From an uncultured Gammaproteobacteria bacterium (lineage in GTDB: Bacteria > Patescibacteriota > Patescibacteriia > UBA2591 > UBA6264): a stretch of DNA of 64,000 nt. The notes below the pieces were generated by a model, which worked only from the letters and a program-made list of their open reading frames with translations, searched no databases and had not been told where the DNA came from. The DNA lies in NCBI GenBank assembly GCA_964596735.1, contig CAZQVF010000001.1, positions 74,135 through 138,134 on the forward strand, given 5' to 3'. Shown one piece after another: positions 1 to 64,000 of this stretch. How positions within the stretch are numbered: position 1 is the first letter of the stretch; each line of letters starts with the position of its first letter. The translations under genes and the position numbers were made by a program.

Positions 1-134
1 TTTTTATTTCAAGGGCAAGTTCACGTTATGACAAAATACTGGAAATTCTCTCAGATGAAGATGCAGAGTGGGTCACAGTTTATAGAAATTCAAAAAATAT
101 AGAGGAATCTTTTCTTGAACAAGTTAGAGAAATT

Positions 135-710
135 ATGGATAAATATTACACAACAGCAGAAGATTATTTCGAAGAAAGCTATTATAAACCAACAATTAAA
201 TATTTAGACCAAATATACAATTTAACAAAAAAGCAATATGAAAAGTTTTTGGGGAAAAGTAAAACAGGAAATCCTATAATGCTTTCCCAAATAATGAACT
301 CTTTATCAAGAATAGAAAAACTAAGAAATAGAAATTCTGTTATGAAACAAGAAAGAATTACAAAAGGACAATGGACAATTCTATTATTTTTGGGAACAAT
401 AATTATATTTAGTTTATTTTTTATGAGAACCCCAGAAATATTCTCTCAAATAACGACAATAATCCTATCTACAACAGTTGTTTTGGTTATTTTTCTCCTT
501 AGAGATCTTGAGAATATGAAACTTATTGGAAAATATGTTACTGTTGAATCTTCTCAAGAAATTCTTGACATGTTAGGCAAGCTAAGATATTATAACCAAA
601 AATTTGTCAAAGAAGGCTCTATTAAAATTCCAAAAAATCTTAAAAAATATAGGTTAGGACTTCACAAACCAGGCGAAGAACAAAAGATAAAAATAGTGAC
701 CAAAGAATAG
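135..710 (+). CDS. hypothetical membrane protein
   Basis: ORF with a central hydrophobic stretch (WTILLFLGTIIIFSLFF, TTIILSTTVVLVIFLL); no recognisable family motif. Confidence 0.4.
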   Translation: MDKYYTTAEDYFEESYYKPTIKYLDQIYNLTKKQYEKFLGKSKTGNPIMLSQIMNSLSRIEKLRNRNSVMKQERITKGQWTILLFLGTIIIFSLFFMRTPEIFSQITTIILSTTVVLVIFLLRDLENMKLIGKYVTVESSQEILDMLGKLRYYNQKFVKEGSIKIPKNLKKYRLGLHKPGEEQKIKIVTKE

Positions 711-801
711 TTCCCCTTGTAACCAATCAACACCAAAACCTTGTTAACCTTTAATTTCTCTTTTTCTTGTGCTTGAGAAAAAGAATAAATAAGACTATTA
801 T

Positions 802-1029
802 ATGTTTAAAATTAATTTAGATAAAAACAAATGTATTGGCTGTGGCACCTGTGCGGCTGTCTGTCCGGGTAATTATGAATTAGATAAGGACGGCAAGGCA
901 AAGCTTCTTAATGAAGAGGTTAAGTCTCTTGGTTGTAATCGAATAGCTGAAGAAACCTGCCCGGTCAAAGCCATTGTTATTAAATCAGTTGCTGATAAAA
1001 AAGAATCACAGAAAGAAAAACAAGAATAA
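802..1029 (+). CDS. small 4Fe-4S ferredoxin
   Basis: CIGCGTCAAVCP cluster motif plus a distal C...CP; 75 aa; directly upstream of the por genes. Confidence 0.75.
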   Translation: MFKINLDKNKCIGCGTCAAVCPGNYELDKDGKAKLLNEEVKSLGCNRIAEETCPVKAIVIKSVADKKESQKEKQE

Positions 1030-1041
1030 AATTTTAATTTT

Positions 1042-1608
1042 ATGTTTAAAGTGCGTATCCATGGCCGAGCCGGTCAAGGAGCAAAAACAACCGCTCAACT
1101 TTTAGCGGAAACGAGTTTAAAAGTGGGCAAGTTTGTTCAGGCTTTTCCTTCTTATGGGCCAGTGAGAACAGGTGCTCCAATGAATGCTTTTGTCCGCTTA
1201 AATGATCAACCAATTAATATTTATTCAGAAATCAAAGAGCCTGATGCTGTTTTGGTTATTGATCCATTGTTAATTGATATGGAGAATGTTGGAGCAGGAT
1301 TAAAAAAGAATGGTTTAATAATTGTTAATTCTGTTTATTCCAGCGATGTTTTAAAGAAAAAATTAATAAAAAAAGGACTTCATTCTCAAGTAAAAGTAAT
1401 TACTTTGCCGGCATCGAAAATTGCTTTAGAAATTCTTAAAAAGGATATTCCCAACACTGTTTTATTAGGAGCTTTGGTTAAGGCAACAGGGGTAGTTAAG
1501 CTAAATGATTTAATAAAAACAGTTAAAGATAAATTTAGTAAAAAGCTTGGTTCAGAATTAACCAAGGCTAATATTCAAGTAATTAAAAAAGGTTATGAGC
1601 AAGCCTAA
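1042..1608 (+). CDS. porG: pyruvate/2-oxoacid:ferredoxin oxidoreductase gamma subunit
   Basis: N-terminal IHGRAGQGAKTTAQLLAE signature of the gamma subunit; 188 aa. Confidence 0.8.
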   Translation: MFKVRIHGRAGQGAKTTAQLLAETSLKVGKFVQAFPSYGPVRTGAPMNAFVRLNDQPINIYSEIKEPDAVLVIDPLLIDMENVGAGLKKNGLIIVNSVYSSDVLKKKLIKKGLHSQVKVITLPASKIALEILKKDIPNTVLLGALVKATGVVKLNDLIKTVKDKFSKKLGSELTKANIQVIKKGYEQA

Positions 1609-1879
1609 ACAAGAAATTCTTCCAGGAGGAATAATTAACCAGCCTGGATCATCAAAAGATTATAAAACTGGGTCGTGGCGGACAAAACGACCAGTTTGGG
1701 ACAAAGATAAATGCACTCAGTGTGGTCTTTGTGTGAATTATTGTCCGGAAAATTGCATATTGTTTAAAAATGGCAAAAGAGGGGAAGCTAATTTTGATTA
1801 TTGTAAAGGATGTGGTATTTGTGCTCAGGTTTGCCCAGTTAAAGCTATTAAAATGATTAGAGAAGAACAAAAAAAATAA
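1595..1879 (+). CDS. porD: pyruvate:ferredoxin oxidoreductase delta subunit (2x[4Fe-4S])
   Basis: Two CxxCxxCxxxCP motifs (CTQCGLCVNYCP and CKGCGICAQVCP); 94 aa; overlaps the porG stop. Confidence 0.8.
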   Translation: MSKPKQEILPGGIINQPGSSKDYKTGSWRTKRPVWDKDKCTQCGLCVNYCPENCILFKNGKRGEANFDYCKGCGICAQVCPVKAIKMIREEQKK

Positions 1880-1927
1880 GAACCTGCTTTGCAGAACCTT
1901 GAAATTAAAAAACATTTTAATTGTAAT
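1879..1927 (+). promoter_or_regulatory. conserved CTTGAAATTAAA element, copy upstream of porA
   Basis: AGAACCTGCTTTGCAGAACC-TTGAAA-TTAAAAAACATTTTAAT-TGTAAT: -35-like TTGAAA, a 17-nt spacer, then a -10-like TGTAAT that abuts the ATG. Confidence 0.5.
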
Positions 1928-3103
1928 ATGACCAAGAATAAGTCAAAAACGATTACCAAAGCATTAACTGGTGGAGCCGCAGCTACTGAAGCAATGCGAC
2001 AAATAAATCCAGATGTTTTTGCGGCTTATCCCATTACCCCCCAGACTCCTATTATTCAGTCCTTTGCTCAAATGGCGGCTGACAAACGCGTAGACACAAA
2101 ATTTGTTTTAGTTGAATCAGAGCACTCAGCTATGAGTTTAGTAGTCGGAGCATCAGCCGCGGGAGGAAGAGCCATGACGGCTACGGCTAGTCAGGGATTG
2201 ATTTTAATGGCCGAGGTTTTACCAGTCGCCTCTGGAACTCGTCTACCCATTGTGATGAATATTGCTACTCGGGCTCTTTCGGCACCAATTAATATCCATA
2301 ATGACCATCAAGACGCAATGGCCGTACGCGACTTGGGATGGATTCAGATTTTTTGTGAAAACAATCAAGAAGTTTATGAAAACAATTTTCTAGCCATTCG
2401 TTTAGCTGAACATTCTCAAGTCCAATTACCGGTTATGGTCTGCCAAGATGGTTTTATTACTTCACATAACACAGAAGGAGTTGAGGTTTATTCAGATAAA
2501 GTAATAAAGAGGTTTTTAGGAGAATACAAACCCAAATATCCTCTTTTAAATTTAAAAAAGCCAGTTACCATTGGCCCTTTGGCCTTGCCTGATTATTATT
2601 TTGAAATTAGAGTCCAACTTGATCAGGCCATGAAACAGGCTAAAAAAAGATATTTAGAAATCGGTCAAGAATTAAAAAAGATTACTGGCCATGATTATCC
2701 TTATTTTGAAAAATATCACCTAGACAATGCCCAAGCCGTTATTGTTACTATGGGGTCTACGGCGGGCACCTCTAAGGTTGTTATTGATAAACTAAGAAAG
2801 CAGGGAAAAAGAGTAGGATTATTAAAAATCAATTTATTTAGACCATTTCCTTACCAAGAAGTTAACAAGGTCTTATCCAAAATTAAGTATATAGGAGTTT
2901 TAGAAAGGGCACTGGGCTTTGGCTCTTATTCTCCATTAGCCAGTGAGATTAGACATTGTTTATCTTTAAAACAAAAAGTTCAAGATTATACTTTTGGTTT
3001 AGGCGGTCGCGATATTGGACCAGGAGAAATAGAAAAAGCCTTTAAGCAATTATTAAAGGGCCAGATCAGTGACCAGATAAAATATATTGGTTTGAGAAAA
3101 TAA
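1928..3103 (+). CDS. porA: pyruvate:ferredoxin oxidoreductase alpha subunit
   Basis: ALTGGAAATEAMRQINPDVFAAYPITPQTPIIQ matches the PorA N-terminus. The ORF track starts at 1889 but that overlaps the conserved upstream motif, so the ATG at 1928 was chosen. Confidence 0.8.
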   Translation: MTKNKSKTITKALTGGAAATEAMRQINPDVFAAYPITPQTPIIQSFAQMAADKRVDTKFVLVESEHSAMSLVVGASAAGGRAMTATASQGLILMAEVLPVASGTRLPIVMNIATRALSAPINIHNDHQDAMAVRDLGWIQIFCENNQEVYENNFLAIRLAEHSQVQLPVMVCQDGFITSHNTEGVEVYSDKVIKRFLGEYKPKYPLLNLKKPVTIGPLALPDYYFEIRVQLDQAMKQAKKRYLEIGQELKKITGHDYPYFEKYHLDNAQAVIVTMGSTAGTSKVVIDKLRKQGKRVGLLKINLFRPFPYQEVNKVLSKIKYIGVLERALGFGSYSPLASEIRHCLSLKQKVQDYTFGLGGRDIGPGEIEKAFKQLLKGQISDQIKYIGLRK

Positions 3104-3111
3104 TCAAATAA

Positions 3112-3528
3112 ATGATTGTTGAGGTTAACAAATTAGTCAAATCTTGGATCAGTAAAAAGTTTTATTCTTTGGTTTTAAAACAAAGCGCTCATCTGCTCAA
3201 GGCAGAAAAGAAAATAGATAATCTTTCCGTTGCCTTAGTTAGTAGTCAAACTATTAAAAAACTTAACCATCAATATCGTCGAATTAATCAAATTACAGAT
3301 ATTCTTTCTTTTGATGACCCGCCTCAGATAATTATTTGCTGGCCACAATTAAAAAAGCAGGCCAAAGAACAAAAACATAGTCAGAAAAAAGAATTAGCTG
3401 TTCTTTTGGTTCATGGATTCCTTCATATTTTAGGGCATGACCATAAAAACAAAACGCAAGGAAATTTAATGGAAAAGCAGAGTGATAAAATTATCTCTTT
3501 GCTAAAAAAGAAAAAATTGGTAAAATAA
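3112..3528 (+). CDS. ybeY: rRNA maturation endoribonuclease YbeY
   Basis: TDILSFD and HGFLHILGHDH (H3xH5xH metal motif). Confidence 0.8.
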   Translation: MIVEVNKLVKSWISKKFYSLVLKQSAHLLKAEKKIDNLSVALVSSQTIKKLNHQYRRINQITDILSFDDPPQIIICWPQLKKQAKEQKHSQKKELAVLLVHGFLHILGHDHKNKTQGNLMEKQSDKIISLLKKKKLVK

Positions 3529-3551
3529 GATAAGAATAATCTATTAAAAAT

Positions 3552-4790
3552 ATGTCTCGTCAACAAACAATTACCGGAATTGATTTAGGTTCATCCACGA
3601 TTAGAATCGCGGTAGGAGAGATTCGTCCAGAAGGAGATCTGCATATTATTGGTTTAGGTGAAGGACCATCAGACGGTATTAACAAAGGAGTAATTACCAG
3701 CATTGAAGACACTGTTTCAAGTATTTCTGCTTGTGTTGAACAGGTGGAAAGAATGACTGGGCGATCTATTGAAGACGCCTATGTTGGAGTTTCTGGAACC
3801 CATATTATATCTCAAGAAAGTCGAGGCGTAGTAGCTATTTCCCGGGCTGATGGAGTAATCAAACAAGATGACGTTACTCGTGTTTTAGAGGCGGCTCAAG
3901 CTGTAGCCACTCCACCTAATTATGAGATTATCCATATTTTGCCCCGTAGTTTTTCAGTTGATAATCAAGTAGGCATTATGGACCCAGTAGGAATGACCGG
4001 TGTTCGTTTAGAGGTTGAGGCTCAAATTATTCTTGGACTTTCCAATCAAATTAAAAATTTAGGGAAGTGTTTTCTTCGAGTGGGTATGGGAATCAATGAA
4101 CTGGTTTTTGCAGTTCTTTCCACAGCCGAATCAGTTTTAGATAAAAGGCAAAAAGAACTAGGAGTTTTGGTTGTTAATATTGGTAGTAGTACGACAAGTT
4201 TTGCTGTTCTTGAAGAAGGAGATGTTTTAACCGCCAAGGTTTTACCCATTGGAGCGCGTCACATTACTAATGATATTGCTATTGGTTTACGTATTCCTGT
4301 AGATTTAGCGGAAAAAGTGAAAGTAAATTATGGAACCTCTTTATTAGAAAAAGTGGGCAAAAATAAGCTTATTAATTTCAAAGATTTAAGTGAAAAAGAA
4401 CAGGGAACGGCTTCACAAAAACAGGTTGCTAAAATTATTGAAGCCAGGTGTGAGGAAATTTTTAAAATGGTTGATAAAGAATTGGTCCGGGTTGATCGAA
4501 GTCGTAAATTGCCAGCCGGCGCTGTTTTAACTGGGGCGGGAGCCAAATTAGACGGCTTAGTAGAAACAGCTAAAAAAACATTTAAAATCCCTGCCTCTTT
4601 GGGCTTACCTCAGGGTTTTGTCAGTGGTATTAACAAGGCCTTTGATCCGAGTTTTTCTACAGCCGTTGGTTTAATTTTATGGGGTCATCGACCAGCGGGG
4701 ATAATAACCACATCACCACCTTTTTCCAAGATAGATTCGAAAATAAAGAAAGGGCTTAAAAGTATATTTAAGAGTATATTGCCTTATTAG
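3552..4790 (+). CDS. ftsA: cell division protein FtsA
   Basis: Actin-like ATPase N-terminus ITGIDLGSSTIRIAVGE; 412 aa; directly upstream of ftsZ. Confidence 0.9.
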   Translation: MSRQQTITGIDLGSSTIRIAVGEIRPEGDLHIIGLGEGPSDGINKGVITSIEDTVSSISACVEQVERMTGRSIEDAYVGVSGTHIISQESRGVVAISRADGVIKQDDVTRVLEAAQAVATPPNYEIIHILPRSFSVDNQVGIMDPVGMTGVRLEVEAQIILGLSNQIKNLGKCFLRVGMGINELVFAVLSTAESVLDKRQKELGVLVVNIGSSTTSFAVLEEGDVLTAKVLPIGARHITNDIAIGLRIPVDLAEKVKVNYGTSLLEKVGKNKLINFKDLSEKEQGTASQKQVAKIIEARCEEIFKMVDKELVRVDRSRKLPAGAVLTGAGAKLDGLVETAKKTFKIPASLGLPQGFVSGINKAFDPSFSTAVGLILWGHRPAGIITTSPPFSKIDSKIKKGLKSIFKSILPY

Positions 4791-4838
4791 TTATATTCTT
4801 GCACCTTTTCAAAAATATTTTAATTTTTTAAAATATAA

Positions 4839-4894
4839 GAACCTACTCACTACGTTCGTAGAACCTTGAAATTAAAATATATTGTATAGATAAT
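4839..4894 (+). promoter_or_regulatory. conserved CTTGAAATTAAA element, copy upstream of ftsZ
   Basis: AGAACCTACTCACTACGTTCGTAGAACC-TTGAAA-N17-GATAAT, about 50 nt before the ftsZ ATG. Confidence 0.5.
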
Positions 4895-4942
4895 AAGGTA
4901 ATTTAATTATAGGGAGAGGTTTCTTATATTTTTATTTTATAT

Positions 4943-6136
4943 ATGCCTAAAAAGATTAAGAAAAAATCAATAAAGAAACCAACTTCAAAGATAAAGGTAG
5001 TTGGAGTCGGTGGAGCAGGCGGTTCAGCCATAAAACGGATGCTTAAAGCTAAGATTCCAGGAGTTGAATATGTAGCGATTAATACTGATGTTCAGGCCCT
5101 ACAGGCAATCAGTGGTCGGGTTAAAAAAATTCGGATTGGCAAAGCCCTAACCAAGGGACTAGGGACTGGGGCAGATCCTGAATTAGGACAAGCAGCGGCT
5201 GAACAAAATACTCGAGAGATTAAAGAGTCGTTAAAAAATACTGACATTATCTTTATTACCGCCGGTTTGGGTGGAGGAGTCGGCACCGGGGCCAGTCCAG
5301 TAGTGGCTGATATTGCTGGAAAAACAAAAGCCTTAACTTTGGCCATTGTTACCAAGCCATTTGTTTTTGAGGGTCCGCAAAGAAAAGCGATTGCTGAACA
5401 GGGGTTGAAAAAACTTGTTAATCGAGTAGATGCTTTAATGACGATTTCCAACAACAAACTTTTACATACGATTGATCGTTCAACCCCTATTTTAGAAGCA
5501 TTTAATATTGCTGATGAAGTTTTAAAACAGGGTGTTCAAGGAATTTCTGATATTTTCAATGTTTCTGGATTAATTAATGTTGATTTTGCTGATGTCAAGC
5601 CAGTACTTCAGGGTGGAGGCATTACCATGTTAGGAATTGGCCATGCCAGTGGCAAAGACAGGGCGGCTCAGGCGGCAAAAAACGCTTTAAAAAATCCCTT
5701 AATGGATCTTTCTGCCAAAGAAGCAAATGGAATAGTTTTTATTATCACTGGTTCTCCTGATTTAAAAATGGCAGAGGTTAATGAAATTGCCGAGAGCATT
5801 ACTAAAGAAATGGATCCAATGGCAAAAATTGTCTTTGGAGCAGTGATTGATAAAGATTTAAAAGACGAAATAAAGGTAACCTTGATCGCTACTAATTATG
5901 ACCAAATAGGAAATTATGGTTTTAGTTTACAAAGCCTAGAAGACATGGAGGAAGAAGGATTAAGCCGACCTTTGGCCAAAGAAACAGAAAAAGGAAAGAT
6001 ATATGTTTATAGGGAAAAACAAAAGAAAGAAACCAAGAAGAAAACAAAAGGCAAAGAAGAAAAGGGACAAGAATTTAACTTTGAAGATGAGCTAGACATC
6101 CCTGCTTTTTTAAGAAAAAAATTAAAATCAAGATAA
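4943..6136 (+). CDS. ftsZ: cell division GTPase FtsZ
   Basis: Tubulin signature GLGGGVGTGASPVVA; VGVGGAGGSAI N-terminal GTP-binding region; lysine-rich N-terminal leader. Confidence 0.95.
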   Translation: MPKKIKKKSIKKPTSKIKVVGVGGAGGSAIKRMLKAKIPGVEYVAINTDVQALQAISGRVKKIRIGKALTKGLGTGADPELGQAAAEQNTREIKESLKNTDIIFITAGLGGGVGTGASPVVADIAGKTKALTLAIVTKPFVFEGPQRKAIAEQGLKKLVNRVDALMTISNNKLLHTIDRSTPILEAFNIADEVLKQGVQGISDIFNVSGLINVDFADVKPVLQGGGITMLGIGHASGKDRAAQAAKNALKNPLMDLSAKEANGIVFIITGSPDLKMAEVNEIAESITKEMDPMAKIVFGAVIDKDLKDEIKVTLIATNYDQIGNYGFSLQSLEDMEEEGLSRPLAKETEKGKIYVYREKQKKETKKKTKGKEEKGQEFNFEDELDIPAFLRKKLKSR

Positions 6137-6256
6137 GATGAGGTATTAAAAGTAAGGAGAAAAAGTTCCTTATTTTTTATTTTTTCCCAGTATTGACAAA
6201 ACCCTTTTTTTATGATATTATAACATTACTATAGTTAATAGGTTAAATTTAATTTT

Positions 6257-6595
6257 ATGGAGAATATTATTGAACAATTTATTCAAGGTATGATTAAAAA
6301 GGCTGGTATTGATAATATGCCAGAAGATTTTAAAAAAGAGTATACAGAAAAGTTGGCTGTTCAAGCTCAACAGCGCTTAGGCATGGTCGCTCTTCAAGAG
6401 CTTGACGAAAAAGGAGTCAAAGATTTTGAGGAATTTATGGGCAGAAAAGAATCACCAAAACCAGACGAAGTTTTGGATTTTTTTAATACTCGGATTCCTG
6501 ATTTTTCTACCAAAGTGGCTAAGACCTTAGAAGAGTTTGGCAATGAATTTATTCAAGGAGCGGCTAAATTAAAAGGAACAAAATTGAGCTCATAA
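6257..6595 (+). CDS. hypothetical protein
   Basis: 112-aa ORF, no recognised motif. Confidence 0.4.
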   Translation: MENIIEQFIQGMIKKAGIDNMPEDFKKEYTEKLAVQAQQRLGMVALQELDEKGVKDFEEFMGRKESPKPDEVLDFFNTRIPDFSTKVAKTLEEFGNEFIQGAAKLKGTKLSS

Positions 6596-6620
6596 ATTTT
6601 AATTATATTTTTACATTTTT

Positions 6621-6806
6621 ATGACCACACAAGAATCAAAAATTATTGCTGAAAAAATTAAGGAATTACAAGCCATTTATAATGAGTTTGTAAAAAAACT
6701 TGATGAATTAAGGGGCCAGAGGAGCAGCATTATTAACAATATTATTAAAAGAATTGAACACAAAAAAGTTCAGGAGAATTTGGATAAATTAAATAAAATA
6801 AAATAA
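6621..6806 (+). CDS. hypothetical small coiled-coil protein
   Basis: 61-aa charged helical ORF immediately upstream of the giant protein. Confidence 0.3.
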   Translation: MTTQESKIIAEKIKELQAIYNEFVKKLDELRGQRSSIINNIIKRIEHKKVQENLDKLNKIK

Positions 6807-6816
6807 ATTTAATTAT

Positions 6817-9800
6817 ATGATTAAAGAAAATAAAACCGGACCTGATAGGGGGGAGCCAGAGAATGAAAATCAGGAGGAGATATTTTCTCTTCAAAATAAA
6901 ATATCCATTAAGAGAGAAGCCCAAGAACAAAATAAGAGATTATTAAGAGGTAGTATCTTAGAAACAACAAATGCTCAAATTGACGAAGATATAGCCGAAT
7001 TAAACAGACAATTAGAGCAACTTGGGGTTAAAGAAGAAATCAGTCCAGAAATAGGAGTAGAAGCAATAGAAGATAGAAGGGTAGAGTTAATTCAAAAAGT
7101 AGATACGGAAAAACAAGAGTTTGACGAAGAAGGTGAATTAACCCCTGATCAAGAACAAGAGATAGCGCTAGAAGAAAGAGGGGGCTTAGTTGATATTAGC
7201 GAAAAAGCAGGCGTGGTTACCCAGAAAACAAAGGAATTATTGTCCAAAGAATTGGGTTATATTGATATTGAACCAAAAGAGATTTTTGAAAAGTTGACCC
7301 CAAAAGACTTAGATGAATTACAAATGTTAATGAAAGGGGGTAAAAGATTTGAAAAATTAGAACAAGAATTAGTTGCTTCAAGAAAAGAACTCCAAGATCT
7401 TGAAGATACTGGCATTTTTTTTAATAAAAAAGAAAAAAGAAAGAAAAAGGAGCGAATGCAAGAAATAAATCAGGAAATCAAGAAAAAAGAAAAAGAAATT
7501 AAAGAACTAAAGGAAGAGGGTAATAAAGAAGAAATAATTACTTTTTATAAAAATAAAATTAATGAAATCGCTGTTAGTCAGGGAATAGAAGAAAAATTGA
7601 CTGAAGAAAAGGCAGAAGAAATTGCTAAAAATTTACAAGAGACTATTCAACAGACCATAGATGCTCAAGCTCAAGAGGTGATAGCTAAATTTGGCTTGAA
7701 AAAGTTTGGTAAGATGGCTGGTGGAATGATTAAAAACATGGGTTTAATGTTCGGAGCGGCTGCTTTAATTGGTACCTTAGGTATAGCTACTGGTGGAGCT
7801 GGTGTGGTGGTTATGGCTGGTGGTATGGCTTTAACCCGTTTAATCGAAAAAAAGATTAGCGGAAAAATAAGAGAGGAAAAAGCGAAAAAAACCAAAGAAA
7901 AGTTTAAACAGAAATTAGAAAAAGAAAAAGACAAAGTTTTGGAATCTTTTTTTAAGGCCAAAGAAAAACTTAGAGAAAAGATGAGTGGGGTAATGAGTAA
8001 TGAAATTAGAAGACAAACCAGCAAAGAAGCCTCAGCTCTTTTAAGGGAATATAGAGACGCTAAAGTAAGTGGGAATACAGAAATTATAGAATCTAATTTA
8101 ACTGAGCTAGAAAAAGAGTTTTATTTAAGCGCTTTAACTAAAATTAAAGCAGAACATCCTAAAATTAAAGATGAGGAACAGCAGCACAATATGGCTATTC
8201 AAATGGCCATGAATTTGGCTCAATATGAAAGAGGAGAAATTGAAGGTAAGAAAAGGCTAGAAGATTTAAAAAAGGATAAACCAAAAGTTTATAAATTAGT
8301 TCAAAAATTTAATTTATTACGTAGTGGTGTTACAGATAAAAAACCAGAGGGAATGAGCAAGAAAGAGACATCACTTTGGAATAAATATAAATATGATTTA
8401 ACAAGCCTAGGAGTTGGTACGGCCATCGGTATGGCGGTTAGAACTAGTGAACTAGGTAGAGTAGCTTTTGGCGCACTTGGTGGTGTCGGGATGGGTTATA
8501 TGATGGGTGAGGCCGTGGGGAAAAGAGCAGAAAAGAAAGGGATTAAAGAGATTGAAAAAATGATTGATCAGGCCGAGGAAGTTATTGAAGACATTAGTTT
8601 TCCAGCTAATGAATTGCCTGATTTGCGAAAAAATGCCACCTTAGTTCAATCTAGATTAGAGCTAGGATTGTTAGATGTAGACCCTGTTCTTAAAAGTAGG
8701 GCTGAAAATTTTATTCATAATGTCAGGCAGGTAGAATTTGCTAATCAAAAAACACTTAATAAATTATTAGAACAACAAGAAAATAATAATAAAAAGTTAG
8801 AAAAGCAGGTTGAAAAAGATGTTACCAGAATTGAAAAGAAAACTAAAAGGCGAAGGATTTTGGCAATGGTTGGAGGAGGCTTGGCTGGTGGTTTAGCTGC
8901 GGGAGCCTTTACTGAAACAGGTAAGGATATACTTAAGGATATACGTGGATTAGGAGAAGAAGGACCAGGAATAGAACCAAGAGGGCCAGGGTCAATAGAG
9001 GGCGGGATAAAAGGAACTCCTTTTGTTGCAGCTGAATTTCCAAGCGCTCCTGATAGTTTATCTGATTCAGCTCAAGAAACATACAATCATTTAAAAAATA
9101 TTATTCAAGGAACTGAGGGAAAGCTTGGTCCAACTCTTGTCCGGGCTCAGGCTGAGGATGTGGCTGAACAATTAAAAACAGCTGCCCCTGAACAATGGGA
9201 AGAAATTTTAGAAAATTATAAAAGTGGAGATGTGGTTGAAGAAACAATTAAACAAGCATCTTCAGCCCCAGAAGCCCCTGTTCCAGAGCCGGAAGAGATA
9301 AAAATAGCCCTAAATTTAGAAAAGCCAGGAATTTCAATAGACGAATCTGCTTTTGCCAAAGAAATGCCTGAATTGGCAAATGAGCTTAAAGAATTAGAAG
9401 TAAGTTTAAAGTCATTTGACCAAAATACGTTTAACCAAATCAGAAATTTGACTGAATTAACTGACACTAATCCGGTTATTAGAGATCAGGCACTAGCGTT
9501 TTTAAAGAAATTTGAAGAAGGAGCACCTCAACTTCATGAACAAATGTTGAATGAATATGATAAAACCTTTGTTCCAGAAGCTCCAGCTCCAGAAACTCCA
9601 GGAGTCTCAGAAGAAGTTACCAAACCTTCATGGGAACAAGAAGTGGGCAGAGAAGAATTTGATTTAGAAAAGATTACTCAAGAACAATTTAATCAACTTC
9701 AAGAGAATCTTCAAGAACTTGGCCCCACCCAAGCTAAAGCAGATGCTTTGACCTTAATGGAGAAATTAAAAGAAACAGACATTGATAAATACCAGAAGAT

Positions 9801-11430
9801 GATGGAAGCACATAAGACAGGATTAGTGGAACAAAGAGACGAATTAGTTAAAGAATTAACAGGAGAGCGACCAATTACTCCCCCTGAAGCTGCTCCTGTT
9901 GAACAAGAGATAACCATTCTAAAAGAGCCTGTTACAGAAGAAACAATAATTAGTCTGGAAGCTGGTTTTGCCAAAGAATTTCCTAAATTAGCTGATAAAT
10001 TAATAGAAACAGGGCACTTCAAAGTTGATGAAAGCTTAGATACATTTGATCAATCCGCTTTTAATGAGGTTCAAAAATTGGCAGACCTTACTCCGGAAAC
10101 ACCAGATGAAGAGGTTCTTTGTGGGGAAGCAAAAGACTTTTTACAAGAATTTGAAAAGAAGTTACCAGAGGTCCATGAGAGAATGTTAGATGAGTTTGAA
10201 AAAATTGTTCCTGATCATAAGGCGTCTTTAATAGCAGAGAGAGATGCATTAATAGACGAGTTAACTGGAGAAACAACTCTGGCAGTTGAACACCTTGATT
10301 ACCAGGGCGGTAACAGTGTTTGGCGTGAAGTTGAAAATCAATTACAAGGAAGAGCTGGGTTTAAAGATTTATTCACCGGCGGGGATGAAGCAGAACAAAC
10401 TCATGCTATTGACTATTTTAAAGACAAAATTGTAGCTAATCCTCAAGAATACGGGTTGGCCGAGGCGGTTGATCCAGATGAATTAACACCAGAACACTTA
10501 AAAAGTGTAGACTGGGATAAATTACTTTCTGTTAAAGAGGGAGAAATTGATAAAGCCTTCCCAAATTTAACCGAAGAAGCAAAGCAAAATATTATAGAGA
10601 ATAATAGAATTTTACAAGAATATGTTAGTAGAACAGGAGAAGCCTTAGATACAGATACGGTTGACCAGATTTTAGAAGATGTTAAAGAAGCAGGAGGCGT
10701 TGATGAATATTTAAAACCAGAAGAAATAGTAAGACCAGAAGAAGTTGAACAACCAGAACCGGTTGATTTAAGTGGGATGAAGTGGGAAGACATGACACCA
10801 GCCGAACAAGAATTACTTGAAAATTGGGGAGAATATTTATTCATAGGTGACCGGGGCAGAGCAGCTGAGGCAGCTCAAGAGGCAGCTAAGGATTTTCTAG
10901 ATAGTCAACCACCAGAAGTGTATAACAAATATTCTGATGTTAAAGAAGTAATTCAGTATATTCGCATGGATGATTTAAATGAAGGCCTTTTCAATCGTGG
11001 CGCAGATACAGAAGACTTAATGGCCGGTGTTCAAAAATTAGCTGAAACACATGATCTCTCTGATACGGAGACCAAGCTATTTTCTAATTGGTTGGCCGGA
11101 GAAGACGGTATATTAAAAAAGAATGATTTTAGGCATGTAATAACAAATAAAATTATTGACCCAGAAAAGTTTAGTGATGAAATACAATTTTTTAAAGAGG
11201 GATACGGGGGCTCAGAAGAACTTCCCGACACTTTGACTTGGGAACCAAGACATATTTATACTGGAGAAGGGGCAGACAGAATAAAGCAATTGGTTAATAT
11301 AAGGGCAGTTGAAGGTGGTTGTCAAATAGATTCTACTGGTGATGGAATGCCTGATCAAGATGTTGTTCATCAAAGATTAGCAGTTAAACAAATGATGAGC
11401 AAAGAAGTGATAAATACAGCAGAGGCATAA
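6817..11430 (+). CDS. giant acidic coiled-coil protein with Gly-rich hydrophobic segments (hypothetical)
   Basis: 1537-aa uninterrupted ORF with a K/E-rich coiled-coil N-terminus. It has two glycine-rich hydrophobic stretches (GAAALIGTLGIATGGAGVVVMAGGMALT; ILAMVGGGLAGGLAAGAF) and internal ~100-aa repeats (FAKEMPELANEL... / FAKEFPKLADKL...; ELTGERPITPPEAAPVEQ / ELTGETTLAVE). Confidence 0.7.
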   Translation: MIKENKTGPDRGEPENENQEEIFSLQNKISIKREAQEQNKRLLRGSILETTNAQIDEDIAELNRQLEQLGVKEEISPEIGVEAIEDRRVELIQKVDTEKQEFDEEGELTPDQEQEIALEERGGLVDISEKAGVVTQKTKELLSKELGYIDIEPKEIFEKLTPKDLDELQMLMKGGKRFEKLEQELVASRKELQDLEDTGIFFNKKEKRKKKERMQEINQEIKKKEKEIKELKEEGNKEEIITFYKNKINEIAVSQGIEEKLTEEKAEEIAKNLQETIQQTIDAQAQEVIAKFGLKKFGKMAGGMIKNMGLMFGAAALIGTLGIATGGAGVVVMAGGMALTRLIEKKISGKIREEKAKKTKEKFKQKLEKEKDKVLESFFKAKEKLREKMSGVMSNEIRRQTSKEASALLREYRDAKVSGNTEIIESNLTELEKEFYLSALTKIKAEHPKIKDEEQQHNMAIQMAMNLAQYERGEIEGKKRLEDLKKDKPKVYKLVQKFNLLRSGVTDKKPEGMSKKETSLWNKYKYDLTSLGVGTAIGMAVRTSELGRVAFGALGGVGMGYMMGEAVGKRAEKKGIKEIEKMIDQAEEVIEDISFPANELPDLRKNATLVQSRLELGLLDVDPVLKSRAENFIHNVRQVEFANQKTLNKLLEQQENNNKKLEKQVEKDVTRIEKKTKRRRILAMVGGGLAGGLAAGAFTETGKDILKDIRGLGEEGPGIEPRGPGSIEGGIKGTPFVAAEFPSAPDSLSDSAQETYNHLKNIIQGTEGKLGPTLVRAQAEDVAEQLKTAAPEQWEEILENYKSGDVVEETIKQASSAPEAPVPEPEEIKIALNLEKPGISIDESAFAKEMPELANELKELEVSLKSFDQNTFNQIRNLTELTDTNPVIRDQALAFLKKFEEGAPQLHEQMLNEYDKTFVPEAPAPETPGVSEEVTKPSWEQEVGREEFDLEKITQEQFNQLQENLQELGPTQAKADALTLMEKLKETDIDKYQKMMEAHKTGLVEQRDELVKELTGERPITPPEAAPVEQEITILKEPVTEETIISLEAGFAKEFPKLADKLIETGHFKVDESLDTFDQSAFNEVQKLADLTPETPDEEVLCGEAKDFLQEFEKKLPEVHERMLDEFEKIVPDHKASLIAERDALIDELTGETTLAVEHLDYQGGNSVWREVENQLQGRAGFKDLFTGGDEAEQTHAIDYFKDKIVANPQEYGLAEAVDPDELTPEHLKSVDWDKLLSVKEGEIDKAFPNLTEEAKQNIIENNRILQEYVSRTGEALDTDTVDQILEDVKEAGGVDEYLKPEEIVRPEEVEQPEPVDLSGMKWEDMTPAEQELLENWGEYLFIGDRGRAAEAAQEAAKDFLDSQPPEVYNKYSDVKEVIQYIRMDDLNEGLFNRGADTEDLMAGVQKLAETHDLSDTETKLFSNWLAGEDGILKKNDFRHVITNKIIDPEKFSDEIQFFKEGYGGSEELPDTLTWEPRHIYTGEGADRIKQLVNIRAVEGGCQIDSTGDGMPDQDVVHQRLAVKQMMSKEVINTAEA

Positions 11431-11462
11431 CAAACAATATTTAAAAGATTGAAATATTAAAA

Positions 11463-11493
11463 GAGGGGTGGACAGTTGTCACACCCCTTTTCT
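11463..11493. terminator. bidirectional rho-independent terminator
   Basis: GAGGGGTG...CACCCCTTTTCT hairpin between the convergent stops at 11430 (+) and 11519 (-). Confidence 0.55.
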
Positions 11494-11518
11494 GTAAGGC
11501 GTTTGAAAATAATTGAGA

Positions 11519-12082
11519 TCACGGAGTTGTTGAGGTTCTCGGAGCTTTGGTAGTTTTTGGGCGCTTCTCCAGTGCTTCAATCCTCTGGTTGAGCTGGTCA
11601 ACCTGAATGATTTTCTGCATCTGTTCTGGGGTAAGGCGTTTGACAACCTCATCCCAAAGGTTCTGGTTTCCGCACAATACGTACTGATCCCAGGCCTTTT
11701 GTCCAAGGGAATCCCAGTCAGCCCCGTACGCGGCCTTGAAAACCGTTTCGGAAAGATCGTTAATTTTCCGACCATGGGTCTCAACCAGTCCCCGGGTTTC
11801 TGTTAAACGTTTGTGGAGTTTTTTAACGCAACGGGCGTTTCTTTCAGCTAGGGCTCGGAGAGTGTCGTTTTCAGCTTCTACACTGGTAACTCGATTTTCA
11901 ACACTTTTAACCCGCTTTTCAACGGACTCGATTTTCAGATCCACATCGGCGTGATATCCTTTCATGTCAGTAGACAGGGCAATCACGGCGCTCTTCGGTG
12001 CATAAAACACGGCGATGAGAGCGATCGAAATGCCCACTAATGTAAGGGCGATTCCAACAAGGATTTTTTCACTCTTTTTCAT
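11519..12082 (-). CDS. hypothetical membrane-anchored coiled-coil protein
   Basis: N-terminal TM (ILVGIALTLVGISIALIAVF) then a coiled coil; the codons are visibly GC-richer than their surroundings. Confidence 0.5.
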   Translation of the reverse strand: MKKSEKILVGIALTLVGISIALIAVFYAPKSAVIALSTDMKGYHADVDLKIESVEKRVKSVENRVTSVEAENDTLRALAERNARCVKKLHKRLTETRGLVETHGRKINDLSETVFKAAYGADWDSLGQKAWDQYVLCGNQNLWDEVVKRLTPEQMQKIIQVDQLNQRIEALEKRPKTTKAPRTSTTP

Positions 12083-12255
12083 GAGACGGTCCTCCTTCTT
12101 TCGTTAGTTTTTTGTCTCGTATGTTTTCAAAGATATTATAAGTATAGCAGATTTTCAAAATTTGTCAATCCCTGTTTTTACCCCCTTTTTTAAGCTAAAA
12201 ATGAGGAATTTCAGGGTTGTTTTATTTATCAGTTTTGGTATAATATGGTTATTAA

Positions 12256-14334
<2,079 letters not shown>

Positions 14335-14410
14335 GTCTTGTCAAATTATCAGGTTCTGCTATATTTTAAATAGTAAGGCCGTCAAAAGGTCTTTTTAAAG
14401 AACAGAAATT

Positions 14411-14593
14411 ATGTTTAACAAATTAACTAACTACATTAAAAATTCAATTATTGAACTTAAAAAGGTGAGCTGGCCAACAAAACAACAGGCAGTTCGTCAC
14501 ACGCTTTTAGTGATTGCTATTAGCTTGGTGGTCGCTGCCTTTTTAGGAGTTATAGATTTTATATTAACCAAAGTTTTACAGTTAGTTATCTAA
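14411..14593 (+). CDS. secE: preprotein translocase subunit SecE
   Basis: 60-aa single-TM protein; ELKKVSWPTKQQ motif; canonical position ahead of nusG. Confidence 0.8.
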   Translation: MFNKLTNYIKNSIIELKKVSWPTKQQAVRHTLLVIAISLVVAAFLGVIDFILTKVLQLVI

Positions 14594-14600
14594 CTATAAG

Positions 14601-14635
14601 CAGAGCTTGAAATTAAAAAACATTTTAATTATAAT
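14601..14635 (+). promoter_or_regulatory. conserved CTTGAAATTAAA element, copy upstream of nusG
   Basis: CAGAGC-TTGAAA-TTAAAAAACATTTTAAT-TATAAT, a perfect -35/N17/-10; the ATG is 6 nt after the -10, so a leaderless transcript is possible. Confidence 0.6.
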
Positions 14636-14640
14636 ATAAA

Positions 14641-15186
14641 ATGCCTAAACAAATACAAAAAGAAGGTCGGCGTTGGTATGCTATTCATGTTTATTCTGGT
14701 TATGAAGAAAATGTAGCAGAAAATCTTCGCCAACGCGTTGATTCAATGGATATGTCTGACCGGATTTTTCAGATCATTGTACCTACGGAAAAAAGAATTA
14801 AAATAAGAAATGGACGACGTCGAGTAATTAGGGAGAAAATTTTCCCCGGGTACGTTTTAGTAGAAATGGATGTTACAGATGATTCTTGGTATTTGGTTAG
14901 AAACACGCCCAGTGTCACTGGATTTATCGGTTCTGGTACTACGCCGATTCCTTTAGCTGATGAAGAAATAAAATCCATTCAAAAGAGAATGGGAGTAGAG
15001 GAGCCAAAATATAAGATTGATATTGATCCTGGTACACCAGTAAGAATTATTGACGGGCCTTTTAAGGGGTTTGAGGGCAAAGTTTCAGAAGTAGATGAGG
15101 AAAGAGGAAGAGTCAAGGTTTTAATTTCTGTTTTCGGTAGAGAAACACCAGCCGAACTAGACTTTTTACAACTTAAAAAACTTTAA
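14641..15186 (+). CDS. nusG: transcription antiterminator NusG
   Basis: [18 protein letters not shown] domain; C-terminal KOW ([18 protein letters not shown]). Confidence 0.9.
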
Positions 15187-15188
15187 TC

Positions 15189-15614
15189 ATGGTAAAAAAA
15201 GTAAAAACAATAATTAAATTACAAATTCCTGCTGGACAAGCTAACCCCGCTCCTCCAGTTGGCCCGGCTTTGGGTCAACACGGACTTGGTATTGCCGAAT
15301 TTTGTAAACAATTTAATGACCAAACCCAAAAACAAGTGGGAAATGTTATTCCAGTTGAAATCACAGTTTATGAAGATCGGACTTATAGTTTTGTTTTAAA
15401 AACTCCTTTAACAGCTGATTTACTTAAAAAGGCGGCTAATATTGAAAAGGGCTCTGGCAAGCCCTTACAGGAGAAGGTTGGCAAAGTCAGCAAAGAAAAG
15501 GTTAAAGAGATTGCTAAAATAAAATTACCAGATTTAAATACTGACAATCTTGAGCAAGCCGTAAAAGTGGTCGAAGGAACGGCTCGACAAATGGGTTTAG
15601 AAGTTGAGAAATAA
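15189..15614 (+). CDS. rplK: 50S ribosomal protein L11
   Basis: [30 protein letters not shown]. Confidence 0.95.
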
Positions 15615-15616
15615 CC

Positions 15617-15650
15617 AGAGCTTGAAATTAAAGAAAACCAATTTTAAAAA
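15617..15650 (+). promoter_or_regulatory. conserved CTTGAAATTAAA element, copy in the rplK-rplA gap
   Basis: CCAGAGC-TTGAAA-TTAAAGAAAACCAATTT-TAAAAA directly before the rplA ATG; this is the position where an rplA leader / L1 autoregulatory site lies in other bacteria. Confidence 0.45.
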
Positions 15651-15651
15651 T

Positions 15652-16329
15652 ATGCACAGCAAAAAATATAAAGCTATTGAAGAAAAAATTAATAAAGATA
15701 AGACATATACATTAGAAGAAGCAATAGGTTTTATTAAAGAAAATCCTTTAACTAAATTTGATGAGACAATTGAACTTCATGTTCGTTTAGGTATTGATCC
15801 ACGAAAAACAGAACAGCAGGTTAGAGGAACAATACTTTTACCCAGTGGTGCGGTTAAGAAAAAAAGAATTGCTGCCTTTGTTAGTTCAGACAAGGAAAAA
15901 GAGGCAAAAGAAGCAGGGGCTGATTTAGTGGGAGGATTAGATTTAATTGAAGAAATCAAGACAACTAATAAATGTGATTTTGACTTAGCAATTGCTGAGC
16001 CAGATTTAATGAAGAATTTATCCCAGATTGCCAAAATTTTAGGCCCGAGAGGATTAATGCCCAATCCAAAAACGGGCACGGTAACAACAGAAATAAAAAA
16101 AACTATTAAAGAGTTACAAAAAGGAAAAATTAGTTTTAAAAATGATGCCGGAGCAAATCTTCATCAGCCTGTTGGTAAAATTTCCTGGACTGAAGATAAG
16201 ATTAAAAATAATGTGGAGGCATTTTTAGATGCGGTGAAAAAAACTAAACCAGGAGGAGTGAAAAAAGCCTTTATTCAGAGTATTGTTTTATCTTCAACAA
16301 TGGGGCCAGGCATTAAAATTCAACTTTAA
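15652..16329 (+). CDS. rplA: 50S ribosomal protein L1
   Basis: MHSKKYKAIEEK...TYTLEEAIGFIKENPLTKFDETIELHVRLGIDPRK; start moved to the ATG at 15652, since the track ORF 15604 overlaps the rplK end and the conserved motif. Confidence 0.9.
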   Translation: MHSKKYKAIEEKINKDKTYTLEEAIGFIKENPLTKFDETIELHVRLGIDPRKTEQQVRGTILLPSGAVKKKRIAAFVSSDKEKEAKEAGADLVGGLDLIEEIKTTNKCDFDLAIAEPDLMKNLSQIAKILGPRGLMPNPKTGTVTTEIKKTIKELQKGKISFKNDAGANLHQPVGKISWTEDKIKNNVEAFLDAVKKTKPGGVKKAFIQSIVLSSTMGPGIKIQL

Positions 16330-16358
16330 ATCATAAATAAATTTTAAAAATTAAATTT

Positions 16359-17042
16359 ATGAAAAAAGGTAAATTTATTGTTTTAGAAGGGACGGATGGT
16401 TCGGGCAAGACAGTTCAATTTCAGCATTTATTAGCCAGATTAATAAAGCAGAAAATTAATGTGCGGACCTTGGACTTTCCTCGTTATGGAAAACCATCTT
16501 CATATTTTGTTGAACAATATTTAAAAGGCAGTTATGGCAGTTGGAAAGAAGTAGGAGCTTATCGAGCTTCTCTTTTTTACGCTTTAGATCGATTTGCCGC
16601 TTCCTCTAAGGTTAAAAAATGGCTAAAGCAGGGTAGGGTAGTGCTTTCTAATCGATATGTTGGTTCTAACTTAGGACACCAAGGCGTTAAGATAAAAGGC
16701 AGGGCAGGGAGAGAAAGATTTTTTAAATGGGTTAACGAGCTAGAGTATAAAATTTTAGCCTTACCTAAACCAGATATTAATATTTTCTTGCACATGCCTG
16801 CTAAAATCGCCTATACTTTAGTTGATAATAAAGGAAAACGTGAATATTTAGGGTGTAAAAGAAGAGATATCCATGAACAGGATATCTCTCATATTAAACA
16901 GGCAGAAAAAGTTTTTTGTGAAGTAGTTAAATTATTTCCTAAAGACTTTACTACAGTTGAATGTGTTGAAAAAGGAAAACTCTTGTCAATTGAAAAAGTA
17001 GAAGAAAAAATCTGGCGAATAGTAAAAAGGTTTTTAAAATAA
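16359..17042 (+). CDS. tmk: thymidylate kinase
   Basis: FIVLEGTDGSGKTVQ P-loop typical of dTMP kinase. Confidence 0.85.
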   Translation: MKKGKFIVLEGTDGSGKTVQFQHLLARLIKQKINVRTLDFPRYGKPSSYFVEQYLKGSYGSWKEVGAYRASLFYALDRFAASSKVKKWLKQGRVVLSNRYVGSNLGHQGVKIKGRAGRERFFKWVNELEYKILALPKPDINIFLHMPAKIAYTLVDNKGKREYLGCKRRDIHEQDISHIKQAEKVFCEVVKLFPKDFTTVECVEKGKLLSIEKVEEKIWRIVKRFLK

Positions 17043-17044
17043 AT

Positions 17045-18451
17045 TTAGCTAATTTTCCTCTTAATCATTGGCCCCTGATCAGTGTCTTCAATTTCAAATC
17101 CAAGATTATTAATTTTTTGACGAATTTGGTCAGCTTCTGACCAATTTTTTTGTTGACGCAGTTCTTGTCTTTGACCAATTAACTTTTTAATTTCACTGGG
17201 GACCCTTGATAAAGCGATTTTTGTTTTAGCAAAATCCAAACCAAGAACCTTGTCAAATTCTAAAAGGGTGGCCATTTTTTTATTCTCTGGATAATCGCTT
17301 TTAATTAAATCCCAAACAATAGCCAGGGCCTGAGGCGTGTCTAAATCATTATTAATGGCTTGTTTAAATTTTTGCTCCTCAGACTCTATTACTTCTCCCG
17401 GCTTAGGATAATGAGCAATAGATTGATAAAGATTATTTAAAGCATTTTTCGCTGATTTAAGGTTTTCCCAACTAAAACTTAATGGAGAACGGTAATGAGC
17501 GCTCAAACAAAGATACCGATAGGCTAATGGTTCAAACCCTTTTTTAATTAAAGTTAATAAAGTAATAAAGGATTCACCGCTTTTAGCCATTTTTTCCTTG
17601 TCTAAAATTAAAAATTCATTATGCATCCAATAGTTAGCCAATGATTTATTCTGAGCGGCTTGAGCCTGGGCGATTTCATTGGTATGGTGAACAGGAATGT
17701 GGTCAATTCCACCAGTATGAATATCAAATGGCTGATCCAGATACCTAGTTGACATAGCCGAACATTCAATGTGCCAGCCGGGCCAGCCTTTTCCCCAAGG
17801 AGACTTCCATTGCATAATATGATGCTTGCCCCTGCCCACGGCTTTAAACCATAGAGCAAAATCAGTCGGATTTTTCTTTTCTGGATTTATTTCTACGCGA
17901 GCCCCTGGCTTAAGTCCTTTAATATCTAATCGAGCCAACTGACCATAATTATCAAGCTTGGCAGTGTTAAAATAAAGGCCATCAGAGGTTTCATAGGCAT
18001 AGCCATTATTTTGTATTTGCTGAACCATTTTAATCACTTCTTTAACATGCTTGGTTGCCTTACACCATTTATTTGGTTTAAGAATATTAAGCTTTTTAAT
18101 GTCATTTTTAAAAGCCTTGGTGTAAAAATCAGCCGTTTGTTTCATTGATTTTTCATTTAATTCCTTGCCCTCACGCTTCAAGGCTTGAATCATTTTATCT
18201 TCTCCTTCGTCTGCATCAGAAGTAAGATGGCCAACATCAGTAATATTGACCACGTGTTTTATTCTATACTGATTGTATTTTAATGTTCTTTTTAAAATAT
18301 CAGCAAAAATATATGCTCGCAAATTGCCAATGTGAGCATAGTTATAAACAGTCGGACCACAACTATAGAGTCCAACAAAACCTTTTTTAATAGGTTTAAA
18401 TATTTGTTTTTTTCTAGATAATGTATTGTAGAGCCTTATCTCTAAAGCCAT
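17045..18451 (-). CDS. cysS: cysteine--tRNA ligase
   Basis: YSCGPTVYNYAHIGNLR (HIGH), KMAKSGE (KMSKS), WHIECS zinc site. Confidence 0.95.
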   Translation of the reverse strand: MALEIRLYNTLSRKKQIFKPIKKGFVGLYSCGPTVYNYAHIGNLRAYIFADILKRTLKYNQYRIKHVVNITDVGHLTSDADEGEDKMIQALKREGKELNEKSMKQTADFYTKAFKNDIKKLNILKPNKWCKATKHVKEVIKMVQQIQNNGYAYETSDGLYFNTAKLDNYGQLARLDIKGLKPGARVEINPEKKNPTDFALWFKAVGRGKHHIMQWKSPWGKGWPGWHIECSAMSTRYLDQPFDIHTGGIDHIPVHHTNEIAQAQAAQNKSLANYWMHNEFLILDKEKMAKSGESFITLLTLIKKGFEPLAYRYLCLSAHYRSPLSFSWENLKSAKNALNNLYQSIAHYPKPGEVIESEEQKFKQAINNDLDTPQALAIVWDLIKSDYPENKKMATLLEFDKVLGLDFAKTKIALSRVPSEIKKLIGQRQELRQQKNWSEADQIRQKINNLGFEIEDTDQGPMIKRKIS

Positions 18452-19371
18452 TTTTTGCTTTTAAAATAGAAAACCAATCCACTAAAGATAGTAATCATAA
18501 TAAGAATAATTATCCAAAAGGAGAAAGGATTATCAATTAAAGGCATGAATTGTAGATTCATGCCAAAAATAGTGGCAATTAAAGTAATAGGAAGGATAAT
18601 AACAGAAATAGTGGTTAGAATTTTAATAACATCATTAAGCTGGAAAGAAATCAACGAATTGTTTGTTTTTTCAGTTGCCTCAATGCTTTGCCTTAGATTT
18701 TCTAAATTTCCCCAAATATCATCAATGGTTTCTAAGAGTTCATCAAAATATATTTTAAACTGGCCAGTTGAAAAAAAGATATTACTCTTTTTTAAAAGTT
18801 TTGAAACAACCAAACGGTGAGCCTGCATTATTTTTCTAAAATTAACAATATTTGTTTTAGATATCAAAATTTCTTTGACCATTTTCTTTTCATAGCCTTG
18901 GAAAATATGGTTTTCAATGCTGGTGATATTAAGGCCGAGAGTGTCTAAAATAGGGAGACAATAGAAAAATAAACGACTTAAAAGTTCGCGAATTAATGCA
19001 GAAGGGTTTTCAAAGAAATATTTTTTTTGCTGAGATTTACTAATTTTACAAGAATTAAAAAAACTGATTAAAGGAGAAAGTTCTCCCCGATGAACAGTAA
19101 TTAAATAGTCAGAATTGATAAAAAAGTCAATTTCTGAAGAAGTTACTTTTCTGGTTTTACGATTGTAAATAGGAAAAAGAAGAACCATGAAAATATACTT
19201 TTCAGTAATATCAAGCTTTGGGCGCTGAAGCGCAGAAAGACAATCATTTAAATGAACTGGATGAAACCCAAATTTTTGTTGAAGATACTTCATTTCTTCT
19301 GGAGAGCAACGAGAAATGTCAATCCAGGAGAAATCTTTTGTTTTTATTTTTTGAATAGTAGGAAGGTTCAT
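18442..19371 (-). CDS. corA: CorA-family Mg2+/Co2+ transporter
   Basis: C-terminal two TM helices with an FGMNLQFMP (GMN) motif. Confidence 0.7.
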   Translation of the reverse strand: MNLPTIQKIKTKDFSWIDISRCSPEEMKYLQQKFGFHPVHLNDCLSALQRPKLDITEKYIFMVLLFPIYNRKTRKVTSSEIDFFINSDYLITVHRGELSPLISFFNSCKISKSQQKKYFFENPSALIRELLSRLFFYCLPILDTLGLNITSIENHIFQGYEKKMVKEILISKTNIVNFRKIMQAHRLVVSKLLKKSNIFFSTGQFKIYFDELLETIDDIWGNLENLRQSIEATEKTNNSLISFQLNDVIKILTTISVIILPITLIATIFGMNLQFMPLIDNPFSFWIIILIMITIFSGLVFYFKSKKWL

Positions 19372-19448
19372 ATGTATAAATTAATATTTATTACTCTTTA
19401 TATTTTACCATTTTAAAATAGTTTGCCAACACCTTGAAAAGTGTTAAA

Positions 19449-19497
19449 ATATGGTATAAGAACCTGCTTCGCAGCACCTTGAAATTAAAAAACATTT
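19449..19497 (+). promoter_or_regulatory. conserved CTTGAAATTAAA element, copy upstream of murB
   Basis: AGAACCTGCTTCGCAGCACC-TTGAAA-TTAAAAAACATTTTAAT-TATAGA; nearly identical over 45 nt to the porA copy. Confidence 0.55.
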
Positions 19498-19529
19498 TAA
19501 TTATAGAAACAAAAAAAGACTTAAATCAA

Positions 19530-20393
19530 ATGATCGAAGAGAAAATAGAAAAGAATATTAACCTAGCTCCATTAACCACCTTTAAAATTGGCGGACCAGC
19601 TAAATATTTTTGCCAGGTAAGAACAGAAAAGGAGTTGATCCAGGCAATTAAATGGGCTAAAAAGAAAAAAACCCCCTATTTTGTCATTGGCGGAGGGAGT
19701 AATCTTTTAATTTCTGACAAAGGATTTAAAGGATTAGTAATCAAATTATCAATGGAGCAATGTCAATTAATAGAAAATAAGTTGTTATTAGGGTCAGCTT
19801 TAAGATTGAGCCAGGCAGTCAGGTTTTTAGTAAAAAACAATTTAACTGGTTTAGAATGGGCCGCCGGTATTCCCGGAACTGTTGGCGGAGCCGTGCGCGG
19901 TAATGCCGGGGCATTTGGTCAGGAAATTTCAGACTGTTTATTAAAAGCCATTGTTTTAAGAGGAAGTAAAATTATCGAGTTAAAAAACAAAGAAATAAGA
20001 TTTACTTATCGCCAAAGCATCTTTAAGAAAAATAAGGACATTATTTTAAGTGTAGTTTTAAAATTAAAAAAAGGAGAAAGACGGAAAAATGAAAAATTAA
20101 TTCAAAATAATATTCAACGCCGAAAAAAGGGGCAACCCTCTCAACCCAGTGCCGGATGCATTTTTAAAAATCCAAAACAAAAAAATGCTGGGGCATTGAT
20201 TGATCAATGCGGGCTAAAGGGGAAGCAAATTAGGGGAGCAAAAGTTAGTGAAAAACATGCTAATTTTATTATTAATACTGGTCAGGCTAAGGCTAGAGAT
20301 GTTAAAAATTTGATTGAATTAATTAAAAAACAAGTCAAAGATAAATTTAATATAGAGTTAAAAGAAGAAATCGAATATTTAGGTGAGTTTTAA
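19530..20393 (+). CDS. murB: UDP-N-acetylenolpyruvoylglucosamine reductase
   Basis: LAPLTTFKIGGPAKYF...FVIGGGSNLL FAD-binding N-terminus; start moved to the first ATG after the conserved upstream motif (track ORF starts at 19434). Confidence 0.85.
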   Translation: MIEEKIEKNINLAPLTTFKIGGPAKYFCQVRTEKELIQAIKWAKKKKTPYFVIGGGSNLLISDKGFKGLVIKLSMEQCQLIENKLLLGSALRLSQAVRFLVKNNLTGLEWAAGIPGTVGGAVRGNAGAFGQEISDCLLKAIVLRGSKIIELKNKEIRFTYRQSIFKKNKDIILSVVLKLKKGERRKNEKLIQNNIQRRKKGQPSQPSAGCIFKNPKQKNAGALIDQCGLKGKQIRGAKVSEKHANFIINTGQAKARDVKNLIELIKKQVKDKFNIELKEEIEYLGEF

Positions 20394-20396
20394 TTT

Positions 20397-21086
20397 ATGC
20401 AATATCAGTTTCCAACTTTAAGGTTTTATTTAGCCGGTTTAATAATTCTAATTCTAATTTTTTTCTTTACTTGGTTTCCCAAAGCCCAGGTAGATTTAAT
20501 AGTCGCCTCAGAGCCCTTGATCATGGATTTTGAAATAAAATTAGACAGCCTTACAGAGACAATACTTTTTAACCTGGATACGGTTCCGGCCAGAGTAATT
20601 ATTAGCCGAGATAAAGAAGTCTGGTCTGAGTATAAATTTAGGGAGGAATTAGAGGACGATAAAACAGAACAGATAATTGTTTTTAAAGAAAAAGATTTAG
20701 AAGAATTAGTTATCTACAAGATTCAAAATTTGTTAAGTGAAGCTGGGCAAGAATTAATTAATGATGACCAGTTTTCAGAAGTTGAGTTAGGAAAACAGGT
20801 TTTTGCCTTTCATCCAGAAAAATGGGAAATTGAAGTCTTAAAAAAAGACTTTTCCAATGGACAGGGGACAATCAAGATTTCCTTAGAAGAAGAGGTGATT
20901 AAGAAATATGACCTTGATAAATTAAAGCAAGAAATTAGGTTTAAAAAAAAGAGCTTGGCCAAGCAAAATCTAGAGAACTTATTAAGCATTAAAAAAGTAG
21001 AGATAAACTTACGGCCTTGGTTCTGGCAGCAAATGCCAGTTTTTTCTAATCACATCAACTTTTCTATTAAGCTTTTGGATAGCTAA
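20397..21086 (+). CDS. hypothetical membrane protein
   Basis: N-terminal TM (LAGLIILILIFFFTWF); acidic remainder; no family call. Confidence 0.4.
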   Translation: MQYQFPTLRFYLAGLIILILIFFFTWFPKAQVDLIVASEPLIMDFEIKLDSLTETILFNLDTVPARVIISRDKEVWSEYKFREELEDDKTEQIIVFKEKDLEELVIYKIQNLLSEAGQELINDDQFSEVELGKQVFAFHPEKWEIEVLKKDFSNGQGTIKISLEEEVIKKYDLDKLKQEIRFKKKSLAKQNLENLLSIKKVEINLRPWFWQQMPVFSNHINFSIKLLDS

Positions 21087-21156
21087 AAATGCTTGACAGT
21101 ATTTAATAAATGTGTAAAATAAATTATACTTTCAACATTAAAATATTGTTACTTCT

Positions 21157-21387
21157 ATGCCTGATCGTGAAAAAATCTCAAAGGATTTTTTAACTGCCGA
21201 AGGCGTCGTTGAGGAGCTATTCCCCTCAGCTAGCTTTCGCGTAAGACTAGAAAATGGAAAAGACATTTTAGCTCACCTTTCTGGAAAGATGAGAATACAT
21301 CGCATTAAAATTTCGCCAGGTGATCGAGTAAAATTAGAGATGAGTCCTTATGATTTGACCAAAGGCAGGATTGTTTATCGTTTCTAA
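21157..21387 (+). CDS. infA: translation initiation factor IF-1
   Basis: [53 protein letters not shown]. Confidence 0.95.
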
Positions 21388-21398
21388 ACCATTAAGTT

Positions 21399-21512
21399 AT
21401 GAAGGTAAGAGCGTCAGTTAAAAAGATTTGTCGTTCGTGTAAAGTTATTCGACGCGGCAAAAAGCTTCGCGTTATTTGCAAGAACCCTAAACATAAACAA
21501 AGACAAGGATAA
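21399..21512 (+). CDS. rpmJ: 50S ribosomal protein L36
   Basis: Translates to [37 protein letters not shown]; absent from the ORF track (<60 aa); sits between infA and rpsM as expected. Confidence 0.85.
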
Positions 21513-21545
21513 TCGCGCTTTTGCGCGTAATTTTAACTTATAAAT

Positions 21546-21935
21546 ATGGCAAGAATTGTTGGTGTTAATTTACCCTCTAATAAAAGAACAGAAATAGGCT
21601 TAACCTATATTTTTGGCATTGGTCGCAACACCTCAAATAAGATTTTAAAACAAACTAAGATTAATCCAGACAAACGGGTTAAAGATCTAACCACTTCAGA
21701 AATTGAACAATTAAGAAAGATTATAGAAAACAAGTATCGGACAGAAGGAACTTTAAAAAGAGATATTTCCAGTAATATTAAGCGGTTAAAAGAGATTGGC
21801 TGTTATCGCGGTTTGCGACATAGTCTTCGTTTGCCTGTTAGGGGACAGCGAACAAAAACAAACAGTAGAACCATTAGGGGTAATGTCCGTCGAACCATGG
21901 GTAGTGGGCGCCGGGCCGCAGCCAAAAAGACATAG
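21546..21935 (+). CDS. rpsM: 30S ribosomal protein S13
   Basis: [26 protein letters not shown]. Confidence 0.95.
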
Positions 21936-21945
21936 AAATTAGTTT

Positions 21946-22326
21946 ATGGTAAAAAAGAAGAAATCTAAAATAATTAAAAACGTTCCTCGAGGCCATGCCT
22001 ATATTAAGGCTACCTATAACAATACAATCGTTACCTTAACTGATCCATCTGGCAATGTTTTGGCTTGGGCCAGCGCTGGTAAATTGGGGTTTAAAGGCCC
22101 TAAAAAGGCTACCCCTTATGCCGCAAGCGTTATTGTCAGGGATGTTGTTGAAAGGAGCAAAGAAACAGGACTAAAAGAGGTCCAAGTTTTTATTAAAGGC
22201 GTGGGTATGGGTCGAGAATCAGCGGTCAGATCACTTTATTCTAATGGTCTGAATATTTTGTCTATTAAAGATGTTACCCCATTACCCCACAATGGTTGTC
22301 GCCCCAGAAAGGCAAGAAGAGTTTAA
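21946..22326 (+). CDS. rpsK: 30S ribosomal protein S11
   Basis: [30 protein letters not shown]. Confidence 0.95.
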
Positions 22327-22335
22327 TTAAATCTT

Positions 22336-22962
22336 ATGTTAACTAGTCCCCAATGTAAAATTTGTCGTCGAGAAGGTAAAAAACTTTTTTTAAAAGGGGA
22401 TCGTTGTAATTCTCAAAAATGTGTTTTAATTAAGAAAAAATATCCACCAGGAGCACACGGACCTAAGGGGTATGGTCGCATATCAGATTACGGCCGCCAA
22501 TTAAGAGAAAAACAGAAATTAAGACGTTCTTATTATGTTTCAGAGAAACAATTTAAAAATTATTTTACCAAGGCCAAACAAGCAGAGGGGAACACAGAAG
22601 AGAACTTTTTAAGACTCTTAGAAAAAAGACTAGACAATGTTGTTTATCGGGCAGGTTTTGCCAGTTCTCGTAGACAAGCCCGACAACTTATCAGTCACGG
22701 CAATATTTTGGTTAATGGACGGCGAGTTGATGTCCCGTCTTATCAAGTGACAACAGGGGATGCTATTCAACCTAAAGACAAAAAAGCGATTATAGGAAAG
22801 GTAAAAGAAAAAATAGGGCAGGTTAAAGATAAAGACACCCTGCCAGCCTGGACTAGCCTAGATAAGAAAAAACTTGAAATCAAGATTTTAAAAGATCCCG
22901 CTCCAGAGGACCTACCTCAGACATTTGAAACAGAGTTAATTATTGGTTTTTATAGTCGATAA
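22336..22962 (+). CDS. rpsD: 30S ribosomal protein S4
   Basis: CKICRREGKKLFLKGDRC zinc ribbon; S4 domain. Confidence 0.95.
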   Translation: MLTSPQCKICRREGKKLFLKGDRCNSQKCVLIKKKYPPGAHGPKGYGRISDYGRQLREKQKLRRSYYVSEKQFKNYFTKAKQAEGNTEENFLRLLEKRLDNVVYRAGFASSRRQARQLISHGNILVNGRRVDVPSYQVTTGDAIQPKDKKAIIGKVKEKIGQVKDKDTLPAWTSLDKKKLEIKILKDPAPEDLPQTFETELIIGFYSR

Positions 22963-22995
22963 TATATTTAATATTTTATTTTAATATAGTATTTT

Positions 22996-23880
22996 ATGGA
23001 GAATTTTTTACCAACAAAAGTTGAATCTCAACTAGATCCTAAAAATAAGAATAAAGGTCAAATTTTTATTGAACCCTGTTGGCCAGGCTATGGTATTACC
23101 TGGGGCAATGCTCTAAGAAGAGTTTTGTTAACTTCTTTATCAGGAGCAGCCGTAACAGCCGTAAAGATAAAAGGAGTCAAGTATGAATTTTCTACATTAG
23201 AAGGAGTTAAAGAAGATGTTTTAGAAATTATTTTAAATCTAAAATCTCTTCGTTTAAAAATTCTTGCTGAAAAAGACGAATCCATTAAACTAAGCTTAAA
23301 GGTAGGTGGAGAGAAAAAGATTAAAGCAGGTAGTATTGAAAAATCATCAGAGGTGGAAATAGTTAACCCTGATTTATTAATTGCCACCTTAACAGACAAG
23401 AAAGTCAAGTTGGAAATGGATATTTGGGTGGCTAAGGGATATGGTTGGGTTGCTTCAGAAGAAAAATCGCGAGCGGGTTTAGAAATCGGTACAATTGTTA
23501 CCGATTCAATTTTTAGTCCGGTTTTAAATGTTTCTGTCAATGTAGAAAATATGAGAGTAGGAAAAAAAACAGATTTTGACAAGATTGTTCTAGGAATTGA
23601 AACTGACGGCAGTATTTCACCAATCCAGGCATTTTTAAAGGCCAGTCAATTATTAAAGGAACAATTTGACAGTCTATTAAATTTAGGAGAAAAAATTGCT
23701 AAAAAAGCAGTAAAGAAAAAAGTTAAAAAACCAGTCAAAAAAGCAGTAAAGAAAAAAGTTAAAAAACCAGTCAAAAAAGCAGTAAATAAAAAAGTTAAAA
23801 AGGCGGTTAAAAAACCAGTCAAAAAAGCAGTAAAGAAAAAGGTTAAAAAGAAAACAGCCAAGAAAAAGACTAAAAAATAA
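22996..23880 (+). CDS. rpoA: DNA-directed RNA polymerase alpha subunit (N-terminal domain only; lysine-rich repeat tail in place of the alpha-CTD)
   Basis: N-terminal dimerisation domain (GYGITWGNALRRVLLTSLSGAAVTAVKIKGVKYEFSTLEGVKEDVLEIILNLK). The C-terminus is AVKKKVKKPVKK 12-aa repeats with no recognisable helix-hairpin-helix alpha-CTD. Confidence 0.85.
   Translation: MENFLPTKVESQLDPKNKNKGQIFIEPCWPGYGITWGNALRRVLLTSLSGAAVTAVKIKGVKYEFSTLEGVKEDVLEIILNLKSLRLKILAEKDESIKLSLKVGGEKKIKAGSIEKSSEVEIVNPDLLIATLTDKKVKLEMDIWVAKGYGWVASEEKSRAGLEIGTIVTDSIFSPVLNVSVNVENMRVGKKTDFDKIVLGIETDGSISPIQAFLKASQLLKEQFDSLLNLGEKIAKKAVKKKVKKPVKKAVKKKVKKPVKKAVNKKVKKAVKKPVKKAVKKKVKKKTAKKKTKK
23707..23850 (+). repeat. 36-nt coding tandem repeat (about 4 copies) encoding AVKKKVKKPVKK
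   Basis: GCAGTAAAGAAAAAAGTTAAAAAACCAGTCAAAAAA repeated in tandem inside the rpoA 3' end. Confidence 0.7.
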
Positions 23881-23885
23881 TTTCT

Positions 23886-24236
23886 ATGCGACACAGAAAA
23901 AAGGGGAAAAGTTTAGGTCGTAAAGTTGGCCCGCGAAAAGCATTGCTTAAAGGGTTGGCTTTGAGTTTTGTTTTGCACGAGAAGATTAAGACGACTGAAG
24001 CCAAGGCCAAAGCGGTAAAGCCAATTATTGAACATTTAATTACGCGAGCCAAAGAGAATAATCTAAATAATTATCGTCGAATAAATTCATATTTACAGAG
24101 TCGAGAGGCCACTAAAAAAATGCTTGAAGAAATTGGGCCAAAATACAAGGATCGCCCAGGTGGTTATTGCCGTATTGTTAAATTAGGACCAAGAAAAGGG
24201 GATATGGCTCAAATGGTTATTTTAGAATTAGTTTAA
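23886..24236 (+). CDS. rplQ: 50S ribosomal protein L17
   Basis: MRHRKKGKSLGRKVGPRKALL...; position after rpoA. Confidence 0.9.
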   Translation: MRHRKKGKSLGRKVGPRKALLKGLALSFVLHEKIKTTEAKAKAVKPIIEHLITRAKENNLNNYRRINSYLQSREATKKMLEEIGPKYKDRPGGYCRIVKLGPRKGDMAQMVILELV

Positions 24237-24266
24237 AATATGTAATATTTTAGAATTAGTTTAAAT

Positions 24267-24623
24267 ATGTTGAAAATTGACAGAAAAACACATACTATTG
24301 ATGCCACAGATCAGGTTTTAGGCCGTTTAGCTACACAAATAGCCACTCTTTTGATTGGCAAAGGAAAAGAAAGCTATCGACCAAATATTGACAATGGAGA
24401 TATTGTCATAGTCAAGAACACAAAAAAGATGAAGATTACAGGAAAGAAATTAGACCAAAAGCTCTATTATCACCACAGCGGTTATCCAGGCGGTTTAAAA
24501 ACAAAAAAAATGGGAGATGTTTTCAAAAGCGACCCAAATCAAGTTTTACACAAAGCAGTTTCTAATATGTTACCCAAGAATAAGCTAAGAAAACCAAGGA
24601 TTAAAAGACTAAGATTTATTTGA
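24267..24623 (+). CDS. rplM: 50S ribosomal protein L13
   Basis: THTIDATDQVLGRLATQIATLLIGKGK...YYHHSGYPGGLK. Confidence 0.9.
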   Translation: MLKIDRKTHTIDATDQVLGRLATQIATLLIGKGKESYRPNIDNGDIVIVKNTKKMKITGKKLDQKLYYHHSGYPGGLKTKKMGDVFKSDPNQVLHKAVSNMLPKNKLRKPRIKRLRFI

Positions 24624-24651
24624 TTAACAATAAATATTTTTAATAAATAAG

Positions 24652-24680
24652 GCCCTGGTTGTTCCAGGGCTTATTTTTTG
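24652..24680 (+). terminator. rho-independent terminator
   Basis: GCCCTGG-ttgtt-CCAGGGC hairpin followed by TTATTTTTTG. Confidence 0.7.
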
Positions 24681-24723
24681 TCGCCTCCTTATTAACGTTT
24701 ATTCAACCCCTGTTTTGTAATTA

Positions 24724-24984
24724 TTAGCTTTGTCTTCCAAACAAAAATGTTTTGACTGGAAAAACGAAGCAGATGAGGCCGAATAAGACCAACATTATGC
24801 CAGAAGTTAACTGCAGTGGTTGGTTCAAAGAGAGGGTGATTCTATTACTAAAGACCAGTACTGCGAGAACAAAGAGGCCTACCGCCATTAATAGATTCCA
24901 AATGGTGATATGCTGGGGAAATGTTATCTTCATTAGGTTTTTTCTCCATATTGTTAATGAAATTTGATATTGATATTGTAGCAA
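24724..24984 (-). CDS. hypothetical small membrane protein (uncertain; overlaps a + strand 71-aa ORF)
   Basis: Two hydrophobic helices (LLMAVGLFVLAVLVF; IMLVLFGLICFVF); the strand choice is ambiguous. Confidence 0.25.
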   Translation of the reverse strand: MLQYQYQISLTIWRKNLMKITFPQHITIWNLLMAVGLFVLAVLVFSNRITLSLNQPLQLTSGIMLVLFGLICFVFPVKTFLFGRQS

Positions 24985-25059
24985 GTTTTTATTTCTTTGT
25001 CAAGTTAAAGGAGTTTTAATTGTTGTTTTAATATTTTAAAAATGTTAATATAGATTTAT

Positions 25060-25554
25060 ATGTCTGGGTTAAAAATTAGAAAATATGGCGATCCTGTTTT
25101 ACGAGTTAAATGTGAAGAAGTAAAAGAAATTAACGATGAGGTGCGGGATTTTGCTCAAAAAATGTTAAGGACCCTGCATCGAGACGAGGGCATTGGTTTG
25201 GCCGCTCCGCAAGTCGGGGACAAGCGGAGGATTATTGTTGTTGATATTGGTCATGGCTCGTTTAGTCTGATTAATCCAAAAATTATTGAAAAATCAGATA
25301 AAACGGCTAGTGAATTCGAAGGGTGTTTAAGTTTGCCAGGAATTAATTTAAGAATAAAAAGACCTCAAACTGTTGAAATAGAGGGGTATTTGTTGGAAAG
25401 AAAACAAAATGTTAGAATTAAAGCAGAAGATTTATTAGCCCGTGATCTTCAGCATGAGATAGATCATCTTGATGGAGTTTTAATTGTTGATAAAGTGCCC
25501 CTTTTTAAAAGACTAAAAGCGATCAAAAAATTAAAGAAGAAGCTGCGGGAGTAG
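25060..25554 (+). CDS. def: peptide deformylase
   Basis: GIGLAAPQVG, EGCLSLPG, HEIDHLDG motifs. Confidence 0.95.
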   Translation: MSGLKIRKYGDPVLRVKCEEVKEINDEVRDFAQKMLRTLHRDEGIGLAAPQVGDKRRIIVVDIGHGSFSLINPKIIEKSDKTASEFEGCLSLPGINLRIKRPQTVEIEGYLLERKQNVRIKAEDLLARDLQHEIDHLDGVLIVDKVPLFKRLKAIKKLKKKLRE

Positions 25555-25616
25555 TTCAGTGGTAGAATGTCTGCTTCCCAAGCAGAAGATCGCGGGTTCG
25601 ATCCCCGTCTCCCGCT
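25545..25616 (+). tRNA. tRNA-Gly (anticodon CCC)
   Basis: GCGGGAG/CTCCCGC acceptor stem, D-loop AGTTCAGTGGTAGAAT, anticodon loop TTCCCAA, T-arm GGTTCGATCC; the 5' end overlaps the last def codons. Confidence 0.8.
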
Positions 25617-25620
25617 TTTT

Positions 25621-25694
25621 GCCAGCGTAGCTCAGTTGGTTAGAGCGCCGCTCTCGTAAAGCGGAGGTCCTGAGTTCGACCCTCAGCGCTGGCT
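25621..25694 (+). tRNA. tRNA-Thr (anticodon CGT)
   Basis: GCCAGCG/CGCTGGC acceptor, TAGCTCAGTTGGTTAGAGC D-arm, anticodon loop CTCGTAA, T-arm GAGTTCGACCCTC. Confidence 0.8.
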
Positions 25695-25707
25695 AATTTA
25701 TAAATCT

Positions 25708-26391
25708 ATGATTAAATTTGTTAATGTTACTAAACGTTACTCAGCTGATGTTTTTGCCTTACGTCAGGTCGGTTTTCATATTAGATCCAAGGAATTTGTT
25801 TCTATAGTTGGTCAGTCAGGGGCAGGCAAGAGTACTGTTCTTAAACTATTGACCGCAGAGGAAAGACCCACCTCGGGTAAAATTGTTATTGGTGGTTGGG
25901 ACATCACAGACATTAAACCAAAAGAAGTCCCTGCTTTACGAAGACAAATTGGTGTAGTTTTTCAAGATTTTAAATTATTAGAAAAAAAGACAGTGGCAGA
26001 AAATGTCGCCTTTGCATTAGAGGTGATTAATACTCAAAGAAAAAAAATAAAGCCGGCCGTTAATCAGGTTTTAAAGATTGTTGGCTTGGAAAATAGAATA
26101 AATTATTTTCCCCAACAACTTTCAGCTGGTGAAGCGCAAAGAGTAGTAGTTGCCAGAGCCCTGGTTCCCCGACCTAAAATATTGATAGCCGACGAGCCAA
26201 CAGGCAATCTTGACCCAATTACCACCAGAGACATTGTTGAGTTGCTAGATAAGATTAATGAATACGGGACCACTGTCCTTTTGGTTACTCATAATCGAGA
26301 GATAGTTAATTTTTTAAGAAAAAGAGTAATCACTCTTGACCAAGGAATTATCATCGGCGATCAAATGAATGAAGGGCGTTATGTTATATAA
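25708..26391 (+). CDS. ftsE: ABC-type ATPase, FtsE-like
   Basis: MIKFVNVTKRY...GQSGAGKST Walker A, LSAGEAQRV signature, ILIADEPTGNLD Walker B; no adjacent ftsX permease. Confidence 0.55.
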   Translation: MIKFVNVTKRYSADVFALRQVGFHIRSKEFVSIVGQSGAGKSTVLKLLTAEERPTSGKIVIGGWDITDIKPKEVPALRRQIGVVFQDFKLLEKKTVAENVAFALEVINTQRKKIKPAVNQVLKIVGLENRINYFPQQLSAGEAQRVVVARALVPRPKILIADEPTGNLDPITTRDIVELLDKINEYGTTVLLVTHNREIVNFLRKRVITLDQGIIIGDQMNEGRYVI

Positions 26392-26782
26392 GATTTTAGA
26401 ACATTCAGCTGATTTTAAAATTCAGGCAAGAGCAAAGACTTTGCCTGATCTTTTTTCCAATTTTCTTAAAGCAATAGCTGAATTTTGTCAGCCAGAAATT
26501 GATCAAGCATCACCTTTAATTAGTCATCAAATTCAAATCAAAACAAATAATTTAGAATCTTTATTAATAGATTTTTTATCAGAAGTTATTTATTTAATGG
26601 ATGTGAACAAAGAAGTTTATACTCAGGCTGACTTGGTGATTAAAGACAAAGAGTTGAAAGGAGAAATCAAGGGGCAGAAAGTTAAAAGATTTCAAACTGA
26701 GATTAAGGCAGCCACTTGGCATGATTTAGAAATTAAAAAAATTAATAATCAATGGCAAGCCATTGTTTTATTTGATGTTTAA
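26369..26782 (+). CDS. archease (RtcB activator)
   Basis: N-terminal YKILEHSADFKIQA (EHTAD-type archease signature); immediately upstream of and overlapping rtcB. Confidence 0.7.
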   Translation: MKGVMLYKILEHSADFKIQARAKTLPDLFSNFLKAIAEFCQPEIDQASPLISHQIQIKTNNLESLLIDFLSEVIYLMDVNKEVYTQADLVIKDKELKGEIKGQKVKRFQTEIKAATWHDLEIKKINNQWQAIVLFDV

Positions 26783-28235
26783 ATATATGTTAAATAAACA
26801 AGACCTAAAAAAAATAAATGATTATCTCTATGAGATTCCTAAATCTTTTCGGGCTGATATGCGAGTGCCATGTCGAGTTTACGCTGATGAAAAAATATTG
26901 GAACAGATCCTTAAAGACCGATCTTTAGAACAATTAGTTAATGTGGCCACTTTGCCAGGAATTGTTAGATACGCTTTAGCTATGCCGGATTGTCATGAGG
27001 GATATGCTAGTCCTATTGGTGGGGTAGCCGCTATTAATGTTGAAAATGGCATTGTTTCTCCAGGAATGCAAGGATATGATATCAATTGCGGCATGAAATT
27101 ATTAAAATCTAATTTTTTACAGAAAGACATTAAACCTTATTTAGAAAGTTTAGCTCTTGAAATTCAAAAACAAGTTCCTTCCGGGCTTGGTCAAGGAAGA
27201 CAGACCAAATTAGATATCGCCAGCATAGATAAAATTTTACAACAAGGAGCTCAAATATTAGTTGAACAGGGTTATGGTGAAAAACAAGACATTGAAAATT
27301 GTGAAGCAAACGGAAGATTAGACTGGGCTGATGATTCAGCTGTTTCTTTTCGGGCTAAAAATCGTGGCCGAAGCCAAGTCGGAACCCTCGGCTCAGGGAA
27401 TCATTTCTTAGAAATTCAAAAAGTTGAGGAAATTTTTGACGAAAAAGTAGCCCAAGCTTTTGGGCTATTTAAAGATCAGGTTATTCTAATGATTCACTGC
27501 GGTTCGCGTGGTTTAGGACATCAGATTTGCAGCGATTATTTAAAGGAATTTATTCCTTTAATGGAGAATAAGTATAAGATAAAGACACCTGATAAAGAGT
27601 TTGCCTGCGTTCCTTTTAAGTCTTCAGAAGGACAAAGAGCTTTAGCCGCTTCTGCCTGTGCGGCTAATTATGCCTGGGCCAACAGGCAGATGATAACTCA
27701 CTTTATTAGAAAAGCATGGAAAACTGTTTTAGGAAAACAAGCCTCTGATCTTGTTTGTCTTTATGATGTCGCTCATAATATTATTAAAAAGGAGAAATAT
27801 GTTATTGACGGCAGAGAAATTGAAGTAGCTGTTCATCGTAAAGGAGCGACTCGAGCATTTCCTCCAAATCATCCTGAACTTCCTCCTGTCTACCATCAGG
27901 TTGGCCAACCTGTTCTTATTCCCGGAAGCATGGGCACAGCTTCTTACATTTTAGCGGGGACAGAAAAAGGCAAGGAGAGTTTTTATTCTGTTAATCACGG
28001 AGCAGGCAGGTCAATGTCTCGCCACGCAGCGATCAGAAGCATTCGAGGAGATGATGTGGTAAGGAAATTAAAGCAAAAAGGAATTTTGGTCAAATGTCGG
28101 TCAATGAGAGGTATTGCCGAGGAAGCCCCCATGGCTTATAAAGATGTTGATCAAGTAGTTAATATTGTTGATCAGGCAGGTTTGGCCAAGAAAGTGGTTA
28201 GGTTAGTACCCTTGGCCGTAATCAAGGGTGAATAA
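26763..28235 (+). CDS. rtcB: RNA-splicing ligase RtcB
   Basis: LPGIV..ALAMPDCHEGYASPIGGVAA, QGYDINCGMKLL, GSGNHFLEIQ, NHGAGRSMSR metal and active-site motifs. Confidence 0.9.
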   Translation: MFYLMFKYMLNKQDLKKINDYLYEIPKSFRADMRVPCRVYADEKILEQILKDRSLEQLVNVATLPGIVRYALAMPDCHEGYASPIGGVAAINVENGIVSPGMQGYDINCGMKLLKSNFLQKDIKPYLESLALEIQKQVPSGLGQGRQTKLDIASIDKILQQGAQILVEQGYGEKQDIENCEANGRLDWADDSAVSFRAKNRGRSQVGTLGSGNHFLEIQKVEEIFDEKVAQAFGLFKDQVILMIHCGSRGLGHQICSDYLKEFIPLMENKYKIKTPDKEFACVPFKSSEGQRALAASACAANYAWANRQMITHFIRKAWKTVLGKQASDLVCLYDVAHNIIKKEKYVIDGREIEVAVHRKGATRAFPPNHPELPPVYHQVGQPVLIPGSMGTASYILAGTEKGKESFYSVNHGAGRSMSRHAAIRSIRGDDVVRKLKQKGILVKCRSMRGIAEEAPMAYKDVDQVVNIVDQAGLAKKVVRLVPLAVIKGE

Positions 28236-28301
28236 ATTTCCCCTTGAACAATTTTTATAGTTAGTTATAATTAGAATACTTTAATTTCTATACAATAAAT
28301 A

Positions 28302-28326
28302 TTTAATTTCAAGCTTTGCTTATAAT
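28302..28326 (-). promoter_or_regulatory. inverted copy of the conserved CTTGAAATTAAA element
   Basis: The + strand reads TTTAATTTCAAGCTTTGCTTATAAT, the reverse complement of the AAGCTTGAAATTAAA core; 38 nt upstream of the + strand gene at 28364. Confidence 0.4.
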
Positions 28327-28363
28327 ATTAATAATTAATTAGTATAATAATTAAAATATTTAT

Positions 28364-28621
28364 ATGGCCGAAGAAAAACAAATTGGTAAAATTACTCATT
28401 ATTTTGGCAAAATAGGAGTAGGCGTTTTAGAACTTTCTAAGGGATTAAAAGTAGGAGAAACAATTAGAATTGTTGGTGGTGACAGAGATTTTACCCAAGA
28501 AGTTAGTTCAATGCAGATTGAACATGAAAATATTGAAGCAGCAAAAAAGGGAGAGGCTATTGGCTTAAAACTGGATGAATTAGCTAAACCAGGAGATCTT
28601 GTTTATAAGGTAGTAGAATAA
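28364..28621 (+). CDS. hypothetical small protein (possibly a beta-barrel, EF-Tu domain-2-like)
   Basis: 85-aa ORF with GKIGVGVLEL...GETIRIVGG pattern; preceded by an AT-rich region containing the conserved element. Confidence 0.4.
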   Translation: MAEEKQIGKITHYFGKIGVGVLELSKGLKVGETIRIVGGDRDFTQEVSSMQIEHENIEAAKKGEAIGLKLDELAKPGDLVYKVVE

Positions 28622-28674
28622 ATTTTTATTAAAAATAGATTCTTTTTTTGGAGGAATTGTTTAGTTGTGTTTAA

Positions 28675-28896
28675 ATGAAAGAGAAAATTTCAGATAAGAT
28701 TTTAATTTCTAAACAAAAGCTGGTAATTATCGGACTATTGATTATTGTTTTCAACCCCTTACCAGCCGGTTTGATTTATAGTTTTCTTCTTTGGCGGTTA
28801 CCAGCCACTAAAAAAGACGGCAAATTAATGATGATTTTTTCATTGATTTGGGGGGCGATTTCTCTAGCTTTGGTTCAAAGATATATTGCCTATTAA
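28675..28896 (+). CDS. hypothetical small membrane protein
   Basis: Two hydrophobic helices; 73 aa. Confidence 0.35.
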   Translation: MKEKISDKILISKQKLVIIGLLIIVFNPLPAGLIYSFLLWRLPATKKDGKLMMIFSLIWGAISLALVQRYIAY

Positions 28897-28944
28897 ATTC
28901 CGCTTAAAATTAAAGGAAACGGCTTAACAGGGCCGAATTTTTTA

Positions 28945-28973
28945 TTTGACAAAACCAAAAAAATCTGCTATAC
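28945..28973 (+). promoter_or_regulatory. sigma70-type promoter (TTGACA-N17-TATACT)
   Basis: Exact TTGACA, a 17-nt spacer, then TATACT, about 50 nt upstream of the 29023 ATG; AAGGAG SD 7 nt before that ATG. Confidence 0.6.
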
Positions 28974-29022
28974 TATTTTTAATTAAGATAAATAATCATT
29001 AAAGATTAGAAAAGGAGTTATC

Positions 29023-30471
29023 ATGAGGAATAATAGAGAAACAATTCCGGAGGCGAGTGAGAAGCCTGAAATTACTGGCCGGTATTCTACTGTTACAGAA
29101 TGGAGAGAGATCCTTACAAAATGGTATGCTGGTGAGGTAGTTAAGGGATATGATCGCTATGGCCATCCTAAATTAGCCGAACGTGAGAGAAAAGTAGCTG
29201 AATTAGTAGGCACAGACGTCCTGCTCTATAACTGCGGCATGGCAGCAATAGTTGAAGCTTTGGAAAGTCATCATTTGACCCAGAACGATGTCCTGTTGTA
29301 TAGTCCTGATGTTTATGGTCAGTCAAAGGATTTTATTGAAAATGAACTGAAATCCCGGGGAATAAAATGCATTCCCTTTAACAGCGGTGACCCTGACGAG
29401 GTTAAACGTTTAATTGCTCAGCATCGTCCCAAGGTGATTTTTGCTGAAACAGTTGGTAATGCGCCTGGGATGCCAGTACTTGACGTAGATGCGCTTTTTA
29501 AACAGGTAGAACAAACCAATGAAAAATACCAACAAGAAGCAACCCTATCCAAGGTTTTAGAAAGACAGTTAATCCGTCGTCCCTGGATCCGTAATTGGCT
29601 GGATTTAAAGCCAGGTGAAAAACCAAATCAAGCACAAGGAGAAAAGCTCTCTGCTTTGGTTCCAGAGTTTGAAGCAACGGCTCGAAAAATTGATCAAGCC
29701 CACGACCTTTTACCTCTACGGGATTTACTCAAATCTTTAGGTAAAAAGGGGATAGACTTTGGTCAGGAAATGGATCTACGGAGTAAAACCCTTGAACTTA
29801 AGTGGCTTTTAGATTCTGCCTGGTTGGCCAAGAGAGAGGTTCCGATTACCTTAATCTTAGACAACACCTTACCAACGCCCTCAGGGTTTGATTTGGCTGA
29901 AAAGCTCAAGCAAACCAAAACACCAGTTTTGGCTGTAGAAAGTGGGACCAAGCTCTTTGCTTTGGACTCAGGAACACTCGGTGTTCTTTACAGTAATTCA
30001 TCTGACAAGATGTTAGAATTAAAGGTTAGGCGGGCCGTAACAGGGTCTTACTTGCCAGCGGCAGTAGAAGACTTACTGCCTGAAAGAACTAAGTCAGAAT
30101 TTGATGTTCGCAACAAGCAAACCCTGAAGAACACCAGATTATTGGCTCAAAGTTTTTCCAGAATAGTTGGCAAAGCTGGTGTTAAAGCGGTTTCACATCC
30201 TAACCTGCCGGGTCATTCAAATTACGAGTACACGGACAAACACATGCCCGAGGGTGGTTCAGCTATCTTTTACCTGGATTGTGAAAATAGCTGGGAGCTG
30301 GCAGCTAAACTGGAAGCAAAATTAGGGAACAGAATCGAGTATGGCGGGTCCTTTGGACTGCCTAAAACCCGTTTACTTCCGCTTGATGATAACCTCTTCC
30401 GCATTGCTGGAGGAACAGAATCTGCTGAGGACATGGAGGAAATCCTGGCAGTAATTGAATCAATAGAATAA
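29023..30471 (+). CDS. divergent PLP-dependent enzyme, Cys/Met-metabolism (cystathionine gamma-synthase/O-acetylhomoserine sulfhydrylase) fold family
   Basis: N-terminal pattern ...TVTEW..GYDRYGHP..AERERKVAELVG.DVLLYNCGMAAIVEAL.S......DVLLYSPDVYGQSKDF......GIKCIPF...D...V...I....KVIFAETVGNAPGMPVLDVDAL resembles that family. It has a long central insertion and a diverged lysine region; visibly higher GC than its neighbours. Confidence 0.55.
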   Translation: MRNNRETIPEASEKPEITGRYSTVTEWREILTKWYAGEVVKGYDRYGHPKLAERERKVAELVGTDVLLYNCGMAAIVEALESHHLTQNDVLLYSPDVYGQSKDFIENELKSRGIKCIPFNSGDPDEVKRLIAQHRPKVIFAETVGNAPGMPVLDVDALFKQVEQTNEKYQQEATLSKVLERQLIRRPWIRNWLDLKPGEKPNQAQGEKLSALVPEFEATARKIDQAHDLLPLRDLLKSLGKKGIDFGQEMDLRSKTLELKWLLDSAWLAKREVPITLILDNTLPTPSGFDLAEKLKQTKTPVLAVESGTKLFALDSGTLGVLYSNSSDKMLELKVRRAVTGSYLPAAVEDLLPERTKSEFDVRNKQTLKNTRLLAQSFSRIVGKAGVKAVSHPNLPGHSNYEYTDKHMPEGGSAIFYLDCENSWELAAKLEAKLGNRIEYGGSFGLPKTRLLPLDDNLFRIAGGTESAEDMEEILAVIESIE

Positions 30472-30480
30472 TAACGAAAA

Positions 30481-30530
30481 GGCCGAATCTCTTAAATATA
30501 ATAAAAGGGATTCGGCCATTCTCTTTTTTT
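30481..30530 (+). terminator. putative rho-independent terminator
   Basis: GGCCGAATC...GATTCGGCC inverted repeat followed by CATTCTCTTTTTTTTATT; the loop is long. Confidence 0.45.
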
Positions 30531-30590
30531 TATTATAAAGTTGATAAAATCAAATATTTTTGATAGAATTATTATAGAATATATAATTGT

Positions 30591-31490
30591 ATGAAAACAA
30601 AAGATTTTAACCGAAAAAAAGAAGACTATTACAAAGGAGAGGCAGAAAAATGGGATCTTAGAGAGAGCTCATCTCGTCCCAGTCCAGAGAATGTTAAGCA
30701 TTATAATCAATTGGTGAAATCAGTTCTAGGCAATAAGAAAAATCCTAGAATTGTTGTTTTAGGATCAACGCCAGAAATCAGAGAGATGCTCTATAAATAC
30801 TATTTTCTTAATAAAGCAAAGATTATTTGTTTAGAACTTTTGCCAGCCATGTATTATGGAATGTCTAATTTAGTTAAACATAAATCTCCAAATGAAAAAT
30901 TTGTTCAAAGTGATTGGTTAAAAATGCCCTTTAAAAAAAACAGTATTGATATTTTTATTGGAGATTTAATCACGGGTAACATTTATAACAAGAAAGATAG
31001 AGAAAAATTATTAAGATTGATTAAAAAATGCTTAAAAAAGAATGGAGTTTTTCTTGAAAGACATCTTTACATAACTCCAAGGGTAAAAATAAAAGATGTT
31101 AAAAAACATTTATTTAGTTTTGTTCCAAAGATTATAAATGAAAAAATAAGCATTAATGCTGCGGCTACTTCTTTTTTGGCTAATTTGGTTGTTGCAAGTT
31201 GGTATCAGAACATAGAGAGGAAGCTTTCTATGATTTATTTTGAAAAAGAAATTAGAAAATTAAAAAAATATTTTCAAAAAAAGAATTTATCCTCTCAAGA
31301 CAGAATTGCCAAAGCCATATTTGATCACTTTCAGCTTTTAGGAGGAAAAAAAAGATATTGGACTTATGGGACCAAGGAACAGGAAGAAAAAGAATTAAGA
31401 GAATATTTTAAAATAGAAAAGAGATTATACGCTAAAGACTTTTATTCTGCGTCTAATGTGCCAATTTATTTATTAAGACCTAAAAAGTGA
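30591..31490 (+). CDS. array paralog 1: class I SAM-MTase-like protein (LGATPE family)
   Basis: Shares the family blocks: N-terminal W..W....RPS..E, RIVVLGSTPEIREML (motif I position), CLELLPAMYYGM (post-I), SDWLKMPFKKNSIDIFIGD (motif II-like), CLKKNGVFL (motif III-like), C-terminal IYLLRPKK. Confidence 0.8.
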   Translation: MKTKDFNRKKEDYYKGEAEKWDLRESSSRPSPENVKHYNQLVKSVLGNKKNPRIVVLGSTPEIREMLYKYYFLNKAKIICLELLPAMYYGMSNLVKHKSPNEKFVQSDWLKMPFKKNSIDIFIGDLITGNIYNKKDREKLLRLIKKCLKKNGVFLERHLYITPRVKIKDVKKHLFSFVPKIINEKISINAAATSFLANLVVASWYQNIERKLSMIYFEKEIRKLKKYFQKKNLSSQDRIAKAIFDHFQLLGGKKRYWTYGTKEQEEKELREYFKIEKRLYAKDFYSASNVPIYLLRPKK

Positions 31491-31491
31491 T

Positions 31492-32319
31492 ATGAAATCA
31501 TGGGATAATATTAAAAAATCAGAATGGCGAGGATTTGCTGAAAAATGGAGAGCTCTTAATCCCCCCTATAAACCCTCGAGAGAAAGAATAGATATTTATC
31601 ATTATTTAATTAAAAAATATGTTAAAGGCAATAAAGCTTTAGTTTTAGGGGCAACGCCTGAGATTAGAGATCTTTTAGCCAAACTAAAATTCAAAGTAAC
31701 TCTATTAGATATTAGCTTGCCAATGGTTAGGGCAATGACTTTTTTAAAAAAGACCAGGAATAAAGAAAAAATTGTTATTGGCAATTGGCTTAAGGCTAGG
31801 TTTAATGAAAAGTATGACCTAGTTATTGGTGATTCAGTGATTAATAATCTTTTGCCTGGTCAATACACTAAGTTTTTTAAACAGGTACAGAGATTTTTAA
31901 AAAATGACGGTATTTTTATTTCTCAAGGCGTTTTTTTATCAAAACCAATAAGTAAGCATAGAATTTCTATTAAACAGATTATTAATAAGGCAAAGAATAG
32001 GCCTGATTATTATAGAATTTATTCAAATAAGGCTTATGACTATTTAACATGGTCGGTTTCTCAGACTAAAAAGCATTTAGCTAATTTTGGAACATTGAAT
32101 GAGATCTGGCGCCAAAAATTGGAAAATGGACAGATAAGCAAAAAAGAATTTAAATTATTAGATTTTGATCTTCCTGAAGACTTGACAATCTCGTTTTTTA
32201 CCAAAAAAGAATTTGAAAGAACCCTTTGTAAATTTTGGCAAATACTTGATCAAACTCATGAAAAAAGCCATCGGGTTCACAAAGATTTTTATCGCATTTA
32301 TGTTTTAAAAAAGAAATAA
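31492..32319 (+). CDS. array paralog 2 (LGATPE MTase-like)
   Basis: ALVLGATPEIRDLLAK, TLLDISLPMVRAM, GNWLKARFNEKYDLVIGDSVINNL, FLKNDGIFIS, ...IYVLKKK; starts 1 nt after the previous stop. Confidence 0.85.
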   Translation: MKSWDNIKKSEWRGFAEKWRALNPPYKPSRERIDIYHYLIKKYVKGNKALVLGATPEIRDLLAKLKFKVTLLDISLPMVRAMTFLKKTRNKEKIVIGNWLKARFNEKYDLVIGDSVINNLLPGQYTKFFKQVQRFLKNDGIFISQGVFLSKPISKHRISIKQIINKAKNRPDYYRIYSNKAYDYLTWSVSQTKKHLANFGTLNEIWRQKLENGQISKKEFKLLDFDLPEDLTISFFTKKEFERTLCKFWQILDQTHEKSHRVHKDFYRIYVLKKK

Positions 32320-32320
32320 G

Positions 32321-33169
32321 ATGACAGTAAAAAATCCGAAAACAGAAACATGGAGAAAATTTATTGAAGGCTGGTCTAAATTGACCAGTCCGGGCCGACC
32401 AACAAAAAAAGAAATCATTATTTATAAAGAATTCGGATTGGCAAAACTAAAGAAAAAAGGGGCAAAAACTTTAGTCCTTGGCGCCACTCCTGAAATAAGG
32501 GATATGTTGGCAAAATATAATAATCTACAGGTTCATTTAATTGATATTAATATTGATAATTGTTTAGCAATGAGCGAGTTGATGGAAAATAAAACAGCAA
32601 AAGATGAAGAAACATGGATGAAGGCTAATTGGCTAAATAATCCTTTACCAGAAAATTATTTTGATTTAATTTACGGAGATTTTGTTGTTTGCAATGTTCC
32701 CTTTGAAAAGCAGAACAAATTTTTAGCCAATATTAAAGGATGGTTAAAAAAAGAAGGGTTGTTTATTACCCGTTGTACAAGCATAACCTCAGAATACAAA
32801 GAATTATCTTTAAGGGAATTTTGTCAGTTATTCAAAGATAAGCCGGTTAATCTAAAGACAATTAATCATTTTTGGGAATTAGGCGTTTACTTGGGAGAAA
32901 TTGCTGAAGAAAACAGGTTTAGTCCGGGCGTTTTTTATAAACGCTTAAGAAATTATCTTAGAAAACATCCTAATAAAAACATAGATAAAATATTAGAGGC
33001 TGGGGGATTTCTTTATCCCTTAGAATGGACCTGGTCTCTTTGTCCCAAAAAAAGAATTGAAAATTTGCTTTCAAAACATTTTGTGACTAAAAAAAGAGAA
33101 TTTGACACTAAAATGAATTTTATTTATCCGAATTTTTATCCTATTTATTGCTTGAAACCTAAAAAATAA
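32321..33169 (+). CDS. array paralog 3 (LGATPE MTase-like)
   Basis: TLVLGATPEIRDMLAKY, HLIDINIDNCLAM, ANWLNNPLPENYFDLIYGDFVVCNV, WLKKEGLFITR, IYCLKPKK. Confidence 0.85.
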   Translation: MTVKNPKTETWRKFIEGWSKLTSPGRPTKKEIIIYKEFGLAKLKKKGAKTLVLGATPEIRDMLAKYNNLQVHLIDINIDNCLAMSELMENKTAKDEETWMKANWLNNPLPENYFDLIYGDFVVCNVPFEKQNKFLANIKGWLKKEGLFITRCTSITSEYKELSLREFCQLFKDKPVNLKTINHFWELGVYLGEIAEENRFSPGVFYKRLRNYLRKHPNKNIDKILEAGGFLYPLEWTWSLCPKKRIENLLSKHFVTKKREFDTKMNFIYPNFYPIYCLKPKK

Positions 33170-33170
33170 T

Positions 33171-34040
33171 ATGGAAAAAAGAACAAAAATGTGGCAAAAG
33201 ATTACCCGAGATTATTGTAAGTTTGTTATTCCAAATCGGCCCAGTCTTGACGATACAAGGAATTATGCCATAGCCATTAATCAAGTATTAAAAAATAAAA
33301 AAGAACCCAAAATATTAGTGATGGGCTCAACCCCAGAGATACGCAGATTTTTGTTTACCTACACCTGTCTTTTTAATGCTCAAGTGTATTGCGTTGATTT
33401 TAGTCCAAATATGTATAAGTCAATGACAGATTTTATAAACAAAGCAGAGTTAAAAGAAAAATATATCAAGGCAAGCTGGTTAAAAACAGGGCTTAAAGAC
33501 AATTTTTTTGATTTAGCAGTGGGCGATGAAGTTATTTGTAATATTGAACCCAAAAAGCATAAAGGGCTTTTTCAAGAAACATCAAGAATCCTTAAAAAAG
33601 ACGGCTATTGGGTCACTCGACATAACATGTATCTTCCGAATCAAGCCAAACCCAAAACAATTATTTTAAACATTGTTAAAGATTTAAAACAAAAGAAATA
33701 CAGTTTTCAAGAAGCAATTCATTATCTTTTCATCACTTTATTTTACAGTCTGGTTCAAACAAACAAACAGCATCGACTTAATCAAGCAGAACAGATGAAA
33801 GAAATGAGAAAGGTATATAAAACCTTAAAAAATGATTTAGATAAAAGAGTATTAAAAGAATTGATTAAACATTTTCAAGGAAATTGGCAATCTACCTATA
33901 GTTATCATTGGTATGTATTGTCTAAAAAAGACAGTGAAAAAGAATTAAGAGAATTTTTTACTATTAAAAAGATTCTAACTCCTCGCGATTATATTACAGC
34001 CAAGAATTCACCGATTTATTTATTGAAAAATAGAAAATAA
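33171..34040 (+). CDS. array paralog 4 (LGATPE MTase-like)
   Basis: ILVMGSTPEIRRFL, YCVDFSPNMYKSM, ASWLKTGLKDNFFDLAVGDEVICNI, ILKKDGYWVTR, IYLLKNRK. Confidence 0.85.
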   Translation: MEKRTKMWQKITRDYCKFVIPNRPSLDDTRNYAIAINQVLKNKKEPKILVMGSTPEIRRFLFTYTCLFNAQVYCVDFSPNMYKSMTDFINKAELKEKYIKASWLKTGLKDNFFDLAVGDEVICNIEPKKHKGLFQETSRILKKDGYWVTRHNMYLPNQAKPKTIILNIVKDLKQKKYSFQEAIHYLFITLFYSLVQTNKQHRLNQAEQMKEMRKVYKTLKNDLDKRVLKELIKHFQGNWQSTYSYHWYVLSKKDSEKELREFFTIKKILTPRDYITAKNSPIYLLKNRK

Positions 34041-34057
34041 TAAGATATTTTAATTAT

Positions 34058-34902
34058 ATGGTAATTACAAAAAAACGAAAAAACGTTCAAGCCTGGTCAA
34101 AACAAATGGCACAAAATAGAAAAAAAGGAGACCACCAACTGCTCCTAGTATAAGCGAGCAGAAGATTTATGAAAAATTTTTAAAACAAGCTTTAAAAAAT
34201 AAAGAAAACCCTAAGGTTTTAATTTTAGGAGTTACCCCAGAGCTTCGCAATATTGCCTTAAAAAATAATTGCCAGGTTGTGTCTGTTGACATTAGTCGGG
34301 AAATAATAAAAGCAATGAAACCCTCAATAAAATATAAAGGGTTAAAAAGAGAAAAGATTATTAATGCTAACTGGCTTGCTGTTTCTTTTCCAAAGAATAG
34401 TTTTGATTTGGTAATGGGAGATGCACCCTTAACCAATCTTCTTTCTATTCATGATCTTAGAAAATTATTATTTAAAGTCCGGAGAGTATTAAAGCCAAGG
34501 GGTTTTTTCTTAATAAGAGAACTCATTCATTTATCAAATAAAAAAGCTCCATTTAAAAAAATAGTTTCTGATTATCGGAAGAATAAGATAAAATGGGAAG
34601 ATTTTTTTATGGACCTTAGATTTTATACGTTTTTTAATAAAGCCTATAATCCAAAAAATAACCTTCTTTCCGCTGATAAGATTTTTCAGGAAATTGAAAA
34701 AAAATATAAGCAAGGCGAGCTGACAAAGAAAGAATATCAAAGAATTATGATTCTTGAAAATCGAATGAAGAATTTAGTTTTATTTAAAGAAAAATTTATG
34801 AAATTAATCAAAGAAAATTTTTCCATTATTTCTATTAAAACAGATAAAGAATTTAAATTCTGTCAATATTTACCAATTTATTTGTTGAAAAATAGAAAGT
34901 AA
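34058..34902 (+). pseudogene. array paralog 5, frameshifted (or -1 frameshift-dependent) copy
   Basis: The N-terminus (MVITKKRKNVQAWSKQMAQN) reads in one frame to a TAA at 34151. The family-conserved continuation (RRPPTAPSISEQKIYEKF...VLILGVTPELRNIAL...) lies in the -1 frame, beginning inside a GAAAAAAAGG A7 run at 34120-34126. The track only reports the GTG-started C-terminal 207-aa piece. Confidence 0.7.
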
Positions 34903-34903
34903 T

Positions 34904-35749
34904 ATGGCTAAGAAAAAATTTAGTATAAAAATGAAACAGAGCTGGTTTCAAATTGCTGAGAAATGGAGAGAATATAATTATCCAGTTAAACCTTCTCCCA
35001 TGGAGACAAGATTTTTTGAAAAAGAAATAAAGGATTTATTAAAAAGGGAAAAGAGAATTAAAGCTTTAGTTTTAGGGGCAACCCCTGAATTTAGAGATTT
35101 ATTGGCTAAGCATAAAATAGACACTGTTTTAATTGATAATAATTTAACCTCTGTCAAGGCAATGACTTTTTTAATGAAAAGAAAGACTAAAAAAGAAAAA
35201 ATAGTGGTTGGGGATTGGTTAAAGATGCCTTTTAAAGAAAATACCTTTGATATAGTTTTCAGTGATTCTGCTCAGGACAATATTAAGTTTAAAAATTTCA
35301 ATAAGTTTTTTAATAATGTTTACCAAATTTTAAAGCCAGAGGGATATTGGTTTTTTGCTGCGGTTAATGTGGAAAAAAATCAAAGTATTTCTTTAAAAAA
35401 ATACATTAAAAAATACAAAGAAAAACCAAAGATTTTTAAAGATTTTAGAAATTTTGCTTCTTATTTTTTTCGAGTCGGTCGCGGTCCAGATTTTTATAAA
35501 CCCAAAACCAGAAGTTTTGATTTTGCTAAAATTGATCAAAGGGTAAAGGCCCTTATTGAGGAAGGTAAAATTTCTTCTAAAGCCCTTAAAGATATTTGTT
35601 TTCATTTAAATTATGAACAGGTTTTAATTGGTCAAACCGATTTTAAGAAAATGTTAAAAAAGAATTTTAATATTTTTAAAGAAATGAAAAAAGATAAACA
35701 TCCGGGCATGGAAATAAAGTGGGCGGCAATTTTAAAACCAAAGAAATAA
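34904..35749 (+). CDS. array paralog 6 (LGATPE MTase-like)
   Basis: ALVLGATPEFRDLLAKH, VLIDNNLTSVKAM, GDWLKMPFKENTFDIVFSDSAQDNI, ILKPEGYWFFA, ...AILKPKK. Confidence 0.85.
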   Translation: MAKKKFSIKMKQSWFQIAEKWREYNYPVKPSPMETRFFEKEIKDLLKREKRIKALVLGATPEFRDLLAKHKIDTVLIDNNLTSVKAMTFLMKRKTKKEKIVVGDWLKMPFKENTFDIVFSDSAQDNIKFKNFNKFFNNVYQILKPEGYWFFAAVNVEKNQSISLKKYIKKYKEKPKIFKDFRNFASYFFRVGRGPDFYKPKTRSFDFAKIDQRVKALIEEGKISSKALKDICFHLNYEQVLIGQTDFKKMLKKNFNIFKEMKKDKHPGMEIKWAAILKPKK

Positions 35750-35750
35750 T

Positions 35751-36638
35751 ATGGCCAAAAAGAAATTAGACAATCCTATTTGGGACGCAAAACAACAAAA
35801 ATGGTGGGAGTTTTTTTGGGGAGGAGTTAAAGCTCCTTGGCGACCGACAAAAAAGGAAATTAAATTTTGGGAAGGGAAAATTCAACAAGCTTTTAAAGAA
35901 AAAGATTTTTTACGTGTTTTAATTTTAGGGGCTACTCCAGAATTTAGAGACATGCTGACCAGGTATAAAGATAAAACAGAAGTGACCCTATTAGACGCAA
36001 ATCCGGCAGTTAAAGCAGCCATGGATAAGCTAAGGAAAAAGAGAAATTCTAAGGAAAGAATAGTTTGGGGTGATTGGCTAAAGATGCCCTTACCGTCTAA
36101 TTATTTTGACATTGTTTTTAGTGATGAAGTATTTGAGAATATTGCTTTGGAAAATCATGACAAGTTACATCAAAATATTAAACGGGTTTTGAAAAAAGAT
36201 GGTTATTTTTTAGATGGTCGGATTTGTTTAGAAGACTTTTTTAAACATCCCTTACATCTAGAACAAGTTTTAAGAAAATATAAAAGGGAGCCAAGGTTTT
36301 TCCACGATTCTTATAACCGGCTTTGGTATTTGTATCGTTTATGCCCTTCAGAAAAGCTCTTTTATAGTAAAAAAGAGCAAGCAGTTTTAATGAATAAAAA
36401 GGCAGCAGAAAAAGTATTTAATAGGGCTAAAAAAATAGGCATAAAAAACCCAAAATATTTAAATTGGGATCCAAGATTAGATTATAAGGAGCTTGATTAC
36501 AAGGAGATAGATTTAGCTAGTTTAAAAAGAGTAAAGTCAATGATTGGAAAATATTTTAAAATAGAAAAAACTTATCAGGATTTATTTCATCCAGTAATGA
36601 AAATAAAATATAATTTTGTCTGCCGTCCTAAAGAATAA
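35751..36638 (+). CDS. array paralog 7 (LGATPE MTase-like)
   Basis: VLILGATPEFRDMLTRY, TLLDANPAVKAAM, GDWLKMPLPSNYFDIVFSDEVFENI, VLKKDGYFLDG, ...FVCRPKE. Confidence 0.85.
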   Translation: MAKKKLDNPIWDAKQQKWWEFFWGGVKAPWRPTKKEIKFWEGKIQQAFKEKDFLRVLILGATPEFRDMLTRYKDKTEVTLLDANPAVKAAMDKLRKKRNSKERIVWGDWLKMPLPSNYFDIVFSDEVFENIALENHDKLHQNIKRVLKKDGYFLDGRICLEDFFKHPLHLEQVLRKYKREPRFFHDSYNRLWYLYRLCPSEKLFYSKKEQAVLMNKKAAEKVFNRAKKIGIKNPKYLNWDPRLDYKELDYKEIDLASLKRVKSMIGKYFKIEKTYQDLFHPVMKIKYNFVCRPKE

Positions 36639-36641
36639 AAT

Positions 36642-37499
36642 ATGGCAAAAAAAGGTTTAATTAATGGAAAAGAATGGGTGGATTATTTAAAATTTTGGTC
36701 GATTATGGCTCCGCCGGCCCGGCCCTCTAGTTTTGATATAAAGATTTGGGAGACATATATTAAAAAAATATTAAGACAAAAAAGAGATATTAAAGCTTTA
36801 GTTTTTGGCGCCACTCCTGAAATCCGCGATTTATTAGCTAAATATAAGATTTTCACTACTCTTTTAGATGTTAATCCAGCCATGATTAAAGGGTTGATGA
36901 AATTCATGAAGTATAAGAAGCAACGAAACGAGAAAGTAATTATTGATAATTGGCTAAAAATTAGAGAATTGTTTTCTGAAAATTCTTTTGATATAGTGAT
37001 GGGCCATGATTTTTTTAATAATATTCCTTGGAGTTCTCATAATAAATTAGCCAGCAGCATTAAATGGGTTTTAAAAAAAGATGGCTATGGATTAATTGTT
37101 TCTCCAATTTTAAGAAAAACAAAAAATTTGTCTAGCGAGCATTTTGTTACGCTATATAAAAAAAATCCAAAATACTTTAAAGAATTTTGTCATCGTTGGT
37201 ATGTAGTAGATGTTTTAAAAAAATTAGATTATAACAAAAGAACCAGACAGTTTTTTATAAAAAAAATAAAAGAACGTTTAATCAAAGAAGCAGAAAAACA
37301 AGGTTTGTCAGAAAAGGATATTAATCAGATGTGGGTTTTTAAAACATTTAATATAGCTGACAATTATATTGGAGTTCACCCGCCCTTAAAAGATTTATTA
37401 AATGTTTTTAAGAAATATTTTAAAATTGAGAAAATGTCTTATTGGTCAAAACAGGGGAACAAATCCCATTTTAATTTTGTTTTAAGACCTAAGAAATAA
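36642..37499 (+). CDS. array paralog 8 (LGATPE MTase-like)
   Basis: ALVFGATPEIRDLLAKY, TLLDVNPAMIKGLM, DNWLKIRELFSENSFDIVMGHDFFNNI, VLKKDGYGLIV, ...FVLRPKK. Confidence 0.85.
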   Translation: MAKKGLINGKEWVDYLKFWSIMAPPARPSSFDIKIWETYIKKILRQKRDIKALVFGATPEIRDLLAKYKIFTTLLDVNPAMIKGLMKFMKYKKQRNEKVIIDNWLKIRELFSENSFDIVMGHDFFNNIPWSSHNKLASSIKWVLKKDGYGLIVSPILRKTKNLSSEHFVTLYKKNPKYFKEFCHRWYVVDVLKKLDYNKRTRQFFIKKIKERLIKEAEKQGLSEKDINQMWVFKTFNIADNYIGVHPPLKDLLNVFKKYFKIEKMSYWSKQGNKSHFNFVLRPKK

Positions 37500-37502
37500 A
37501 AT

Positions 37503-38378
37503 ATGGCAAAACATAAGATAGACAATCCAGTTTGGCAAAAAAAAGAAGAATGGTGGTATAATGTTTGGAAAAAAGTTGAGCCACCATTTCATCCTTCAAA
37601 AGGGGAGGTGATGTTTTATGAAAAGGCAGTGAAAAAAACATTGAAACGAAAAAATCCAAAGGTTCTTGTTTTAGGAGCAACACCAGAAATCCGTGATATG
37701 TTAGCTAAATACAAAAAATTAGACGTTTATATTATAGACGCTGATGTTCCAGTTTATCGAGCCATGACCCGGTTAATGAAAAGAAAGAACAAACGAGAAA
37801 AATTAGTAGTTGGAGATTGGCTAAAAATGCCATTTAAAAAAGATACCTTTGATCTGAGTTTGAGCCACGGAGCTTTTTCTGTAATTAGTCTAAAAAATCA
37901 TGAAAGATTTTATAACAATATTAAAAGAGTAATTAAAAAAGATGGTTATATTGTAATGAGTCGGGTGAATGTCGAACCCTTTTTAAAAGAGCCAATTAGT
38001 TTTAAACAGATTATTGATAGATATAAAGAGGATCCAAAATATTTTAAAAGCCTTCAAAACAGAGTTTATATTTTATACCAATTGACCAGCCGACCAGGCT
38101 TATATAATTACAAAACCCAGAGCATTAAATATCATGTCATGGCTAGAAAATTAAGAGATTATGCTAGAAAACAAGGACTTTCAGAAAAGCAAATAAAAGG
38201 TCTGTATTTTACCCCAGATTTTGATGTGAATCTTAAAATTGATGACACAGAAATACAAACCCTTAAAAGACTAAAGACAATGATTAAAAAACATTTTATA
38301 ATTAAAGAAATATATCAGGATGATTATCACCCGGTGGCCAAAATATTTATTGATTTCTTATGTCAAAAAAGAAAATAG
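37503..38378 (+). CDS. array paralog 9 (LGATPE MTase-like); recent duplicate of paralog 10
   Basis: VLVLGATPEIRDMLAKY, YIIDADVPVYRAM, GDWLKMPFKKDTFDLSLSHGAFSVI, VIKKDGYIVMS, ...IFIDFLCQKRK; ends with the same ...FIDFLCQKRK tail as paralog 10. Confidence 0.85.
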   Translation: MAKHKIDNPVWQKKEEWWYNVWKKVEPPFHPSKGEVMFYEKAVKKTLKRKNPKVLVLGATPEIRDMLAKYKKLDVYIIDADVPVYRAMTRLMKRKNKREKLVVGDWLKMPFKKDTFDLSLSHGAFSVISLKNHERFYNNIKRVIKKDGYIVMSRVNVEPFLKEPISFKQIIDRYKEDPKYFKSLQNRVYILYQLTSRPGLYNYKTQSIKYHVMARKLRDYARKQGLSEKQIKGLYFTPDFDVNLKIDDTEIQTLKRLKTMIKKHFIIKEIYQDDYHPVAKIFIDFLCQKRK

Positions 38379-39238
38379 ACAACCCAATTTGGCAGAAAAA
38401 AGAAGAATGGTGGTATAATGTTTGGAAAAAAGTTGAACCGCCCTTTTGTCCTTCAAAGGGGCAGATTAAGTTTTATGAAAAGATAATAAAGAACAAAATA
38501 CTTAAACGTAAAAATCCCAGAATTCTTGTCTTAGGAGTCACACCGCAGATTCGTGATTTATTGGCTAAATACAAGAAACTAGATGTTTATTTAATTGATA
38601 TTGATGTGCCGGTTTATCGAGCGATGACTAGATTAGTGAAGAAAAAAAATCCTAGAGAAAAATTAATCGTCGGTGATTGGTTAAAAATGCCTTTTGAAAA
38701 AAATTATTTTGATTTAATCATGGCTCATAGTTCGTTTTCTGTCATTAGTTTAAAACACCATAAGTTGTTTTATCAGAATATTAAAAGGGTTCTTAAAAAA
38801 GATGGTTATGTTTTAATGAGTCGGGGAATATTGGAATTTGCTTTTAAAGACCCGATTAATTTTAAACAATTTTTTAATAAATACAAAAAAGACCCTAAAT
38901 ATTTTAAAAATTTTCAAAACAGAACATATATTTTATACCGATTAATCAATCGACCAGGAATCTATGACAGAAGGACACAGGGATTTAAATGGCATGTTAT
39001 GGCCAAAGGGTTGATGGATTATGGAAAAAGACAAGGATTTTCAGAAAAACAAATAAAAAGTCTTTATTTTCTTCCTGAGATAGGGCCAGAAGCAGTTTAT
39101 ACAGATACTGATATTGAAAGTGCAAAAAAAGTTAAATCAATGATTAGAAAACATTTTATAATCAAACAAATTCATCAGGATAATTATCACCCCATTGCTA
39201 AAATATTTATTGATTTTTTATGTCAAAAAAGAAAATAA
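38360..39238 (+). CDS. array paralog 10 (LGATPE MTase-like)
   Basis: About 70% identical by eye to paralog 9 along its whole length. The ATG start sits inside the last codons of paralog 9 (ATGTCAAAAAAGAAAATAG overlap). Confidence 0.85.
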   Translation: MSKKKIDNPIWQKKEEWWYNVWKKVEPPFCPSKGQIKFYEKIIKNKILKRKNPRILVLGVTPQIRDLLAKYKKLDVYLIDIDVPVYRAMTRLVKKKNPREKLIVGDWLKMPFEKNYFDLIMAHSSFSVISLKHHKLFYQNIKRVLKKDGYVLMSRGILEFAFKDPINFKQFFNKYKKDPKYFKNFQNRTYILYRLINRPGIYDRRTQGFKWHVMAKGLMDYGKRQGFSEKQIKSLYFLPEIGPEAVYTDTDIESAKKVKSMIRKHFIIKQIHQDNYHPIAKIFIDFLCQKRK

Positions 39239-40071
39239 GTGTAAAAGATTATGTTGAATTTTGGAAAAATCTTTATCCAGAGATAAAGCCGCTTCCTTCA
39301 ACAATTCAGTTTTGGGAAGATAAAATTAAAGAGATATTAAAGAAGAATAAGAATCCTCAGGCCTTGGTTTTAGGAGTGACCCCAGAAATCAGAGATTTAT
39401 TGACTAAGCATAAAATTAAGACAACCTGTTTAGACCTTAATCCAATAATGATTAAGGCAATGGAATCATTAGTTAAAAGGAAAAATCCTAAAGAAAGAAT
39501 TATTAAGGGTGATTGGCTAAAAATGCCATTTAAAAAAGATACTTTTGATTTTATTATCAGTGATTGCCCCCAAGATAATATTCCCTATAAGAGTTGGAAC
39601 AAATTTTTTCAAAGTGTTTTTCAGGTTTTAAAACCAAGCGGATATTGGTTATTAGGAGCAACTCTTTTTAAAGGTTTTAAAGAGGGAATTAATTTAAGTC
39701 AATTCATAGAAATTTATCGAAAAAATCCCAAGGTATTTACAAATTCGAAGCAAAAGTTTTATTATCTTCTTAAACTATCTAGTTGTCGTGATTTTAATAA
39801 TCGCAAGACCAAAACAGTTGATTGGATAAAGGTAGATAAAGAATTAGAAAAACTTTATAAAAAAGGATTAATCAACAGAAAAGAGTTAAATGATTTATCT
39901 ATATCTACAAAAAGTATTAAGTTAAGTTTGGCCTGTAAATGGCCCTGGGTTACCATGAATGAGTTTTGTAGAATTTTGAAAAAGAATCATTTTTATGTGA
40001 TAGGTTATAGAGAAGATGACATTTTTCCAGCTGGTTGTTTTCGCCAGGCTTTTATTTTAAAAAAACATTGA
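39220..40071 (+). CDS. array paralog 11 (LGATPE MTase-like)
   Basis: ALVLGVTPEIRDLLTKH, TCLDLNPIMIKAM, GDWLKMPFKKDTFDFIISDCPQDNI, VLKPSGYWLLGA; the start overlaps the paralog 10 stop with the same ATGTCAAAAAAGAAAATAAG junction. Confidence 0.85.
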   Translation: MSKKKISVKDYVEFWKNLYPEIKPLPSTIQFWEDKIKEILKKNKNPQALVLGVTPEIRDLLTKHKIKTTCLDLNPIMIKAMESLVKRKNPKERIIKGDWLKMPFKKDTFDFIISDCPQDNIPYKSWNKFFQSVFQVLKPSGYWLLGATLFKGFKEGINLSQFIEIYRKNPKVFTNSKQKFYYLLKLSSCRDFNNRKTKTVDWIKVDKELEKLYKKGLINRKELNDLSISTKSIKLSLACKWPWVTMNEFCRILKKNHFYVIGYREDDIFPAGCFRQAFILKKH

Positions 40072-40110
40072 AAATAAAGAAAAAGCCGTTTTGTAGCGGT
40101 TTGAAAATTT

Positions 40111-40965
40111 ATGACAAAAAAAATTAAAAAACAAAATAAAAAAACTTTTAATCCAGACTGGAAAAAATGGTCTGATTTTTGGAATAAAATTAAACCACCC
40201 TGGAAGCCTTCGGTTCAAGAAATAAGATTTATAAAATCAAGACTTAAAGTATTGGTTAAAAACAATCAACCACGAGCCCTGATTCAAGGCGCAACCCCAG
40301 ACTTTCGTGATTTATTAGCTGATTTAGGTTATCAGGTCTGGCTTTTAGACATAAACAAAGAAATGGTTGATGGTACGAGGCTGGTGATGAAGAATAAAAA
40401 TCCTAAAGAAAAAGTAAAGATTGGGAATTGGCTTGCCAAACCATTTAAAACAAACTATTTTGATGCTGTCTTAGCCGACGAAACTCTTGATAACTTAGCT
40501 TTAAAAACATATAACCAGTATTTTCAAAATATAAAAACGTTTCTTAAACCAGGTGGATATTTTATTTACGGGGCTTATTGCATGCCAGCCCGGACTCGCC
40601 AAATAAGTTTTGATGAGTTAGCTAAATTATATAATAAAGACCCGAAATTTTTTAAAAAATGGGAGAATAAATGTTATCTTTGGCACTGGGTGCAAGATAA
40701 ATCTAAAATCTTTGATCGTCGAAAATGGCAATATGATTTTACCTATTTTGATAACGAAATTCAAAAACTATATGATCAAGGGAAAATATCCAAGCAAGGC
40801 TTAAAAGATTTACAATATAAGATGGGGGCATATCAGAGTGTTCATCTATACCGCAAAGATTTAGAGATTCGACTTAAAAAGTATTTTAAAATTTTAAACA
40901 TTTGGGTTGTTCCAAAGATGAAGTATCATAATAAGATAGTTTACGTTTTAAAAGTTCAAAAATAA
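40111..40965 (+). CDS. array paralog 12 (LGATPE MTase-like)
   Basis: ALIQGATPDFRDLLADL, WLLDINKEMVDG, GNWLAKPFKTNYFDAVLADETLDNL, FLKPGGYFIYGA. Confidence 0.85.
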   Translation: MTKKIKKQNKKTFNPDWKKWSDFWNKIKPPWKPSVQEIRFIKSRLKVLVKNNQPRALIQGATPDFRDLLADLGYQVWLLDINKEMVDGTRLVMKNKNPKEKVKIGNWLAKPFKTNYFDAVLADETLDNLALKTYNQYFQNIKTFLKPGGYFIYGAYCMPARTRQISFDELAKLYNKDPKFFKKWENKCYLWHWVQDKSKIFDRRKWQYDFTYFDNEIQKLYDQGKISKQGLKDLQYKMGAYQSVHLYRKDLEIRLKKYFKILNIWVVPKMKYHNKIVYVLKVQK

Positions 40966-41019
40966 GAACCCTTCGCTACGCTCAGGAACCTTGAAATTAA
41001 AACTTTATTTTATAAATAT
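40964..41019 (+). promoter_or_regulatory. conserved CTTGAAATTAAA promoter-like element (internal to the array)
   Basis: AAGAACCCTTCGCTACGCTCAGGAACCTTGAAATTAAAACTTTATTTTATAAAT in the 74-nt gap between paralogs 12 and 13; same architecture as the copies at 1879, 4839 and 19449. Confidence 0.55.
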
Positions 41020-41039
41020 TAAGGTAGTTTAATTATAAT

Positions 41040-41891
41040 ATGACTAAAAAAGAATCAACTAGCAAAAAATTTATAGATCCCTGGAAAACAATGGCAAATA
41101 ATTGGAATCTATTTTGTTCTCCTGGTCGACCTTCATCAAGAAATATCTTAGATTATGAAAAACTTTTTCAATCTACAGTTAAAAAAAGAAAAAATCCCAA
41201 GATATTAATTTTAGGGGCAACGCCAGAACTGAGAGACCTTTTAAATAAATTTAAAAAAGCAGAAGTATGTATTTGTGATATTAATATAGAAATGATTTTA
41301 GCCATGACAGAATTGATGAAAAAGAAAAAAGCAGTGGAAAGGGAAATATGGATGAAAGCCAATTGGAAAGACATGCCTTTAAAGAAAGATTATTATGATG
41401 TTATCTTGGGCGATTACATTACCAGCGCTTTTCCCTTAAAAGATCACGCAGAATTATTTAATAAATTAAGATCAGTTTTAAATAAAAATGGTTGTTTTGT
41501 TAGCAGGATCTTTTTTTACAATCCAGATGCAGTAGAAGATTTTAATCAAGTAGCGGATAAATATTTAAACAAAAAAGTAACCCCTAGGACAATAACTGAT
41601 TTTTGGATGGAGGCATATTTCCGCGGTCCGTATAGAAAAGGGGGAGTTCTTTCAGGCAAGAGATTTAAAGAAAAAATGAATATTTACGTAAAAAAGAACC
41701 CCAAAATCAAGCCACTTTTCAATAAACTTGATCAAATATTATTGCCATATAATAAGGATTATAATTTTTGTAGCTTAAAACAAACTGAAAAATCATTAAA
41801 GAGATATTTTGTAATCAAAGAAAAATTACCAGAGATTAACACCACCTTAAGCAAAAATACATTTATATATAAATTATCTCCAAAGAAATAA
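41040..41891 (+). CDS. array paralog 13 (LGATPE MTase-like)
   Basis: ILILGATPELRDLLNKF, CICDINIEMILAM, ANWKDMPLKKDYYDVILGDYITSAF, hydrophobic core block after it. Confidence 0.85.
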   Translation: MTKKESTSKKFIDPWKTMANNWNLFCSPGRPSSRNILDYEKLFQSTVKKRKNPKILILGATPELRDLLNKFKKAEVCICDINIEMILAMTELMKKKKAVEREIWMKANWKDMPLKKDYYDVILGDYITSAFPLKDHAELFNKLRSVLNKNGCFVSRIFFYNPDAVEDFNQVADKYLNKKVTPRTITDFWMEAYFRGPYRKGGVLSGKRFKEKMNIYVKKNPKIKPLFNKLDQILLPYNKDYNFCSLKQTEKSLKRYFVIKEKLPEINTTLSKNTFIYKLSPKK

Positions 41892-41892
41892 T

Positions 41893-42744
41893 ATGACAAA
41901 ACAAATTCATGGCACAAAATATTGGACAGATTTAGCTCAATGGTGGCGAAAGGTTGCTCCACCGGTTAGACCATCAAAGTCGGATATTAAGATTTATGAG
42001 AGATTTTTAAAAAAGGTAATTAAGAACAAGAAACAACCCAAAATTTTAATTTTAGGAGCGACACCGGAAATGCGAGATTTAGCCGCTAAGTATAGAGCGG
42101 AAACAACTGTTTGTGATATTAGTTTGGAAATGATAATAGCTATGATTCAGTTGATGACTCATAAAAAGGCTGGCCAAAAAGAAGTTTGGGTTAAAGCAAG
42201 TTGGGTGACAGTACCATTGAAACATAATTATTACGATGTGATTTTAGCAGATGGGGTGATATGTAATATCCCCTGGTCAGAAGTAAATCAATGGTGGAAA
42301 CATTTAAATCAATTACTTAAACCAAAGGGTGTTTTTATCACCCGAGCCTTCTGTTTTACCTCTAGAAATGAGATTGATAAAAGTTTGAATAATCTTATTA
42401 AGAAGATTTTAAAAAAGAGAAATCCTTTAGCAACCGATTTTGGTCAATTGAAAATAACTTTAGAAATCGCAAGTTATAATTCTAAAACTAGAACGGGCAG
42501 TAATGCCAAGTATAGAGAATTATTTTTTAAACATATTGAGAATTTTTCAGTTTTTCAAACAAAGGCAAACAAGATTTATCGTCAACTTGTTAAGATTTAT
42601 CCACCTAAGCCAGTTAAAGTTTGGCGAATACCAACAAGAGCTCAGAGAGAAAAAGAAATTAAAAAGTATTTTAAGATTATTTTTGGTATTCCTTCTCCAT
42701 CTTTTCCAACTATACCGACAATTTATTTATTAAAGAAAAAATAA
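41893..42744 (+). CDS. array paralog 14 (LGATPE MTase-like)
   Basis: ILILGATPEMRDLAAKY, TVCDISLEMIIAM, ASWVTVPLKHNYYDVILADGVICNI, LLKPKGVFITRAF. Confidence 0.85.
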   Translation: MTKQIHGTKYWTDLAQWWRKVAPPVRPSKSDIKIYERFLKKVIKNKKQPKILILGATPEMRDLAAKYRAETTVCDISLEMIIAMIQLMTHKKAGQKEVWVKASWVTVPLKHNYYDVILADGVICNIPWSEVNQWWKHLNQLLKPKGVFITRAFCFTSRNEIDKSLNNLIKKILKKRNPLATDFGQLKITLEIASYNSKTRTGSNAKYRELFFKHIENFSVFQTKANKIYRQLVKIYPPKPVKVWRIPTRAQREKEIKKYFKIIFGIPSPSFPTIPTIYLLKKK

Positions 42745-42745
42745 C

Positions 42746-43621
42746 ATGCCTAAGAAAAAACAAGAAAAAAGATTTATTGCCCCCTGGAAAGCCTATGCTG
42801 CTCGTTGGCAAAAATACTGTACTCCACCAGGCCGGCCATCTAAACAAGCCATGGCCATGTATCGCAAATTTGCCAAACAATCTTTTTCTAATTTAAAACG
42901 CAAACCACGAACCTTGGTTTTAGGAGCGACTCCAGAGGCAAGAGATGTTTTAGTTGGGCTTAAAGCAGAGGTCAGTATTATTGATTTTAATATGGAAATG
43001 ATTTTAGCCATGACAGAATTGGTTAAAAAGAAAAATCCCAATGAGATTATAGTTAAAGCAAATTGGCTTAATATGCCCTTCCCCCCTAATTATTATGACG
43101 CTGTGTTAGGGGATCTTGTTTTATGCAATGTGCCCGGACCATTACAAGCCAGGTTTTTAAAAGAAGTCAAAAGAGTTTTAAAACCGAAAGGATATTTTAT
43201 CACTAAAATGCATGTTATTCCTAACGATTGGCAGTTTAAACCCATTGATTGGGTTTTGGATAAATATGCTAAAATCCCTGTTTGTAAAAATACAGCTATT
43301 GAACTATTTGGGTTTCTTCATAACACCATTTATCAGCCAAAAACCCATATAATGGATATTAGCCTAATTAGAAAAGGATTAACAAAGTATTGGAAAAAAG
43401 GAAAGTATAAACATCCTAGTGCCAAGATTAGTAAATTACTTAATCATATTTGGGAGATGTTTAAGCCCATGGACAAAACATGGTGTACAGGCTATGAAAA
43501 AGAAATTAGCAAACAGGTTTCCCAATATTTTAAAATCCGAAAGAAAATAGTTTTAAACGATTGTTATTTCCGTGAGATTGATGAATCATTTCCTTTTTGG
43601 GTTTGCCAAGTAAAAAAATAA
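42746..43621 (+). CDS. array paralog 15 (LGATPE MTase-like)
   Basis: TLVLGATPEARDVLVGL, SIIDFNMEMILAM, ANWLNMPFPPNYYDAVLGDLVLCNV, VLKPKGYFITK. Confidence 0.85.
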   Translation: MPKKKQEKRFIAPWKAYAARWQKYCTPPGRPSKQAMAMYRKFAKQSFSNLKRKPRTLVLGATPEARDVLVGLKAEVSIIDFNMEMILAMTELVKKKNPNEIIVKANWLNMPFPPNYYDAVLGDLVLCNVPGPLQARFLKEVKRVLKPKGYFITKMHVIPNDWQFKPIDWVLDKYAKIPVCKNTAIELFGFLHNTIYQPKTHIMDISLIRKGLTKYWKKGKYKHPSAKISKLLNHIWEMFKPMDKTWCTGYEKEISKQVSQYFKIRKKIVLNDCYFREIDESFPFWVCQVKK

Positions 43622-43622
43622 T

Positions 43623-44465
43623 ATGTTAAAACCCCATGAGCTAAATAGATCTTATTGGATGCGAAGTGCTGAGATTTGGCGCAAGTTAAAGCCGCCAGAA
43701 AGGCCCAGTAAAGAGGAAATGGGGATTTATGAAAAACACCTTAAAGAAATATTGCAGTTTAAAGGTAATAAATTAAGAGCTGTTATTCTTGGAGCTACTC
43801 CAGAAATTCGAGATTTATTAGCCAGATATAAAGTTTCAGACGTTACTATTGTTGATGTTAATCCTAATATGGTTCGGGCGATGAAAGAATTACTTAAAAT
43901 CTCAAAGGGCAGAGAGAAAATAGTCATTGCTAGTTGGTTAAATACGGGGTTGCCGTCTCATAAATATGATGTGGTTTTCTGTGATCACGGTACAGCCCAC
44001 ATCAAGTTTCTTCAGTGGCCTAAATTTTTTAAGGAACAAAAAAGATTTTTAAAAAAGAATGGCTTTGTTTTACATAATATCGTTACTCGGCCATTTAAGG
44101 AGGGCATCACGGTAAGTGATTTAGTTAAAATTTATAAGAAAAATAAATTAAAATTTTCTCGTCTTGATAAATTTTATTATAATTATTTAGTTTTTCTAAA
44201 ATTGAAAGATGTGAATGGAAAACACCACAAAGATTTAGGAGTTCTTGATAAAAATTTAAAAAGTTTTATCAATAAAAAGGTGATTGATAAAAATGATTAT
44301 CAAAAATTAAAGACTCCATGGGAAGATGCAAAAATTGCTCTTCCTCCGCAGGAGGTTGTTGATGAGATTTTTCAGAAATTTTTTAATTTAAAAACATTAG
44401 AACATGGATCAAAACACCCGATTTATAGTTGTCATCAAATATACTTTGGTCAAGTAAAAAAATAA
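43623..44465 (+). CDS. array paralog 16 (LGATPE MTase-like)
   Basis: AVILGATPEIRDLLARY, TIVDVNPNMVRAM, ASWLNTGLPSHKYDVVFCDHGTAHI, FLKKNGFVLHN. Confidence 0.85.
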   Translation: MLKPHELNRSYWMRSAEIWRKLKPPERPSKEEMGIYEKHLKEILQFKGNKLRAVILGATPEIRDLLARYKVSDVTIVDVNPNMVRAMKELLKISKGREKIVIASWLNTGLPSHKYDVVFCDHGTAHIKFLQWPKFFKEQKRFLKKNGFVLHNIVTRPFKEGITVSDLVKIYKKNKLKFSRLDKFYYNYLVFLKLKDVNGKHHKDLGVLDKNLKSFINKKVIDKNDYQKLKTPWEDAKIALPPQEVVDEIFQKFFNLKTLEHGSKHPIYSCHQIYFGQVKK

Positions 44466-44470
44466 AGTCT

Positions 44471-44764
44471 ATGAAAATTAAAATACCACCTGTTTCCATT
44501 GACACTGACAAACTAATTAAGCGCTGTGGTTATGCTGAGTTAAGAAGAAAAACAGGGGAGATAAGTTATGTTCGTCGTTTACGTGGTTATCAATACCCAC
44601 GCTTTCATGTTTATATTGAAAATGGATATTTTAATCTTCACTTAGATCAAAAGGCCCCTTGTTATCAAGGGTCTTCAGCTCACGCCGGAGAATATGAGGG
44701 AGAAATTTTAGTAAAAGAAAAAGAAAGAATAAAAGAGATCATTAATAAGTATAGAAATGAATAA
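44471..44764 (+). CDS. hypothetical 97-aa protein, unrelated insert within the array
   Basis: MKIKIPPVSIDTDKLIKRCGYAEL...RFHVYIENGYFNLHLDQKAPCYQGSSAHAGEYEG; none of the paralog blocks are present. The track calls it from 44429, overlapping the upstream gene; the ATG at 44471 was preferred. Confidence 0.4.
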   Translation: MKIKIPPVSIDTDKLIKRCGYAELRRKTGEISYVRRLRGYQYPRFHVYIENGYFNLHLDQKAPCYQGSSAHAGEYEGEILVKEKERIKEIINKYRNE

Positions 44765-46427
44765 AAAAGGTTGGACAAAAAGATGGAAAAATGTTTCTGA
44801 ATGGTGGGGAAAGTTAAATTCACCCTGGACCCCTTCTTTGGGAGAGTATAAAATCTATGAAAAGTTTTTGAAAAAGACAACAAATTTTAAAGATAAAGAT
44901 AGAAAAATGCTAATTTTAGGAGCGACGGCATTGTTAAGAGAGCTGGGGTATAAGTATGGCTATCAAATCACCTTGATTGATATAAATCAAGAAATGGTTA
45001 AAGATCAAACTAGATTTTTAGGCCTTAAAATTCCTAAAGAAAAAGTGGTTATTGGTGACTGGTTAGAAATGGATAAAATTTTTAAAAACCAACAATTTGA
45101 CGTTATCGCAGCAGATCATTCAGTTATTAATGTTAAATTTAAAAATTGGCCCAAACTTTATAAAAATATACAAAATCTTTTAAAACCTGATGGTTCGGTT
45201 CTTTGGGCAACAACTGTTTATAATCATCGAAAGCATGGTCAAGTAAAAGACTTGGTAAAAAGTTATCGGCCCAATAAATCAGAAAAAGACAGATTTATTA
45301 GAATTTATAAATTATTTGGTAATCCAAAATTTCATGATAAAAACCATGGTTTTCATTTTGGCCAAGCTGACAAGGAAATAGGAAAATTAGCCAAGAAAAA
45401 AAGTTTTTCCAAAGAGCAAATCAATGAAATGAAGTTGAATTTAGGAAACTGGACTTCAGTAATATTACAAAAAAAGAAATTTGAAGATTTTACAAAAAAA
45501 TATTTTAAAATAATTGATAATCAGAAAGATAAAAGTCATCATTTCTATAAATATCAGCAACTTTATCTTTTAAAGCACAAAAAATCACCTAAGAGAAGTG
45601 TTTCATGGAAAACTATTGCCGAAGTCTGGCCTGATTTAAAGCCGCCTTTAAGACCCTCAAAAGGAGAAATGAGGATTTATGAGAGATATTTAAAACAGAT
45701 TATTAAACAAAAGAAAGGTAAACTAACCGCCTTATTATTTGGTTTAACCACAGAAATCAGGGATATGTTGGCAAAATATGGGGTATTTGTCACCATGATT
45801 GATGTTAATCCGGAAATGGTTAAAGTGACAGAATCTTTATGTCAACAGAAAAACAGAAAAGAAAAAGTGGTTATTGATGACTGGTTAAAGTTTAATCTTA
45901 ATAAAAAGTTTGACATTATTTTGGGAGACCATGTTTTTGGTAATGTAGAGTTTAAAAAACAGCAGAGGCTTTGGAGGCAAATCAAAAAACATTTGAAATC
46001 CGACGGGTATTTGATTACAGACGTTCATTTAAGAGCTTTAAACAAGAAAATAGGTTTAAAGCAGTTTATTGAAAAATATAGAAGAAGTAAAATATTAAAA
46101 AAGAACCGAGAAGAAAAATGGTATTGGCTTTATTCTTTGGTTTATAACAATCCTGTTTTCTTTAAAAGGAAAATTAAATCAGTTTTATGGCCCTCAGTTG
46201 AAGAATTATTAAGGCAAACCAAGAAAAGAAATATTGATTTAAGTATGGCAGAAGCAAGAGAGATTGCTGATGACGTTCACATAGACAGGCCTTGTTGGTT
46301 TATGCTTCCGATGAAAAAGGAATTTGAAAAAGAATTAAAAAAATATTTTACAATGATTGATTCAGATATTAATAGAAAACACTCGGTTTATCGCTGTTAT
46401 CGCATTTATTTTGCTAAGTCAAAATAA
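44757..46427 (+). CDS. array paralogs 17+18 fused into one 556-aa two-domain protein
   Basis: Both halves carry the full block set. N-half: WKNVSEWWGKLNSPWTPSLGEYKIYEKF...MLILGATALLRELGYKY..TLIDINQEMVKD..GDWLEMDKIFKNQQFDVIAADHSVINV..LLKPDGSVLWA. C-half: WKTIAEVWPDLKPPLRPSKGEMRIYERY..ALLFGLTTEIRDMLAKY..TMIDVNPEMVKV..DDWLKFNLNKKFDIILGDHVFGNV..HLKSDGYLITD. Confidence 0.85.
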   Translation: MNKKGWTKRWKNVSEWWGKLNSPWTPSLGEYKIYEKFLKKTTNFKDKDRKMLILGATALLRELGYKYGYQITLIDINQEMVKDQTRFLGLKIPKEKVVIGDWLEMDKIFKNQQFDVIAADHSVINVKFKNWPKLYKNIQNLLKPDGSVLWATTVYNHRKHGQVKDLVKSYRPNKSEKDRFIRIYKLFGNPKFHDKNHGFHFGQADKEIGKLAKKKSFSKEQINEMKLNLGNWTSVILQKKKFEDFTKKYFKIIDNQKDKSHHFYKYQQLYLLKHKKSPKRSVSWKTIAEVWPDLKPPLRPSKGEMRIYERYLKQIIKQKKGKLTALLFGLTTEIRDMLAKYGVFVTMIDVNPEMVKVTESLCQQKNRKEKVVIDDWLKFNLNKKFDIILGDHVFGNVEFKKQQRLWRQIKKHLKSDGYLITDVHLRALNKKIGLKQFIEKYRRSKILKKNREEKWYWLYSLVYNNPVFFKRKIKSVLWPSVEELLRQTKKRNIDLSMAEAREIADDVHIDRPCWFMLPMKKEFEKELKKYFTMIDSDINRKHSVYRCYRIYFAKSK

Positions 46428-46432
46428 ATATC

Positions 46433-46461
46433 TCGACAAATATCTTATTTTTACATATAAT
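46433..46461 (+). promoter_or_regulatory. sigma70-type promoter (TCGACA-N17-TATAAT)
   Basis: TCGACA, a 17-nt spacer, then TATAAT in the 66-nt gap before the Nif3-like gene. Confidence 0.5.
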
Positions 46462-46493
46462 TAAGAACAAGATTTATTTTTAACTATATATTT

Positions 46494-47444
46494 ATGACTA
46501 TTGAACAAATTTACAATTTAGCCATTAAAATGGGCATGAAAAGCGATTTAAGAGGGGAGAGACAGGTAAAAAAAATGTTAACCCATTTAAAGAAAAGGTA
46601 TGAAAAAATGCCAGGAAAACAAAAGAAAGAATTTGACAAAGAAAAATTAACAAATCCATATTCTGATACCCGCATATTAAACAAAACAAAAAAACCAATT
46701 AAAAAGATTTTAACTGGTATTGATATGGAAGTAAGTGAACTACTTTTAGCCGAACAATTAGGTGGTGTTGACTTGATTTTAGCTCACCACCCCAGAGGCA
46801 TAGGATTAACCGGATTAGATGATGTGATGAAACTTCAGGCAGATGTTTTAAATCTTTATGGTGTGCCAATTAATATTGCTGAAAGTCTGGTTCGTTTAAG
46901 AAGAGGAGAGGTTAGTCGTTCAATTTCTTCGGCTAATCATAACCGAGTCGTTGATGCAGCTAAACTATTAAAAACAGGATATATGTGCATGCATACCCCA
47001 GCTGATAATTGTGTGGCTAGTTTTTTAAACAAATTGATTAAAAAGAAAAAACCAGAATATGTAGAAGATCTATTAGATCTATTAAAAACCATTCCTGAAT
47101 ATCAACAAGCCATGAAAATAGGAGCTGGACCAAGACTTTTTGCTGGTAAAGAAATAAATCACTGCGGCAAAATTGCTTTAACAGAAATCACTGGCGGAAC
47201 AGAGGGGTCTTCAAAGGTTTATGAAAAAATGAGTCAGGCAGGAATAGGCACAGTAGTGGCCATGCACATGAGTGAAAAAAATCGCAAAGAAGCAGAAAAA
47301 GCCCACATCAATGTCGTTATTGCCGGTCATATTGCTTCAGACTCCATTGGCATGAACCTAATATTAGATGAATTAGCCAAGAAAAAAATAGAAATCATCC
47401 CATGTTCTGGATTAATTAGAGTGGAGAGGTTTAAGAAAAGATAA
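46494..47444 (+). CDS. NIF3/YqfO-family (GTP cyclohydrolase 1 type 2-like) dinuclear-metal protein
   Basis: KKILTGIDMEVSELLLAEQLGGVDLILAHHPRG resembles the NIF3 N-terminal block ending in HHP; distal GHIASDS histidine block; the stop is 2 nt before the next paralog's ATG. Confidence 0.5.
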   Translation: MTIEQIYNLAIKMGMKSDLRGERQVKKMLTHLKKRYEKMPGKQKKEFDKEKLTNPYSDTRILNKTKKPIKKILTGIDMEVSELLLAEQLGGVDLILAHHPRGIGLTGLDDVMKLQADVLNLYGVPINIAESLVRLRRGEVSRSISSANHNRVVDAAKLLKTGYMCMHTPADNCVASFLNKLIKKKKPEYVEDLLDLLKTIPEYQQAMKIGAGPRLFAGKEINHCGKIALTEITGGTEGSSKVYEKMSQAGIGTVVAMHMSEKNRKEAEKAHINVVIAGHIASDSIGMNLILDELAKKKIEIIPCSGLIRVERFKKR

Positions 47445-47446
47445 AT

Positions 47447-48289
47447 ATGTCAGTACAACAGAATAAAAAAGACATGTGGTTTGAAAGTATTGCCCAGCAA
47501 TGGTCTATTTATGCGCCACCAGTCACTCCTTCTAAGTCAGAATGCCAGATTATTAAAAAGTGTATTCTTAATAAAAAAAGGAAAAATCTTCGGATATTAG
47601 TTTTAGGGGCAACGCCAGAATTTCGTGATTTAGCCCATGAACTAAAAGCAGAAGTTACTTGTGTAGACGTTTCTGTGTCAATGCTTCAGGGGTTGGTTCA
47701 TTTAATGAAACAAAAAAATAAAGCTGATCAGGAGATATGGTTTAAAGCCGATTGGCTAACCGTTCCCTTGGCAGAGAATTATTTTGATTTTGTTTTGGGT
47801 GATTTTGTTATTGTTAATTTGCCGATTAATCTGCAGCCAAAGTTTTTTTCAAAGATTAAGCATATTTTGAGGAAGAATGGGTTTTTTATCACTCGTCACC
47901 TTTTACCATTGGACTCATTTGAGCCTTTTCCTGAGCTTATTGGCCAAGCATTAAAGAATAAGAGTTTTAACAAGAGAATGATAAACAGTTTTTCATTAGA
48001 TGTTTTGCAGTCTGTTTATGAAAAAAGAACAAAGGTGATGAAAGTAAAAAAGGTTTATTCTGAGTTTAAAAAACTTATAATTCAGGAAAAAAATAAACAG
48101 AGAAGAAAAAGGATTAAAGATTTGTTTGAAATTTATCAAGAATATTATCCTCTTGGTAAAGCTTGGTGGGGCTTATTAAAAAATCCAGGAGAAAGAGTAA
48201 TGAAGAAATATTTTAAAATTCAAGATATTAGATATGGACAGGACCATGACCGTGTGGATTATTGTCCAATTTATTTTTTAAGAAAATAA
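47447..48289 (+). CDS. array paralog 19 (LGATPE MTase-like)
   Basis: ILVLGATPEFRDLAHEL, TCVDVSVSMLQGL, ADWLTVPLAENYFDFVLGDFVIVNL, ILRKNGFFITR, ...IYFLRK. Confidence 0.85.
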   Translation: MSVQQNKKDMWFESIAQQWSIYAPPVTPSKSECQIIKKCILNKKRKNLRILVLGATPEFRDLAHELKAEVTCVDVSVSMLQGLVHLMKQKNKADQEIWFKADWLTVPLAENYFDFVLGDFVIVNLPINLQPKFFSKIKHILRKNGFFITRHLLPLDSFEPFPELIGQALKNKSFNKRMINSFSLDVLQSVYEKRTKVMKVKKVYSEFKKLIIQEKNKQRRKRIKDLFEIYQEYYPLGKAWWGLLKNPGERVMKKYFKIQDIRYGQDHDRVDYCPIYFLRK

Positions 48290-48290
48290 A

Positions 48291-49208
48291 ATGAAATATC
48301 CCAGTTATCTTAATTTAAGTGAAAAAGAACTTCATTCAAGGATTAAAAAAGCCAATCAATTACTTAGTCCATGTCAGGTTTGTCCGCGAAAATGCGGAGC
48401 TGATCGGATTGAAAATGAAAAAGGTTATTGTTGTTTGGGAAATAAAGCAGTAGTTTTTAGTTTTAATCCTGGTTTTGGCGAAGAAAAAGCCTTAGTCGGT
48501 CAATTTGGTTCAGGAGCAATCAACTTTAATTTTTGTAATCTGTCTTGTGCCTATTGCCAGACTTATGATATTAGTCAGCTACAAAGAGGAAGGACGGTTC
48601 CAGGAAAAGAAGTAGGTGATAAGGAACTGGCAAAGATAATGTTAAAATTACAAAAATCAGGTTGTCATAATATAAACTTGATTAATCCCACTTCTCAAGT
48701 ACCTCAAATTTTAGCCAGTTTACCCCAGGCTATTAAAGGGGGATTAAAAATACCACTTATTTACAACACTAATGCCTATGATTCTGTAAAAACTCTAAAA
48801 TTACTATCCGGAATCATTGATATTTATTTGCCAGATTTTAAATATTCAGATGAAAAAACGGCGGTTAAATATTCACAAGCATCTGGTTATTTTGAAATAG
48901 CTAAGAAATCAATAAAAGAAATGCATAGACAAGTGGGTAATTTAGAAATTGGTACGGACAATTTAATGAAAAAAGGACTTTTGGTCCGTCATCTTATTCT
49001 CCCTAATAATTTAGCCGGCTCAGAAAGGGTTTTAAAATTTTTAGCTAAGAGAATTTCTCCCAATACCTTTGTTAATCTTATGAATCGGTATAATCCTTGC
49101 TGGCAAGCAAAAAACTTCCCAGAAATTAATCGTTACATTACCACAGAAGAGTATAAGAAAGTGGTTGATTTGGCTAAAAATTATAATTTAAAGTGGTTTA
49201 CTGAATAG
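48291..49208 (+). CDS. radical SAM enzyme, PflX-like (pyruvate formate-lyase activase homolog family, COG1313-like)
   Basis: N-terminal C..CPR.C cluster (CQVCPRKCGADRIENEKGYCC), canonical radical-SAM CX3CX2C (CNLSCAYCQ), and a glycine-rich downstream block. The ATG is 1 nt after the stop of paralog 19. Confidence 0.75.
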   Translation: MKYPSYLNLSEKELHSRIKKANQLLSPCQVCPRKCGADRIENEKGYCCLGNKAVVFSFNPGFGEEKALVGQFGSGAINFNFCNLSCAYCQTYDISQLQRGRTVPGKEVGDKELAKIMLKLQKSGCHNINLINPTSQVPQILASLPQAIKGGLKIPLIYNTNAYDSVKTLKLLSGIIDIYLPDFKYSDEKTAVKYSQASGYFEIAKKSIKEMHRQVGNLEIGTDNLMKKGLLVRHLILPNNLAGSERVLKFLAKRISPNTFVNLMNRYNPCWQAKNFPEINRYITTEEYKKVVDLAKNYNLKWFTE

Positions 49209-49226
49209 GTTTAGGCACTGAAAAAA

Positions 49227-49736
49227 TTAAATCCTTCGTTTTTTAAACAAAAAGATTACAACAATAATTATTAAAAGGGGGATAAACCAGAAAATAAGAT
49301 TTTTGCTGGTTTTTTTTTGAGAAGTTTCTGAGTCAAGAGTTTTTAATTTTTCAATCGGGGAAATGCACCCTCTACTTACACATTTAATAACAGTTTGTTC
49401 AATATTAGAAGCAATGGCTGAATTATACCCAACAAAAGATCTTTCTCCTATTAAGATAACCGGAACAGGGATTTCTTTAAGATCAAGATTATAAGCCTGC
49501 CCTAGATTAAGGTAAAGACCCTTGTTTGCCTGATTATAAAAAACTTCAAAGTCTCTGATTTTTAATTCTGAATATTTTGCTGATAATTGACCCAAAAATA
49601 TTTGAGTCTGAGCACAAACAGGACAGCCTTGGCCATGGAAAAAATATAAATCAACTGGCTGAGCCGCTAAACAAGACTGCCAGATTAACAGGCCAAAAAT
49701 AATTAAGAGAAAAAAATTCAAAGTTTTCATATTCAT
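49227..49736 (-). CDS. secreted/membrane-anchored thioredoxin-fold CxxC protein
   Basis: N-terminal signal-like segment (FFLLIIFGLLIWQSCLAA), FFHGQGCPVCAQ CxxC motif, C-terminal TM anchor (LIFWFIPLLIIIVVIFLF). Confidence 0.6.
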   Translation of the reverse strand: MNMKTLNFFLLIIFGLLIWQSCLAAQPVDLYFFHGQGCPVCAQTQIFLGQLSAKYSELKIRDFEVFYNQANKGLYLNLGQAYNLDLKEIPVPVILIGERSFVGYNSAIASNIEQTVIKCVSRGCISPIEKLKTLDSETSQKKTSKNLIFWFIPLLIIIVVIFLFKKRRI

Positions 49737-49852
49737 ATTATAGCAAATCTAAACAGATCTTTCTATCCCAATCCCTTGACTATATTTTTAATTTTATTTA
49801 ATATGTATTCTACAAGGTCAAACATTGTAATTATTAAAATAAAGAATAAATT

Positions 49853-50153
49853 TATGGCGAAACTTAAATTAGAACCATTAGGCAGCCGATTAATAGTTAA
49901 ACCAGTTGTTGAAGACGAAGTGACTAAATCAGGTATTATCATCCCTGAAACAGTTGATAAAGAAAAACCAGTTAAAGGTGAGGTTTTGGCTGTTGGGCCG
50001 GGTAAATTTTTAGAAAGCGGCCAAAGAGAAAAAATTGATTTAAAGGTTGGGGACAAAATATTATTTGAAAAGTACGGCTCAGATGAATACAAGGTTGATA
50101 ATGAAGAATTTTTGGTGGTTGAATATGACAAGGTGGTAGCCGTAATTAAATAA
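49853..50153 (+). CDS. groES: co-chaperonin GroES
   Basis: [34 protein letters not shown]...; start moved to the ATG at 49853 (the track ORF begins upstream at 49776). Confidence 0.9.
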
Positions 50154-50161
50154 ACAATTAT

Positions 50162-51838
50162 ATGGCAAAACAAATTTTATTTAACGAAGCAGCCCGCGCT
50201 GCTTTAAAACGCGGGGTAGATAAATTAGCGGCAGCGGTGAAGGTCACCCTGGGTCCAGTTGGAAGAAGCGTTGTTTTAGACAAGGGCTTTGGTTCACCAA
50301 CTATTACTAACGATGGAGTCACCGTGGCTAAAGAAGTTGAATTAGAAGATAAGTATGAAAATGCAGGAGCTCAATTAATTCAAGAGGTAGCTTCTAAAAC
50401 AAATGATGTCGCCGGTGATGGCACAACTACAGCCGTAGTTTTGGCTCAAGCGATTATTGAAAAATCTTTGATAGGCCGAGGTATGAAATATGCAAATCCT
50501 TTATTGGTAAAAGAGGGAATTAATAAAGGAGTAAAAGTTATTGTTAAAGAATTAAAAAGAATTGCTCGTCCAGTTTCTACCCAAGAAGAGATTCAGCAGG
50601 TAGCCACTATTTCTGCTAATAATGTTGAAATGGGCGAGATCATTGCTGAAGCTATGACAAAGGCTGGTAAAGACGGAGTAATCACAGTAGAAGAATCACA
50701 GTCATTTGGATTAGAATTAGAAACCACTGAAGGGATGCAATTTGACAGAGGATATTCTTCTCCCTATATGATTACCAACACAGAAAAAATGTCAGCCGAG
50801 TATGACAACCCTTATATCTTAATTACTGATAAAAAAATAGGAGCAATTAATGAAATCCTTCCTTTAATGGAAGAGATGGCTCAAGCGGGTAAAAAAGATT
50901 TAGTCATTATTGCTGATGAAATTGAAGGTGAGGCTTTAGCCACTTTTGTGGTTAATAAAATTAGAGGAGCTTTTAATGTTTTAGCAGTAAAGGCGCCTGG
51001 ATTTGGCGATCGTAAAAAAGAAACGTTAGAGGACATAGCGGTTTTAACAAAAGGGAAAGTAATTTCAGAAGAGGTTGGGTTAAAACTGGAAAATACTAAA
51101 TTAAAAGATCTGGGTCAAGCTCGTCGAGTAATTGCTACTAAGGACAATACTACCATTGTAGATGGCAAAGGAAAAAAACAAGAAATAGAAAATAGGATTG
51201 CTGATATTAAAAAAGATTTGGGTTTAAGTGATTCAGAATTTGATAAGGAAAAGTTACAAGAAAGATTAGCCAAGTTAGCCGGTGGGGTTTCAGTTATTAA
51301 AGTAGGAGCGGCCACTGAAACAGAAATGAAAGAAAGAAAGTTTAAAGTAGAAGATGCGGTTAATGCGACTAAGGCGGCCCAAGAAGAAGGTATAGTTGTC
51401 GGTGGAGGAGTAGCCCTGTTGAGATGTATACCAGCACTAATTAAATTATATGATAAGATGAGAACAGAGGATATGGAGAAGAAGGGAAGGGGAGAACAAG
51501 CAGGCGGAGTTCTAACTTTAATAGCAGCGTTAGAGGCACCATTAAGACAAATTGTCGAGAATGCAGGAAAAAAAGAACCAGCCGTAGTCGCAGAAAAAGT
51601 AAAAAGCAAGGAAGGTAATTATGGTTATAATGCGGCAACAGATAAATACGAAGATTTAGTTGTTGCTGGGATTGTTGATCCAGCTAAGGTAACCCGCTCT
51701 GCTTTACAGAACGCGGCTTCAATTGCCACTTTATTTTTGACCACGGAAGTTGTAATTACTGATGAACCAGAGAAAGAAGATAAAACAGGGATGCCTCCTG
51801 GGGCAGGGATGCCACCAGGAATGGGAATGGGCATGTAA
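50162..51838 (+). CDS. groEL: chaperonin GroEL
   Basis: [20 protein letters not shown](V)VLAQA, C-terminal [16 protein letters not shown] tail. Confidence 0.97.
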
Positions 51839-51856
51839 ATATATATTGATAAAGTC

Positions 51857-51882
51857 AAAAGGGGTCGCGAGACCCCTTTTAT
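51857..51882. terminator. bidirectional rho-independent terminator
   Basis: AAAAGGGGTC-gcga-GACCCCTTTTAT between the convergent groEL stop (+) and the 51904 stop (-). Confidence 0.75.
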
Positions 51883-51903
51883 AATACAGTTTTTTCAACT
51901 GGC

Positions 51904-52383
51904 TTATTCTTGTGGAAGAATACTATATTCTTTTATTGCCTGGTATAAACCAGTAATAGTTCCTCCAACTAAAGCCCAGGTTCGAGCGCGATTAAACAAG
52001 TACCAAAAGTATTGTCCTTCATTAGAATGATTAAGAATTTGTTCCGGAACTGTCCAAAATCCACTAAGAAAACCGAGCACCCAAGCGATGCAGAATGCGA
52101 CTAGTCCCCAACCTAGAAATTTGTCTAAAACTCTGGGACAGGCCCAATCTTTATTACAAAAGTACTGGTTGGCGAAAGAGGTAGGAATAAAGAAAATTCC
52201 AAATCCCAAACACAGTGTGGACAAAAAAACATTCTTAACAACAACACAGAGTACAATTACGATTGCTGAACCTAATAAAAGTAGAAAGAACTTTACGAAT
52301 TTCCAATATCTTTTCATTATTTGTGCCTCCTTGACATATTCATTATCTGTTCGTAGTATAGCAGATTTTTGCCTGTTTGTCAA
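51904..52383 (-). CDS. hypothetical integral membrane protein
   Basis: Three to four predicted TM helices (FLLLLGSAIVIVLCVVV; LCLGFGIFFIP; LVAFCIAWVLGFLSGF). Confidence 0.5.
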   Translation of the reverse strand: MTNRQKSAILRTDNEYVKEAQIMKRYWKFVKFFLLLLGSAIVIVLCVVVKNVFLSTLCLGFGIFFIPTSFANQYFCNKDWACPRVLDKFLGWGLVAFCIAWVLGFLSGFWTVPEQILNHSNEGQYFWYLFNRARTWALVGGTITGLYQAIKEYSILPQE

Positions 52384-52455
52384 GACTGACTATCCCATGA
52401 CAAAAATAAATATATATGTTAAAATAAGTTTGTTAAATTATTAAACTTAATAGTT

Positions 52456-52815
52456 ATGGAAAAAGAAAATGTTGTTGAAAAAATTGCTTCAGCTATTGAT
52501 GCGGCTAAAAAGCCAAACTTAATAGCTAGGTTTTTAGGACTAATTTCTTATTTAGGAATCCTTTGTGTGATTCCCATTATTTTAAAGAGTAAAAGTGACT
52601 TTGTCCGTTTTCACGCCCGTCAAGGATTAGTTTTATTCATGGCCGAAATCGTTTTCACCCTAATTTGGATTATTCCCTTTATTGGCTGGTTTATTGGTTT
52701 TATCGGCTGGATTATCTGTTTTGTTTTCTCCTTAATTGGTTTGGTCAGAGCAATTGCTGGTCAAGAATGGAAGATGCCAGTTTTGTATAGATTTACAAAG
52801 AAAATTAGAGTTTAA
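52456..52815 (+). CDS. hypothetical small membrane protein
   Basis: 119 aa with three hydrophobic helices (LGILCVIPIIL; LVLFMAEIVFTLIWIIPFIGWFIGFIGWIICFVF). Confidence 0.45.
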   Translation: MEKENVVEKIASAIDAAKKPNLIARFLGLISYLGILCVIPIILKSKSDFVRFHARQGLVLFMAEIVFTLIWIIPFIGWFIGFIGWIICFVFSLIGLVRAIAGQEWKMPVLYRFTKKIRV

Positions 52816-52919
52816 TTATTTAGTTAGAAAATTATTAATTAACAATTTTTTGAATTGAAATAAAATCAATTCAAATTTAACTTATAATTAAATTACCCTA
52901 ATTTATATATATAATAAAA

Positions 52920-52945
52920 TTTAATTTCAAGCTTAGCTTATAAAT
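52920..52945 (-). promoter_or_regulatory. inverted copy of the conserved CTTGAAATTAAA element
   Basis: The + strand reads TTTAATTTCAAGCTTAGCTTATAAAT immediately upstream of the ppsA ATG at 52948. Confidence 0.4.
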
Positions 52946-52947
52946 TT

Positions 52948-55900
52948 ATGATTAAATGGTTTAAAGAAATATCAATTAAAGATGTCCCTCAGGTTGGCGG
53001 AAAAAACGCTTCTTTGGGAGAAATGTATCGTCGTTTGACTAATAAGGGGGTAAAAATTCCAAATGGTTTTGCCACAACAGCAAAAGATTATTGGTATGTT
53101 TTAGAAAGCTCTGGTTTAAAAAAACAAATAAAAGAAATTTTAAAAGATTTAGACGTAAAAGACATAAAGAATTTGGCCAGGAAAGGGAAACAAATTAGAA
53201 ATTTAACCATTCAAGCACCTTTACCTAAAGATTTTGAAAAAAAGATTATTCTAGCCTATAGAAAATTATCTCGTCAATATGGAGTTAAAGCTGTGGACGT
53301 AGCCGTCCGCAGTTCAGCCACAGCAGAAGACATGCCCACAGCCAGTTTTGCCGGACAAATGGAAACTTATCTTAACATCAAAGGTGAAAAGAATCTTTTA
53401 AAAGCAGTAAAAAAATGTATTGCTTCTCTTTATACTGACCGAGCCATTGTTTATCGTGAAGAAAAAGGATTTAACCATCTTGATGTCGCCCTTTCTGTTT
53501 GTGTTCAAAAAATGATTCGTTCTGACCTGGCTTGTTCGGGAGTAATTTTTTCTTGTCATACAGAATCAGGATTTTTTGACGTTTCAGTGATTACTTCTTC
53601 CTGGGGTTTAGGTGAAAATATTGTCCAAGGAAAGGTTAGTCCAGATGAGTTTCTGGTTTATGAGCCATTAGTAGATAAGTTTAGGCCAATCCTTGGAAAA
53701 CACTTGGGAGCAAAAGAATGGAAAATGATTTACAACCCTGGAGGAAAAGAGCCAGTCAAGAATATTCGGACGACAAAAAAAGAACAAAACAAATTTACCT
53801 TGTCTGATGATGAGATTTTACAACTAGGTAAATATTCAGTTATTATTGAAAAATATTATAGTCGCTCAATGGATATGGAGTGGGCCAAAGACGGCAAAGA
53901 TAAACAACTCTATATTTTACAGGCCCGTCCAGAAACAGTGCAGTCCCAGAAGTCTTTAGACGTTTTAGAAAAATATATTTTATTAGACAAACAGACAAAG
54001 CGAATTCCTTCTCATGGTAAAATTGCCAAGATTTCTTTAAAAGATAAAATTATTGTTTCCGGGGTAGCCGTTGGGTCAAGGATTGCTAATGGTCAGGCTA
54101 ATATTATTGAGAGTGTTAAAGATATTTCTAAATTTAAACCAGGACAGATTTTGGTTACAGAAATGACTGATCCAGATTGGGTGCCAATTATGAAAATTGC
54201 CAAAGCTATTGTTACTAATGCTGGGGGAAGAACATGTTTTACTGGCGAAACAAATGTTTTGACCAATAAAGGATTTTTATCTATAAAAGAAATTGTTGAG
54301 AAACACAAAGAAGAGGATTATAAAGTTTTATCTTTGAACAAAGAAAGTATGAATTTTGAATGGAAAAAAGTTATTGACGGGATGAAAAGAAGGTCTAAAC
54401 CGATTTCTGTAAGTATATCTCAAACCGGACGAATGAAAGGAAACACTTTAGGGGTTACTCCTGATCATAAATTTCTGACTTTTGAAAATAGAAAGCTTAT
54501 TTCTAAAGAAATAAGAAATCTAATAAAAGAGAATCAGTTTATTTTAAGTGCAGATAAAATTCCTATGCCCGAAAGACAACATAAATTGAATCCGTTTTTA
54601 GGCTATTTACTTGGTGGAATTAGCAGTGACGGACATATTTATTTAAATGGAACACATGGAGAGGTCCAGTTTATTCAGAAAAATACACCTGATAAAGCGG
54701 ATTTTATTAAAAAGATGAATGACTGTTTAAAAGAAGTTTTTGATTATTCCTTTCATATTTCTTATAAAAAACCCTTTGAAGGTATTATTAGAGGCAAAAA
54801 GTTTAAAAGTGAAAACGCAGTTGCTTATAGGTGTTATAGCAAGAAGATTGCTTCTAGGTTGTTTCATGATCAAAGCAAATTAACAGAATCATTGTTAACA
54901 GCATCAGACGATTTTGTTTATAATTTTTTAGCTGGCATGATTGATGGCGATGGCGCTTATAATGAAAAATCAAACAGAATTAATATATATTGTTCTAAAG
55001 AATATTTATTACAAGCTATAACAGTGGCCTGCCTTAGGTTAAATATATCTTTTCAAGTAACCTCAAACCGTAATATTCATAACATTCAGATAGTTAGTAA
55101 AGTAGAAGAAATTTTTAAGTATACAACTCGCATAAAAGGTAAATATAATCGTTTAACTTGTGGTACTAAATTTTTCAGTGCCAAGCAACTATTAGAAGAC
55201 ATAAAAGATAAAATTAATTATAAAGGAAAAATTGGGTCGTATATTGAGAAAAATTTGTTAATTGATTACAAGAAAATAGAGAATTATTTTATTCCAATGA
55301 TAGCCAGGGAACAGGCTAATCATGAGTTAACAAGGATTATCAATTCAGATTTGAAAATGTTGAGAGTCAATAATTCCGATTCTATTGAAAAACAGAACGT
55401 TTATAATATTACAGTAGAAGATAATCATAATTATGTTGTTTTTAGCGGTAGATATACACCAGTTGTAGTAAATAATTGCCATGCCGCAATTATTTCTCGA
55501 GAGCTTGGCATCCCCTGTGTGGTCGGAACCAGCAAGGCAACCAAAAAGGTAAAACAAGGACAAAAAATAACCGTTTCTTGTGCCGAGGGAGAAACCGCTC
55601 ATGTTTATCCAGGATTATTGGATTTTAAGATTAAAAAGACAAAGATTAAGGGATTAAAAAGACCAAAGACAAAAATTATGATGAACATTGGTGAGCCTGA
55701 ACAAGCTTTTGGGTTTTCTTTTATTCCTAATGATGGAGTGGGCTTAGCGCGGGAAGAATTTATTATCAGTGATTATATTAAAATTCATCCCTTAGCCCTG
55801 CTTTACTATTCTCAATTAAAAGACAAAAAAGTAAAAAAACAGATTGATGATATAGTTACTGGTTATCCTAGTAAAGTTCAATTTTATGTTGATAAATTAT

Positions 55901-56625
55901 CAGAAGGTATTGCCCGGATTGCGGCTGCCTTTTACCCTAAACAAGTAATTGTTCGTTTTTCAGACTTTAAAACAAATGAATATGCTAATTTAATTGGCGG
56001 GCAAGAATTTGAACCAAAAGAGCCAAACCCAATGATTGGTTGGCGTGGAGCCAGCCGTTATTACGGCATTGGTTTTGAAGAGGCTTTTCAGCTAGAATGC
56101 CAGGCAATTAAAAAAGTTAGAGAGATAATGGGACTAGACAATGTTATTGTTATGGTCCCGTTTTGCCGAACCATTGAAGAAGGAAAAAAGGTTTTAAAAA
56201 TTATTGATAAAGCTGGATTACGTCGACCAAAAAAGAATATTAAGCCTCTTAAGGTTTATGTTATGTGTGAAATACCTTCCAATGTTGTTTTAGCAGATGA
56301 ATTTGCCAAGATTTTTGATGGATTTTCAATTGGTTCAAATGATTTAACTCAACTAACCCTTGGTTTAGACAGAGATTCAAATCTAGTAGCTCATATTTTC
56401 GATGAAAGAAATGAAGCAGTAAAAAGATTAATCAGTCAGGTAATAAAAATAGCTCATAAACATAAAAGGAAAATAGGAATTTGCGGGCAAGGACCAAGTG
56501 ATTTCCCAGAATTTGCTAGATTTTTAGTAAAAGAGGGAATTGATTCAATGTCTTTAACTCCAGATACAGTAATTAAAACGACCATAGATATTTTAAAAAC
56601 AGAAAAGAAGTTAAAGAAAAAATAA
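52948..56625 (+). CDS. ppsA: phosphoenolpyruvate synthase (pyruvate, water dikinase), intein-containing
   Basis: N-terminal VGGKNASLGEM; the conserved phosphohistidine block GGRT|CHAAIISRELGIPCVVG is split by a 414-aa insertion; C-terminal PEP-utilising TIM-barrel blocks (GIGFEEAF, CGQGPSD). 1225 aa versus about 790 aa for an uninterrupted enzyme. Confidence 0.9.
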   Translation: MIKWFKEISIKDVPQVGGKNASLGEMYRRLTNKGVKIPNGFATTAKDYWYVLESSGLKKQIKEILKDLDVKDIKNLARKGKQIRNLTIQAPLPKDFEKKIILAYRKLSRQYGVKAVDVAVRSSATAEDMPTASFAGQMETYLNIKGEKNLLKAVKKCIASLYTDRAIVYREEKGFNHLDVALSVCVQKMIRSDLACSGVIFSCHTESGFFDVSVITSSWGLGENIVQGKVSPDEFLVYEPLVDKFRPILGKHLGAKEWKMIYNPGGKEPVKNIRTTKKEQNKFTLSDDEILQLGKYSVIIEKYYSRSMDMEWAKDGKDKQLYILQARPETVQSQKSLDVLEKYILLDKQTKRIPSHGKIAKISLKDKIIVSGVAVGSRIANGQANIIESVKDISKFKPGQILVTEMTDPDWVPIMKIAKAIVTNAGGRTCFTGETNVLTNKGFLSIKEIVEKHKEEDYKVLSLNKESMNFEWKKVIDGMKRRSKPISVSISQTGRMKGNTLGVTPDHKFLTFENRKLISKEIRNLIKENQFILSADKIPMPERQHKLNPFLGYLLGGISSDGHIYLNGTHGEVQFIQKNTPDKADFIKKMNDCLKEVFDYSFHISYKKPFEGIIRGKKFKSENAVAYRCYSKKIASRLFHDQSKLTESLLTASDDFVYNFLAGMIDGDGAYNEKSNRINIYCSKEYLLQAITVACLRLNISFQVTSNRNIHNIQIVSKVEEIFKYTTRIKGKYNRLTCGTKFFSAKQLLEDIKDKINYKGKIGSYIEKNLLIDYKKIENYFIPMIAREQANHELTRIINSDLKMLRVNNSDSIEKQNVYNITVEDNHNYVVFSGRYTPVVVNNCHAAIISRELGIPCVVGTSKATKKVKQGQKITVSCAEGETAHVYPGLLDFKIKKTKIKGLKRPKTKIMMNIGEPEQAFGFSFIPNDGVGLAREEFIISDYIKIHPLALLYYSQLKDKKVKKQIDDIVTGYPSKVQFYVDKLSEGIARIAAAFYPKQVIVRFSDFKTNEYANLIGGQEFEPKEPNPMIGWRGASRYYGIGFEEAFQLECQAIKKVREIMGLDNVIVMVPFCRTIEEGKKVLKIIDKAGLRRPKKNIKPLKVYVMCEIPSNVVLADEFAKIFDGFSIGSNDLTQLTLGLDRDSNLVAHIFDERNEAVKRLISQVIKIAHKHKRKIGICGQGPSDFPEFARFLVKEGIDSMSLTPDTVIKTTIDILKTEKKLKKK
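54235..55476 (+). mobile_element. intein with LAGLIDADG homing-endonuclease domain inside ppsA
   Basis: Begins CFTGETNVLT (Cys1) directly after GGRT and ends ...VVVNN followed by Cys+1 (CHAAI). Contains two LAGLIDADG-like motifs (LGYLLGGISSDGHIYL and FLAGMIDGDGAYN). In frame, with no stops. Confidence 0.8.
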
Positions 56626-56627
56626 AC

Positions 56628-56656
56628 TTGACAAAAACTTTATTTTAAGCTAAAAT
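56628..56656 (+). promoter_or_regulatory. sigma70-type promoter (TTGACA-N17-TAAAAT)
   Basis: Exact TTGACA, a 17-nt spacer, then TAAAAT directly after the ppsA stop. Confidence 0.55.
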
Positions 56657-56679
56657 ATAATTAATAAAATAAACGAAGG

Positions 56680-56787
56680 AGGCGAAAATTGAATAATTTC
56701 AAAGAAACAGAGTTTGTAAGGTTAGGTAAAAGTGTAATGGAAATGAACAATTGTTCTTTTCCTGAAGTAGCTGAGCAATTGATTTTC
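56680..56787 (+). CDS. putative 35-aa small ORF (TTG start) with a perfect SD
   Basis: AAGGAGG 7 nt upstream of TTG; encodes MNNFKETEFVRLGKSVMEMNNCSFPEVAEQLIFAG. The stop codon lies in the loop of a perfect 8-bp hairpin (TCGCAGGA-tgagg-TCCTGCGA, 56777-56797). Confidence 0.3.
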
Positions 56788-56860
56788 GCAGGATGAGGTC
56801 CTGCGAAATACAGAAGGGATAACGTTGCTGAAATAGACCGTAAAAACAAAGGAGAAACGA

Positions 56861-57127
56861 ATGGCCTATGAATTAAACTGTAATGGAGAAGGTGGACCCA
56901 GGCAAAAGAGATTAAAGATTTGGTTAGAGAAGAATAATCGGATCAAGGTTGAGTGCACAGAGGAGGGGGTTATTATAACCAACATCTGTTGCAAAGGTTT
57001 ACGGGTAAGGCCTAATAGAGACGGATTACTTAAAACGATTCGCAAGGGAAAATCGACTGGTCTATTGACCAAAGGACAAAATGTTTTCATCGAAGGAAAT
57101 ACGTTCCAGGTCCAACCGGTCGCTTAA
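56861..57127 (+). CDS. hypothetical 88-aa Cys-rich protein
   Basis: AAAGGAG SD 7 nt upstream of the ATG; the sequence has paired cysteines (NCNGEGG, VECTEEG, ICCKG); followed by a 12-bp perfect hairpin (GTCCCTGACCAG-catagt-CTGGTCAGGGAC). Confidence 0.45.
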   Translation: MAYELNCNGEGGPRQKRLKIWLEKNNRIKVECTEEGVIITNICCKGLRVRPNRDGLLKTIRKGKSTGLLTKGQNVFIEGNTFQVQPVA

Positions 57128-57236
57128 TAAAGCGGGCGAGACACATTTTAAATGTCCCTGACCAGCATAGTCTGGTCAGGGACAATCCATTCAACTTGAT
57201 TTATTAGATTTAATTTGTTAATATTTTTAATTATAC

Positions 57237-57326
<90 letters not shown>

Positions 57327-57336
57327 TAAATTTAAT

Positions 57337-57864
57337 ATGTCAACAATCATCATTTTAATAATTCTTTTTTTCTTTCTTTTTTGTGCAATAACCCTATTCT
57401 GGGCGACTCTGTCTTTAGCTCCTTGGGTGCCTTCCAGAAAGAGAGATTTAAAAAGGATTTTTAAAATAGCAGATTTAAAACCTAATGATACCTTCTATGA
57501 CCTAGGTTGTGGTAATGGTAGAATTATTTTTTACGCCAATAGGAATTTTCAAGTAAAATCAATTGGTATAGAATTAGCTCTACCTCTTTTTTTAATCTGT
57601 AAGATTCGTCAGATTTTCCATTCAAACGAAAACATCATTTTTAAGTATAAAAGTTTATTTAAAGAAGATATGTCCAAAGCAGACGTCATTTATGTATTTG
57701 CCCTGCCCAAGTCTCTTGAAAAAAAATTAAAACAAAAATTAGAAAGAGAATTAAAGCCAGGAGCAAGGGTAATCTCATATTGTTTTTCTATTAAAGGACT
57801 GAAGCCTAAAATTATAGATAAACCAGATCAAAAAGCAAACTCAATTTATTTGTATCAGTTTTAA
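57337..57864 (+). CDS. membrane-anchored class I SAM-dependent methyltransferase (canonical GxGxG)
   Basis: N-terminal TM then FYDLGCGNGRIIFYA (motif I) and ADVIYVFALP; start set at the ATG at 57337, since the track ORF 57265 runs through the tRNA-Ser. Confidence 0.55.
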   Translation: MSTIIILIILFFFLFCAITLFWATLSLAPWVPSRKRDLKRIFKIADLKPNDTFYDLGCGNGRIIFYANRNFQVKSIGIELALPLFLICKIRQIFHSNENIIFKYKSLFKEDMSKADVIYVFALPKSLEKKLKQKLERELKPGARVISYCFSIKGLKPKIIDKPDQKANSIYLYQF

Positions 57865-57931
57865 TTAATAAGCTTGATTTTTTCCTAAATTTCGTTAAAA
57901 TTGAATTACTTTAATTATAAATACTAAAATT

Positions 57932-60637
57932 ATGTTTCAAAGAAAACTCATCATTGGATTAATCGTTTTTTTATTCATTTTATTACTACCAAGTTTTTTT
58001 CACTTTTTAACAGACTTTTGGTGGTTTAAAAATATTGGATATCAAAACATTTTATTAACTATTCTTAAAACAAAAATTTTCTTAGGACTGGCCATTGGTT
58101 TATTTAGTTTCCTAATACTTTATTTCAACAGCCTCTTTGTTAAGAGACTGCTAAAATCAAAAACAGACGTAATCACTATTAGGCCGGGACTTCAATTAAA
58201 ACTAAATTTTGCCTTAGTTTATTCTTTAATCCTTGGCTTTTTTATTGGACTTAGCTCGATTGGCCAATGGGATGTTGTTTTAAAATATTTTAATTCAACC
58301 CTCTTTAATGTTGCCGATCCTATTTTCAGTAAAGATATTTCTTTTTATTTTTTCTCTTTACCGTTTATCCAGTTTTTAATCAATCTTGGCTTTTGGTTGG
58401 TTATTTTCTGTTTTGTCTTTCTGGTTATTAATTTTCTTATCTCAAAAGGAAAATCTTTATTAACTCTTAACAAAACAATACTTAAAGACAAGAAGGTTAG
58501 ACAATATTTTTGTTTTTTAGCCACTCTCTTTTTTATTTTAGTGGCCCTTAACTTGGCTTTAATTAAGATTCCTTCTTTAATTTATCGTTCTACTAATTCT
58601 TTTGATGGGGCTGGCTATGCTGACTTACACACTGCTCTGCCCTTTTTAAAGGTATTATTTATTGTTGCTTTAATCACCACATTAGCGTTTTTAATTAATA
58701 TTTTTAAAGACTCGACTCGTTTAATTTCTTTCAGTATTGGCCTTTATTTGCTTGTGGCTATTGCCGGGGTATGGTTGGCTCCGGCTCTTTTACAAAGATT
58801 TGTTGTTCTGCCCAATGAACTGGTTAAAGAAACGCCATATATAGAATATGGTATTGCCGCGACCAGACAGGCTTTTGCGCTTGATCAGGTGGTTGAGAGA
58901 GAGTTAAGCGGGGAAACGAGCTTAAGCATGGATGATATTAATAATAATGCCTCGACAATTAAAAATGTTCGGCTTTGGGACAGGGAACCATTGCTTGATA
59001 CCTTTGGACAGATTCAAGAAATCAGAACTTATTACGACTTTGTTTCAATTGATAATGACCGTTATTTACTTGGAGATGATTATCGTCAGGTCTTGTTATC
59101 GCCCCGGGAGCTTAACTCAGCGAGCTTACCTCAACGCAATTTTATTAATGAACAATTAACCTTTACCCACGGTTATGGGTTAACCTTAGGACCAGTTAAT
59201 GAGGTTACTCCCGAAGGGTTGCCAGTCTTGTTTATAAAAGACCTACCCCCGGTTTCTAATATAGAATCCCTTGCCATTACTCAACCAGGAATATATTATG
59301 GAGAACTTTCTAATGAATATGTAATTGTTAATACCAAGTCTAAGGAATTTGATTATCCAGCTGGAGACGAAAACGTTTTTGCCAATTATCAAGGGGAAGG
59401 GGGAGTTAAATTAGATTCATTTTTCAAAAAACTACTTTTTGCCATTAAATTTAATTCCTTAAAGATTATTTTGTCTAATGATATTACTGAAGATTCCCGG
59501 ATTATGTATTATCGAGACATTAGCACCCGCCTGGAAAAGCTTTTGCCATTTTTAAAGTTTGATAAGGACCCTTATTTAGTCATTACTAATGAAGGCAGGC
59601 TTAAGTGGATAGCCGACGCTTATACCTTAAGTAATCGTTATCCTTATTCGCAATCTATTGCTGACGTTAATCCTGCTCAATCAGATGGATTTATTGTTCA
59701 GCAACATCTTAATTACATTAGAAACTCAGCCAAAGTAGTAATGGATGCTTATAACGGAGATATGCAAATCTATTTAGCTGATTCAACAGACCCGATGATC
59801 CAAACTTTTTCTAAAATTTTCAAAAATACGTTTTTACCCTTGGGTGAAATGGATGATAATTTAAAAGCCCATTTGCGATATCCAGAAGAAATATTTAATT
59901 ATCAGACCAAGATTTATTCTATTTATCATATGGGTGAAGTTCAGATTTTCTATAACAAAGAAGATCAATGGGAGATTCCCCGTTTAGCTTATTCAGGGAA
60001 GACTGATCCAATGATGAGAAGAATGATTATGAAACTACCAGAAGAAGACAAGGAAGAATTTATTCTTATGATTCCTTTTACGCCTCGGGGAAAAGATAAT
60101 TTATCAGCTTGGATGGTGGCTCGCAATGACGGAGAACATTATGGAAAATTAGTTGTTTATCGTTTTCCAAAACAAAAATTAGTCTTTGGGCCGGAACAGA
60201 TTACTAATCGTATTAATCAAGATACGGAAATTTCCCAACAATTAACCTTATGGGATCAACGCGGCTCACAAGTAATTAAAGGAAATTTATTAGTCATTCC
60301 TATTGAAAAATCTCTACTTTATGTTCAACCAATATATTTAAAAGCAGAGGGAGGAAGAATTCCAGAATTAAAACGAGTGATTGTGGCTTATGAAAATAAG
60401 ATTGCCATGGAAGAAACATTAGATTCAGCCTTAGAAAGAATATTTAGTGGTCAAATCAAAATAACGCCCGATACATCTTTAAAAGAATTAAAAACAATCA
60501 CTAGTGATAAAAATCTAATCCAACAGGCGAAACAACACTATAACAACGCCTTAAAAGCTCAACAAAGAGGGGATTGGGCATTGTATGGTCAAGAGATTGA
60601 AAAGTTGGGAGAAATTTTAAAATCTTTGCCACAATAA
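57932..60637 (+). CDS. large polytopic membrane protein, UPF0182 (COG1615)-like
   Basis: 901 aa; N-terminal multi-TM region with a LTDFWWFKNIGYQNILLT motif reminiscent of UPF0182 proteins; a large soluble C-terminal domain. Confidence 0.45.
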   Translation: MFQRKLIIGLIVFLFILLLPSFFHFLTDFWWFKNIGYQNILLTILKTKIFLGLAIGLFSFLILYFNSLFVKRLLKSKTDVITIRPGLQLKLNFALVYSLILGFFIGLSSIGQWDVVLKYFNSTLFNVADPIFSKDISFYFFSLPFIQFLINLGFWLVIFCFVFLVINFLISKGKSLLTLNKTILKDKKVRQYFCFLATLFFILVALNLALIKIPSLIYRSTNSFDGAGYADLHTALPFLKVLFIVALITTLAFLINIFKDSTRLISFSIGLYLLVAIAGVWLAPALLQRFVVLPNELVKETPYIEYGIAATRQAFALDQVVERELSGETSLSMDDINNNASTIKNVRLWDREPLLDTFGQIQEIRTYYDFVSIDNDRYLLGDDYRQVLLSPRELNSASLPQRNFINEQLTFTHGYGLTLGPVNEVTPEGLPVLFIKDLPPVSNIESLAITQPGIYYGELSNEYVIVNTKSKEFDYPAGDENVFANYQGEGGVKLDSFFKKLLFAIKFNSLKIILSNDITEDSRIMYYRDISTRLEKLLPFLKFDKDPYLVITNEGRLKWIADAYTLSNRYPYSQSIADVNPAQSDGFIVQQHLNYIRNSAKVVMDAYNGDMQIYLADSTDPMIQTFSKIFKNTFLPLGEMDDNLKAHLRYPEEIFNYQTKIYSIYHMGEVQIFYNKEDQWEIPRLAYSGKTDPMMRRMIMKLPEEDKEEFILMIPFTPRGKDNLSAWMVARNDGEHYGKLVVYRFPKQKLVFGPEQITNRINQDTEISQQLTLWDQRGSQVIKGNLLVIPIEKSLLYVQPIYLKAEGGRIPELKRVIVAYENKIAMEETLDSALERIFSGQIKITPDTSLKELKTITSDKNLIQQAKQHYNNALKAQQRGDWALYGQEIEKLGEILKSLPQ

Positions 60638-60651
60638 AACAAAGCTATTAT

Positions 60652-62445
60652 ATGGACAATGTTGAAGAAATAAAATCAAAGATAGATGTTGTTGACCTTG
60701 TTTCAGAATATATTCAATTAAAACGTTCTGGAACAAGCTTTCGAGCCATTTGTCCTTTTCATCAAGAAAAAGCTCCATCATTTTTTGTTTCTCAAGAAAA
60801 GCAGATTTGGCATTGTTTTGGGTGTGGAAAAGGGGGAGATTTATTTGGTTTTTTAATGGAAATGGAGGGGATTGAATTTCCAGAAGCTTTGCGCATTTTA
60901 GCTCAAAAAGCAGGCGTAGAGATTCAAAGATATGACCGTCAAGCGGTTAGTCGAAAAACAAAATTACTTGACCTTAATCGTTGGGCAGCTGAATTTTATA
61001 ACAAAGTTTATTGGGAATCTCCCTTGGCCGAATCAGCCAGAAAATATTTAAAACAAAGAGGATTAGATAAAAAAATCACTAATCAATTTCAATTGGGTTA
61101 TGCGCCTGATAAATGGGATACTCTTTTAAAATTTTTATTAAAAAGAGGTTATCAAGAAAAAGATATAGAAGCGGCTGGTTTAATTGTTGTAAAACAATCA
61201 AGAGCTGGTAATCAAAATTCAGGTTACTATGACCGTTTTCGCAATCGCATCATTTTTCCCATTGCTGATTTACATGATCAAGTAATTGGTTTTACTAGTC
61301 GAATTTTACCTGGAGCTAAAGATGAAGATAAAACAGCTAAGTATATTAATACGCCAGAGACCTTGATCTATAACAAGAGCCGGGTTTTGTATGGTTTAAG
61401 TAAAGCTAAAATTGAAGCAAGAAAGCAAGACCAAATGATCTTGGTTGAAGGAAATATGGATGTTTTGGCTTGTCATCAAGCTGGTTATGAAAACGTAGTC
61501 TGCACTTCAGGGACAGCTTTAACTCAGGACCAAATTAAAATCTTGCAAAGATATACAGAAAATATTGTTCTTGCCTTTGATGTTGATTTGGCTGGTCAAG
61601 CCGCTACTCAACGGAGCATTGATTTATTACTTCAGCAAGGCTTAAATGTTAAAGTATTAAAGCTAGGGCAAGGAAAAGACCCAGATGAGTTTATTCGCCA
61701 GGATTTAAAGGCTTGGAAAAAAGCGTTGAAAGAGCCTCAGGAAATTATGGAATATTATTTCTCTTTAGCTTTTAAAGATAAAGACCTAACCAAGGTTGAA
61801 CATAAAAAACAAATTAGCAAAGACCTTTTGCCCATTATTGTCAAATTAGGTGACCCAGTTGAAAAAGATCTTTGGCTAAGAAAACTAGGTGATAAGTTAA
61901 ATGTTTCAGAAATATCTTTACGTGACGCCTTAAGAAGGACTAAAAAACCCTATCTTCCTAAATCAGATTCAGGAGATTTGATCAAAGAAAAAGTTCCGGT
62001 AGAAGAGCAGGCTTCAGAGAAATTTTTAGCCCTAGTTTTAAAATATCCAGAAAAGGGAGAGGAATTTATAAAAAAAGTGGTTTTGGACATGTTTATCATG
62101 CCTCGCCCCCAAGATGTTGTCAGGGCTATTAAAGATTGTTATATTAAAAATAAAAAAATTGATTTTAAAAAGATTAAAAAAGAGGTTAAAGACAAACAGA
62201 TCCTTAATTATTTAGACTTTTTGCTTTTTTTAGCAGAAAAAGAATTTGCCAAATATGAAGACAAAGAAATCGACAAGGAATTAAATTGTTTTTTTTCTCT
62301 TTTAAAAAAGAGATTTTTGACTAAGAAAATGGAAAATTTTGTTCAAGAATTAAAAAAAGAAGAGGAAAAAGGGGATAAAAAAAAGATAGAAGAATTAAGT
62401 TTAAAAATAGTCAAACTTTCTCGGGAAATAGCAACCTGTCAATAA
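60652..62445 (+). CDS. dnaG: DNA primase
   Basis: CHC2 zinc finger ([30 protein letters not shown]), TOPRIM ([40 protein letters not shown]). Confidence 0.92.
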
Positions 62446-62453
62446 TTTTTACT

Positions 62454-63815
62454 ATGCCTCAAAAGAAAAAAATAAAAAACAAAAAAAGACCATTGAAAAA
62501 GAAAAAACCCTTGAAGAAAAAGACAAAAAAGAAGGTTATTAAAAAGAAACAAAAGCTTTTGAAAAAGAGGTCAGTACATAGAAAAACTATAAAAAAGAAA
62601 AAAAGGATTTCCTTTAAAAAAAAGACGATTAAAAAAAAGGTATTAAAAAAACCAAAAAAGAAGTTAGTCAGCAAAAGCAAAAAACCTAAAATCAAAGCCA
62701 AGACAAAACCAAAACAAAAAGCGCCATTTAAAAAAAAGGCCCTGTCAATAAAATGGCCAGAGAAAGAGAGTCAGGAATTAATGGCTAAGGGAAAAAAAAG
62801 AGCTTTTGTTACAGAGAATGAGCTTTTTTATACTTTCCCTAGACTAGAAAAATATTTACCCCAATATGAAGAATTTCTAGATAATTTAGAAAAAGCAGGA
62901 ATCAAGGTGGCTGAATCAAAGCAAGGTCTTTTAGAAAAACCACAAGAAGAAAAAGGTAGTCAATTATTTTTTGACTTGACCCAACTTTCAGCTGATTCAG
63001 TTCAAATGTATTTAAAAGAGATTGGCCGCGTTCCTTTAATTAATTCAAAAGAAGAAGTCGTCCTCGCCAAAAGAAAGGACAGCGGAGATAGCAGAGCAGC
63101 TAAAAAGTTAATTGAAGCTAATCTTCGTTTAGTAGTTAGTATTGCTAAAAAATTTGCTGGCTATGGTTTAACCTTTTTAGATTTAATCCAGGAAGGTAAT
63201 GTCGGTCTTTTTAGGGCAGTAGAAAAATATGACTGGAGAAAGGGGTATAAGTTTTCTACTTATGCTACCTGGTGGATTAGACAGGCCATTATCAGGGCCT
63301 TGGCAGATCAATCACGAACTATTAGAATCCCTGTCCATGTGGTTGAAGTTTTAGGCAAGTTTCATCAAGCAGAGCGCTGGTTATTACAACAATTAGGGCG
63401 TCAGCCAACCCCTGAGGAGATTGCCGGAGAATTAGAAACATCAGTTGACGATGCAAGATATTTAATGAAAATCTCCCAGGATACAATATCTTTAGAAACC
63501 ACAGTTGGTGATGATGATGACAAAGACACAGAACTGCGTGACTTTATAGAAGATGTTAAAACAATTGCCCCAGACAGAGCCGCGGCCTTAATGCTTTTAA
63601 AAAAATATATTAAGGAAATTATTGTTGACCTTACTCCAAGAGAGCAGAGAATTCTAGAAATTCGTTTTGGCTTAATAGATGGAGTAGCCCATACTTTAGA
63701 AGAAGTCGGACAAGTTTTTGGTGTTACTAGAGAGAGAATTCGTCAAATTGAAGCTAGAGCTTTAGACAGGATTAGACAACTAAAAAGCATTAAGAAAATC
63801 AAAGACTATTATTAG
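62454..63815 (+). CDS. rpoD: RNA polymerase sigma factor RpoD (sigma70) with a lysine-rich N-terminal extension
   Basis: Region 2 ([37 protein letters not shown]), region 3 and region 4 ([23 protein letters not shown]); the first ~95 aa are almost all K, with R, P, L, I and V. Confidence 0.92.
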
Positions 63816-63869
63816 ATTAAAATTTTTGGTATAATATTTATTACAATTTAATAAAATTATTTTAAACGT

Positions 63870-63907
63870 TCCGGAGTAGCTCAGTGGTTAGAGCAACTGG
63901 CTGTGGA
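63870..63907 (+). tRNA. tRNA-like 5' half (acceptor + D-arm + anticodon stem) with no 3' half visible; possibly intron-containing or truncated by the window end
   Basis: TCCGGAG-TA-GCTCAGTGGTTAGAGC-A-ACTGG-CTGTGGA is a textbook tRNA 5' half, but no complementary CCAGT, T-arm or acceptor 3' strand follows within the remaining 90 nt. Confidence 0.3.
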
Positions 63908-64000
63908 AATCCTGTTCGCTATTATTTAATTATTATGTCGGACAAAAGAAAATACGCTGATCGCCGAGAATATTTAATAAAAGCTGTTGCCAAAAGAAGA

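Follow-up and report, generated by a model that had tools for sequence, protein, structure and literature searches.

We found that the eight copies of a promoter-like element in this window (the whole stretch of 64,000 nucleotides analysed here) are very probably units of a very small modular palindromic repeat family that has multiplied in the intergenic DNA of bacteria with small genomes, of the CPR/Patescibacteria type. The identity between copies is due to common descent of a mobile repeat and not to convergent regulatory selection, and the family of tiny two-hairpin DNA repeats in ultra-small bacteria of this type is previously undescribed. The first-pass annotation had seen in the copies a conserved promoter-like element, perhaps a binding site for a global regulator or nucleoid protein; its observation is confirmed, while its interpretation is partly supported.

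All eight copies were recovered at the places first reported by 14-mer, pattern and profile-HMM searches, the last of which returned the same eight and zero additional significant matches (best match, the unit at 40963..41039, E = 8.5e-18). The core said to be common to all eight holds as A[G/C]CTTGAAATTAAA, but the exact 14-mer AGCTTGAAATTAAA is present in only four (14604+, 15619+, 28302- and 52920-), ACC replacing AGC in the other four (1896, 4863, 19476 and 40988, all on the + strand). The four exact matches in the window compare with 0.00 expected in shuffled sequences, a count that base composition does not account for; with 3 mismatches tolerated, 32 are found against 42 expected, which is chance level. 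Two of the eight copies are inverted and all eight are non-coding, in a window of which 7.7% is non-coding (P ~1e-9), bearing out both the intergenic enrichment and the description of a repeated, non-random motif that precedes unrelated genes in both orientations.

The unit is 40-78 nt long, non-coding and built on the plan TAAG-AAC-[GC hairpin X]-AAC-CTTG-AAATTAAA-[loop 4-5 or ~26 nt]-TTTAATTA-TAAG. Hairpin X has a GC-rich stem of 4-5 bp closed by a triloop or, alternatively, a stem followed by a conserved TC/CT internal loop and a 2-bp inner stem with triloop; in some units it is reduced to a mini-hairpin (AAGC-NNN-GCTT). The AT-rich hairpin has a loop of 4-5 nt in the short form and of ~26 nt in the long form, where the loop holds conserved TATAnA and TTAAGGTA. 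The words flanking the hairpins are GAAC...GAAC or CTTG...TAAG. Units are single or stand in tandem arrays of 2-5, sometimes mixed with other CTTG-[hairpin]-TAAG modules. Terminal inverted repeats are absent from the inserted segment, which runs from (T)AAGAACC to TTAATTATAA(G), and the only inverted-repeat pair in the unit consists of the internal arms CTTGAAATTAAA / TTTAATTATAAG (10/12). Our collection comprises 235 distinct instances at 125 loci, gathered with patterns that force CTTGAAATTAAA and TTAATTATA, so that the conservation of these two words is partly built in.

Among the window copies, the exact arrangement TTGAAA-N17-TATAAT with a AATTAAAA-aaca-TTTTAATT hairpin, which had been described as general, is confined to the three short copies 1896, 14604 and 19476. 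Four copies (4863, 40988, 28302- and 52920-) are long forms with ~26 nt separating the arms, and 15619 is decayed. Likewise, the CTGC-N3-GCAG hairpin attributed to the four best copies is found only in 1896 and 19476; in 4863 and 40988 its place is taken by a longer member of this hairpin family (CTAC-TC-AC-TAC-GT-TC-GTAG and CCT-TC-GC-TAC-GC-TC-AGG, respectively).

Relatives with 72-93% identity to this genome show the unit present, absent, shifted, inverted or in another copy number at orthologous spacers, and this turnover marks it as a mobile element. In the ftsA-ftsZ spacer, units differ in position and orientation among three relatives, which amounts to three independent insertions. The window has a long-form unit here (4836..4913, + strand) whose GC hairpin belongs to the 29-nt class and precedes CTTGAAATTAAA, a 25-nt loop and TTTAATTATAGG. 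In relative L133 a unit lies ~20 nt farther along and faces the other way, L152 carries four inverted units upstream, and both are empty at the window's insertion point itself. Judged from these alignments, the unit at 4836..4913 is a lineage-specific insertion.

Between porD and porA, the short-form unit at 1877..1925 (+ strand) reads TAAG-AAC-[CTGC-TTT-GCAG]-AAC-CTTG-AAATTAAAA-aaca-TTTTAATT-GTA; its TAA also terminates the ORF that lies upstream (1595-1879), its 3' end adjoins the actual porA start codon (ATG 1926), and as ssDNA it folds into two hairpins (z = -3.06). L152 keeps a decayed copy at the orthologous site. The short-form unit between secE and nusG (14596..14635, + strand) has a mini-hairpin linker (ATAAG-CAGAG-CTTG) and reads TTGAAA-N17-TATAAT, with the nusG ATG at 14641, 5 nt further on; this spacer is only 6 nt long and without a unit in L160, and holds a decayed long form in L152. 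The nusG-rplK spacer contains a unit in L152 and none in the window. A decayed unit (15612..15651, + strand), for which the fold computation gave no stable fold, occupies the whole rplK-rplA spacer, beginning with the TAA stop and ending just before the actual rplA start (ATG 15652). It is decayed in L152 as well, and in L193 the DNA upstream of it differs from the window, which indicates a rearrangement breakpoint at this unit. The short-form unit at 19457..19507 (+ strand; fold z = -2.98) lies between a native murB promoter (TTGCCA-N16-TAAAAT with TG, 19423-19450) and the probable murB start (ATG 19539); L160 has no unit in its corA-murB spacer and keeps TGTTAAAAT 7 nt ahead of the ATG.

The long-form unit at 28264..28324 (- strand), also with a mini-hairpin linker, is opposite in orientation to both of its + strand neighbours, rtcB and an 85-aa gene at 28364. 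In L238 the orthologous spacer holds three units, against one in the window, and a further unit is present in L238 at a place that is empty in the window (28886-28904). Between methyltransferase paralogues 12 and 13, the long-form unit at 40963..41039 (+ strand) supplies the stop codon of the ORF 40111-40965 with its TAA, and its TATAAT adjoins the ATG at 41040; the other methyltransferase paralogue junctions consist of 1-4 nt (...ATAAT ATG) and lack a unit. Finally, the inverted long-form unit at 52881..52942 (- strand) lies upstream of the pyruvate phosphate dikinase gene (ATG 52948), with 5 nt (AATTT) between its 5' end and the ATG; the orthologous place in L238 has four tandem units where the window has one. 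The positions are thus not kept ahead of the same genes (L133, L152, L160 and L238), and relatives lack, shift, invert or multiply the units, which contradicts a promoter or regulator site conserved upstream of particular genes.

The resemblance to a promoter stems from the arms, which provide TTGAAA on the left and TATAAG/T on the right; in the short form exactly 17 nt separate the two. The near-consensus sigma-70 hexamers first noted are present, with scan scores of 11/12 at 14607-14635 (TTGAAA-17-TATAAT) and 10/12 at 4866-4894. A conserved sigma-70 module, or mobile promoter, would use these hexamers to transcribe the gene that follows, in part as leaderless mRNA. Consistent with such a role, a complete RpoD (regions 2, 3 and 4) is encoded in the window, leaderless-type spacing is frequent in these genomes, the arms differ exactly where the palindrome becomes -35-like on one side and -10-like on the other, and the base of the AT-rich hairpin retains conserved G.T and A.A. 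Long forms also point toward gene starts more often than toward gene ends (71 against 43), a modest excess. From the sequences we nevertheless consider this role quite unlikely. Promoter-like matches are common by chance (75 in the window against 58 +/- 7 in shuffles), orientation between co-directional genes is nearly random, about 40% of the arrays are directed at the 3' end of a gene, and short forms point toward gene starts and gene ends in almost equal number (8 and 7). The gap between the TATAAN of a unit and the ATG peaks at -5, -3 and 0 nt (with one case each at 4, 5 and 7), whereas unrelated native genes of the same genomes have their leaderless spacing peak at 6-8 nt (67/324). In the long forms of the family, the conserved TATAnA is mostly 13-15 nt from TTGAAA, murB retains its own promoter upstream of the unit, and neither tandem arrays of 2-5 nor gain and loss between close relatives would be expected of such a module. 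The doubts already expressed in the first-pass annotation were justified: the -10 adjoins the ATG, and a copy in reverse orientation cannot act for the gene that it precedes. The family does not owe its coherence to promoter function. Some forward copies probably do start transcription as a by-product, and individual ones, such as that upstream of nusG, may fire as promoters by analogy with Correia elements. Some selection on expression signals is possible, given the excess of long forms toward gene starts and the conserved TATAnA and TAAGG words of their loop.

Hairpin structure is conserved in the family. The 23-nt class of hairpin X is 97% paired, with compensatory changes in 4/5 pairs and none of 500 shuffles equal to it; the 29-nt class is 93% paired, with compensatory changes in 5/6 pairs. 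Pair 13 of the AT-rich hairpin is Watson-Crick in 143/208 instances, against 79 +/- 6 in shuffles, pair 10 shows compensations from A-T to G-C, and variant units have wholly different perfect stems of 13-14 bp. These compensatory changes in both helices could also reflect a structured RNA acting in the transcript, whether as a hairpin for processing or stabilisation between cistrons, as a substrate of RNase III or YbeY, as a terminator in the reverse orientation, or as a 5' leader with a TAAGG Shine-Dalgarno sequence. Many units lie within operon-like gene strings and must be transcribed, the reverse complement of hairpin X with TTCTTAT after it was flagged as terminator-like (1895-1883), and a conserved TAAGG sits 10 nt before the ATG where the unit end forms one. 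We hold an RNA role to be improbable, however: units run with and against transcription in roughly equal number (between co-directional genes, forward in 47 cases and reverse in 39), and in the helices G.T pairs show no excess over A.C, hairpin X having 15 of the former and 22 of the latter and the AT-rich hairpin 9 and 24. Moreover, the RNAalifold consensus energy of the unit is only -1.09 kcal/mol, long forms fold no better than shuffled sequence, and a four-unit array gave zero Rfam matches even at E <= 1 (the whole window at gathering score yielded 3 tRNAs only and no match to the units). Presence or absence at orthologous sites is variable, which also speaks against an RNA element.

Non-helical words are highly conserved too (GAAC, CTTG, TAAG, the TC/CT internal loop and TATAnA...TTAAGGTA in the loop), as might be expected of a binding or architectural element that the host keeps for a nucleoid-associated, IHF/HU-like or global regulator protein involved in chromosome organisation. 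The AT-rich, palindromic units and an orientation-independent function would fit this proposal and the near-neutral orientation. It is nonetheless very unlikely, as it comes without a candidate protein, the positions differ between relatives, and the variable arm spacing (4-5, about 13 or about 26 nt) and variable modules are unlike a fixed dimer site. In addition, the stems vary by compensatory changes, which fits pairing within one strand better than recognition of an invariant duplex sequence.

For the mobile repeat that we favour, six pairs of filled and empty sites had readable junctions. Insertions are flanked by direct repeats of ~3-10 nt that coincide with the 3' end of the unit itself, in variable register; given this overlap, "empty" sites could partly be repeat-mediated deletions rather than sites that were never occupied. 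With neither terminal inverted repeats nor a target duplication of fixed length, the ends of the unit do not support classical cut-and-paste transposition. We infer that new units most likely enter AT-rich sites resembling their own 3' end (...TTAATTATAA, ...TAT|G), sites that in these genomes would be concentrated at stop codons, start codons and -10 boxes. Such a target preference would explain why the unit often provides the upstream TAA (the stop codon of the upstream gene in 9 cases) and adjoins the downstream ATG (its 3' end overlaps or adjoins an ATG in many cases), with 163 of 165 arrays intergenic. A putative enzyme acting in trans on the hairpins and the GAAC/CTTG/TAAG junctions might carry out insertion and the growth or shrinkage of arrays; alternatively, these changes might arise by slippage, or a switch of template, from one flanking direct repeat to the other.

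One specific mechanism, which we regard as unlikely, is that the units are REP-/PATE-like ssDNA elements moved by an HUH tyrosine transposase of the RAYT or IS200-IS605 TnpA type, with hairpin X as the left-end signal, the AT-rich hairpin as the right-end signal and insertion 3' of an ATAA-type target. The two subterminal hairpins, the lack of terminal inverted repeats and of a clear target duplication, and the short word ATAAG at both the left flank and the right end are all consistent with it. Strand-specific ssDNA transposition produces a strong orientation bias, yet the arrays show none relative to GC skew (52 on the G-rich and 61 on the C-rich strand, p = 0.45), and a bias with respect to gene direction is also absent. 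Among the 811 ORFs flanking units we saw neither a Y1 transposase nor a RAYT gene, and those ORFs and the window contained no suitable transposase or recombinase candidate and no full-length IS with the ends of the unit. The conserved irregularities of the hairpins (the TC/CT loop, and G.T and A.A at the base) recall those that matter for RAYT cleavage in REPs, but the GTAG/CGTC tag that defines REPs is missing from the units (PMC3733652).

Beyond this genome, the same units are present in at least 120 metagenome contig stretches, many of them with 2-4 copies. True homologues, with the conserved loop and GC hairpin that our patterns did not force, were found in MAGs titled Patescibacteria (L009, L014, L114, L034, L065 and L077) and in other MAGs, and units were not found in viral, phage or plasmid collections. 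Contig ends of assemblies fall within units or arrays; contigs of two other assemblies (L005 and L006) start at 14608, within the secE-nusG unit. Copy-number differences between near-identical strains could be due to collapse in short-read assembly.

Several known repeat systems resemble the family. BOX elements of Streptococcus pneumoniae are intergenic and consist of modules of ~45-60 nt (boxA, boxB and boxC), one of them repeated variably; they are predicted to fold and can affect the expression of neighbouring genes. The units share with them the variable number of modules, the intergenic location and the predicted folding, but have other modules, another host group and zero sequence similarity. 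Putative mobile promoters are highly similar upstream sequences ahead of non-homologous genes of one genome (PMC3488235), which is effectively what the first-pass annotation had detected. They are defined operationally by upstream position, whereas almost one unit in two is directed away from the start of the neighbouring gene, and the units differ further in forming arrays and in having hairpin structure as their conserved feature.

The units also agree with REP, BIME and REPIN sequences in being short imperfect palindromes (20-40 nt for REP/BIME) that are extragenic, abundant, single or in mosaic clusters, and of differing abundance among relatives; as in the units, mismatches within the REP hairpin are conserved (PMC3733652). 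REPs, known from Proteobacteria, Cyanobacteria, Chloroflexi and PVC, among others, carry a GTAG or CGTC tag at the end (PMC3733652), whereas the junction words here are GAAC, CTTG and TAAG, one of the hairpins is extremely AT-rich and the clusters are direct tandem repeats. Correia repeat enclosed elements (CREE, nemis) of Neisseria, the example of a MITE used for comparison, are likewise small, non-coding, multi-copy and intergenic in either orientation, have long and short (internally deleted) forms and vary in presence between strains. CREE are found only in Neisseria, measure 104-157 bp, and have 26-bp terminal inverted repeats, a target duplication and an IHF site (PMC2649163). The units, at 40-78 nt, differ in their two separate hairpins without terminal inverted repeats, direct tandem arrays and CPR-type hosts, and share zero sequence with them. 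Sigma-70 promoters can arise at the ends of CREE, the elements fold into hairpins once transcribed, and a cognate transposase is not known for them (PMC2649163). By analogy, CREE offer the best functional parallel for a mobile repeat that resembles, and sometimes acts as, a promoter.

Eight copies of an intergenic repeat unit, built from a GC hairpin (hairpin X) followed by an AT-rich hairpin, lie in the window. The exact 14-mer AGCTTGAAATTAAA was found four times, on the forward strand at 14604 and 15619 and on the reverse strand at 28302 and 52920, against 0 expected from dinucleotide-preserving shuffles. The other four copies (1896, 4863, 19476 and 40988, forward strand) differ from it by one base, with C instead of G at the second position. 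Matches to the 14-mer were at chance level when three mismatches were permitted (32 found in the window vs 42 expected), and a profile HMM built from the wider family returned precisely the eight known copies and no other significant match. All eight are located inside the non-coding DNA, which makes up 7.7% of the window (P ~1e-9), so the observation is real. The first-pass annotation had described a core common to the eight copies, a CTGC-N3-GCAG hairpin in the four best, and a TTGAAA-N17-TATAAT arrangement spanning a AATTAAAA/TTTTAATT hairpin. One core does exist, its actual form being A[G/C]CTTGAAATTAAA; the CTGC-N3-GCAG hairpin occurs in two of the copies, the two others carrying a longer hairpin of the same kind; and the N17 arrangement applies to the three short copies and to none of the others. 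Four copies are long forms, in which the same arms are ~26 nt apart, and copy 15619 is decayed. In four cases nothing but the element separates the upstream stop codon from the downstream ATG, and in two of these its own TAA serves as the stop codon.

Three window copies are identical over 29 nt, the proposed promoter "spacer" included, which is unlike independent promoters and indicates a repeat family rather than a promoter consensus. Homologues were sought by a pattern scan with one genome per species. The first, loose pattern (CTTGAAATTAAAN{5,35}TAATTRTA) gave mainly chance matches in AT-rich genomes, and about 15 loci were true homologues among the matches listed. These were told by sequence outside the pattern, namely the loop containing TATTGTATAnAAATTAAGGTA and the upstream GAACC-hairpin-GAACC block, and come from several MAGs (loci L009, L014, L114, L034, L065, L077, L050, L046, L082, L084, L089, L098, L108 and L119), where they are frequently in tandem and frequently at contig ends. 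A more specific pattern detected at least 120 stretches from ~40 datasets in the metagenome collection, many with 2-4 copies. The window and the fetched loci (960 kb) hold 235 distinct instances at 125 loci, and no unit match was found in the viral contigs and the phage and plasmid collections searched. Contigs from other assemblies of the same population begin at window position 14608, inside the nusG unit, and several MAG contigs (L009, L034 and L065) start or stop within arrays, indicating that the repeat breaks short-read assemblies. No description of the element was found in the literature on its sequence words, on CPR MITEs and REPs, or on Patescibacteria promoters and leaderless genes.

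The unit can be written as TAAG-AAC-(hairpin X)-AAC-CTTG-AAATTAAA-(loop)-TTTAATTA-TAAG. Hairpin X has a 4-5-bp stem and a triloop in linkers of 21/23 nt, an additional invariant TC/CT internal loop and a 2-bp inner stem in linkers of 27/29 nt, and is a mini-hairpin (AAGC-NNN-GCTT) in the 9-nt linker. In the 23-nt class, 97% of cells are paired and four of the five pairs show both-sided changes (one occurs as A-T 8, G-C 8 and C-G 5 times), a result equalled by 0 of 500 shuffles; in the 29-nt class these values are 93% and five of the six pairs. Pair 13 of the AT hairpin occurs as T-A (84), C-G (36) and A-T (22), with Watson-Crick pairing in 143 of 208 units vs 79 +/- 6 after shuffling, and pair 10 shows compensations from A-T to G-C. 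Rare variants carry very different perfect stems of 13-14 bp, for example AATTAGATACTCG...CGAGTATCTAATT. The base of the AT hairpin contains one G.T and one A.A, both nearly invariant, and these account for the asymmetry between the left arm TTGAAA and the right arm TATAAG. In the long-form loop, TATAnA and TTAAGGTA each lie at a constant distance from the 3' end. Other genomes contain further modules of the same grammar, such as CTTG-[CTATTCGCTACGCTCATAG]-TAAG and GC-rich hairpins nested within hairpin X. The latter (e.g., CCCGCC-TGC-GGCGGG; L009 2700-2900, L165 14060-14110, L191 ~4860-4900 and L226 ~7090-7140) look like additional palindromes inserted into the loop of hairpin X.

This covariation proves selection for intrastrand pairing, and does not tell whether the paired molecule is RNA or DNA. 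That the unit acts as a strand-specific RNA is argued against by mismatches of the A.C type being at least as frequent as G.T (22 vs 15 in hairpin X, 24 vs 9 in the AT hairpin), by the mixed orientation of units relative to transcription, and by weak predicted RNA stability (consensus fold of -1.09 kcal/mol). Folded as single-stranded DNA, the short forms are significantly better than shuffles (z ~ -3) and the long forms are no better. From the invariant mismatches and junction words (TC/CT, G.T, A.A, GAAC, CTTG and TAAG), we infer that a protein would recognise the unit as a DNA hairpin or cruciform.

Seven of the fetched loci come from relatives, with 72-93% nucleotide identity to the window (L152, L133, L193, L160, L238, L229 and L215). 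The ftsA-ftsZ spacer contains one forward unit in the window, one unit of opposite orientation ~20 nt further on in L133, and four inverted units further upstream in L152, and each of the three is empty at the points filled in the others. The secE-nusG spacer is 6 nt long and without a unit in L160, holds a short form in the window and a decayed long form in L152. Between corA and murB, L160 has no unit, and that of the window lies 3' of a native promoter (TTGCCA-N16-TAAAAT, with a preceding TG) which L160 has also kept. Two units separate nusG and rplK in L152 and none in the window; L238 is filled at the counterpart of window position 28886-28904, which is empty; and the dikinase gene and the gene at 28364 are each preceded by a single unit in the window vs arrays of four and three, respectively, in L238. 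Further filled/empty pairs were identified in other lineages (L122/L168, L165/L142 and L191/L114). The DNA upstream of the rplA unit in L193 is unlike that of the window, which places a breakpoint at the unit. Unit number also differs between near-identical strains, a difference for which assembly collapse could account. Conservation upstream of the same genes in relatives therefore did not hold up: at orthologous spacers, units were gained, lost, inverted or changed in copy number, as expected of a mobile or at least highly dynamic repeat.

Other short sequences were noted in these spacers. A strong Shine-Dalgarno-like GGGAGAGG lies ~25 nt 5' of the ftsZ ATG (window 4914-4942), and in L152 (~8164-8220) the same word is followed by a 10-codon upstream ORF (ATG TTT TTT AAT TTC AAT GTT TTG AAA ATA TAA). 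The inverted unit of L133 is inserted beside GGGAGAGG, a word similar to the 5' end of the unit in reverse complement. The rplK-rplA spacer of L160 (9628-9651) holds a different small tandem repeat, AACATTGG x3, where the window has its decayed unit, and a small tandem repeat of AACATTAT/AACATTGG occurs in L009 (~2640-2680).

In every filled/empty pair, the inserted segment begins with (T)AAGAACC and finishes with TTAATTATAA(G). Directly 5' of this segment, the host sequence is similar, in variable register, to the 3' end of the unit itself. The insertion sites (slash, point of insertion) are ACTAT/G, ATATTATAA/T, TGGTATAAT/T (a TGn-extended -10 box), AATTTAATA/G, CTTTAAT/CATG and AATTATAAG/G. 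Similar AT-rich words are concentrated immediately 5' of start codons in these genomes, where the final 20 nt before the ATG are 85-90% A+T and T occupies position -1 in 69% of genes; they are also present at gene junctions of the type ...ATAAT ATG. This clustering explains why the unit's TAA is the upstream stop codon in nine cases, why in many cases its end shares bases with the ATG or lies directly against it (TTAATTATG or TATAAT ATG), and why 163 of the 165 arrays are intergenic. Most arrays are single units (126), and 27, eight, two and two contain two, three, four and five units, respectively. Orientation shows no bias relative to GC skew (52:61, p = 0.45) and almost none relative to the flanking genes (47:39 where these are co-directional). 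The unit has neither terminal inverted repeats nor a fixed-length duplication, and no transposase was seen in the unit flanks or the window. Among 811 flanking ORFs that were clustered, the recurrent families appear by eye to be housekeeping-like (UvrA-like, EF-G-like, glycosyltransferase-like and others). Spread could proceed through a trans-acting enzyme recognising the hairpins, or through slippage or template switching between flanking direct repeats.

The first-pass annotation had taken the unit for a conserved promoter or regulator site, a reading that the evidence supports in part only. The window encodes a complete RpoD, and a sigma-70 holoenzyme would probably use a sequence such as the TTGAAA-N17-TATAAT 5 nt 5' of nusG, which matches at 11/12 positions; the long forms also show a modest excess facing gene starts (71:43). 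However, N17 geometry is confined to the short forms, and these face gene starts eight times and gene ends seven times, the conserved TATAnA of the long form lies mainly 13-15 nt from TTGAAA, consensus-type matches are frequent by chance in AT-rich DNA (75 found vs 58 +/- 7 in shuffled sequence), and tandem arrays make no sense as promoters. Leaderless transcription, which had also been suggested, is reasonable for the organism, since -10-like hexamers are clearly over-represented 6-8 nt 5' of the ATG in unrelated genes of these genomes (67 of 324 genes), the signature of leaderless mRNAs. These genes show a smaller Shine-Dalgarno peak as well, and most genes lack a Shine-Dalgarno sequence (all window genes and the 324 genes of related loci). 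The idea fails for the unit itself: the gap from TATAAN to a co-oriented ATG is off the 6-8 nt of native genes, clustering at overlap, -3 and 0 nt (with one each at 4, 5 and 7), and on this spacing the 3' TATAAN was rejected as a leaderless promoter. Read in reverse, the unit presents a GC hairpin followed by TTCTTAT and resembles a terminator. Individual copies thus probably have promoter and terminator activity as a by-product rather than as the purpose of the repeat.

The window has a G+C content of 33% with positive GC skew throughout, encodes housekeeping genes (FtsA/FtsZ, GyrB, SecE-NusG-L11-L1, MurB, S13-S11-S4-RpoA-L17, GroEL, DnaG and RpoD), and is also present in several JGI, ENA and Logan metagenome assemblies at >99% identity. 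Named genomes with the same repeat are MAGs titled "Patescibacteria group bacterium", and the window organism is presumably a member of CPR/Patescibacteria. Approximately 18 tandem paralogous genes (~280-300 aa, most 1-4 nt apart) with weak SAM-methyltransferase Pfam matches are encoded at 30591-48289, including one double-length fusion (44757-46427). The pyruvate phosphate dikinase gene (52948-56625) contains an intein with a LAGLIDADG homing-endonuclease domain at residues ~439-831. In the 294-aa RpoA (22996-23880), precomputed Pfam matches cover the N-terminal domains only (RNA_pol_L and RNA_pol_A_bac) and do not include the alpha-CTD family; this C-terminal domain of alpha may be absent or highly diverged. 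An ORF of 1537 aa (6817-11430) matched no Pfam family at E <= 0.001, and the genes for Archease and the RtcB RNA ligase (26369-28235) are adjacent and overlapping.

A more far-reaching reading, which we consider improbable, is that of a new kind of self-propagating hairpin module, rather than a further MITE or REP family, that combines a recursive grammar of swappable hairpins with undescribed mobilisation, homology-directed insertion and expression rewiring. The grammar TAAG-AAC-(hairpin)-AAC-CTTG-(hairpin)-TAAG would accept different hairpins, and homology to the unit's 3' end would steer insertion to the stop- and start-codon borders of genes. Given that terminal inverted repeats, a GTAG tag and strand bias are all lacking, its mover would be an undescribed enzyme or a replication-linked mechanism. 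Forward units would bring a -35/-10 pair and a TAAGG ribosome-binding word to genes that mostly lack a Shine-Dalgarno sequence, and would then be a genome-wide route to rewire CPR expression.

The best explanation, in which we place high confidence, is that the units form a mobile repeat family of CPR-type bacteria, modular and built on two hairpins, with AT-rich gene borders as its targets. The family is apparently undescribed and widespread in poorly known organisms, the general kind of repeat being well known elsewhere. CPR/Patescibacteria genomes are dense, ~1 Mb in size and thought to be poor in mobile DNA. Eight units per 64 kb, occurrence in many metagenomes and turnover between close relatives are unexpected in such genomes, for which the repeat family would be a notable source of plasticity. 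The units are open to being mistaken for conserved promoters, and gene callers were misled by them, placing TTG starts inside or upstream of units for murB (19434 or 19479) and rplA (15604); the true starts are likely the ATGs at 19539 and 15652, respectively. Insertion at stop/start borders and into -10 boxes, together with promoter- and Shine-Dalgarno-like words, may rewire neighbouring genes, as Correia elements do in Neisseria. The conserved hairpins with their fixed mismatches, together with the GAAC, CTTG and TAAG junction words, could define the substrate of a putative enzyme.

Among known systems, the units fit the general class of small non-autonomous palindromic repeats, and we filed them there with no named family assigned; no Rfam family was matched at gathering score, nor at E <= 1. 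The R''/R' cores of integron attC sites are RYYYAAC and GTTRRRY, which the junction words of the unit do not fit. The target tetranucleotides of IS91, GAAC/CAAG (GTTC/CTTG), resemble the GAAC-CTTG junction and may offer a lead only. IS200/IS605-derived elements are expected to show strand bias, and its absence from the units is evidence against a single-strand route of this type. REP/BIME sequences are likewise short imperfect palindromes in mosaic clusters, but their defining GTAG or CGTC tag is absent from the units and no RAYT was seen (PMC3733652). The units also qualify as "putative mobile promoters" in the operational sense (PMC3488235), and the first-pass annotation had in effect found them as such. 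The functionally closest analogue is the Correia element (CREE), a small intergenic element present in both orientations that exists in long and short forms and varies in placement between strains; it creates promoters and forms hairpins, and no transposase is known for it (PMC2649163). CREE differ in having 26-bp terminal inverted repeats and a target duplication, and their documented promoter side effects (PMC2649163) parallel the promoter and terminator activity that individual units probably have.

Follow-up and report, generated by a model that had tools for sequence, protein, structure and literature searches.

Among the closest described systems, the proteins of the families Gly-zipper_Omp (PF13488), Gly-zipper_YMGG (PF13441) and Rick_17kDa_Anti (PF05433) and those of the SlyB/PCP type are lipoproteins of small size that sit in the outer membrane of Gram-negative bacteria. 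Glycine zippers are also over-represented in oligomeric channel-forming helices. In TolA/TonB and the type VIIb proteins EsaA/YueB, a membrane anchor is followed by a long, charged, Pro/Glu-linked helical extracytoplasmic arm that extends into or through the wall. The gene considered here lies in a window of 64,000 nucleotides, the whole stretch of DNA that was analysed, and encodes a very large protein, most likely a connection between the inside of the cell and its surface. Its features and those of its neighbours are collected in Table 1.

Table 1. Features of the giant gene and its surroundings (nucleotide positions are those of the window; residues refer to the 1537-aa protein).
Feature	Residues	Position	Strand	Remarks
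Promoter-like site, sigma-70-like, TTGACA-17-TATTAT with TG		6193..6221	+	11/12 matches; consensus match only
DUF5663-family protein, 112 aa, without hydrophobic segment; conserved partner gene		6257..6595	+	PF18908
61-aa K/E-rich helical, coiled-coil-like ORF between the DUF5663 and giant genes		6621..6806	+	coiled-coil family matches all sub-threshold
Giant ORF, 1537 aa		6817..11430	+	ATG start; end includes stop codon
N-terminal arm, variable, acidic, helical, predicted cytoplasmic	1-125	6817..7191	+	18-36% identity to seven closest homologues
Motif KELGY(I/V)DIEPKEIFEKL...L..LMKGG ahead of core	144-175	7246..7341	+	alignments A1, A2
Family-wide conserved helical membrane core, ~470 aa	232-705	7510..8931	+	profile positions ~100-560 matched in nearly all 66 relatives
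Hydrophobic Gly/Ala-rich hairpin 1	299-343	7711..7845	+	Kyte-Doolittle peak 1.84
Conserved motif LSG.ISNE.R.QTS	385-405	7969..8031	+	S394, R398 nearly invariant
Glycine-zipper-like hairpin 2	527-565	8395..8511	+	overlooked in first-pass annotation
Best-conserved soluble motif LELGLLD..P.LKSRAENFIH.V	614-644	8656..8748	+	R628, A629 invariant; E630, F632 nearly invariant
Third hydrophobic helix, predicted signal-anchor	681-699	8857..8913	+	KKTKRRR just before
Acidic, Pro-linked repeat block with FAKE/ELTGE repeats	706-1155	8932..10281	+	lineage-specific insertion
Tail module from YQGGNSVW	1156-1300	10282..10716	+	74% identity to P0002, 52% to P0003
C-terminal module W.PR...(I/V)D.(T/N)GDG..D	1473-1518	11233..11370	+	alignment A1 consensus
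Convergent 187-aa gene, N-terminal membrane helix and coiled coil		11519..12082	-	syntenic in close relatives only

The gene is real, single, intact and very large. Its reading frame contains no internal stop, and the identical product is encoded on 11 contigs from independent assemblies, derived from different samples and assemblers, so that the single ORF of the first-pass annotation stands. Because the same protein recurs on 11 separately assembled contigs, a frameshift or fusion artefact is excluded. Apart from the unusual length there is nothing to favour several ordinary genes having been joined through sequencing errors in assembly or annotation, a possibility that is practically negligible given these identical products, the single-ORF architecture common to all relatives (1291-1862 aa in the set of eight close homologues) and a conserved core that runs across the junctions of the supposed parts. 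Glutamate and lysine make up 14.7% and 10.1% of the protein. The net charge is -21 over residues 1-298, +20 over 299-700 and -103 over 701-1537, and thus the acidity sits in the tail, as had been described for a long acidic C-terminal region.

When 1.84 billion representatives were searched exhaustively with an HMM, only 66 relatives came back, 41 of them at E <= 1e-30 and nearly all between 1000 and 3100 aa in size. The giant protein has no match in Pfam, NCBIfam, PHROG, PADLOC or PDB sequences, and fold searches were empty or non-specific. These proteins form a rare, undescribed and unannotated family of very large, predicted integral membrane proteins restricted, by record names, to the Patescibacteria, which are ultra-small bacteria. 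The overall build, long and helical with Gly-rich hydrophobic segments, resembles that of phage tail tape-measure proteins, several models of which appear among the viral fold matches (E 1.4-4.3, TM < 0.15). A domesticated or remnant protein of this kind is nevertheless very improbable and largely refuted, since every fold match is non-significant, PHROG gives no match, no relative occurs among 2.9 million viral contigs, and the gene holds a conserved chromosomal housekeeping position with no phage genes nearby.

Conservation within the family is mosaic, with a core that is 41-70% identical to close homologues and a repeat block that is essentially unalignable. The core carries the ISNExR and RAENF motifs and three hydrophobic elements, two of them glycine-zipper-like hairpins and the third a helix; its AlphaFold2 model is all helical at a mean pLDDT of 65, models of the giant protein being of low confidence and worst in the hydrophobic segments (pLDDT < 50). 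The RAENF-containing motif was also picked automatically as a search pattern by the sequence-search tool. Of the two Gly/Ala-rich stretches reported previously, both were borne out (hairpin 1 and the third helix), but the count was wrong, as hairpin 2 makes three. Their likeness to membrane hairpins or glycine zippers also held: G-x-x-x-G strings are present in the Gly-rich hydrophobic segments, and G556 and G560 of hairpin 2 are invariant among 29 diverse relatives. When 31 members in alignment A4 were scanned, the Gly-zipper_YMGG and Gly-zipper_Omp profiles found a single member each (E 6e-5 and E 4e-4, respectively). Hairpin 1 consists of helices of ~24 and ~20 residues joined by an uncharged four-residue turn, with flanks that are both positive family-wide (K+R 3.2 and 5.0 per ~16 residues). 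With ~15 and ~17 residues, the helices of hairpin 2 fall short of ordinary membrane spans, and the turn between them carries conserved arginine; R548 is nearly invariant in this segment. This hairpin may form a re-entrant loop, or may lie outside the membrane altogether. Hydrophobicity is no more than moderate in the third helix (mean Kyte-Doolittle ~1.5).

Such features raise the prospect of a homo-oligomeric channel or pore, with glycine-zipper helices around a passage for ions, nutrients, DNA or protein and with the large arms as gates or docking sites. The G-x-x-x-G strings, the invariant glycines in hydrophobic helices, the known excess of glycine zippers in channel-forming helices and the conservation of the hairpins while the arms vary all agree with this arrangement, which is still unlikely given that the most conserved residues (ISNExR, RAENF) lie in soluble helices rather than membrane segments, that neither sequence nor fold resembles any channel family, and that transport or secretion genes are not consistently adjacent.

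The distribution of charge, together with the accessory modules of relatives, points to an N-in/C-out topology. According to our own charge counts, used in place of a dedicated predictor, K+R falls from 6.2 before the third helix to 1.9 after it (29 relatives) and amounts to 10.2% of the tails versus 14.8% of the N-terminal arms, the tail being the richer in only 3 of 54 members; proline makes up 8% of the first 100 tail residues. The accessory domains found on the N-terminal side are of cytoplasmic type: P0056 has a WipA-like metallophosphatase (57 bits), and P0039 gives a weak match to FtsK-gamma. The N-terminal arm varies in length across the family, between 121 and 2086 aa, and in the giant protein, which starts MIKENKTGPDRGEPENENQEE, there is no N-terminal signal peptide. 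In many family members the core profile matches a separate N-terminal stretch, the motif at residues 144-175. A K/E-rich coiled-coil N-terminus had been proposed; the N-terminal third is indeed predicted to be helical, but the heptad signal, a crude home-made score and not a published predictor, exceeds threshold only in two stretches of ~35 residues, 42-75 and 204-239 (70 residues vs 7.8 +/- 14.9 in shuffles), and the label of coiled-coil protein fits only a small part of the molecule.

Beyond the third helix the tail is built from repeats and modules. FAKE occurs at residues 846 and 1051 and ELTGE at 1013 and 1148, and the two long repeat copies share 41% identity across 90 aa (E 2e-16). A profile of the repeat unit finds clear copies at 843-935, 940-1018 and 1048-1153 and a weak fourth at 734-809 (domain E 1.3e-4), so the earlier estimate of at least two ~100-aa repeats becomes three to four. 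The tail of P0005 holds one copy (E 1.2e-7), and the repeats are absent from the seven closest homologues, in which 7-19% of the block is alignable. The following module is common to a subset of relatives, with GDS[IV]W-type modules in 15 retrieved proteins; those of three relatives give partial, sub-threshold LysM matches (E 0.036-0.19), and the GNSVW module of the giant protein gives none. The C-terminal module contains an EF-hand/dockerin-like Asp-Gly loop, QIDSTGDGMPDQD, at residues 1503-1515, a near-match, with T at position 3, to the stricter motif D-x-[DN]-x-DG-x-x-[DEN], which is found in the tails of 18 of 60 members and in none of the N-terminal arms. These tail-only motifs lie in homologous modules and hence are not independent observations; with the charge bias, they make a surface-exposed tail plausible.

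The first-pass annotation had suggested a surface or host-attachment factor, and in its fullest form the idea would make the tail an adhesive fibre and everything else its anchor. In its favour, the acidic tail evolves fast, bears repeats and is predicted to face the outside, and the family has LysM-like and Asp-Gly loop motifs; an exposed tail is the part of the suggestion that is plausible. We nonetheless consider the fibre doubtful: conservation is strongest in the core and the cytoplasmic-type partner, the tail repeats are missing from the closest homologues, the gene is single-copy amid housekeeping genes rather than in variable islands, and neither a signal peptide nor any adhesin, Ig-like or beta-rich repeat or other known surface domain was found in the giant protein or, for the domains, in the 63 family members scanned. 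Because the conserved part is the membrane core with a predicted cytoplasmic partner, among housekeeping neighbours, host attachment is a candidate role and no more.

The partner in question is the DUF5663 protein, whose own match to PF18908 is weak (E 0.001, 20 bits, cut-off 23.7) and whose orthologues carry precomputed matches. By our own DUF5663 profile, 15 of the 16 distinct loci have the gene next to the giant one, including those of the remote relatives P0055 (E 1e-14) and P0063 (E 6e-7); in the exception, L004, the accessible sequence, ~2 kb to either side, contains no DUF5663 gene. It is upstream in 13 loci and immediately downstream in L022 and L023, and the adjacency has therefore outlived a change of gene order. 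The protein is 53-79% identical across loci with giant cores that are 41-70% identical. A coiled-coil-like ORF of 55-68 aa occupies the intervening position in L001, L002, L005, L011, L012, L015, L018 and L019 and is missing in L003, L009, L014, L022 and L023. That the two small upstream ORFs belong with the giant gene, as had been surmised, agrees with gaps of 25 nt between them and 10 nt to the giant ORF, with the conserved adjacency and with the promoter-like site upstream, which sits in the ftsZ-DUF5663 spacer; promoter-like matches in the region overall (19 vs 16.4 +/- 3.6 in shuffles) are not above expectation. By eye, the same spacer also shows an AAGGA/TCCTT stem followed by a T-run, which the terminator scan did not list. 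The convergent 187-aa gene has downstream counterparts 32-34% identical in L002 (E 5e-26) and L005 (E 3e-21) and none in more distant loci, and since its synteny is limited to close relatives it is probably not part of the cassette.

All loci have a housekeeping context (ftsZ/gyrB, LeuRS, SecA, SmpB, IF3/L20, glycosyltransferases), and here 120 nt separate ftsZ from the start of the cassette, which follows it on the same strand. Together with the membrane anchor and cytoplasmic helical regions of the giant protein, and a DivIC gene ~3 kb downstream in L011, this setting would suit an accessory of cell division or the cytoskeleton, a membrane protein that resembles EzrA or tethers FtsZ, is expressed with ftsA-ftsZ and works at the division site. 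Such a role appears quite improbable, as only this genome and the contigs identical to it show linkage to ftsA/ftsZ (elsewhere the upstream genes are LeuRS, SecA, SmpB, glycosyltransferases, Wzz or a transposase), the promoter-like site and stem with T-run intervene after ftsZ, and EzrA, ZapA, SepF and DivIVA profiles all lack a match.

The explanation that we tentatively prefer, with somewhat less than an even chance of being right, is a membrane-embedded scaffold specific to the Patescibacteria that forms a unit with DUF5663 and, in most lineages, the ~60-aa coiled-coil protein, and that would tie a complex in the cytoplasm to the surface of the cell. The cytoplasm would contain the variable helical arm at the N-terminus (residues 1-231) and the soluble core helices, the two Gly/Ala-rich hairpins would enter the membrane, or pass through it, and turn back, and the third helix would act as a signal-anchor that places the ~840-residue acidic tail outside the cell. 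Packing of the glycine-zipper helices may then turn the protein into a platform within the membrane, probably an oligomeric one, with a conserved cytoplasmic face (the ISNExR and RAENF helices) to which DUF5663 and the small coiled-coil protein would dock. The tail, which evolves fast, expands its repeats and carries Pro/Glu linkers, a GDSxW module and an Asp-Gly loop module, could touch the wall, a surface layer or a partner cell. Topology, oligomerisation, DUF5663 binding and a role in the envelope or in attachment are all inferred from sequence.

How does such a protein compare with known systems? Phage tail tape-measure proteins are likewise very long and almost entirely helical with central Gly-rich hydrophobic segments, and differ from the giant gene in its housekeeping chromosomal context and conserved DUF5663 partner. 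EzrA and other FtsZ-associated membrane-anchored helical proteins share an anchor, cytoplasmic helices and, here, the ftsA-ftsZ neighbourhood, whereas topology and size differ, profiles do not match and the linkage is not conserved. With giant secreted adhesins of the Bap/RTX type it has in common its size, an acidic region with repeats and a loop that may bind calcium; unlike them, it is predicted to be all helical rather than made of beta-rich Ig-like repeats, has a conserved membrane core and lacks a recognisable C-terminal secretion signal. The glycine-zipper lipoproteins provide the short Gly/Ala-rich helix-turn-helix with G-x-x-x-G spacing, although the giant protein itself matches none of their three profiles and its family sets three segments within a 470-aa helical core, in proteins of 1000-3100 aa without a lipobox. 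Finally, TolA/TonB and EsaA/YueB, to which Pfam and PDB searches reveal no homology and whose Tol, Ton and ESX genes are not adjacent, offer the parallel of an anchor followed by a charged, Pro/Glu-linked, mostly helical outer arm, to which the giant protein adds two further hydrophobic hairpins and a large arm on the cytoplasmic side.

The giant gene is a single, real gene. Its reading frame is uninterrupted, the minus-strand ORFs within it are all of 133 aa or less, exactly the same product is encoded on 11 contigs of separate assemblies (10 of them 50-200 kb in length), and the seven closest homologues are themselves single ORFs of 1291-1862 aa. The concern raised in the first-pass annotation, that frameshifts might divide the ORF into several ordinary genes, therefore falls away, and with an identical product on 11 independent contigs the idea that it is an artefact of assembly can be practically dismissed. 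The protein contains 14.7% Glu, 10.1% Lys and 9.2% Leu, with a net charge of -21 over aa 1-298, +20 over aa 299-700 and -103 over aa 701-1537. Its N-terminus, previously described as a coiled coil, is indeed predicted to be helical, but the coiled coil is borne out only in part: our own crude heptad score passes its threshold in just two stretches, aa 42-75 and 204-239. The signal peptide that had been proposed as a check is absent from the N-terminus (MIKENKTGPDRGEPENENQEE), and the first hydrophobic stretch starts only at aa 299. The two Gly/Ala-rich hydrophobic stretches already noted are both present, but that count was one short.

Features of the cassette region and of the giant protein (nt, window positions; aa, residues of the giant protein; identities are to its seven closest homologues unless stated otherwise)
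Feature	nt	Strand	aa	Remarks
ftsA	3552-4790	+		upstream of cassette
ftsZ	4943-6136	+		upstream of cassette; 120-nt spacer before 6257
DUF5663-family gene	6257-6595	+		112 aa; 25-nt gap to next ORF
Small ORF	6621-6806	+		61 aa; 10-nt gap to giant gene
Giant gene	6817-11430	+		ATG start; 1537 codons
Membrane-anchored coiled-coil gene	11519-12082	-		187 aa; convergent with giant gene
N-terminal 125 residues				18-36% identity
Core			232-705	41-70% identity
Hairpin 1	7711-7845		299-343	Gly/Ala-rich, hydrophobic; seen in first pass
Hairpin 2	8395-8511		527-565	Gly/Ala-rich, hydrophobic; missed in first pass
Third helix	8857-8913		681-699	Gly/Ala-rich, hydrophobic; seen in first pass
Repeat block			706-1155	only 7-19% of length alignable
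GNSVW module			1156-1300	74% to relative P0002, 52% to P0003; not conserved in the others

What kind of family does this protein represent? A word-indexed search returned 8 proteins, and when 1.84 billion cluster representatives were searched exhaustively with a profile, 66 relatives emerged at E <= 1e-3, of which 41 reached E <= 1e-30. Almost every full-length relative has 1000-3100 aa, and all the named records are designated 'hypothetical protein' and belong to Patescibacteria. The giant protein has no match in Pfam (E <= 1), PHROG or PADLOC, while its only three NCBIfam matches (E >= 0.011, 12-15 bits, far under the cut-offs) and its matches to PDB sequences (E >= 0.013) are at the level of chance; Pfam scans of 63 members revealed no recurrent domain. 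Profile mapping places the part common to all members at residues ~232-705 of the window protein, the core, with the short motif LGY(L/V)DI.P..I.E.L just N-terminal of it. The giant protein, which seeded the core profile, matches it with the ISNExR and RAENF motifs included. The three hydrophobic segments keep fixed core positions across 29 aligned relatives, and G556 and G560 of hairpin 2 form an invariant G-x-x-x-G. The best-conserved soluble motifs of the core are LSG.ISNE.R.QTS, where S394 and R398 are invariant or nearly so, and LELGLLD..P.LKSRAENFIH, where the same is true of R628, A629, E630 and F632.

Against the seven closest homologues the conservation is a mosaic. The FAKE and ELTGE blocks lie where the first-pass annotation had put them, and the repeats that contain them are genuine: the two long copies share 41% identity (E 2e-16), and a profile built from the repeat unit locates copies at aa 843-935, 940-1018 and 1048-1153 together with a weak copy at 734-809. 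The tail (the part C-terminal of the core) of relative P0005 holds one copy. Because of the mosaic pattern, and because the repeat block can barely be aligned, the repeats are, as judged from these alignments, a recent, lineage-specific expansion. The earlier reading picked out a real feature, but its emphasis fell on the least conserved part of the protein. Its suggestion of a surface or attachment factor is only partly supported; a protein that is primarily an adhesin would explain the tail and leave the pattern of conservation unexplained, and seems unlikely. Two guesses about domains were rejected, namely a DUF5663-like domain in the N-terminal motif, prompted by visual resemblance (profile-profile probability 0.5%, E 0.12, in another region), and, for the tail of the relative P0026, an NlpC/P60-type peptidase, prompted by GLDC...GHGG (no Pfam or PDB match at E <= 10).

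The giant gene is associated with a gene of the DUF5663 family. Loci of relatives of every degree of similarity were scanned with our own core and DUF5663 profiles. In 15 of 16 distinct loci the two genes adjoin one another, with DUF5663 directly upstream on the same strand in 13, as it is in the window, and directly downstream in L022 and L023; in L004, a 9.6-kb contig, there is no DUF5663 within reach of the giant gene. Even remote relatives (E 1e-14 and 6e-7) show the adjacency. Since it outlasts a change of gene order and extends to such distant relatives, there is good evidence from genome comparison that DUF5663 and the giant protein would act as a functional pair. The 112-aa protein of the window matches DUF5663 weakly (E 0.001, under the cut-off), although its orthologues are clear members, and between the window and L011 it shows stronger conservation (53% identity) than the giant core does (41%). 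DUF5663 proteins have no hydrophobic segment. In most loci a K/E-rich helical ORF of 55-68 aa lies between the pair, being absent in L003, L009, L014, L022 and L023. In the window, the spacer between ftsZ and 6257 contains a sigma-70-like match (TTGACA-17-TATTAT with TG, 6193-6221) that is strong at the level of the consensus only, and a short stem with a T-run behind it, read by eye and not listed by the terminator scan, is found just past the ftsZ stop; these two elements suggest that the 112-aa, 61-aa and giant genes form their own transcription unit. No paper on DUF5663 was found in PubMed Central or bioRxiv. Six of eight DUF5663 proteins match one and the same helical stretch (positions ~304-364) in the NCBIfam model for YdiU/SelO, but the matches (best E 0.0026) are judged too weak, are not independent and are probably due to chance.

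The genes that flank the cassette vary among the loci but are housekeeping genes. Only in the window and the contigs identical to it are ftsA and ftsZ found upstream, and it is this local neighbourhood that would favour the giant protein being a division accessory protein; such a role fits nothing beyond it and is distinctly unlikely. On the other side, the 187-aa gene is followed by gyrB, secE, nusG, L11 and L1. The 187-aa protein has an N-terminal membrane helix and a coiled coil, with counterparts 32-34% identical downstream in L002 and L005 and none in the distant cassette loci. The gyrB of the window (12265-14334, 689 aa) has no intein, whereas that of the close relative L002 (6216-9845, 1209 aa) contains one (Intein_splicing, HTH_19). 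In L001 (5690-7333) a second, divergent DUF5663 paralogue (109 aa) and, after it, an 81-aa ORF lie just upstream of the main cassette, adjoining an IS1595-family transposase and a Band_7 protein. L012 (2852-4388) and L015 (701-2574) share an unannotated gene pair after smpB that precedes the cassette, encoding proteins of 135/263 aa and 366/356 aa that are 37-40% identical; L015 has a Wzz-domain gene in addition. This pair may represent extra cassette components in that subclade of distant members.

Elsewhere in the window a number of other features stand out, all on the + strand. Positions 30591-49208 are an unusually long tandem paralogue array of about 20 head-to-tail ORFs of 275-316 aa and a double-length ORF of 556 aa (44757-46427); the four ORFs sampled, the 556-aa one included, all match class-I SAM methyltransferase models (Methyltransf_11/25/31), the double-length ORF in two stretches. 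A pyruvate phosphate dikinase gene (52948-56625) is split by an intein that bears a LAGLIDADG homing endonuclease (Intein_splicing, LAGLIDADG_3). Further genes encode a pyruvate:ferredoxin oxidoreductase alpha-type subunit (1889-3103; POR_N, PFOR_II) and a 901-aa membrane protein of the UPF0182 family (57932-60637, E 4e-270).

AlphaFold2 predicts an all-helical structure both from 8 sequences (aa 125-705, mean pLDDT 56) and from 29 diverse sequences (aa 237-723, mean pLDDT 65, pTM 0.45), with pLDDT <50 in the hydrophobic segments; Foldseek found no match at E <= 0.001 either in the PDB or among viral models, and the predicted fold offers no functional lead. Each hairpin would span the membrane either zero or two times, so that the side on which the tail lies is set by the third helix alone. 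In 29 relatives the flanks of this helix (~16 residues) carry 6.2 K+R before it and 1.9 after it, hairpin 1 has positive flanks on both sides with an uncharged 4-residue turn, and hairpin 2 consists of short helices of 15 and 17 residues with an Arg-bearing turn. Given that the N-terminus is highly charged and has no signal peptide, and that the third helix fixes the side of the tail, the simplest reading of the sequence is an N-in/C-out topology. A set of features supports a C-out tail, although not independently. The tails are depleted in K+R relative to the N-arms in 51 of 54 members, they begin with Pro-rich linkers, and of 60 members 18 have an EF-hand/dockerin-like D-x-[DN]-x-DG loop in the tail while none has it in the N-arm; the window protein has a near-match to this loop at aa 1503-1515. 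To the same set belong the GDS[IV]W tail modules, which in three of four relatives partially match LysM (PF01476, ~43 residues; positions 2-26, E 0.036-0.19, under the cut-off), with no LysM match for the window module at aa 1156-1300; a LysM identity of these modules is kept as a lead. It also takes in the only recognisable N-side domains of the family, both in N-terminal arms before the core: a WipA-like metallophosphatase domain in P0056 (aa 350-569, 57 bits, over the cut-off) and a weak FtsK-gamma-like winged-helix match in P0039 (aa 575-603, 23.6 bits, under the cut-off).

The reading we favour, tentatively and at just short of an even chance, is that the giant protein is a membrane-embedded scaffold, in which the glycine-zipper helices would serve as its anchor and probably bring about its oligomerisation, the conserved helices on the cytoplasmic side would dock DUF5663 and the small coiled-coil protein, and the variable acidic tail would be displayed outside the cell. 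An oligomeric channel would fit the glycine zippers too, but draws no support from anything else and is improbable. Equally doubtful is a broader possibility, that the three cassette genes encode a trans-envelope machine that has so far escaped recognition, is specific to Patescibacteria and has a housekeeping role, built upon an oligomeric glycine-zipper membrane platform. Here the two hairpins may also be reticulon-like wedges in highly curved, ultra-small cells, and the cytoplasmic arm, bearing DNA-binding-like or phosphatase modules in some lineages, would be physically coupled to a calcium-dependent outer arm that binds the wall or the surface. Such a machine would replace envelope-organising or division components missing from the reduced genomes.

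Patescibacteria (CPR) account for a large part of the diversity of bacteria, with tiny cells and reduced genomes from which many textbook envelope and division proteins are missing; most of their large proteins lack annotation, so that a large protein of this sort is nothing unusual among them. Neither the giant family nor its link to DUF5663 appears to have been described before, and what is new here is the definition of the family and of the cassette. An anonymous 4.6-kb ORF becomes in this way a member of a family with a recognisable core, a conserved partner and a testable topology, which together make the giant protein tractable, and the cassette gives DUF5663 its first functional context. 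If the giant protein is an envelope-spanning scaffold, it would provide a concrete handle on surface organisation or host attachment in Patescibacteria; as no more than a surface protein of one lineage, it would be of local interest.

How, then, does the giant protein compare with known systems? Tape-measure proteins are comparable in prompting the idea of a phage remnant, a very improbable one with no phage signal of any kind: there are no PHROG or Pfam families, viral fold matches are at E >= 0.37, no relatives were found in viral contigs, and in place of a tail module its neighbours are ftsA, ftsZ, gyrB, secE, nusG and ribosomal protein genes. A phage or defence origin was rejected for want of any PHROG, PADLOC or viral-contig match, the PADLOC defence-system models giving no family for the three cassette proteins. 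Unlike Sec- or sortase-dependent giant surface adhesins the protein has no N-terminal signal peptide, and in contrast to their Ig-like or beta-rich repeats its modelled part, the core with the adjacent N-terminal segment (aa 125-716), is predicted to be all helical; full-length Pfam scans of the window protein and 63 family members found no Ig-like, beta-rich repeat or adhesin domains. With regard to FtsZ-associated division proteins, it has no Pfam or NCBIfam match to EzrA, ZapA, SepF or DivIVA/GpsB, and linkage to ftsZ or division genes is not conserved, since other loci differ. The hydrophobic segments resemble those of the glycine zipper families (PF13488, PF13441, PF05433). The window protein has no match over the Pfam gathering score, only single members elsewhere in the family match weakly, and the giant protein shares with the glycine zipper families G-x-x-x-G-x-x-x-G strings in a helix-turn-helix hairpin, with G556/G560 invariant. 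In overall logic it is like envelope-spanning helical anchors such as TolA, TonB and EsaA; it could be placed in none of the known families compared here, and it is filed conservatively among the large membrane-anchored envelope proteins.

Follow-up and report, generated by a model that had tools for sequence, protein, structure and literature searches.

A repeat-encoded lysine-rich tail in place of the alpha-CTD in the RNA polymerase alpha subunit of a Patescibacteria bacterium

The rpoA locus and the absence of alpha-CTD

The C-terminal domain of the RNA polymerase alpha subunit (alpha-CTD) is, to our knowledge, commonly portrayed as a module that all bacteria have. The domain recognises UP elements, which account for much of the strength of rRNA promoters, and is the main contact for classical activators; CRP and Spx are two of the activators that dock on it. 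The rpoA gene described here (22996..23880, + strand, in the window, that is, the whole 64-kb stretch of DNA analysed) encodes a 294-aa protein that ends in lysine-rich repeats, which raises the question of whether alpha-CTD has been lost and what stands in its place.

The gene was identified from the ORF list and from Pfam, NCBIfam and PDB comparisons. Its product matched PF01193 over residues 26-224 (E=2.5e-19), with the PF01000 insert at residues 56-174 (E=2.6e-29), scored 251.6 with the TIGR02027 rpoA model (cutoff 227.8) and aligned with RpoA chains in the PDB at E values of ~1e-45 to 1e-53. These Pfam and TIGR02027 matches confirm the first-pass annotation of an RpoA with a normal N-terminal dimerisation and assembly domain (alpha-NTD). 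Based on AlphaFold2 and Pfam, the domain covers residues 1-237 (22996..23706, +) and closes with a helix at residues 209-237; the pLDDT was above 90 over most of this region.

The gene order rpsM-rpsK-rpsD-rpoA-rplQ (ORFs at 21546..24236) is conserved. The rpsD gene, encoding S4 (22336..22962, +; ORF list, and Pfam on L081 and L083, whose loci are identical), adjoins rpoA on its 5' side, and rplQ, encoding L17 (23886..24236, +; ORF list and sequence, and PF01196 for its counterpart in L081 and L083), starts 5 nt past the rpoA stop. In six frames, 22996..23880 was the sole rpoA and the sole alpha-NTD in the 64-kb window, and no second rpoA was found there. By its domain matches, the gene is an orthologue of rpoA, in a variant that has lost a domain.

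The alpha-CTD model PF03118 gave no match to the window RpoA even at E<=10, and the PDB alignments stopped at query residue ~225-257. Moreover, a custom alpha-CTD HMM made from 89 sequences detected no alpha-CTD in the six-frame translation of the window (best E=0.23). The earlier observation that alpha-CTD is undetectable thus stands. Because rplQ starts immediately after rpoA, there is no space for an alpha-CTD behind the gene, and flanks of 3 kb on either side of 66 related loci whose RpoA lacks the domain contained no separate alpha-CTD ORF.

The absence might be an artefact if the repeat were misassembled or the gene truncated or frameshifted, in which case the true protein would carry an alpha-CTD. 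Short-read assemblers can collapse 36-nt repeats, and the occurrence of 266-aa and 294-aa alleles could partly reflect this. Such an error, a concern raised in the first-pass annotation, is extremely improbable given the spacing to rplQ in a conserved operon order, the identical 294-aa product present in independent samples, several assemblies of the same species, the lack of an alpha-CTD signal in any frame of the window and an alpha-CTD-less architecture common to more than 100 independent related clusters and 66 species genomes. Misassembly or truncation as the cause of the missing domain was therefore effectively refuted.

Composition and strain variation of the tail

In place of the linker and alpha-CTD, residues 232-294 (KIAKKAVKKKVKKPVKK...KKKTAKKKTKK; 23689..23877, +) form a lysine-rich tail, delimited by composition, pLDDT and the PF03118 null result. 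The final ~62-66 residues contain 36 Lys (~55%). Tandem Repeats Finder detected a 36-nt tandem array of 3.5 copies with 91% matches (23701..23826, +) and a 12-nt sub-period repeated 12.5 times (23700-23849, +), in agreement with the 12-aa lysine-rich repeats originally noted. Specifically, the DNA repeats are translated into 12-aa units of [A/P/K]VKK tetrapeptides and cover part of the tail. From residue 241 onward, the AlphaFold2 model had a pLDDT below 50 and was without secondary structure; the tail is thus predicted to be intrinsically disordered.

The tail had previously been called histone H1-like. Such segments have at least ~40% Lys, short tandem repeats rich in A/P/V/T and intrinsic disorder, and the tail, with 55% Lys, [A/P/K]VKK repeats and predicted disorder, agrees with this description in composition. 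Homology does not hold, since the Pfam HC2 (PF07382), linker histone and AT-hook models gave no match to the tail at E<=10. The GRP core of AT-hooks is also absent from it. Additionally, the genome had been described as extremely AT-rich, which overstates a GC content of 33.5%; it is merely AT-rich.

Basic stretches of this kind were uncommon in the window. Only 4 of 71 ORFs contained a 40-aa stretch with at least 40% K/R, the RpoA tail peaking at 60%, and three of the four encode nucleic-acid enzymes (RpoA, RpoD and GyrB). Lys was encoded by AAA at 78% in the tail vs 74% in the rest of the window, that is, with the same usage.

The tail also differed in length between near-identical strains. 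DNA alignment of the 294-aa alleles (the window and L083) with the 266-aa alleles (L081 and L082) placed an 84-nt (28-codon) segment missing from the shorter allele at 23722..23805 (+), a position that is arbitrary inside the repeats, and all remaining columns were identical. The indel leaves both the reading frame and the C-terminus intact, with tails of 38 vs 66 residues, and it answers in the affirmative whether repeat copy number varies. Members of the RpoA cluster span 266-296 aa, and all indels observed were in frame. Since near-identical strains vary in tail length, the constraint on it is suggested to be loose. The repeat-encoded tail appears to grow and shrink through slippage, with selection acting on charge and a basic C-terminus rather than the precise sequence.

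These data bear on another explanation, in which the tail would be neutral, low-complexity filler. After the loss of alpha-CTD in a reduced, activator-poor genome, AT-biased mutation and slippage would have swelled an AAA/AAG-rich 3' end, and the product would be tolerated with no specific job. The 91% identity of the 36-nt repeats, which implies recent expansion, the 84-nt indel between otherwise identical strains and the Lys codon usage, equal to that of the rest of the window, are all consistent with this. However, every indel kept the frame, and the restriction of such stretches to four ORFs, three of them for DNA-transacting proteins, indicates that AT bias alone does not yield them generally. 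AT bias was rejected as the sole cause of the tail on account of the few comparable ORFs and the ordinary codon usage, and was retained as a contributing factor.

Basic elements on related alpha subunits, sigma factors and GyrB

Whether related CPR RpoA proteins share the tail could be answered from their sequences. Approximately 110 of the 120 closest protein clusters listed lacked alpha-CTD (PF03118) and carried K-rich tails, and alpha-CTD was missing in 66 of 80 Patescibacteria species genomes. The latter fell into three classes, comprising 19 genomes with a K-rich tail, to which the window clade belongs, 23 with a terminal KKRGRPKK and 24 with an acidic linker and K patch or a short tail. 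In the KKRGRPKK class, the terminal AT-hook-like motif is preceded by an acidic linker. The tail classes follow clades in a neighbour-joining tree built from the N-terminal domains.

The Pfam AT_hook model (PF02178) aligned to the terminal motif in four of six proteins tested, at 9.8-13.1 bits, below the gathering score of 17.4. Scores below threshold are expected for a model of 13 residues. Intermediates with RGRP inside K-rich tails were found in P0080, P0084, P0097 and P0099.

Basic residues were widespread in these tails. At least seven K/R within some 15-aa stretch occurred in 88% of the 66 alpha-CTD-less tails, and at least eight K/R in the last 20 residues were counted in 68% of them, compared with 18% of 296 control ORFs taken from the same ribosomal-protein-rich loci. 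A terminal KK was almost invariant within the K-rich clade. By composition, a tethered basic element stands where alpha-CTD was in most alpha-CTD-less Patescibacteria genomes, and few are tail-less.

Two of these comparisons speak for neutral filler. RpoA in L010, L012, L066 and L073 has only 8-18 residues past alpha-NTD, so a tail is not obligatory, and the lowest median GC goes with K-rich tails (0.336 in the K-rich class, 0.396 in the AT-hook class and 0.436 in the alpha-CTD class, compared without phylogenetic correction); therefore, mutational bias may contribute. Against it, the basic patch has persisted over deep divergence in tails whose sequence is otherwise unconserved, the terminal KK is nearly invariant in the K-rich clade, and several clades retain KKRGRPKK at the very end of the protein. 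Taken with the in-frame indels, this makes a tail without function unlikely.

Basic extensions were not confined to alpha. The primary sigma factor RpoD (gene 62454..63815) begins with a K/R-rich N-terminal extension of ~100 aa with 55% K/R (62454..62753, +; translation and Pfam), which precedes region 1.1; regions 1.1 to 4 begin at residue 105 according to Pfam. A sigma N-terminal extension of at least 30 aa with at least 35% K/R was found in 93 of the 120 closest homologue clusters listed, and that of the relative P0384 matched Pfam HC2 (PF07382), a histone-H1-like model. Together with the RpoA tail, the extension of RpoD gives the holoenzyme two kinds of polycationic appendage. Meanwhile, GyrB (gene 12265..14334) carries a K-rich N-terminal extension of ~35 aa (12265..12369, +; translation and Pfam), with K/R at 0.40 over the first 40 aa and Pfam domains starting at residue 62. 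Since RpoA, RpoD and GyrB all bear Lys-repeat appendages, this lineage may equip its DNA-transacting proteins with them as a general strategy.

Proposed role and comparison with known systems

We propose, with about even confidence, that the disordered polycationic arm replaces alpha-CTD with non-specific, probably AT- or minor-groove-biased DNA contacts; its DNA binding, its upstream placement and the functional substitution are what we infer. In this model, alpha-NTD would assemble the core enzyme as usual, and the ancestral linker and helix-hairpin-helix domain would have been swapped for a polylysine-type arm of ~55-60 residues with a net charge of ~+35, giving ~+70 per enzyme from the two alpha copies. 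The two arms would exit at the usual alpha-CTD linker site and contact the DNA that lies upstream of the -35 element. These contacts would be electrostatic and, like those of SPKK, AKKP and AT-hook peptides, would favour the A/T minor groove. The result would be a generic, UP-element-like gain in affinity, with no sequence read and no surface on which class I/II activators could dock, and the K-rich extension at the N-terminus of the primary sigma factor would reinforce the same effect.

That the basic tail provides AT-preferring DNA binding in place of alpha-CTD/UP contacts had been suggested in the first-pass annotation. The KKRGRPKK motif of the sister clades and the high frequency of basic patches considerably raise the plausibility of this idea, which we keep as a proposal drawn from sequence. 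A scan of the + strand of the window for TTGA[AC]A-N16-18-TAnnnT returned 10 sites, with upstream AT contents of 0.60-0.92 vs a background of 0.66, too few sites to show an A/T signal or a link with the TTGAAA element pointed out in the first-pass annotation.

The arm might instead be functional with a main target other than promoter-upstream DNA, for example, nascent RNA or rRNA in transcription-translation coupling, retention in the nucleoid or a condensate, or acidic partners, sigma region 1.1 among them. The K-rich appendages on sigma and GyrB point to general nucleic-acid tethering more than to a role specific to promoters, and actinobacterial Lys repeats serve processivity and complex stability, not site recognition (PMC5714199). 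Many sister-clade tails, with an acidic spacer and a basic end, would be compatible with intramolecular or partner interactions. However, the arm sits exactly at the position of the alpha-CTD linker, from which alpha-CTD is established to reach upstream DNA, and the sister-clade element resembles the AT-hook, which is established to read the minor groove of double-stranded DNA; no data point specifically to RNA. We therefore regard a main target away from the promoter as rather unlikely.

Extending the proposal of upstream DNA contacts beyond the window is more tentative. It is possible, although short of probable, that much of the Patescibacteria (CPR) abandoned alpha-CTD together with UP and activator docking, and that promoters are engaged by disordered arms, either polycationic or of the AT-hook type, on the two alphas and the primary sigma factor. 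This would be a distinct, activator-poor mode of initiation, in which charge and minor-groove peptides would take over from a folded domain in holding A/T-rich upstream DNA. As the arms are encoded by repeats prone to slippage, repeat number could also tune RNA polymerase-DNA affinity across the population. Class I-type activation via alpha-CTD would be impossible in these organisms, in keeping with their very small regulatory repertoires. The lineage offers a natural experiment on the minimal alpha-CTD function to be kept, namely, a tethered affinity for A/T DNA, and the loss of the domain bears on annotation and promoter modelling in CPR genomes. Simple test objects are at hand, such as tail swaps onto the alpha-NTD of E. 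coli or B. subtilis and peptide-DNA binding assays. Our literature search, in which subscription journals were thinly covered, found no earlier description of an alpha-CTD-less or Lys-tailed RpoA in Patescibacteria, CPR or Parcubacteria.

Compared with canonical RpoA (E. coli, B. subtilis and Thermus), the window protein shares an orthologous alpha-NTD, the position between rpsD and rplQ, and the design of an assembly domain with a flexible tether that leads to a DNA-contacting element, a putative one in the window protein. Where canonical RpoA has a folded helix-hairpin-helix alpha-CTD (PF03118), the window RpoA has a disordered polylysine arm; in the absence of the folded domain, there can be no sequence-specific UP reading or activator docking through alpha-CTD. 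When alpha is cut at about residue 235, an active core still assembles, and the responses to UP elements and activators are lost. Two such truncated alphas, alpha 1-235 of E. coli and RpoA-del of B. subtilis (PMC4495994), have essentially the N-terminal part of the window RpoA, and they show that alpha devoid of its CTD can still be built into an RNA polymerase capable of DNA binding and elongation. These truncations are laboratory constructs with growth and regulatory defects, whereas the loss in the window arose naturally, extends across the clade and goes together with a new basic tail.

The archaeal Rpo3 (RpoD) and eukaryotic Rpb3/AC40 are alpha-like assembly subunits that, like the window RpoA, naturally lack alpha-CTD. 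The window protein, unlike archaeal Rpo3, is of the bacterial type, with a TIGR02027 score above cutoff and a place in a bacterial ribosomal-protein operon; the archaeal RpoD model gave only a partial match (E=1e-5).

With regard to AT-hooks (HMGA-type, PF02178), the sister-clade KKRGRPKK has an RGRP core with basic flanks, and the window tail has no GRP. Such a core with basic flanks binds the A/T minor groove, the surface that alpha-CTD contacts in UP elements, and alpha-CTD and AT-hooks are both readers of the A/T minor groove.

The tail is reminiscent in composition of the histone H1 CTD, Chlamydia Hc1/Hc2, the tails of mycobacterial HupB and Streptomyces HupS, the Lys repeats of actinobacterial TopA and Pseudomonas AlgP, with which it shares short K/A/P/V-rich tandem repeats, predicted disorder, a very strong positive charge and attachment to DNA-transacting proteins. 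In actinobacterial TopA, the Lys repeats stabilise the enzyme-DNA complex (PMC5714199). The likeness to these H1-like segments is compositional and functional, not one of sequence homology, and the host here is an RNA polymerase subunit in the lineage Patescibacteria.

Domain structure, gene context and repeats of the window rpoA

The window rpoA (22996..23880, + strand) encodes a protein of 294 amino acids. As the first-pass annotation had claimed, its N-terminal domain was normal: Pfam placed PF01193 (Rpb3/Rpb11-type dimerisation domain) at residues 26-224 (E=2.5e-19), split by PF01000 (RpoA insert domain; residues 56-174, E=2.6e-29), and the protein scored 251.6 against the NCBIfam rpoA equivalog TIGR02027 (cutoff 227.8). 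The TIGR02027 alignment was confined to model positions 2-236 of 298, and all 60 matches to solved RpoA chains (best E=4.5e-53) ended at query residue ~225-257. Likewise, the alpha-CTD (PF03118), described as undetectable, was not reported by Pfam up to an E-value limit of 10. The window protein is an rpoA orthologue that lacks one of the features by which the canonical family is defined, the alpha-CTD. In an AlphaFold2 model built from a 40-sequence alignment, the alpha-NTD was confidently predicted (pLDDT mostly >90), with a final helix at residues 209-237, and residues 241-294 had no structure (pLDDT <50).

Past residue ~231 the protein reads KIAKKAVKKKVKKPVKKAVKKKVKKPVKKAVNKKVKKAVKKPVKKAVKKKVKKKTAKKKTKK. 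Tandem Repeats Finder detected a 36-nt repeat of 3.5 copies (23701-23826, 91% matches) with a 12-nt sub-period of 12.5 copies, confirming that the lysine-rich tail is encoded by 36-nt tandem DNA repeats. The tail contains 36 Lys and one acidic residue, giving a net charge of ~+35 and ~+70 for the alpha dimer; it is like histone H1 in composition, not by homology. Only 4 of 71 non-shadow window ORFs contained at least 40% K/R over any 40-aa stretch, and the RpoA tail reached up to 60%. Lysine codon usage was equal in the tail and other genes (AAA 78% vs 74%). At 33.5% GC, the window is AT-rich, not "extremely AT-rich" as the genome had been called.

The downstream gene rplQ (L17) starts at 23886, 5 nt past the rpoA stop, so there is no room for a C-terminal domain. 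The window order rpsM-rpsK-rpsD-rpoA-rplQ-rplM is the conserved one, and the identical 294-aa product was found on contigs of independent samples. A misassembled or truncated gene whose true product carries an alpha-CTD is hardly credible, given the position of rplQ and the same product in independent samples, although the exact repeat copy number could partly reflect short-read assembly collapse. Our own alpha-CTD HMM (iterated from a Patescibacterial alpha-CTD, 89 sequences) detected no alpha-CTD when the 64-kb window was searched in all six frames (best E=0.23). The window holds a single alpha-NTD copy, and no separate alpha-CTD ORF was found within ±3 kb of any of 66 alpha-CTD-less loci. 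Outside the window, the genome could in principle encode a detached alpha-CTD or another rpoA. Additionally, a 28-nt direct repeat (24218..24270, 1.9 copies, 96% matches) covers the rplQ stop and rplM start; the final rplQ codons and stop (TTAGAATTAGTTTAA) occur twice, the second copy directly before the rplM ATG.

Members of the window protein's 90%-identity cluster were 266, 270, 282, 294 and 296 aa long. Of the three members with 266 aa, two (P0392 and P0396) matched the window protein's N-terminal domain at 99.6-100% identity and had a tail of 38 residues. Compared at the DNA level over 261 columns, the 266-aa allele (loci L081 and L082) differed from the 294-aa allele (window and locus L083) solely by a clean 84-nt in-frame gap in the repeats, with all other bases identical. 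Repeat copy number varies between strains, a point raised by the first-pass annotation, and the 84-nt difference fits slippage or unequal recombination. The reading frame and the KKKTAKKKTKK end were kept in all length variants.

Tail classes among related RpoA proteins

Among the 120 matching clusters listed, the closest ~110 (50-100% identity, 238-320 aa) all lacked PF03118, which was present in only two (P0112 and P0115). Named members of the closest clusters were Patescibacteria or Parcubacteria. Their tails were mutually unalignable yet consistently 40-57% K/R with a K run at the end. Relatives at 57-65% identity (P0080, P0084, P0097 and P0099) embedded RGRP within a K-rich tail, and more distant clusters carried an acidic spacer, then a terminal KKKRGRPKK.

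In an exhaustive search of 50%-identity cluster representatives, with the N-terminal domain alone as query, 85 of the 149 best representatives had an alpha-CTD. The others formed four groups: K-rich; acidic linker with K patch; acidic linker with AT-hook-like end; and near tail-less, the last standing beside some plainly frameshifted sequences. Both P0122 (526 aa) and P0133 (664 aa) contained two differing alpha-NTD copies in one polypeptide, in P0133 apparently each followed by a CTD-like segment; they may be natural alpha-alpha fusions and bring to mind Francisella, which has two alpha paralogues. P0121 (569 aa), an exact internal duplication, looks like an assembly artefact.

Scanning species-representative genomes yielded 80 loci, and the credibly named ones were all Patescibacteria (Parcubacteria, Falkow-, Komeili-, Kuenen-, Veblen-, Moran- and Nealsonbacteria). 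Tails were K-rich at 19 loci, ended in [KR]GRP (nearly always KKRGRPKK) at 23 and were classed as 'other' at 24 (21 with acidic spacer and K patch, 3 very short); 14 loci encoded an alpha-CTD. The shortest tails, of 8-18 residues, belonged to L010, L012, L066 and L073, and L012 (8 residues) met the K/R cutoff and was counted as K-rich. At least 7 K/R in some 15-residue stretch occurred in 88% of the 66 alpha-CTD-less tails. In 68% of these tails the final 20 residues included at least 8 K/R; the corresponding figure was 18% for 296 control ORFs taken from the same loci, which are in any case rich in ribosomal proteins. Pfam AT_hook (PF02178) aligned to the terminal motif in four of six proteins tested, at 9.8-13.1 bits, below the gathering score of 17.4. 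Many 'binchicken' MAG records (e.g., L002, L003, L007, L011, L044 and L048) bear the titles 'uncultured Gammaproteobacteria', 'Bdellovibrionales' or 'Saccharibacteria', and the 'SMAG' record L061 is labelled Bathyarchaeia. The rpoA operons of all of them are of the Patescibacteria type; these titles therefore look unreliable, and we take those naming other phyla to be mislabelled.

In a neighbour-joining tree of N-terminal domains, tail classes followed clades. The window RpoA grouped with L001 (91% identity), and the clade around them (L001-L012 and L021) had K-rich tails in 12 of its 13 members. Alpha-CTD-bearing lineages were interspersed with alpha-CTD-less ones, e.g., within Moranbacteria, suggesting that the alpha-CTD was lost more than once, in events that a single 228-aa domain tree cannot count. 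The original observation is real and holds for much of a major bacterial radiation, contradicting the usual assumption that the alpha-CTD is a bacterial universal. A literature search, with most subscription journals outside its coverage, found no report of alpha-CTD-less, AT-hook or lysine-tailed RpoA in CPR/Patescibacteria.

Basic arms on sigma and GyrB, and other window genes

The primary sigma factor RpoD (62454..63815, + strand), encoded downstream of dnaG, opens with ~100 residues of 55% K/R; regions 1.1, 1.2, 2, 3 and 4 follow, beginning at residue 105. Among the 120 sigma clusters listed as closest, 93 showed N-terminal extensions of at least 30 residues with at least 35% K/R; some contained PVKK or AKKA repeats, and one had a precomputed match to HC2 (Pfam, histone-H1-like). 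GyrB (12265..14334, + strand) has ~35 K-rich N-terminal residues before its ATPase domain. As RpoA, RpoD and GyrB carry them, lysine-repeat arms in this organism are found preferentially on proteins that act on DNA. A holoenzyme has three such arms, one for each of its two alpha subunits and a third on sigma.

A 1537-aa ORF (6817..11430, + strand) has a K/R-rich internal stretch near residue 344 and no Pfam match at E<=0.001. Arrayed head to tail at 30591..46427 (+ strand) are ~17 paralogues of ~275-300 aa, including one double-domain fusion of 556 aa; each of the five sampled matched class-I SAM methyltransferase models (Methyltransf_11/25/31). The array is followed by a NIF3-like and a radical-SAM gene (46494..49208). 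A pyruvate phosphate dikinase/PEP-utilising enzyme (52948..56625, + strand) is split at residues ~439-831 by an intein that includes a LAGLIDADG homing endonuclease.

Proposed role of the tail

The alpha-CTD sits on a flexible linker. It is a docking site for activators and contacts the minor groove of A/T-rich DNA upstream of -35 (the UP element). In E. coli and B. subtilis, an active core still forms with alpha cut near residue 235. AT-hooks and SPKK/AKKP-type peptides bind the minor groove with a preference for A/T. We regard it as an evenly balanced proposition that alpha-CTD-less alpha would have kept tethered A/T-DNA affinity at its C-terminus and lost sequence reading and activator docking. 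The strongest indirect evidence is that sister clades have an AT-hook-like element in the same place. A scan of the window's + strand gave ten candidate promoters, too small a sample to reveal UP-like upstream composition or a tie to the TTGAAA element named in the first-pass annotation.

That the arm is functional but directed at RNA, a partner protein or the nucleoid instead of upstream DNA seems rather unlikely, and slightly less probable still is an essentially neutral remnant inflated by slippage. A strict need for the tail is weakened by the tail-less relatives, by length polymorphism between strains and by the association of K-rich tails with the lowest GC (median 0.336, vs 0.396 in the AT-hook class and 0.436 in the alpha-CTD class). 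Retained A/T-DNA affinity would offer a simple, testable alternative mode of engaging upstream DNA. B. subtilis polymerase with truncated alpha kept DNA binding and elongation and lost expression of ribosome-synthesis and carbon-source genes (PMC4495994), and lysine repeats of actinobacterial TopA stabilise the enzyme-DNA complex (PMC5714199). Alpha-CTD-less Patescibacteria RpoA share a plan in which a spacer joins the N-terminal domain to a basic element at the end; this plan mirrors the canonical N-terminal domain, linker and alpha-CTD.
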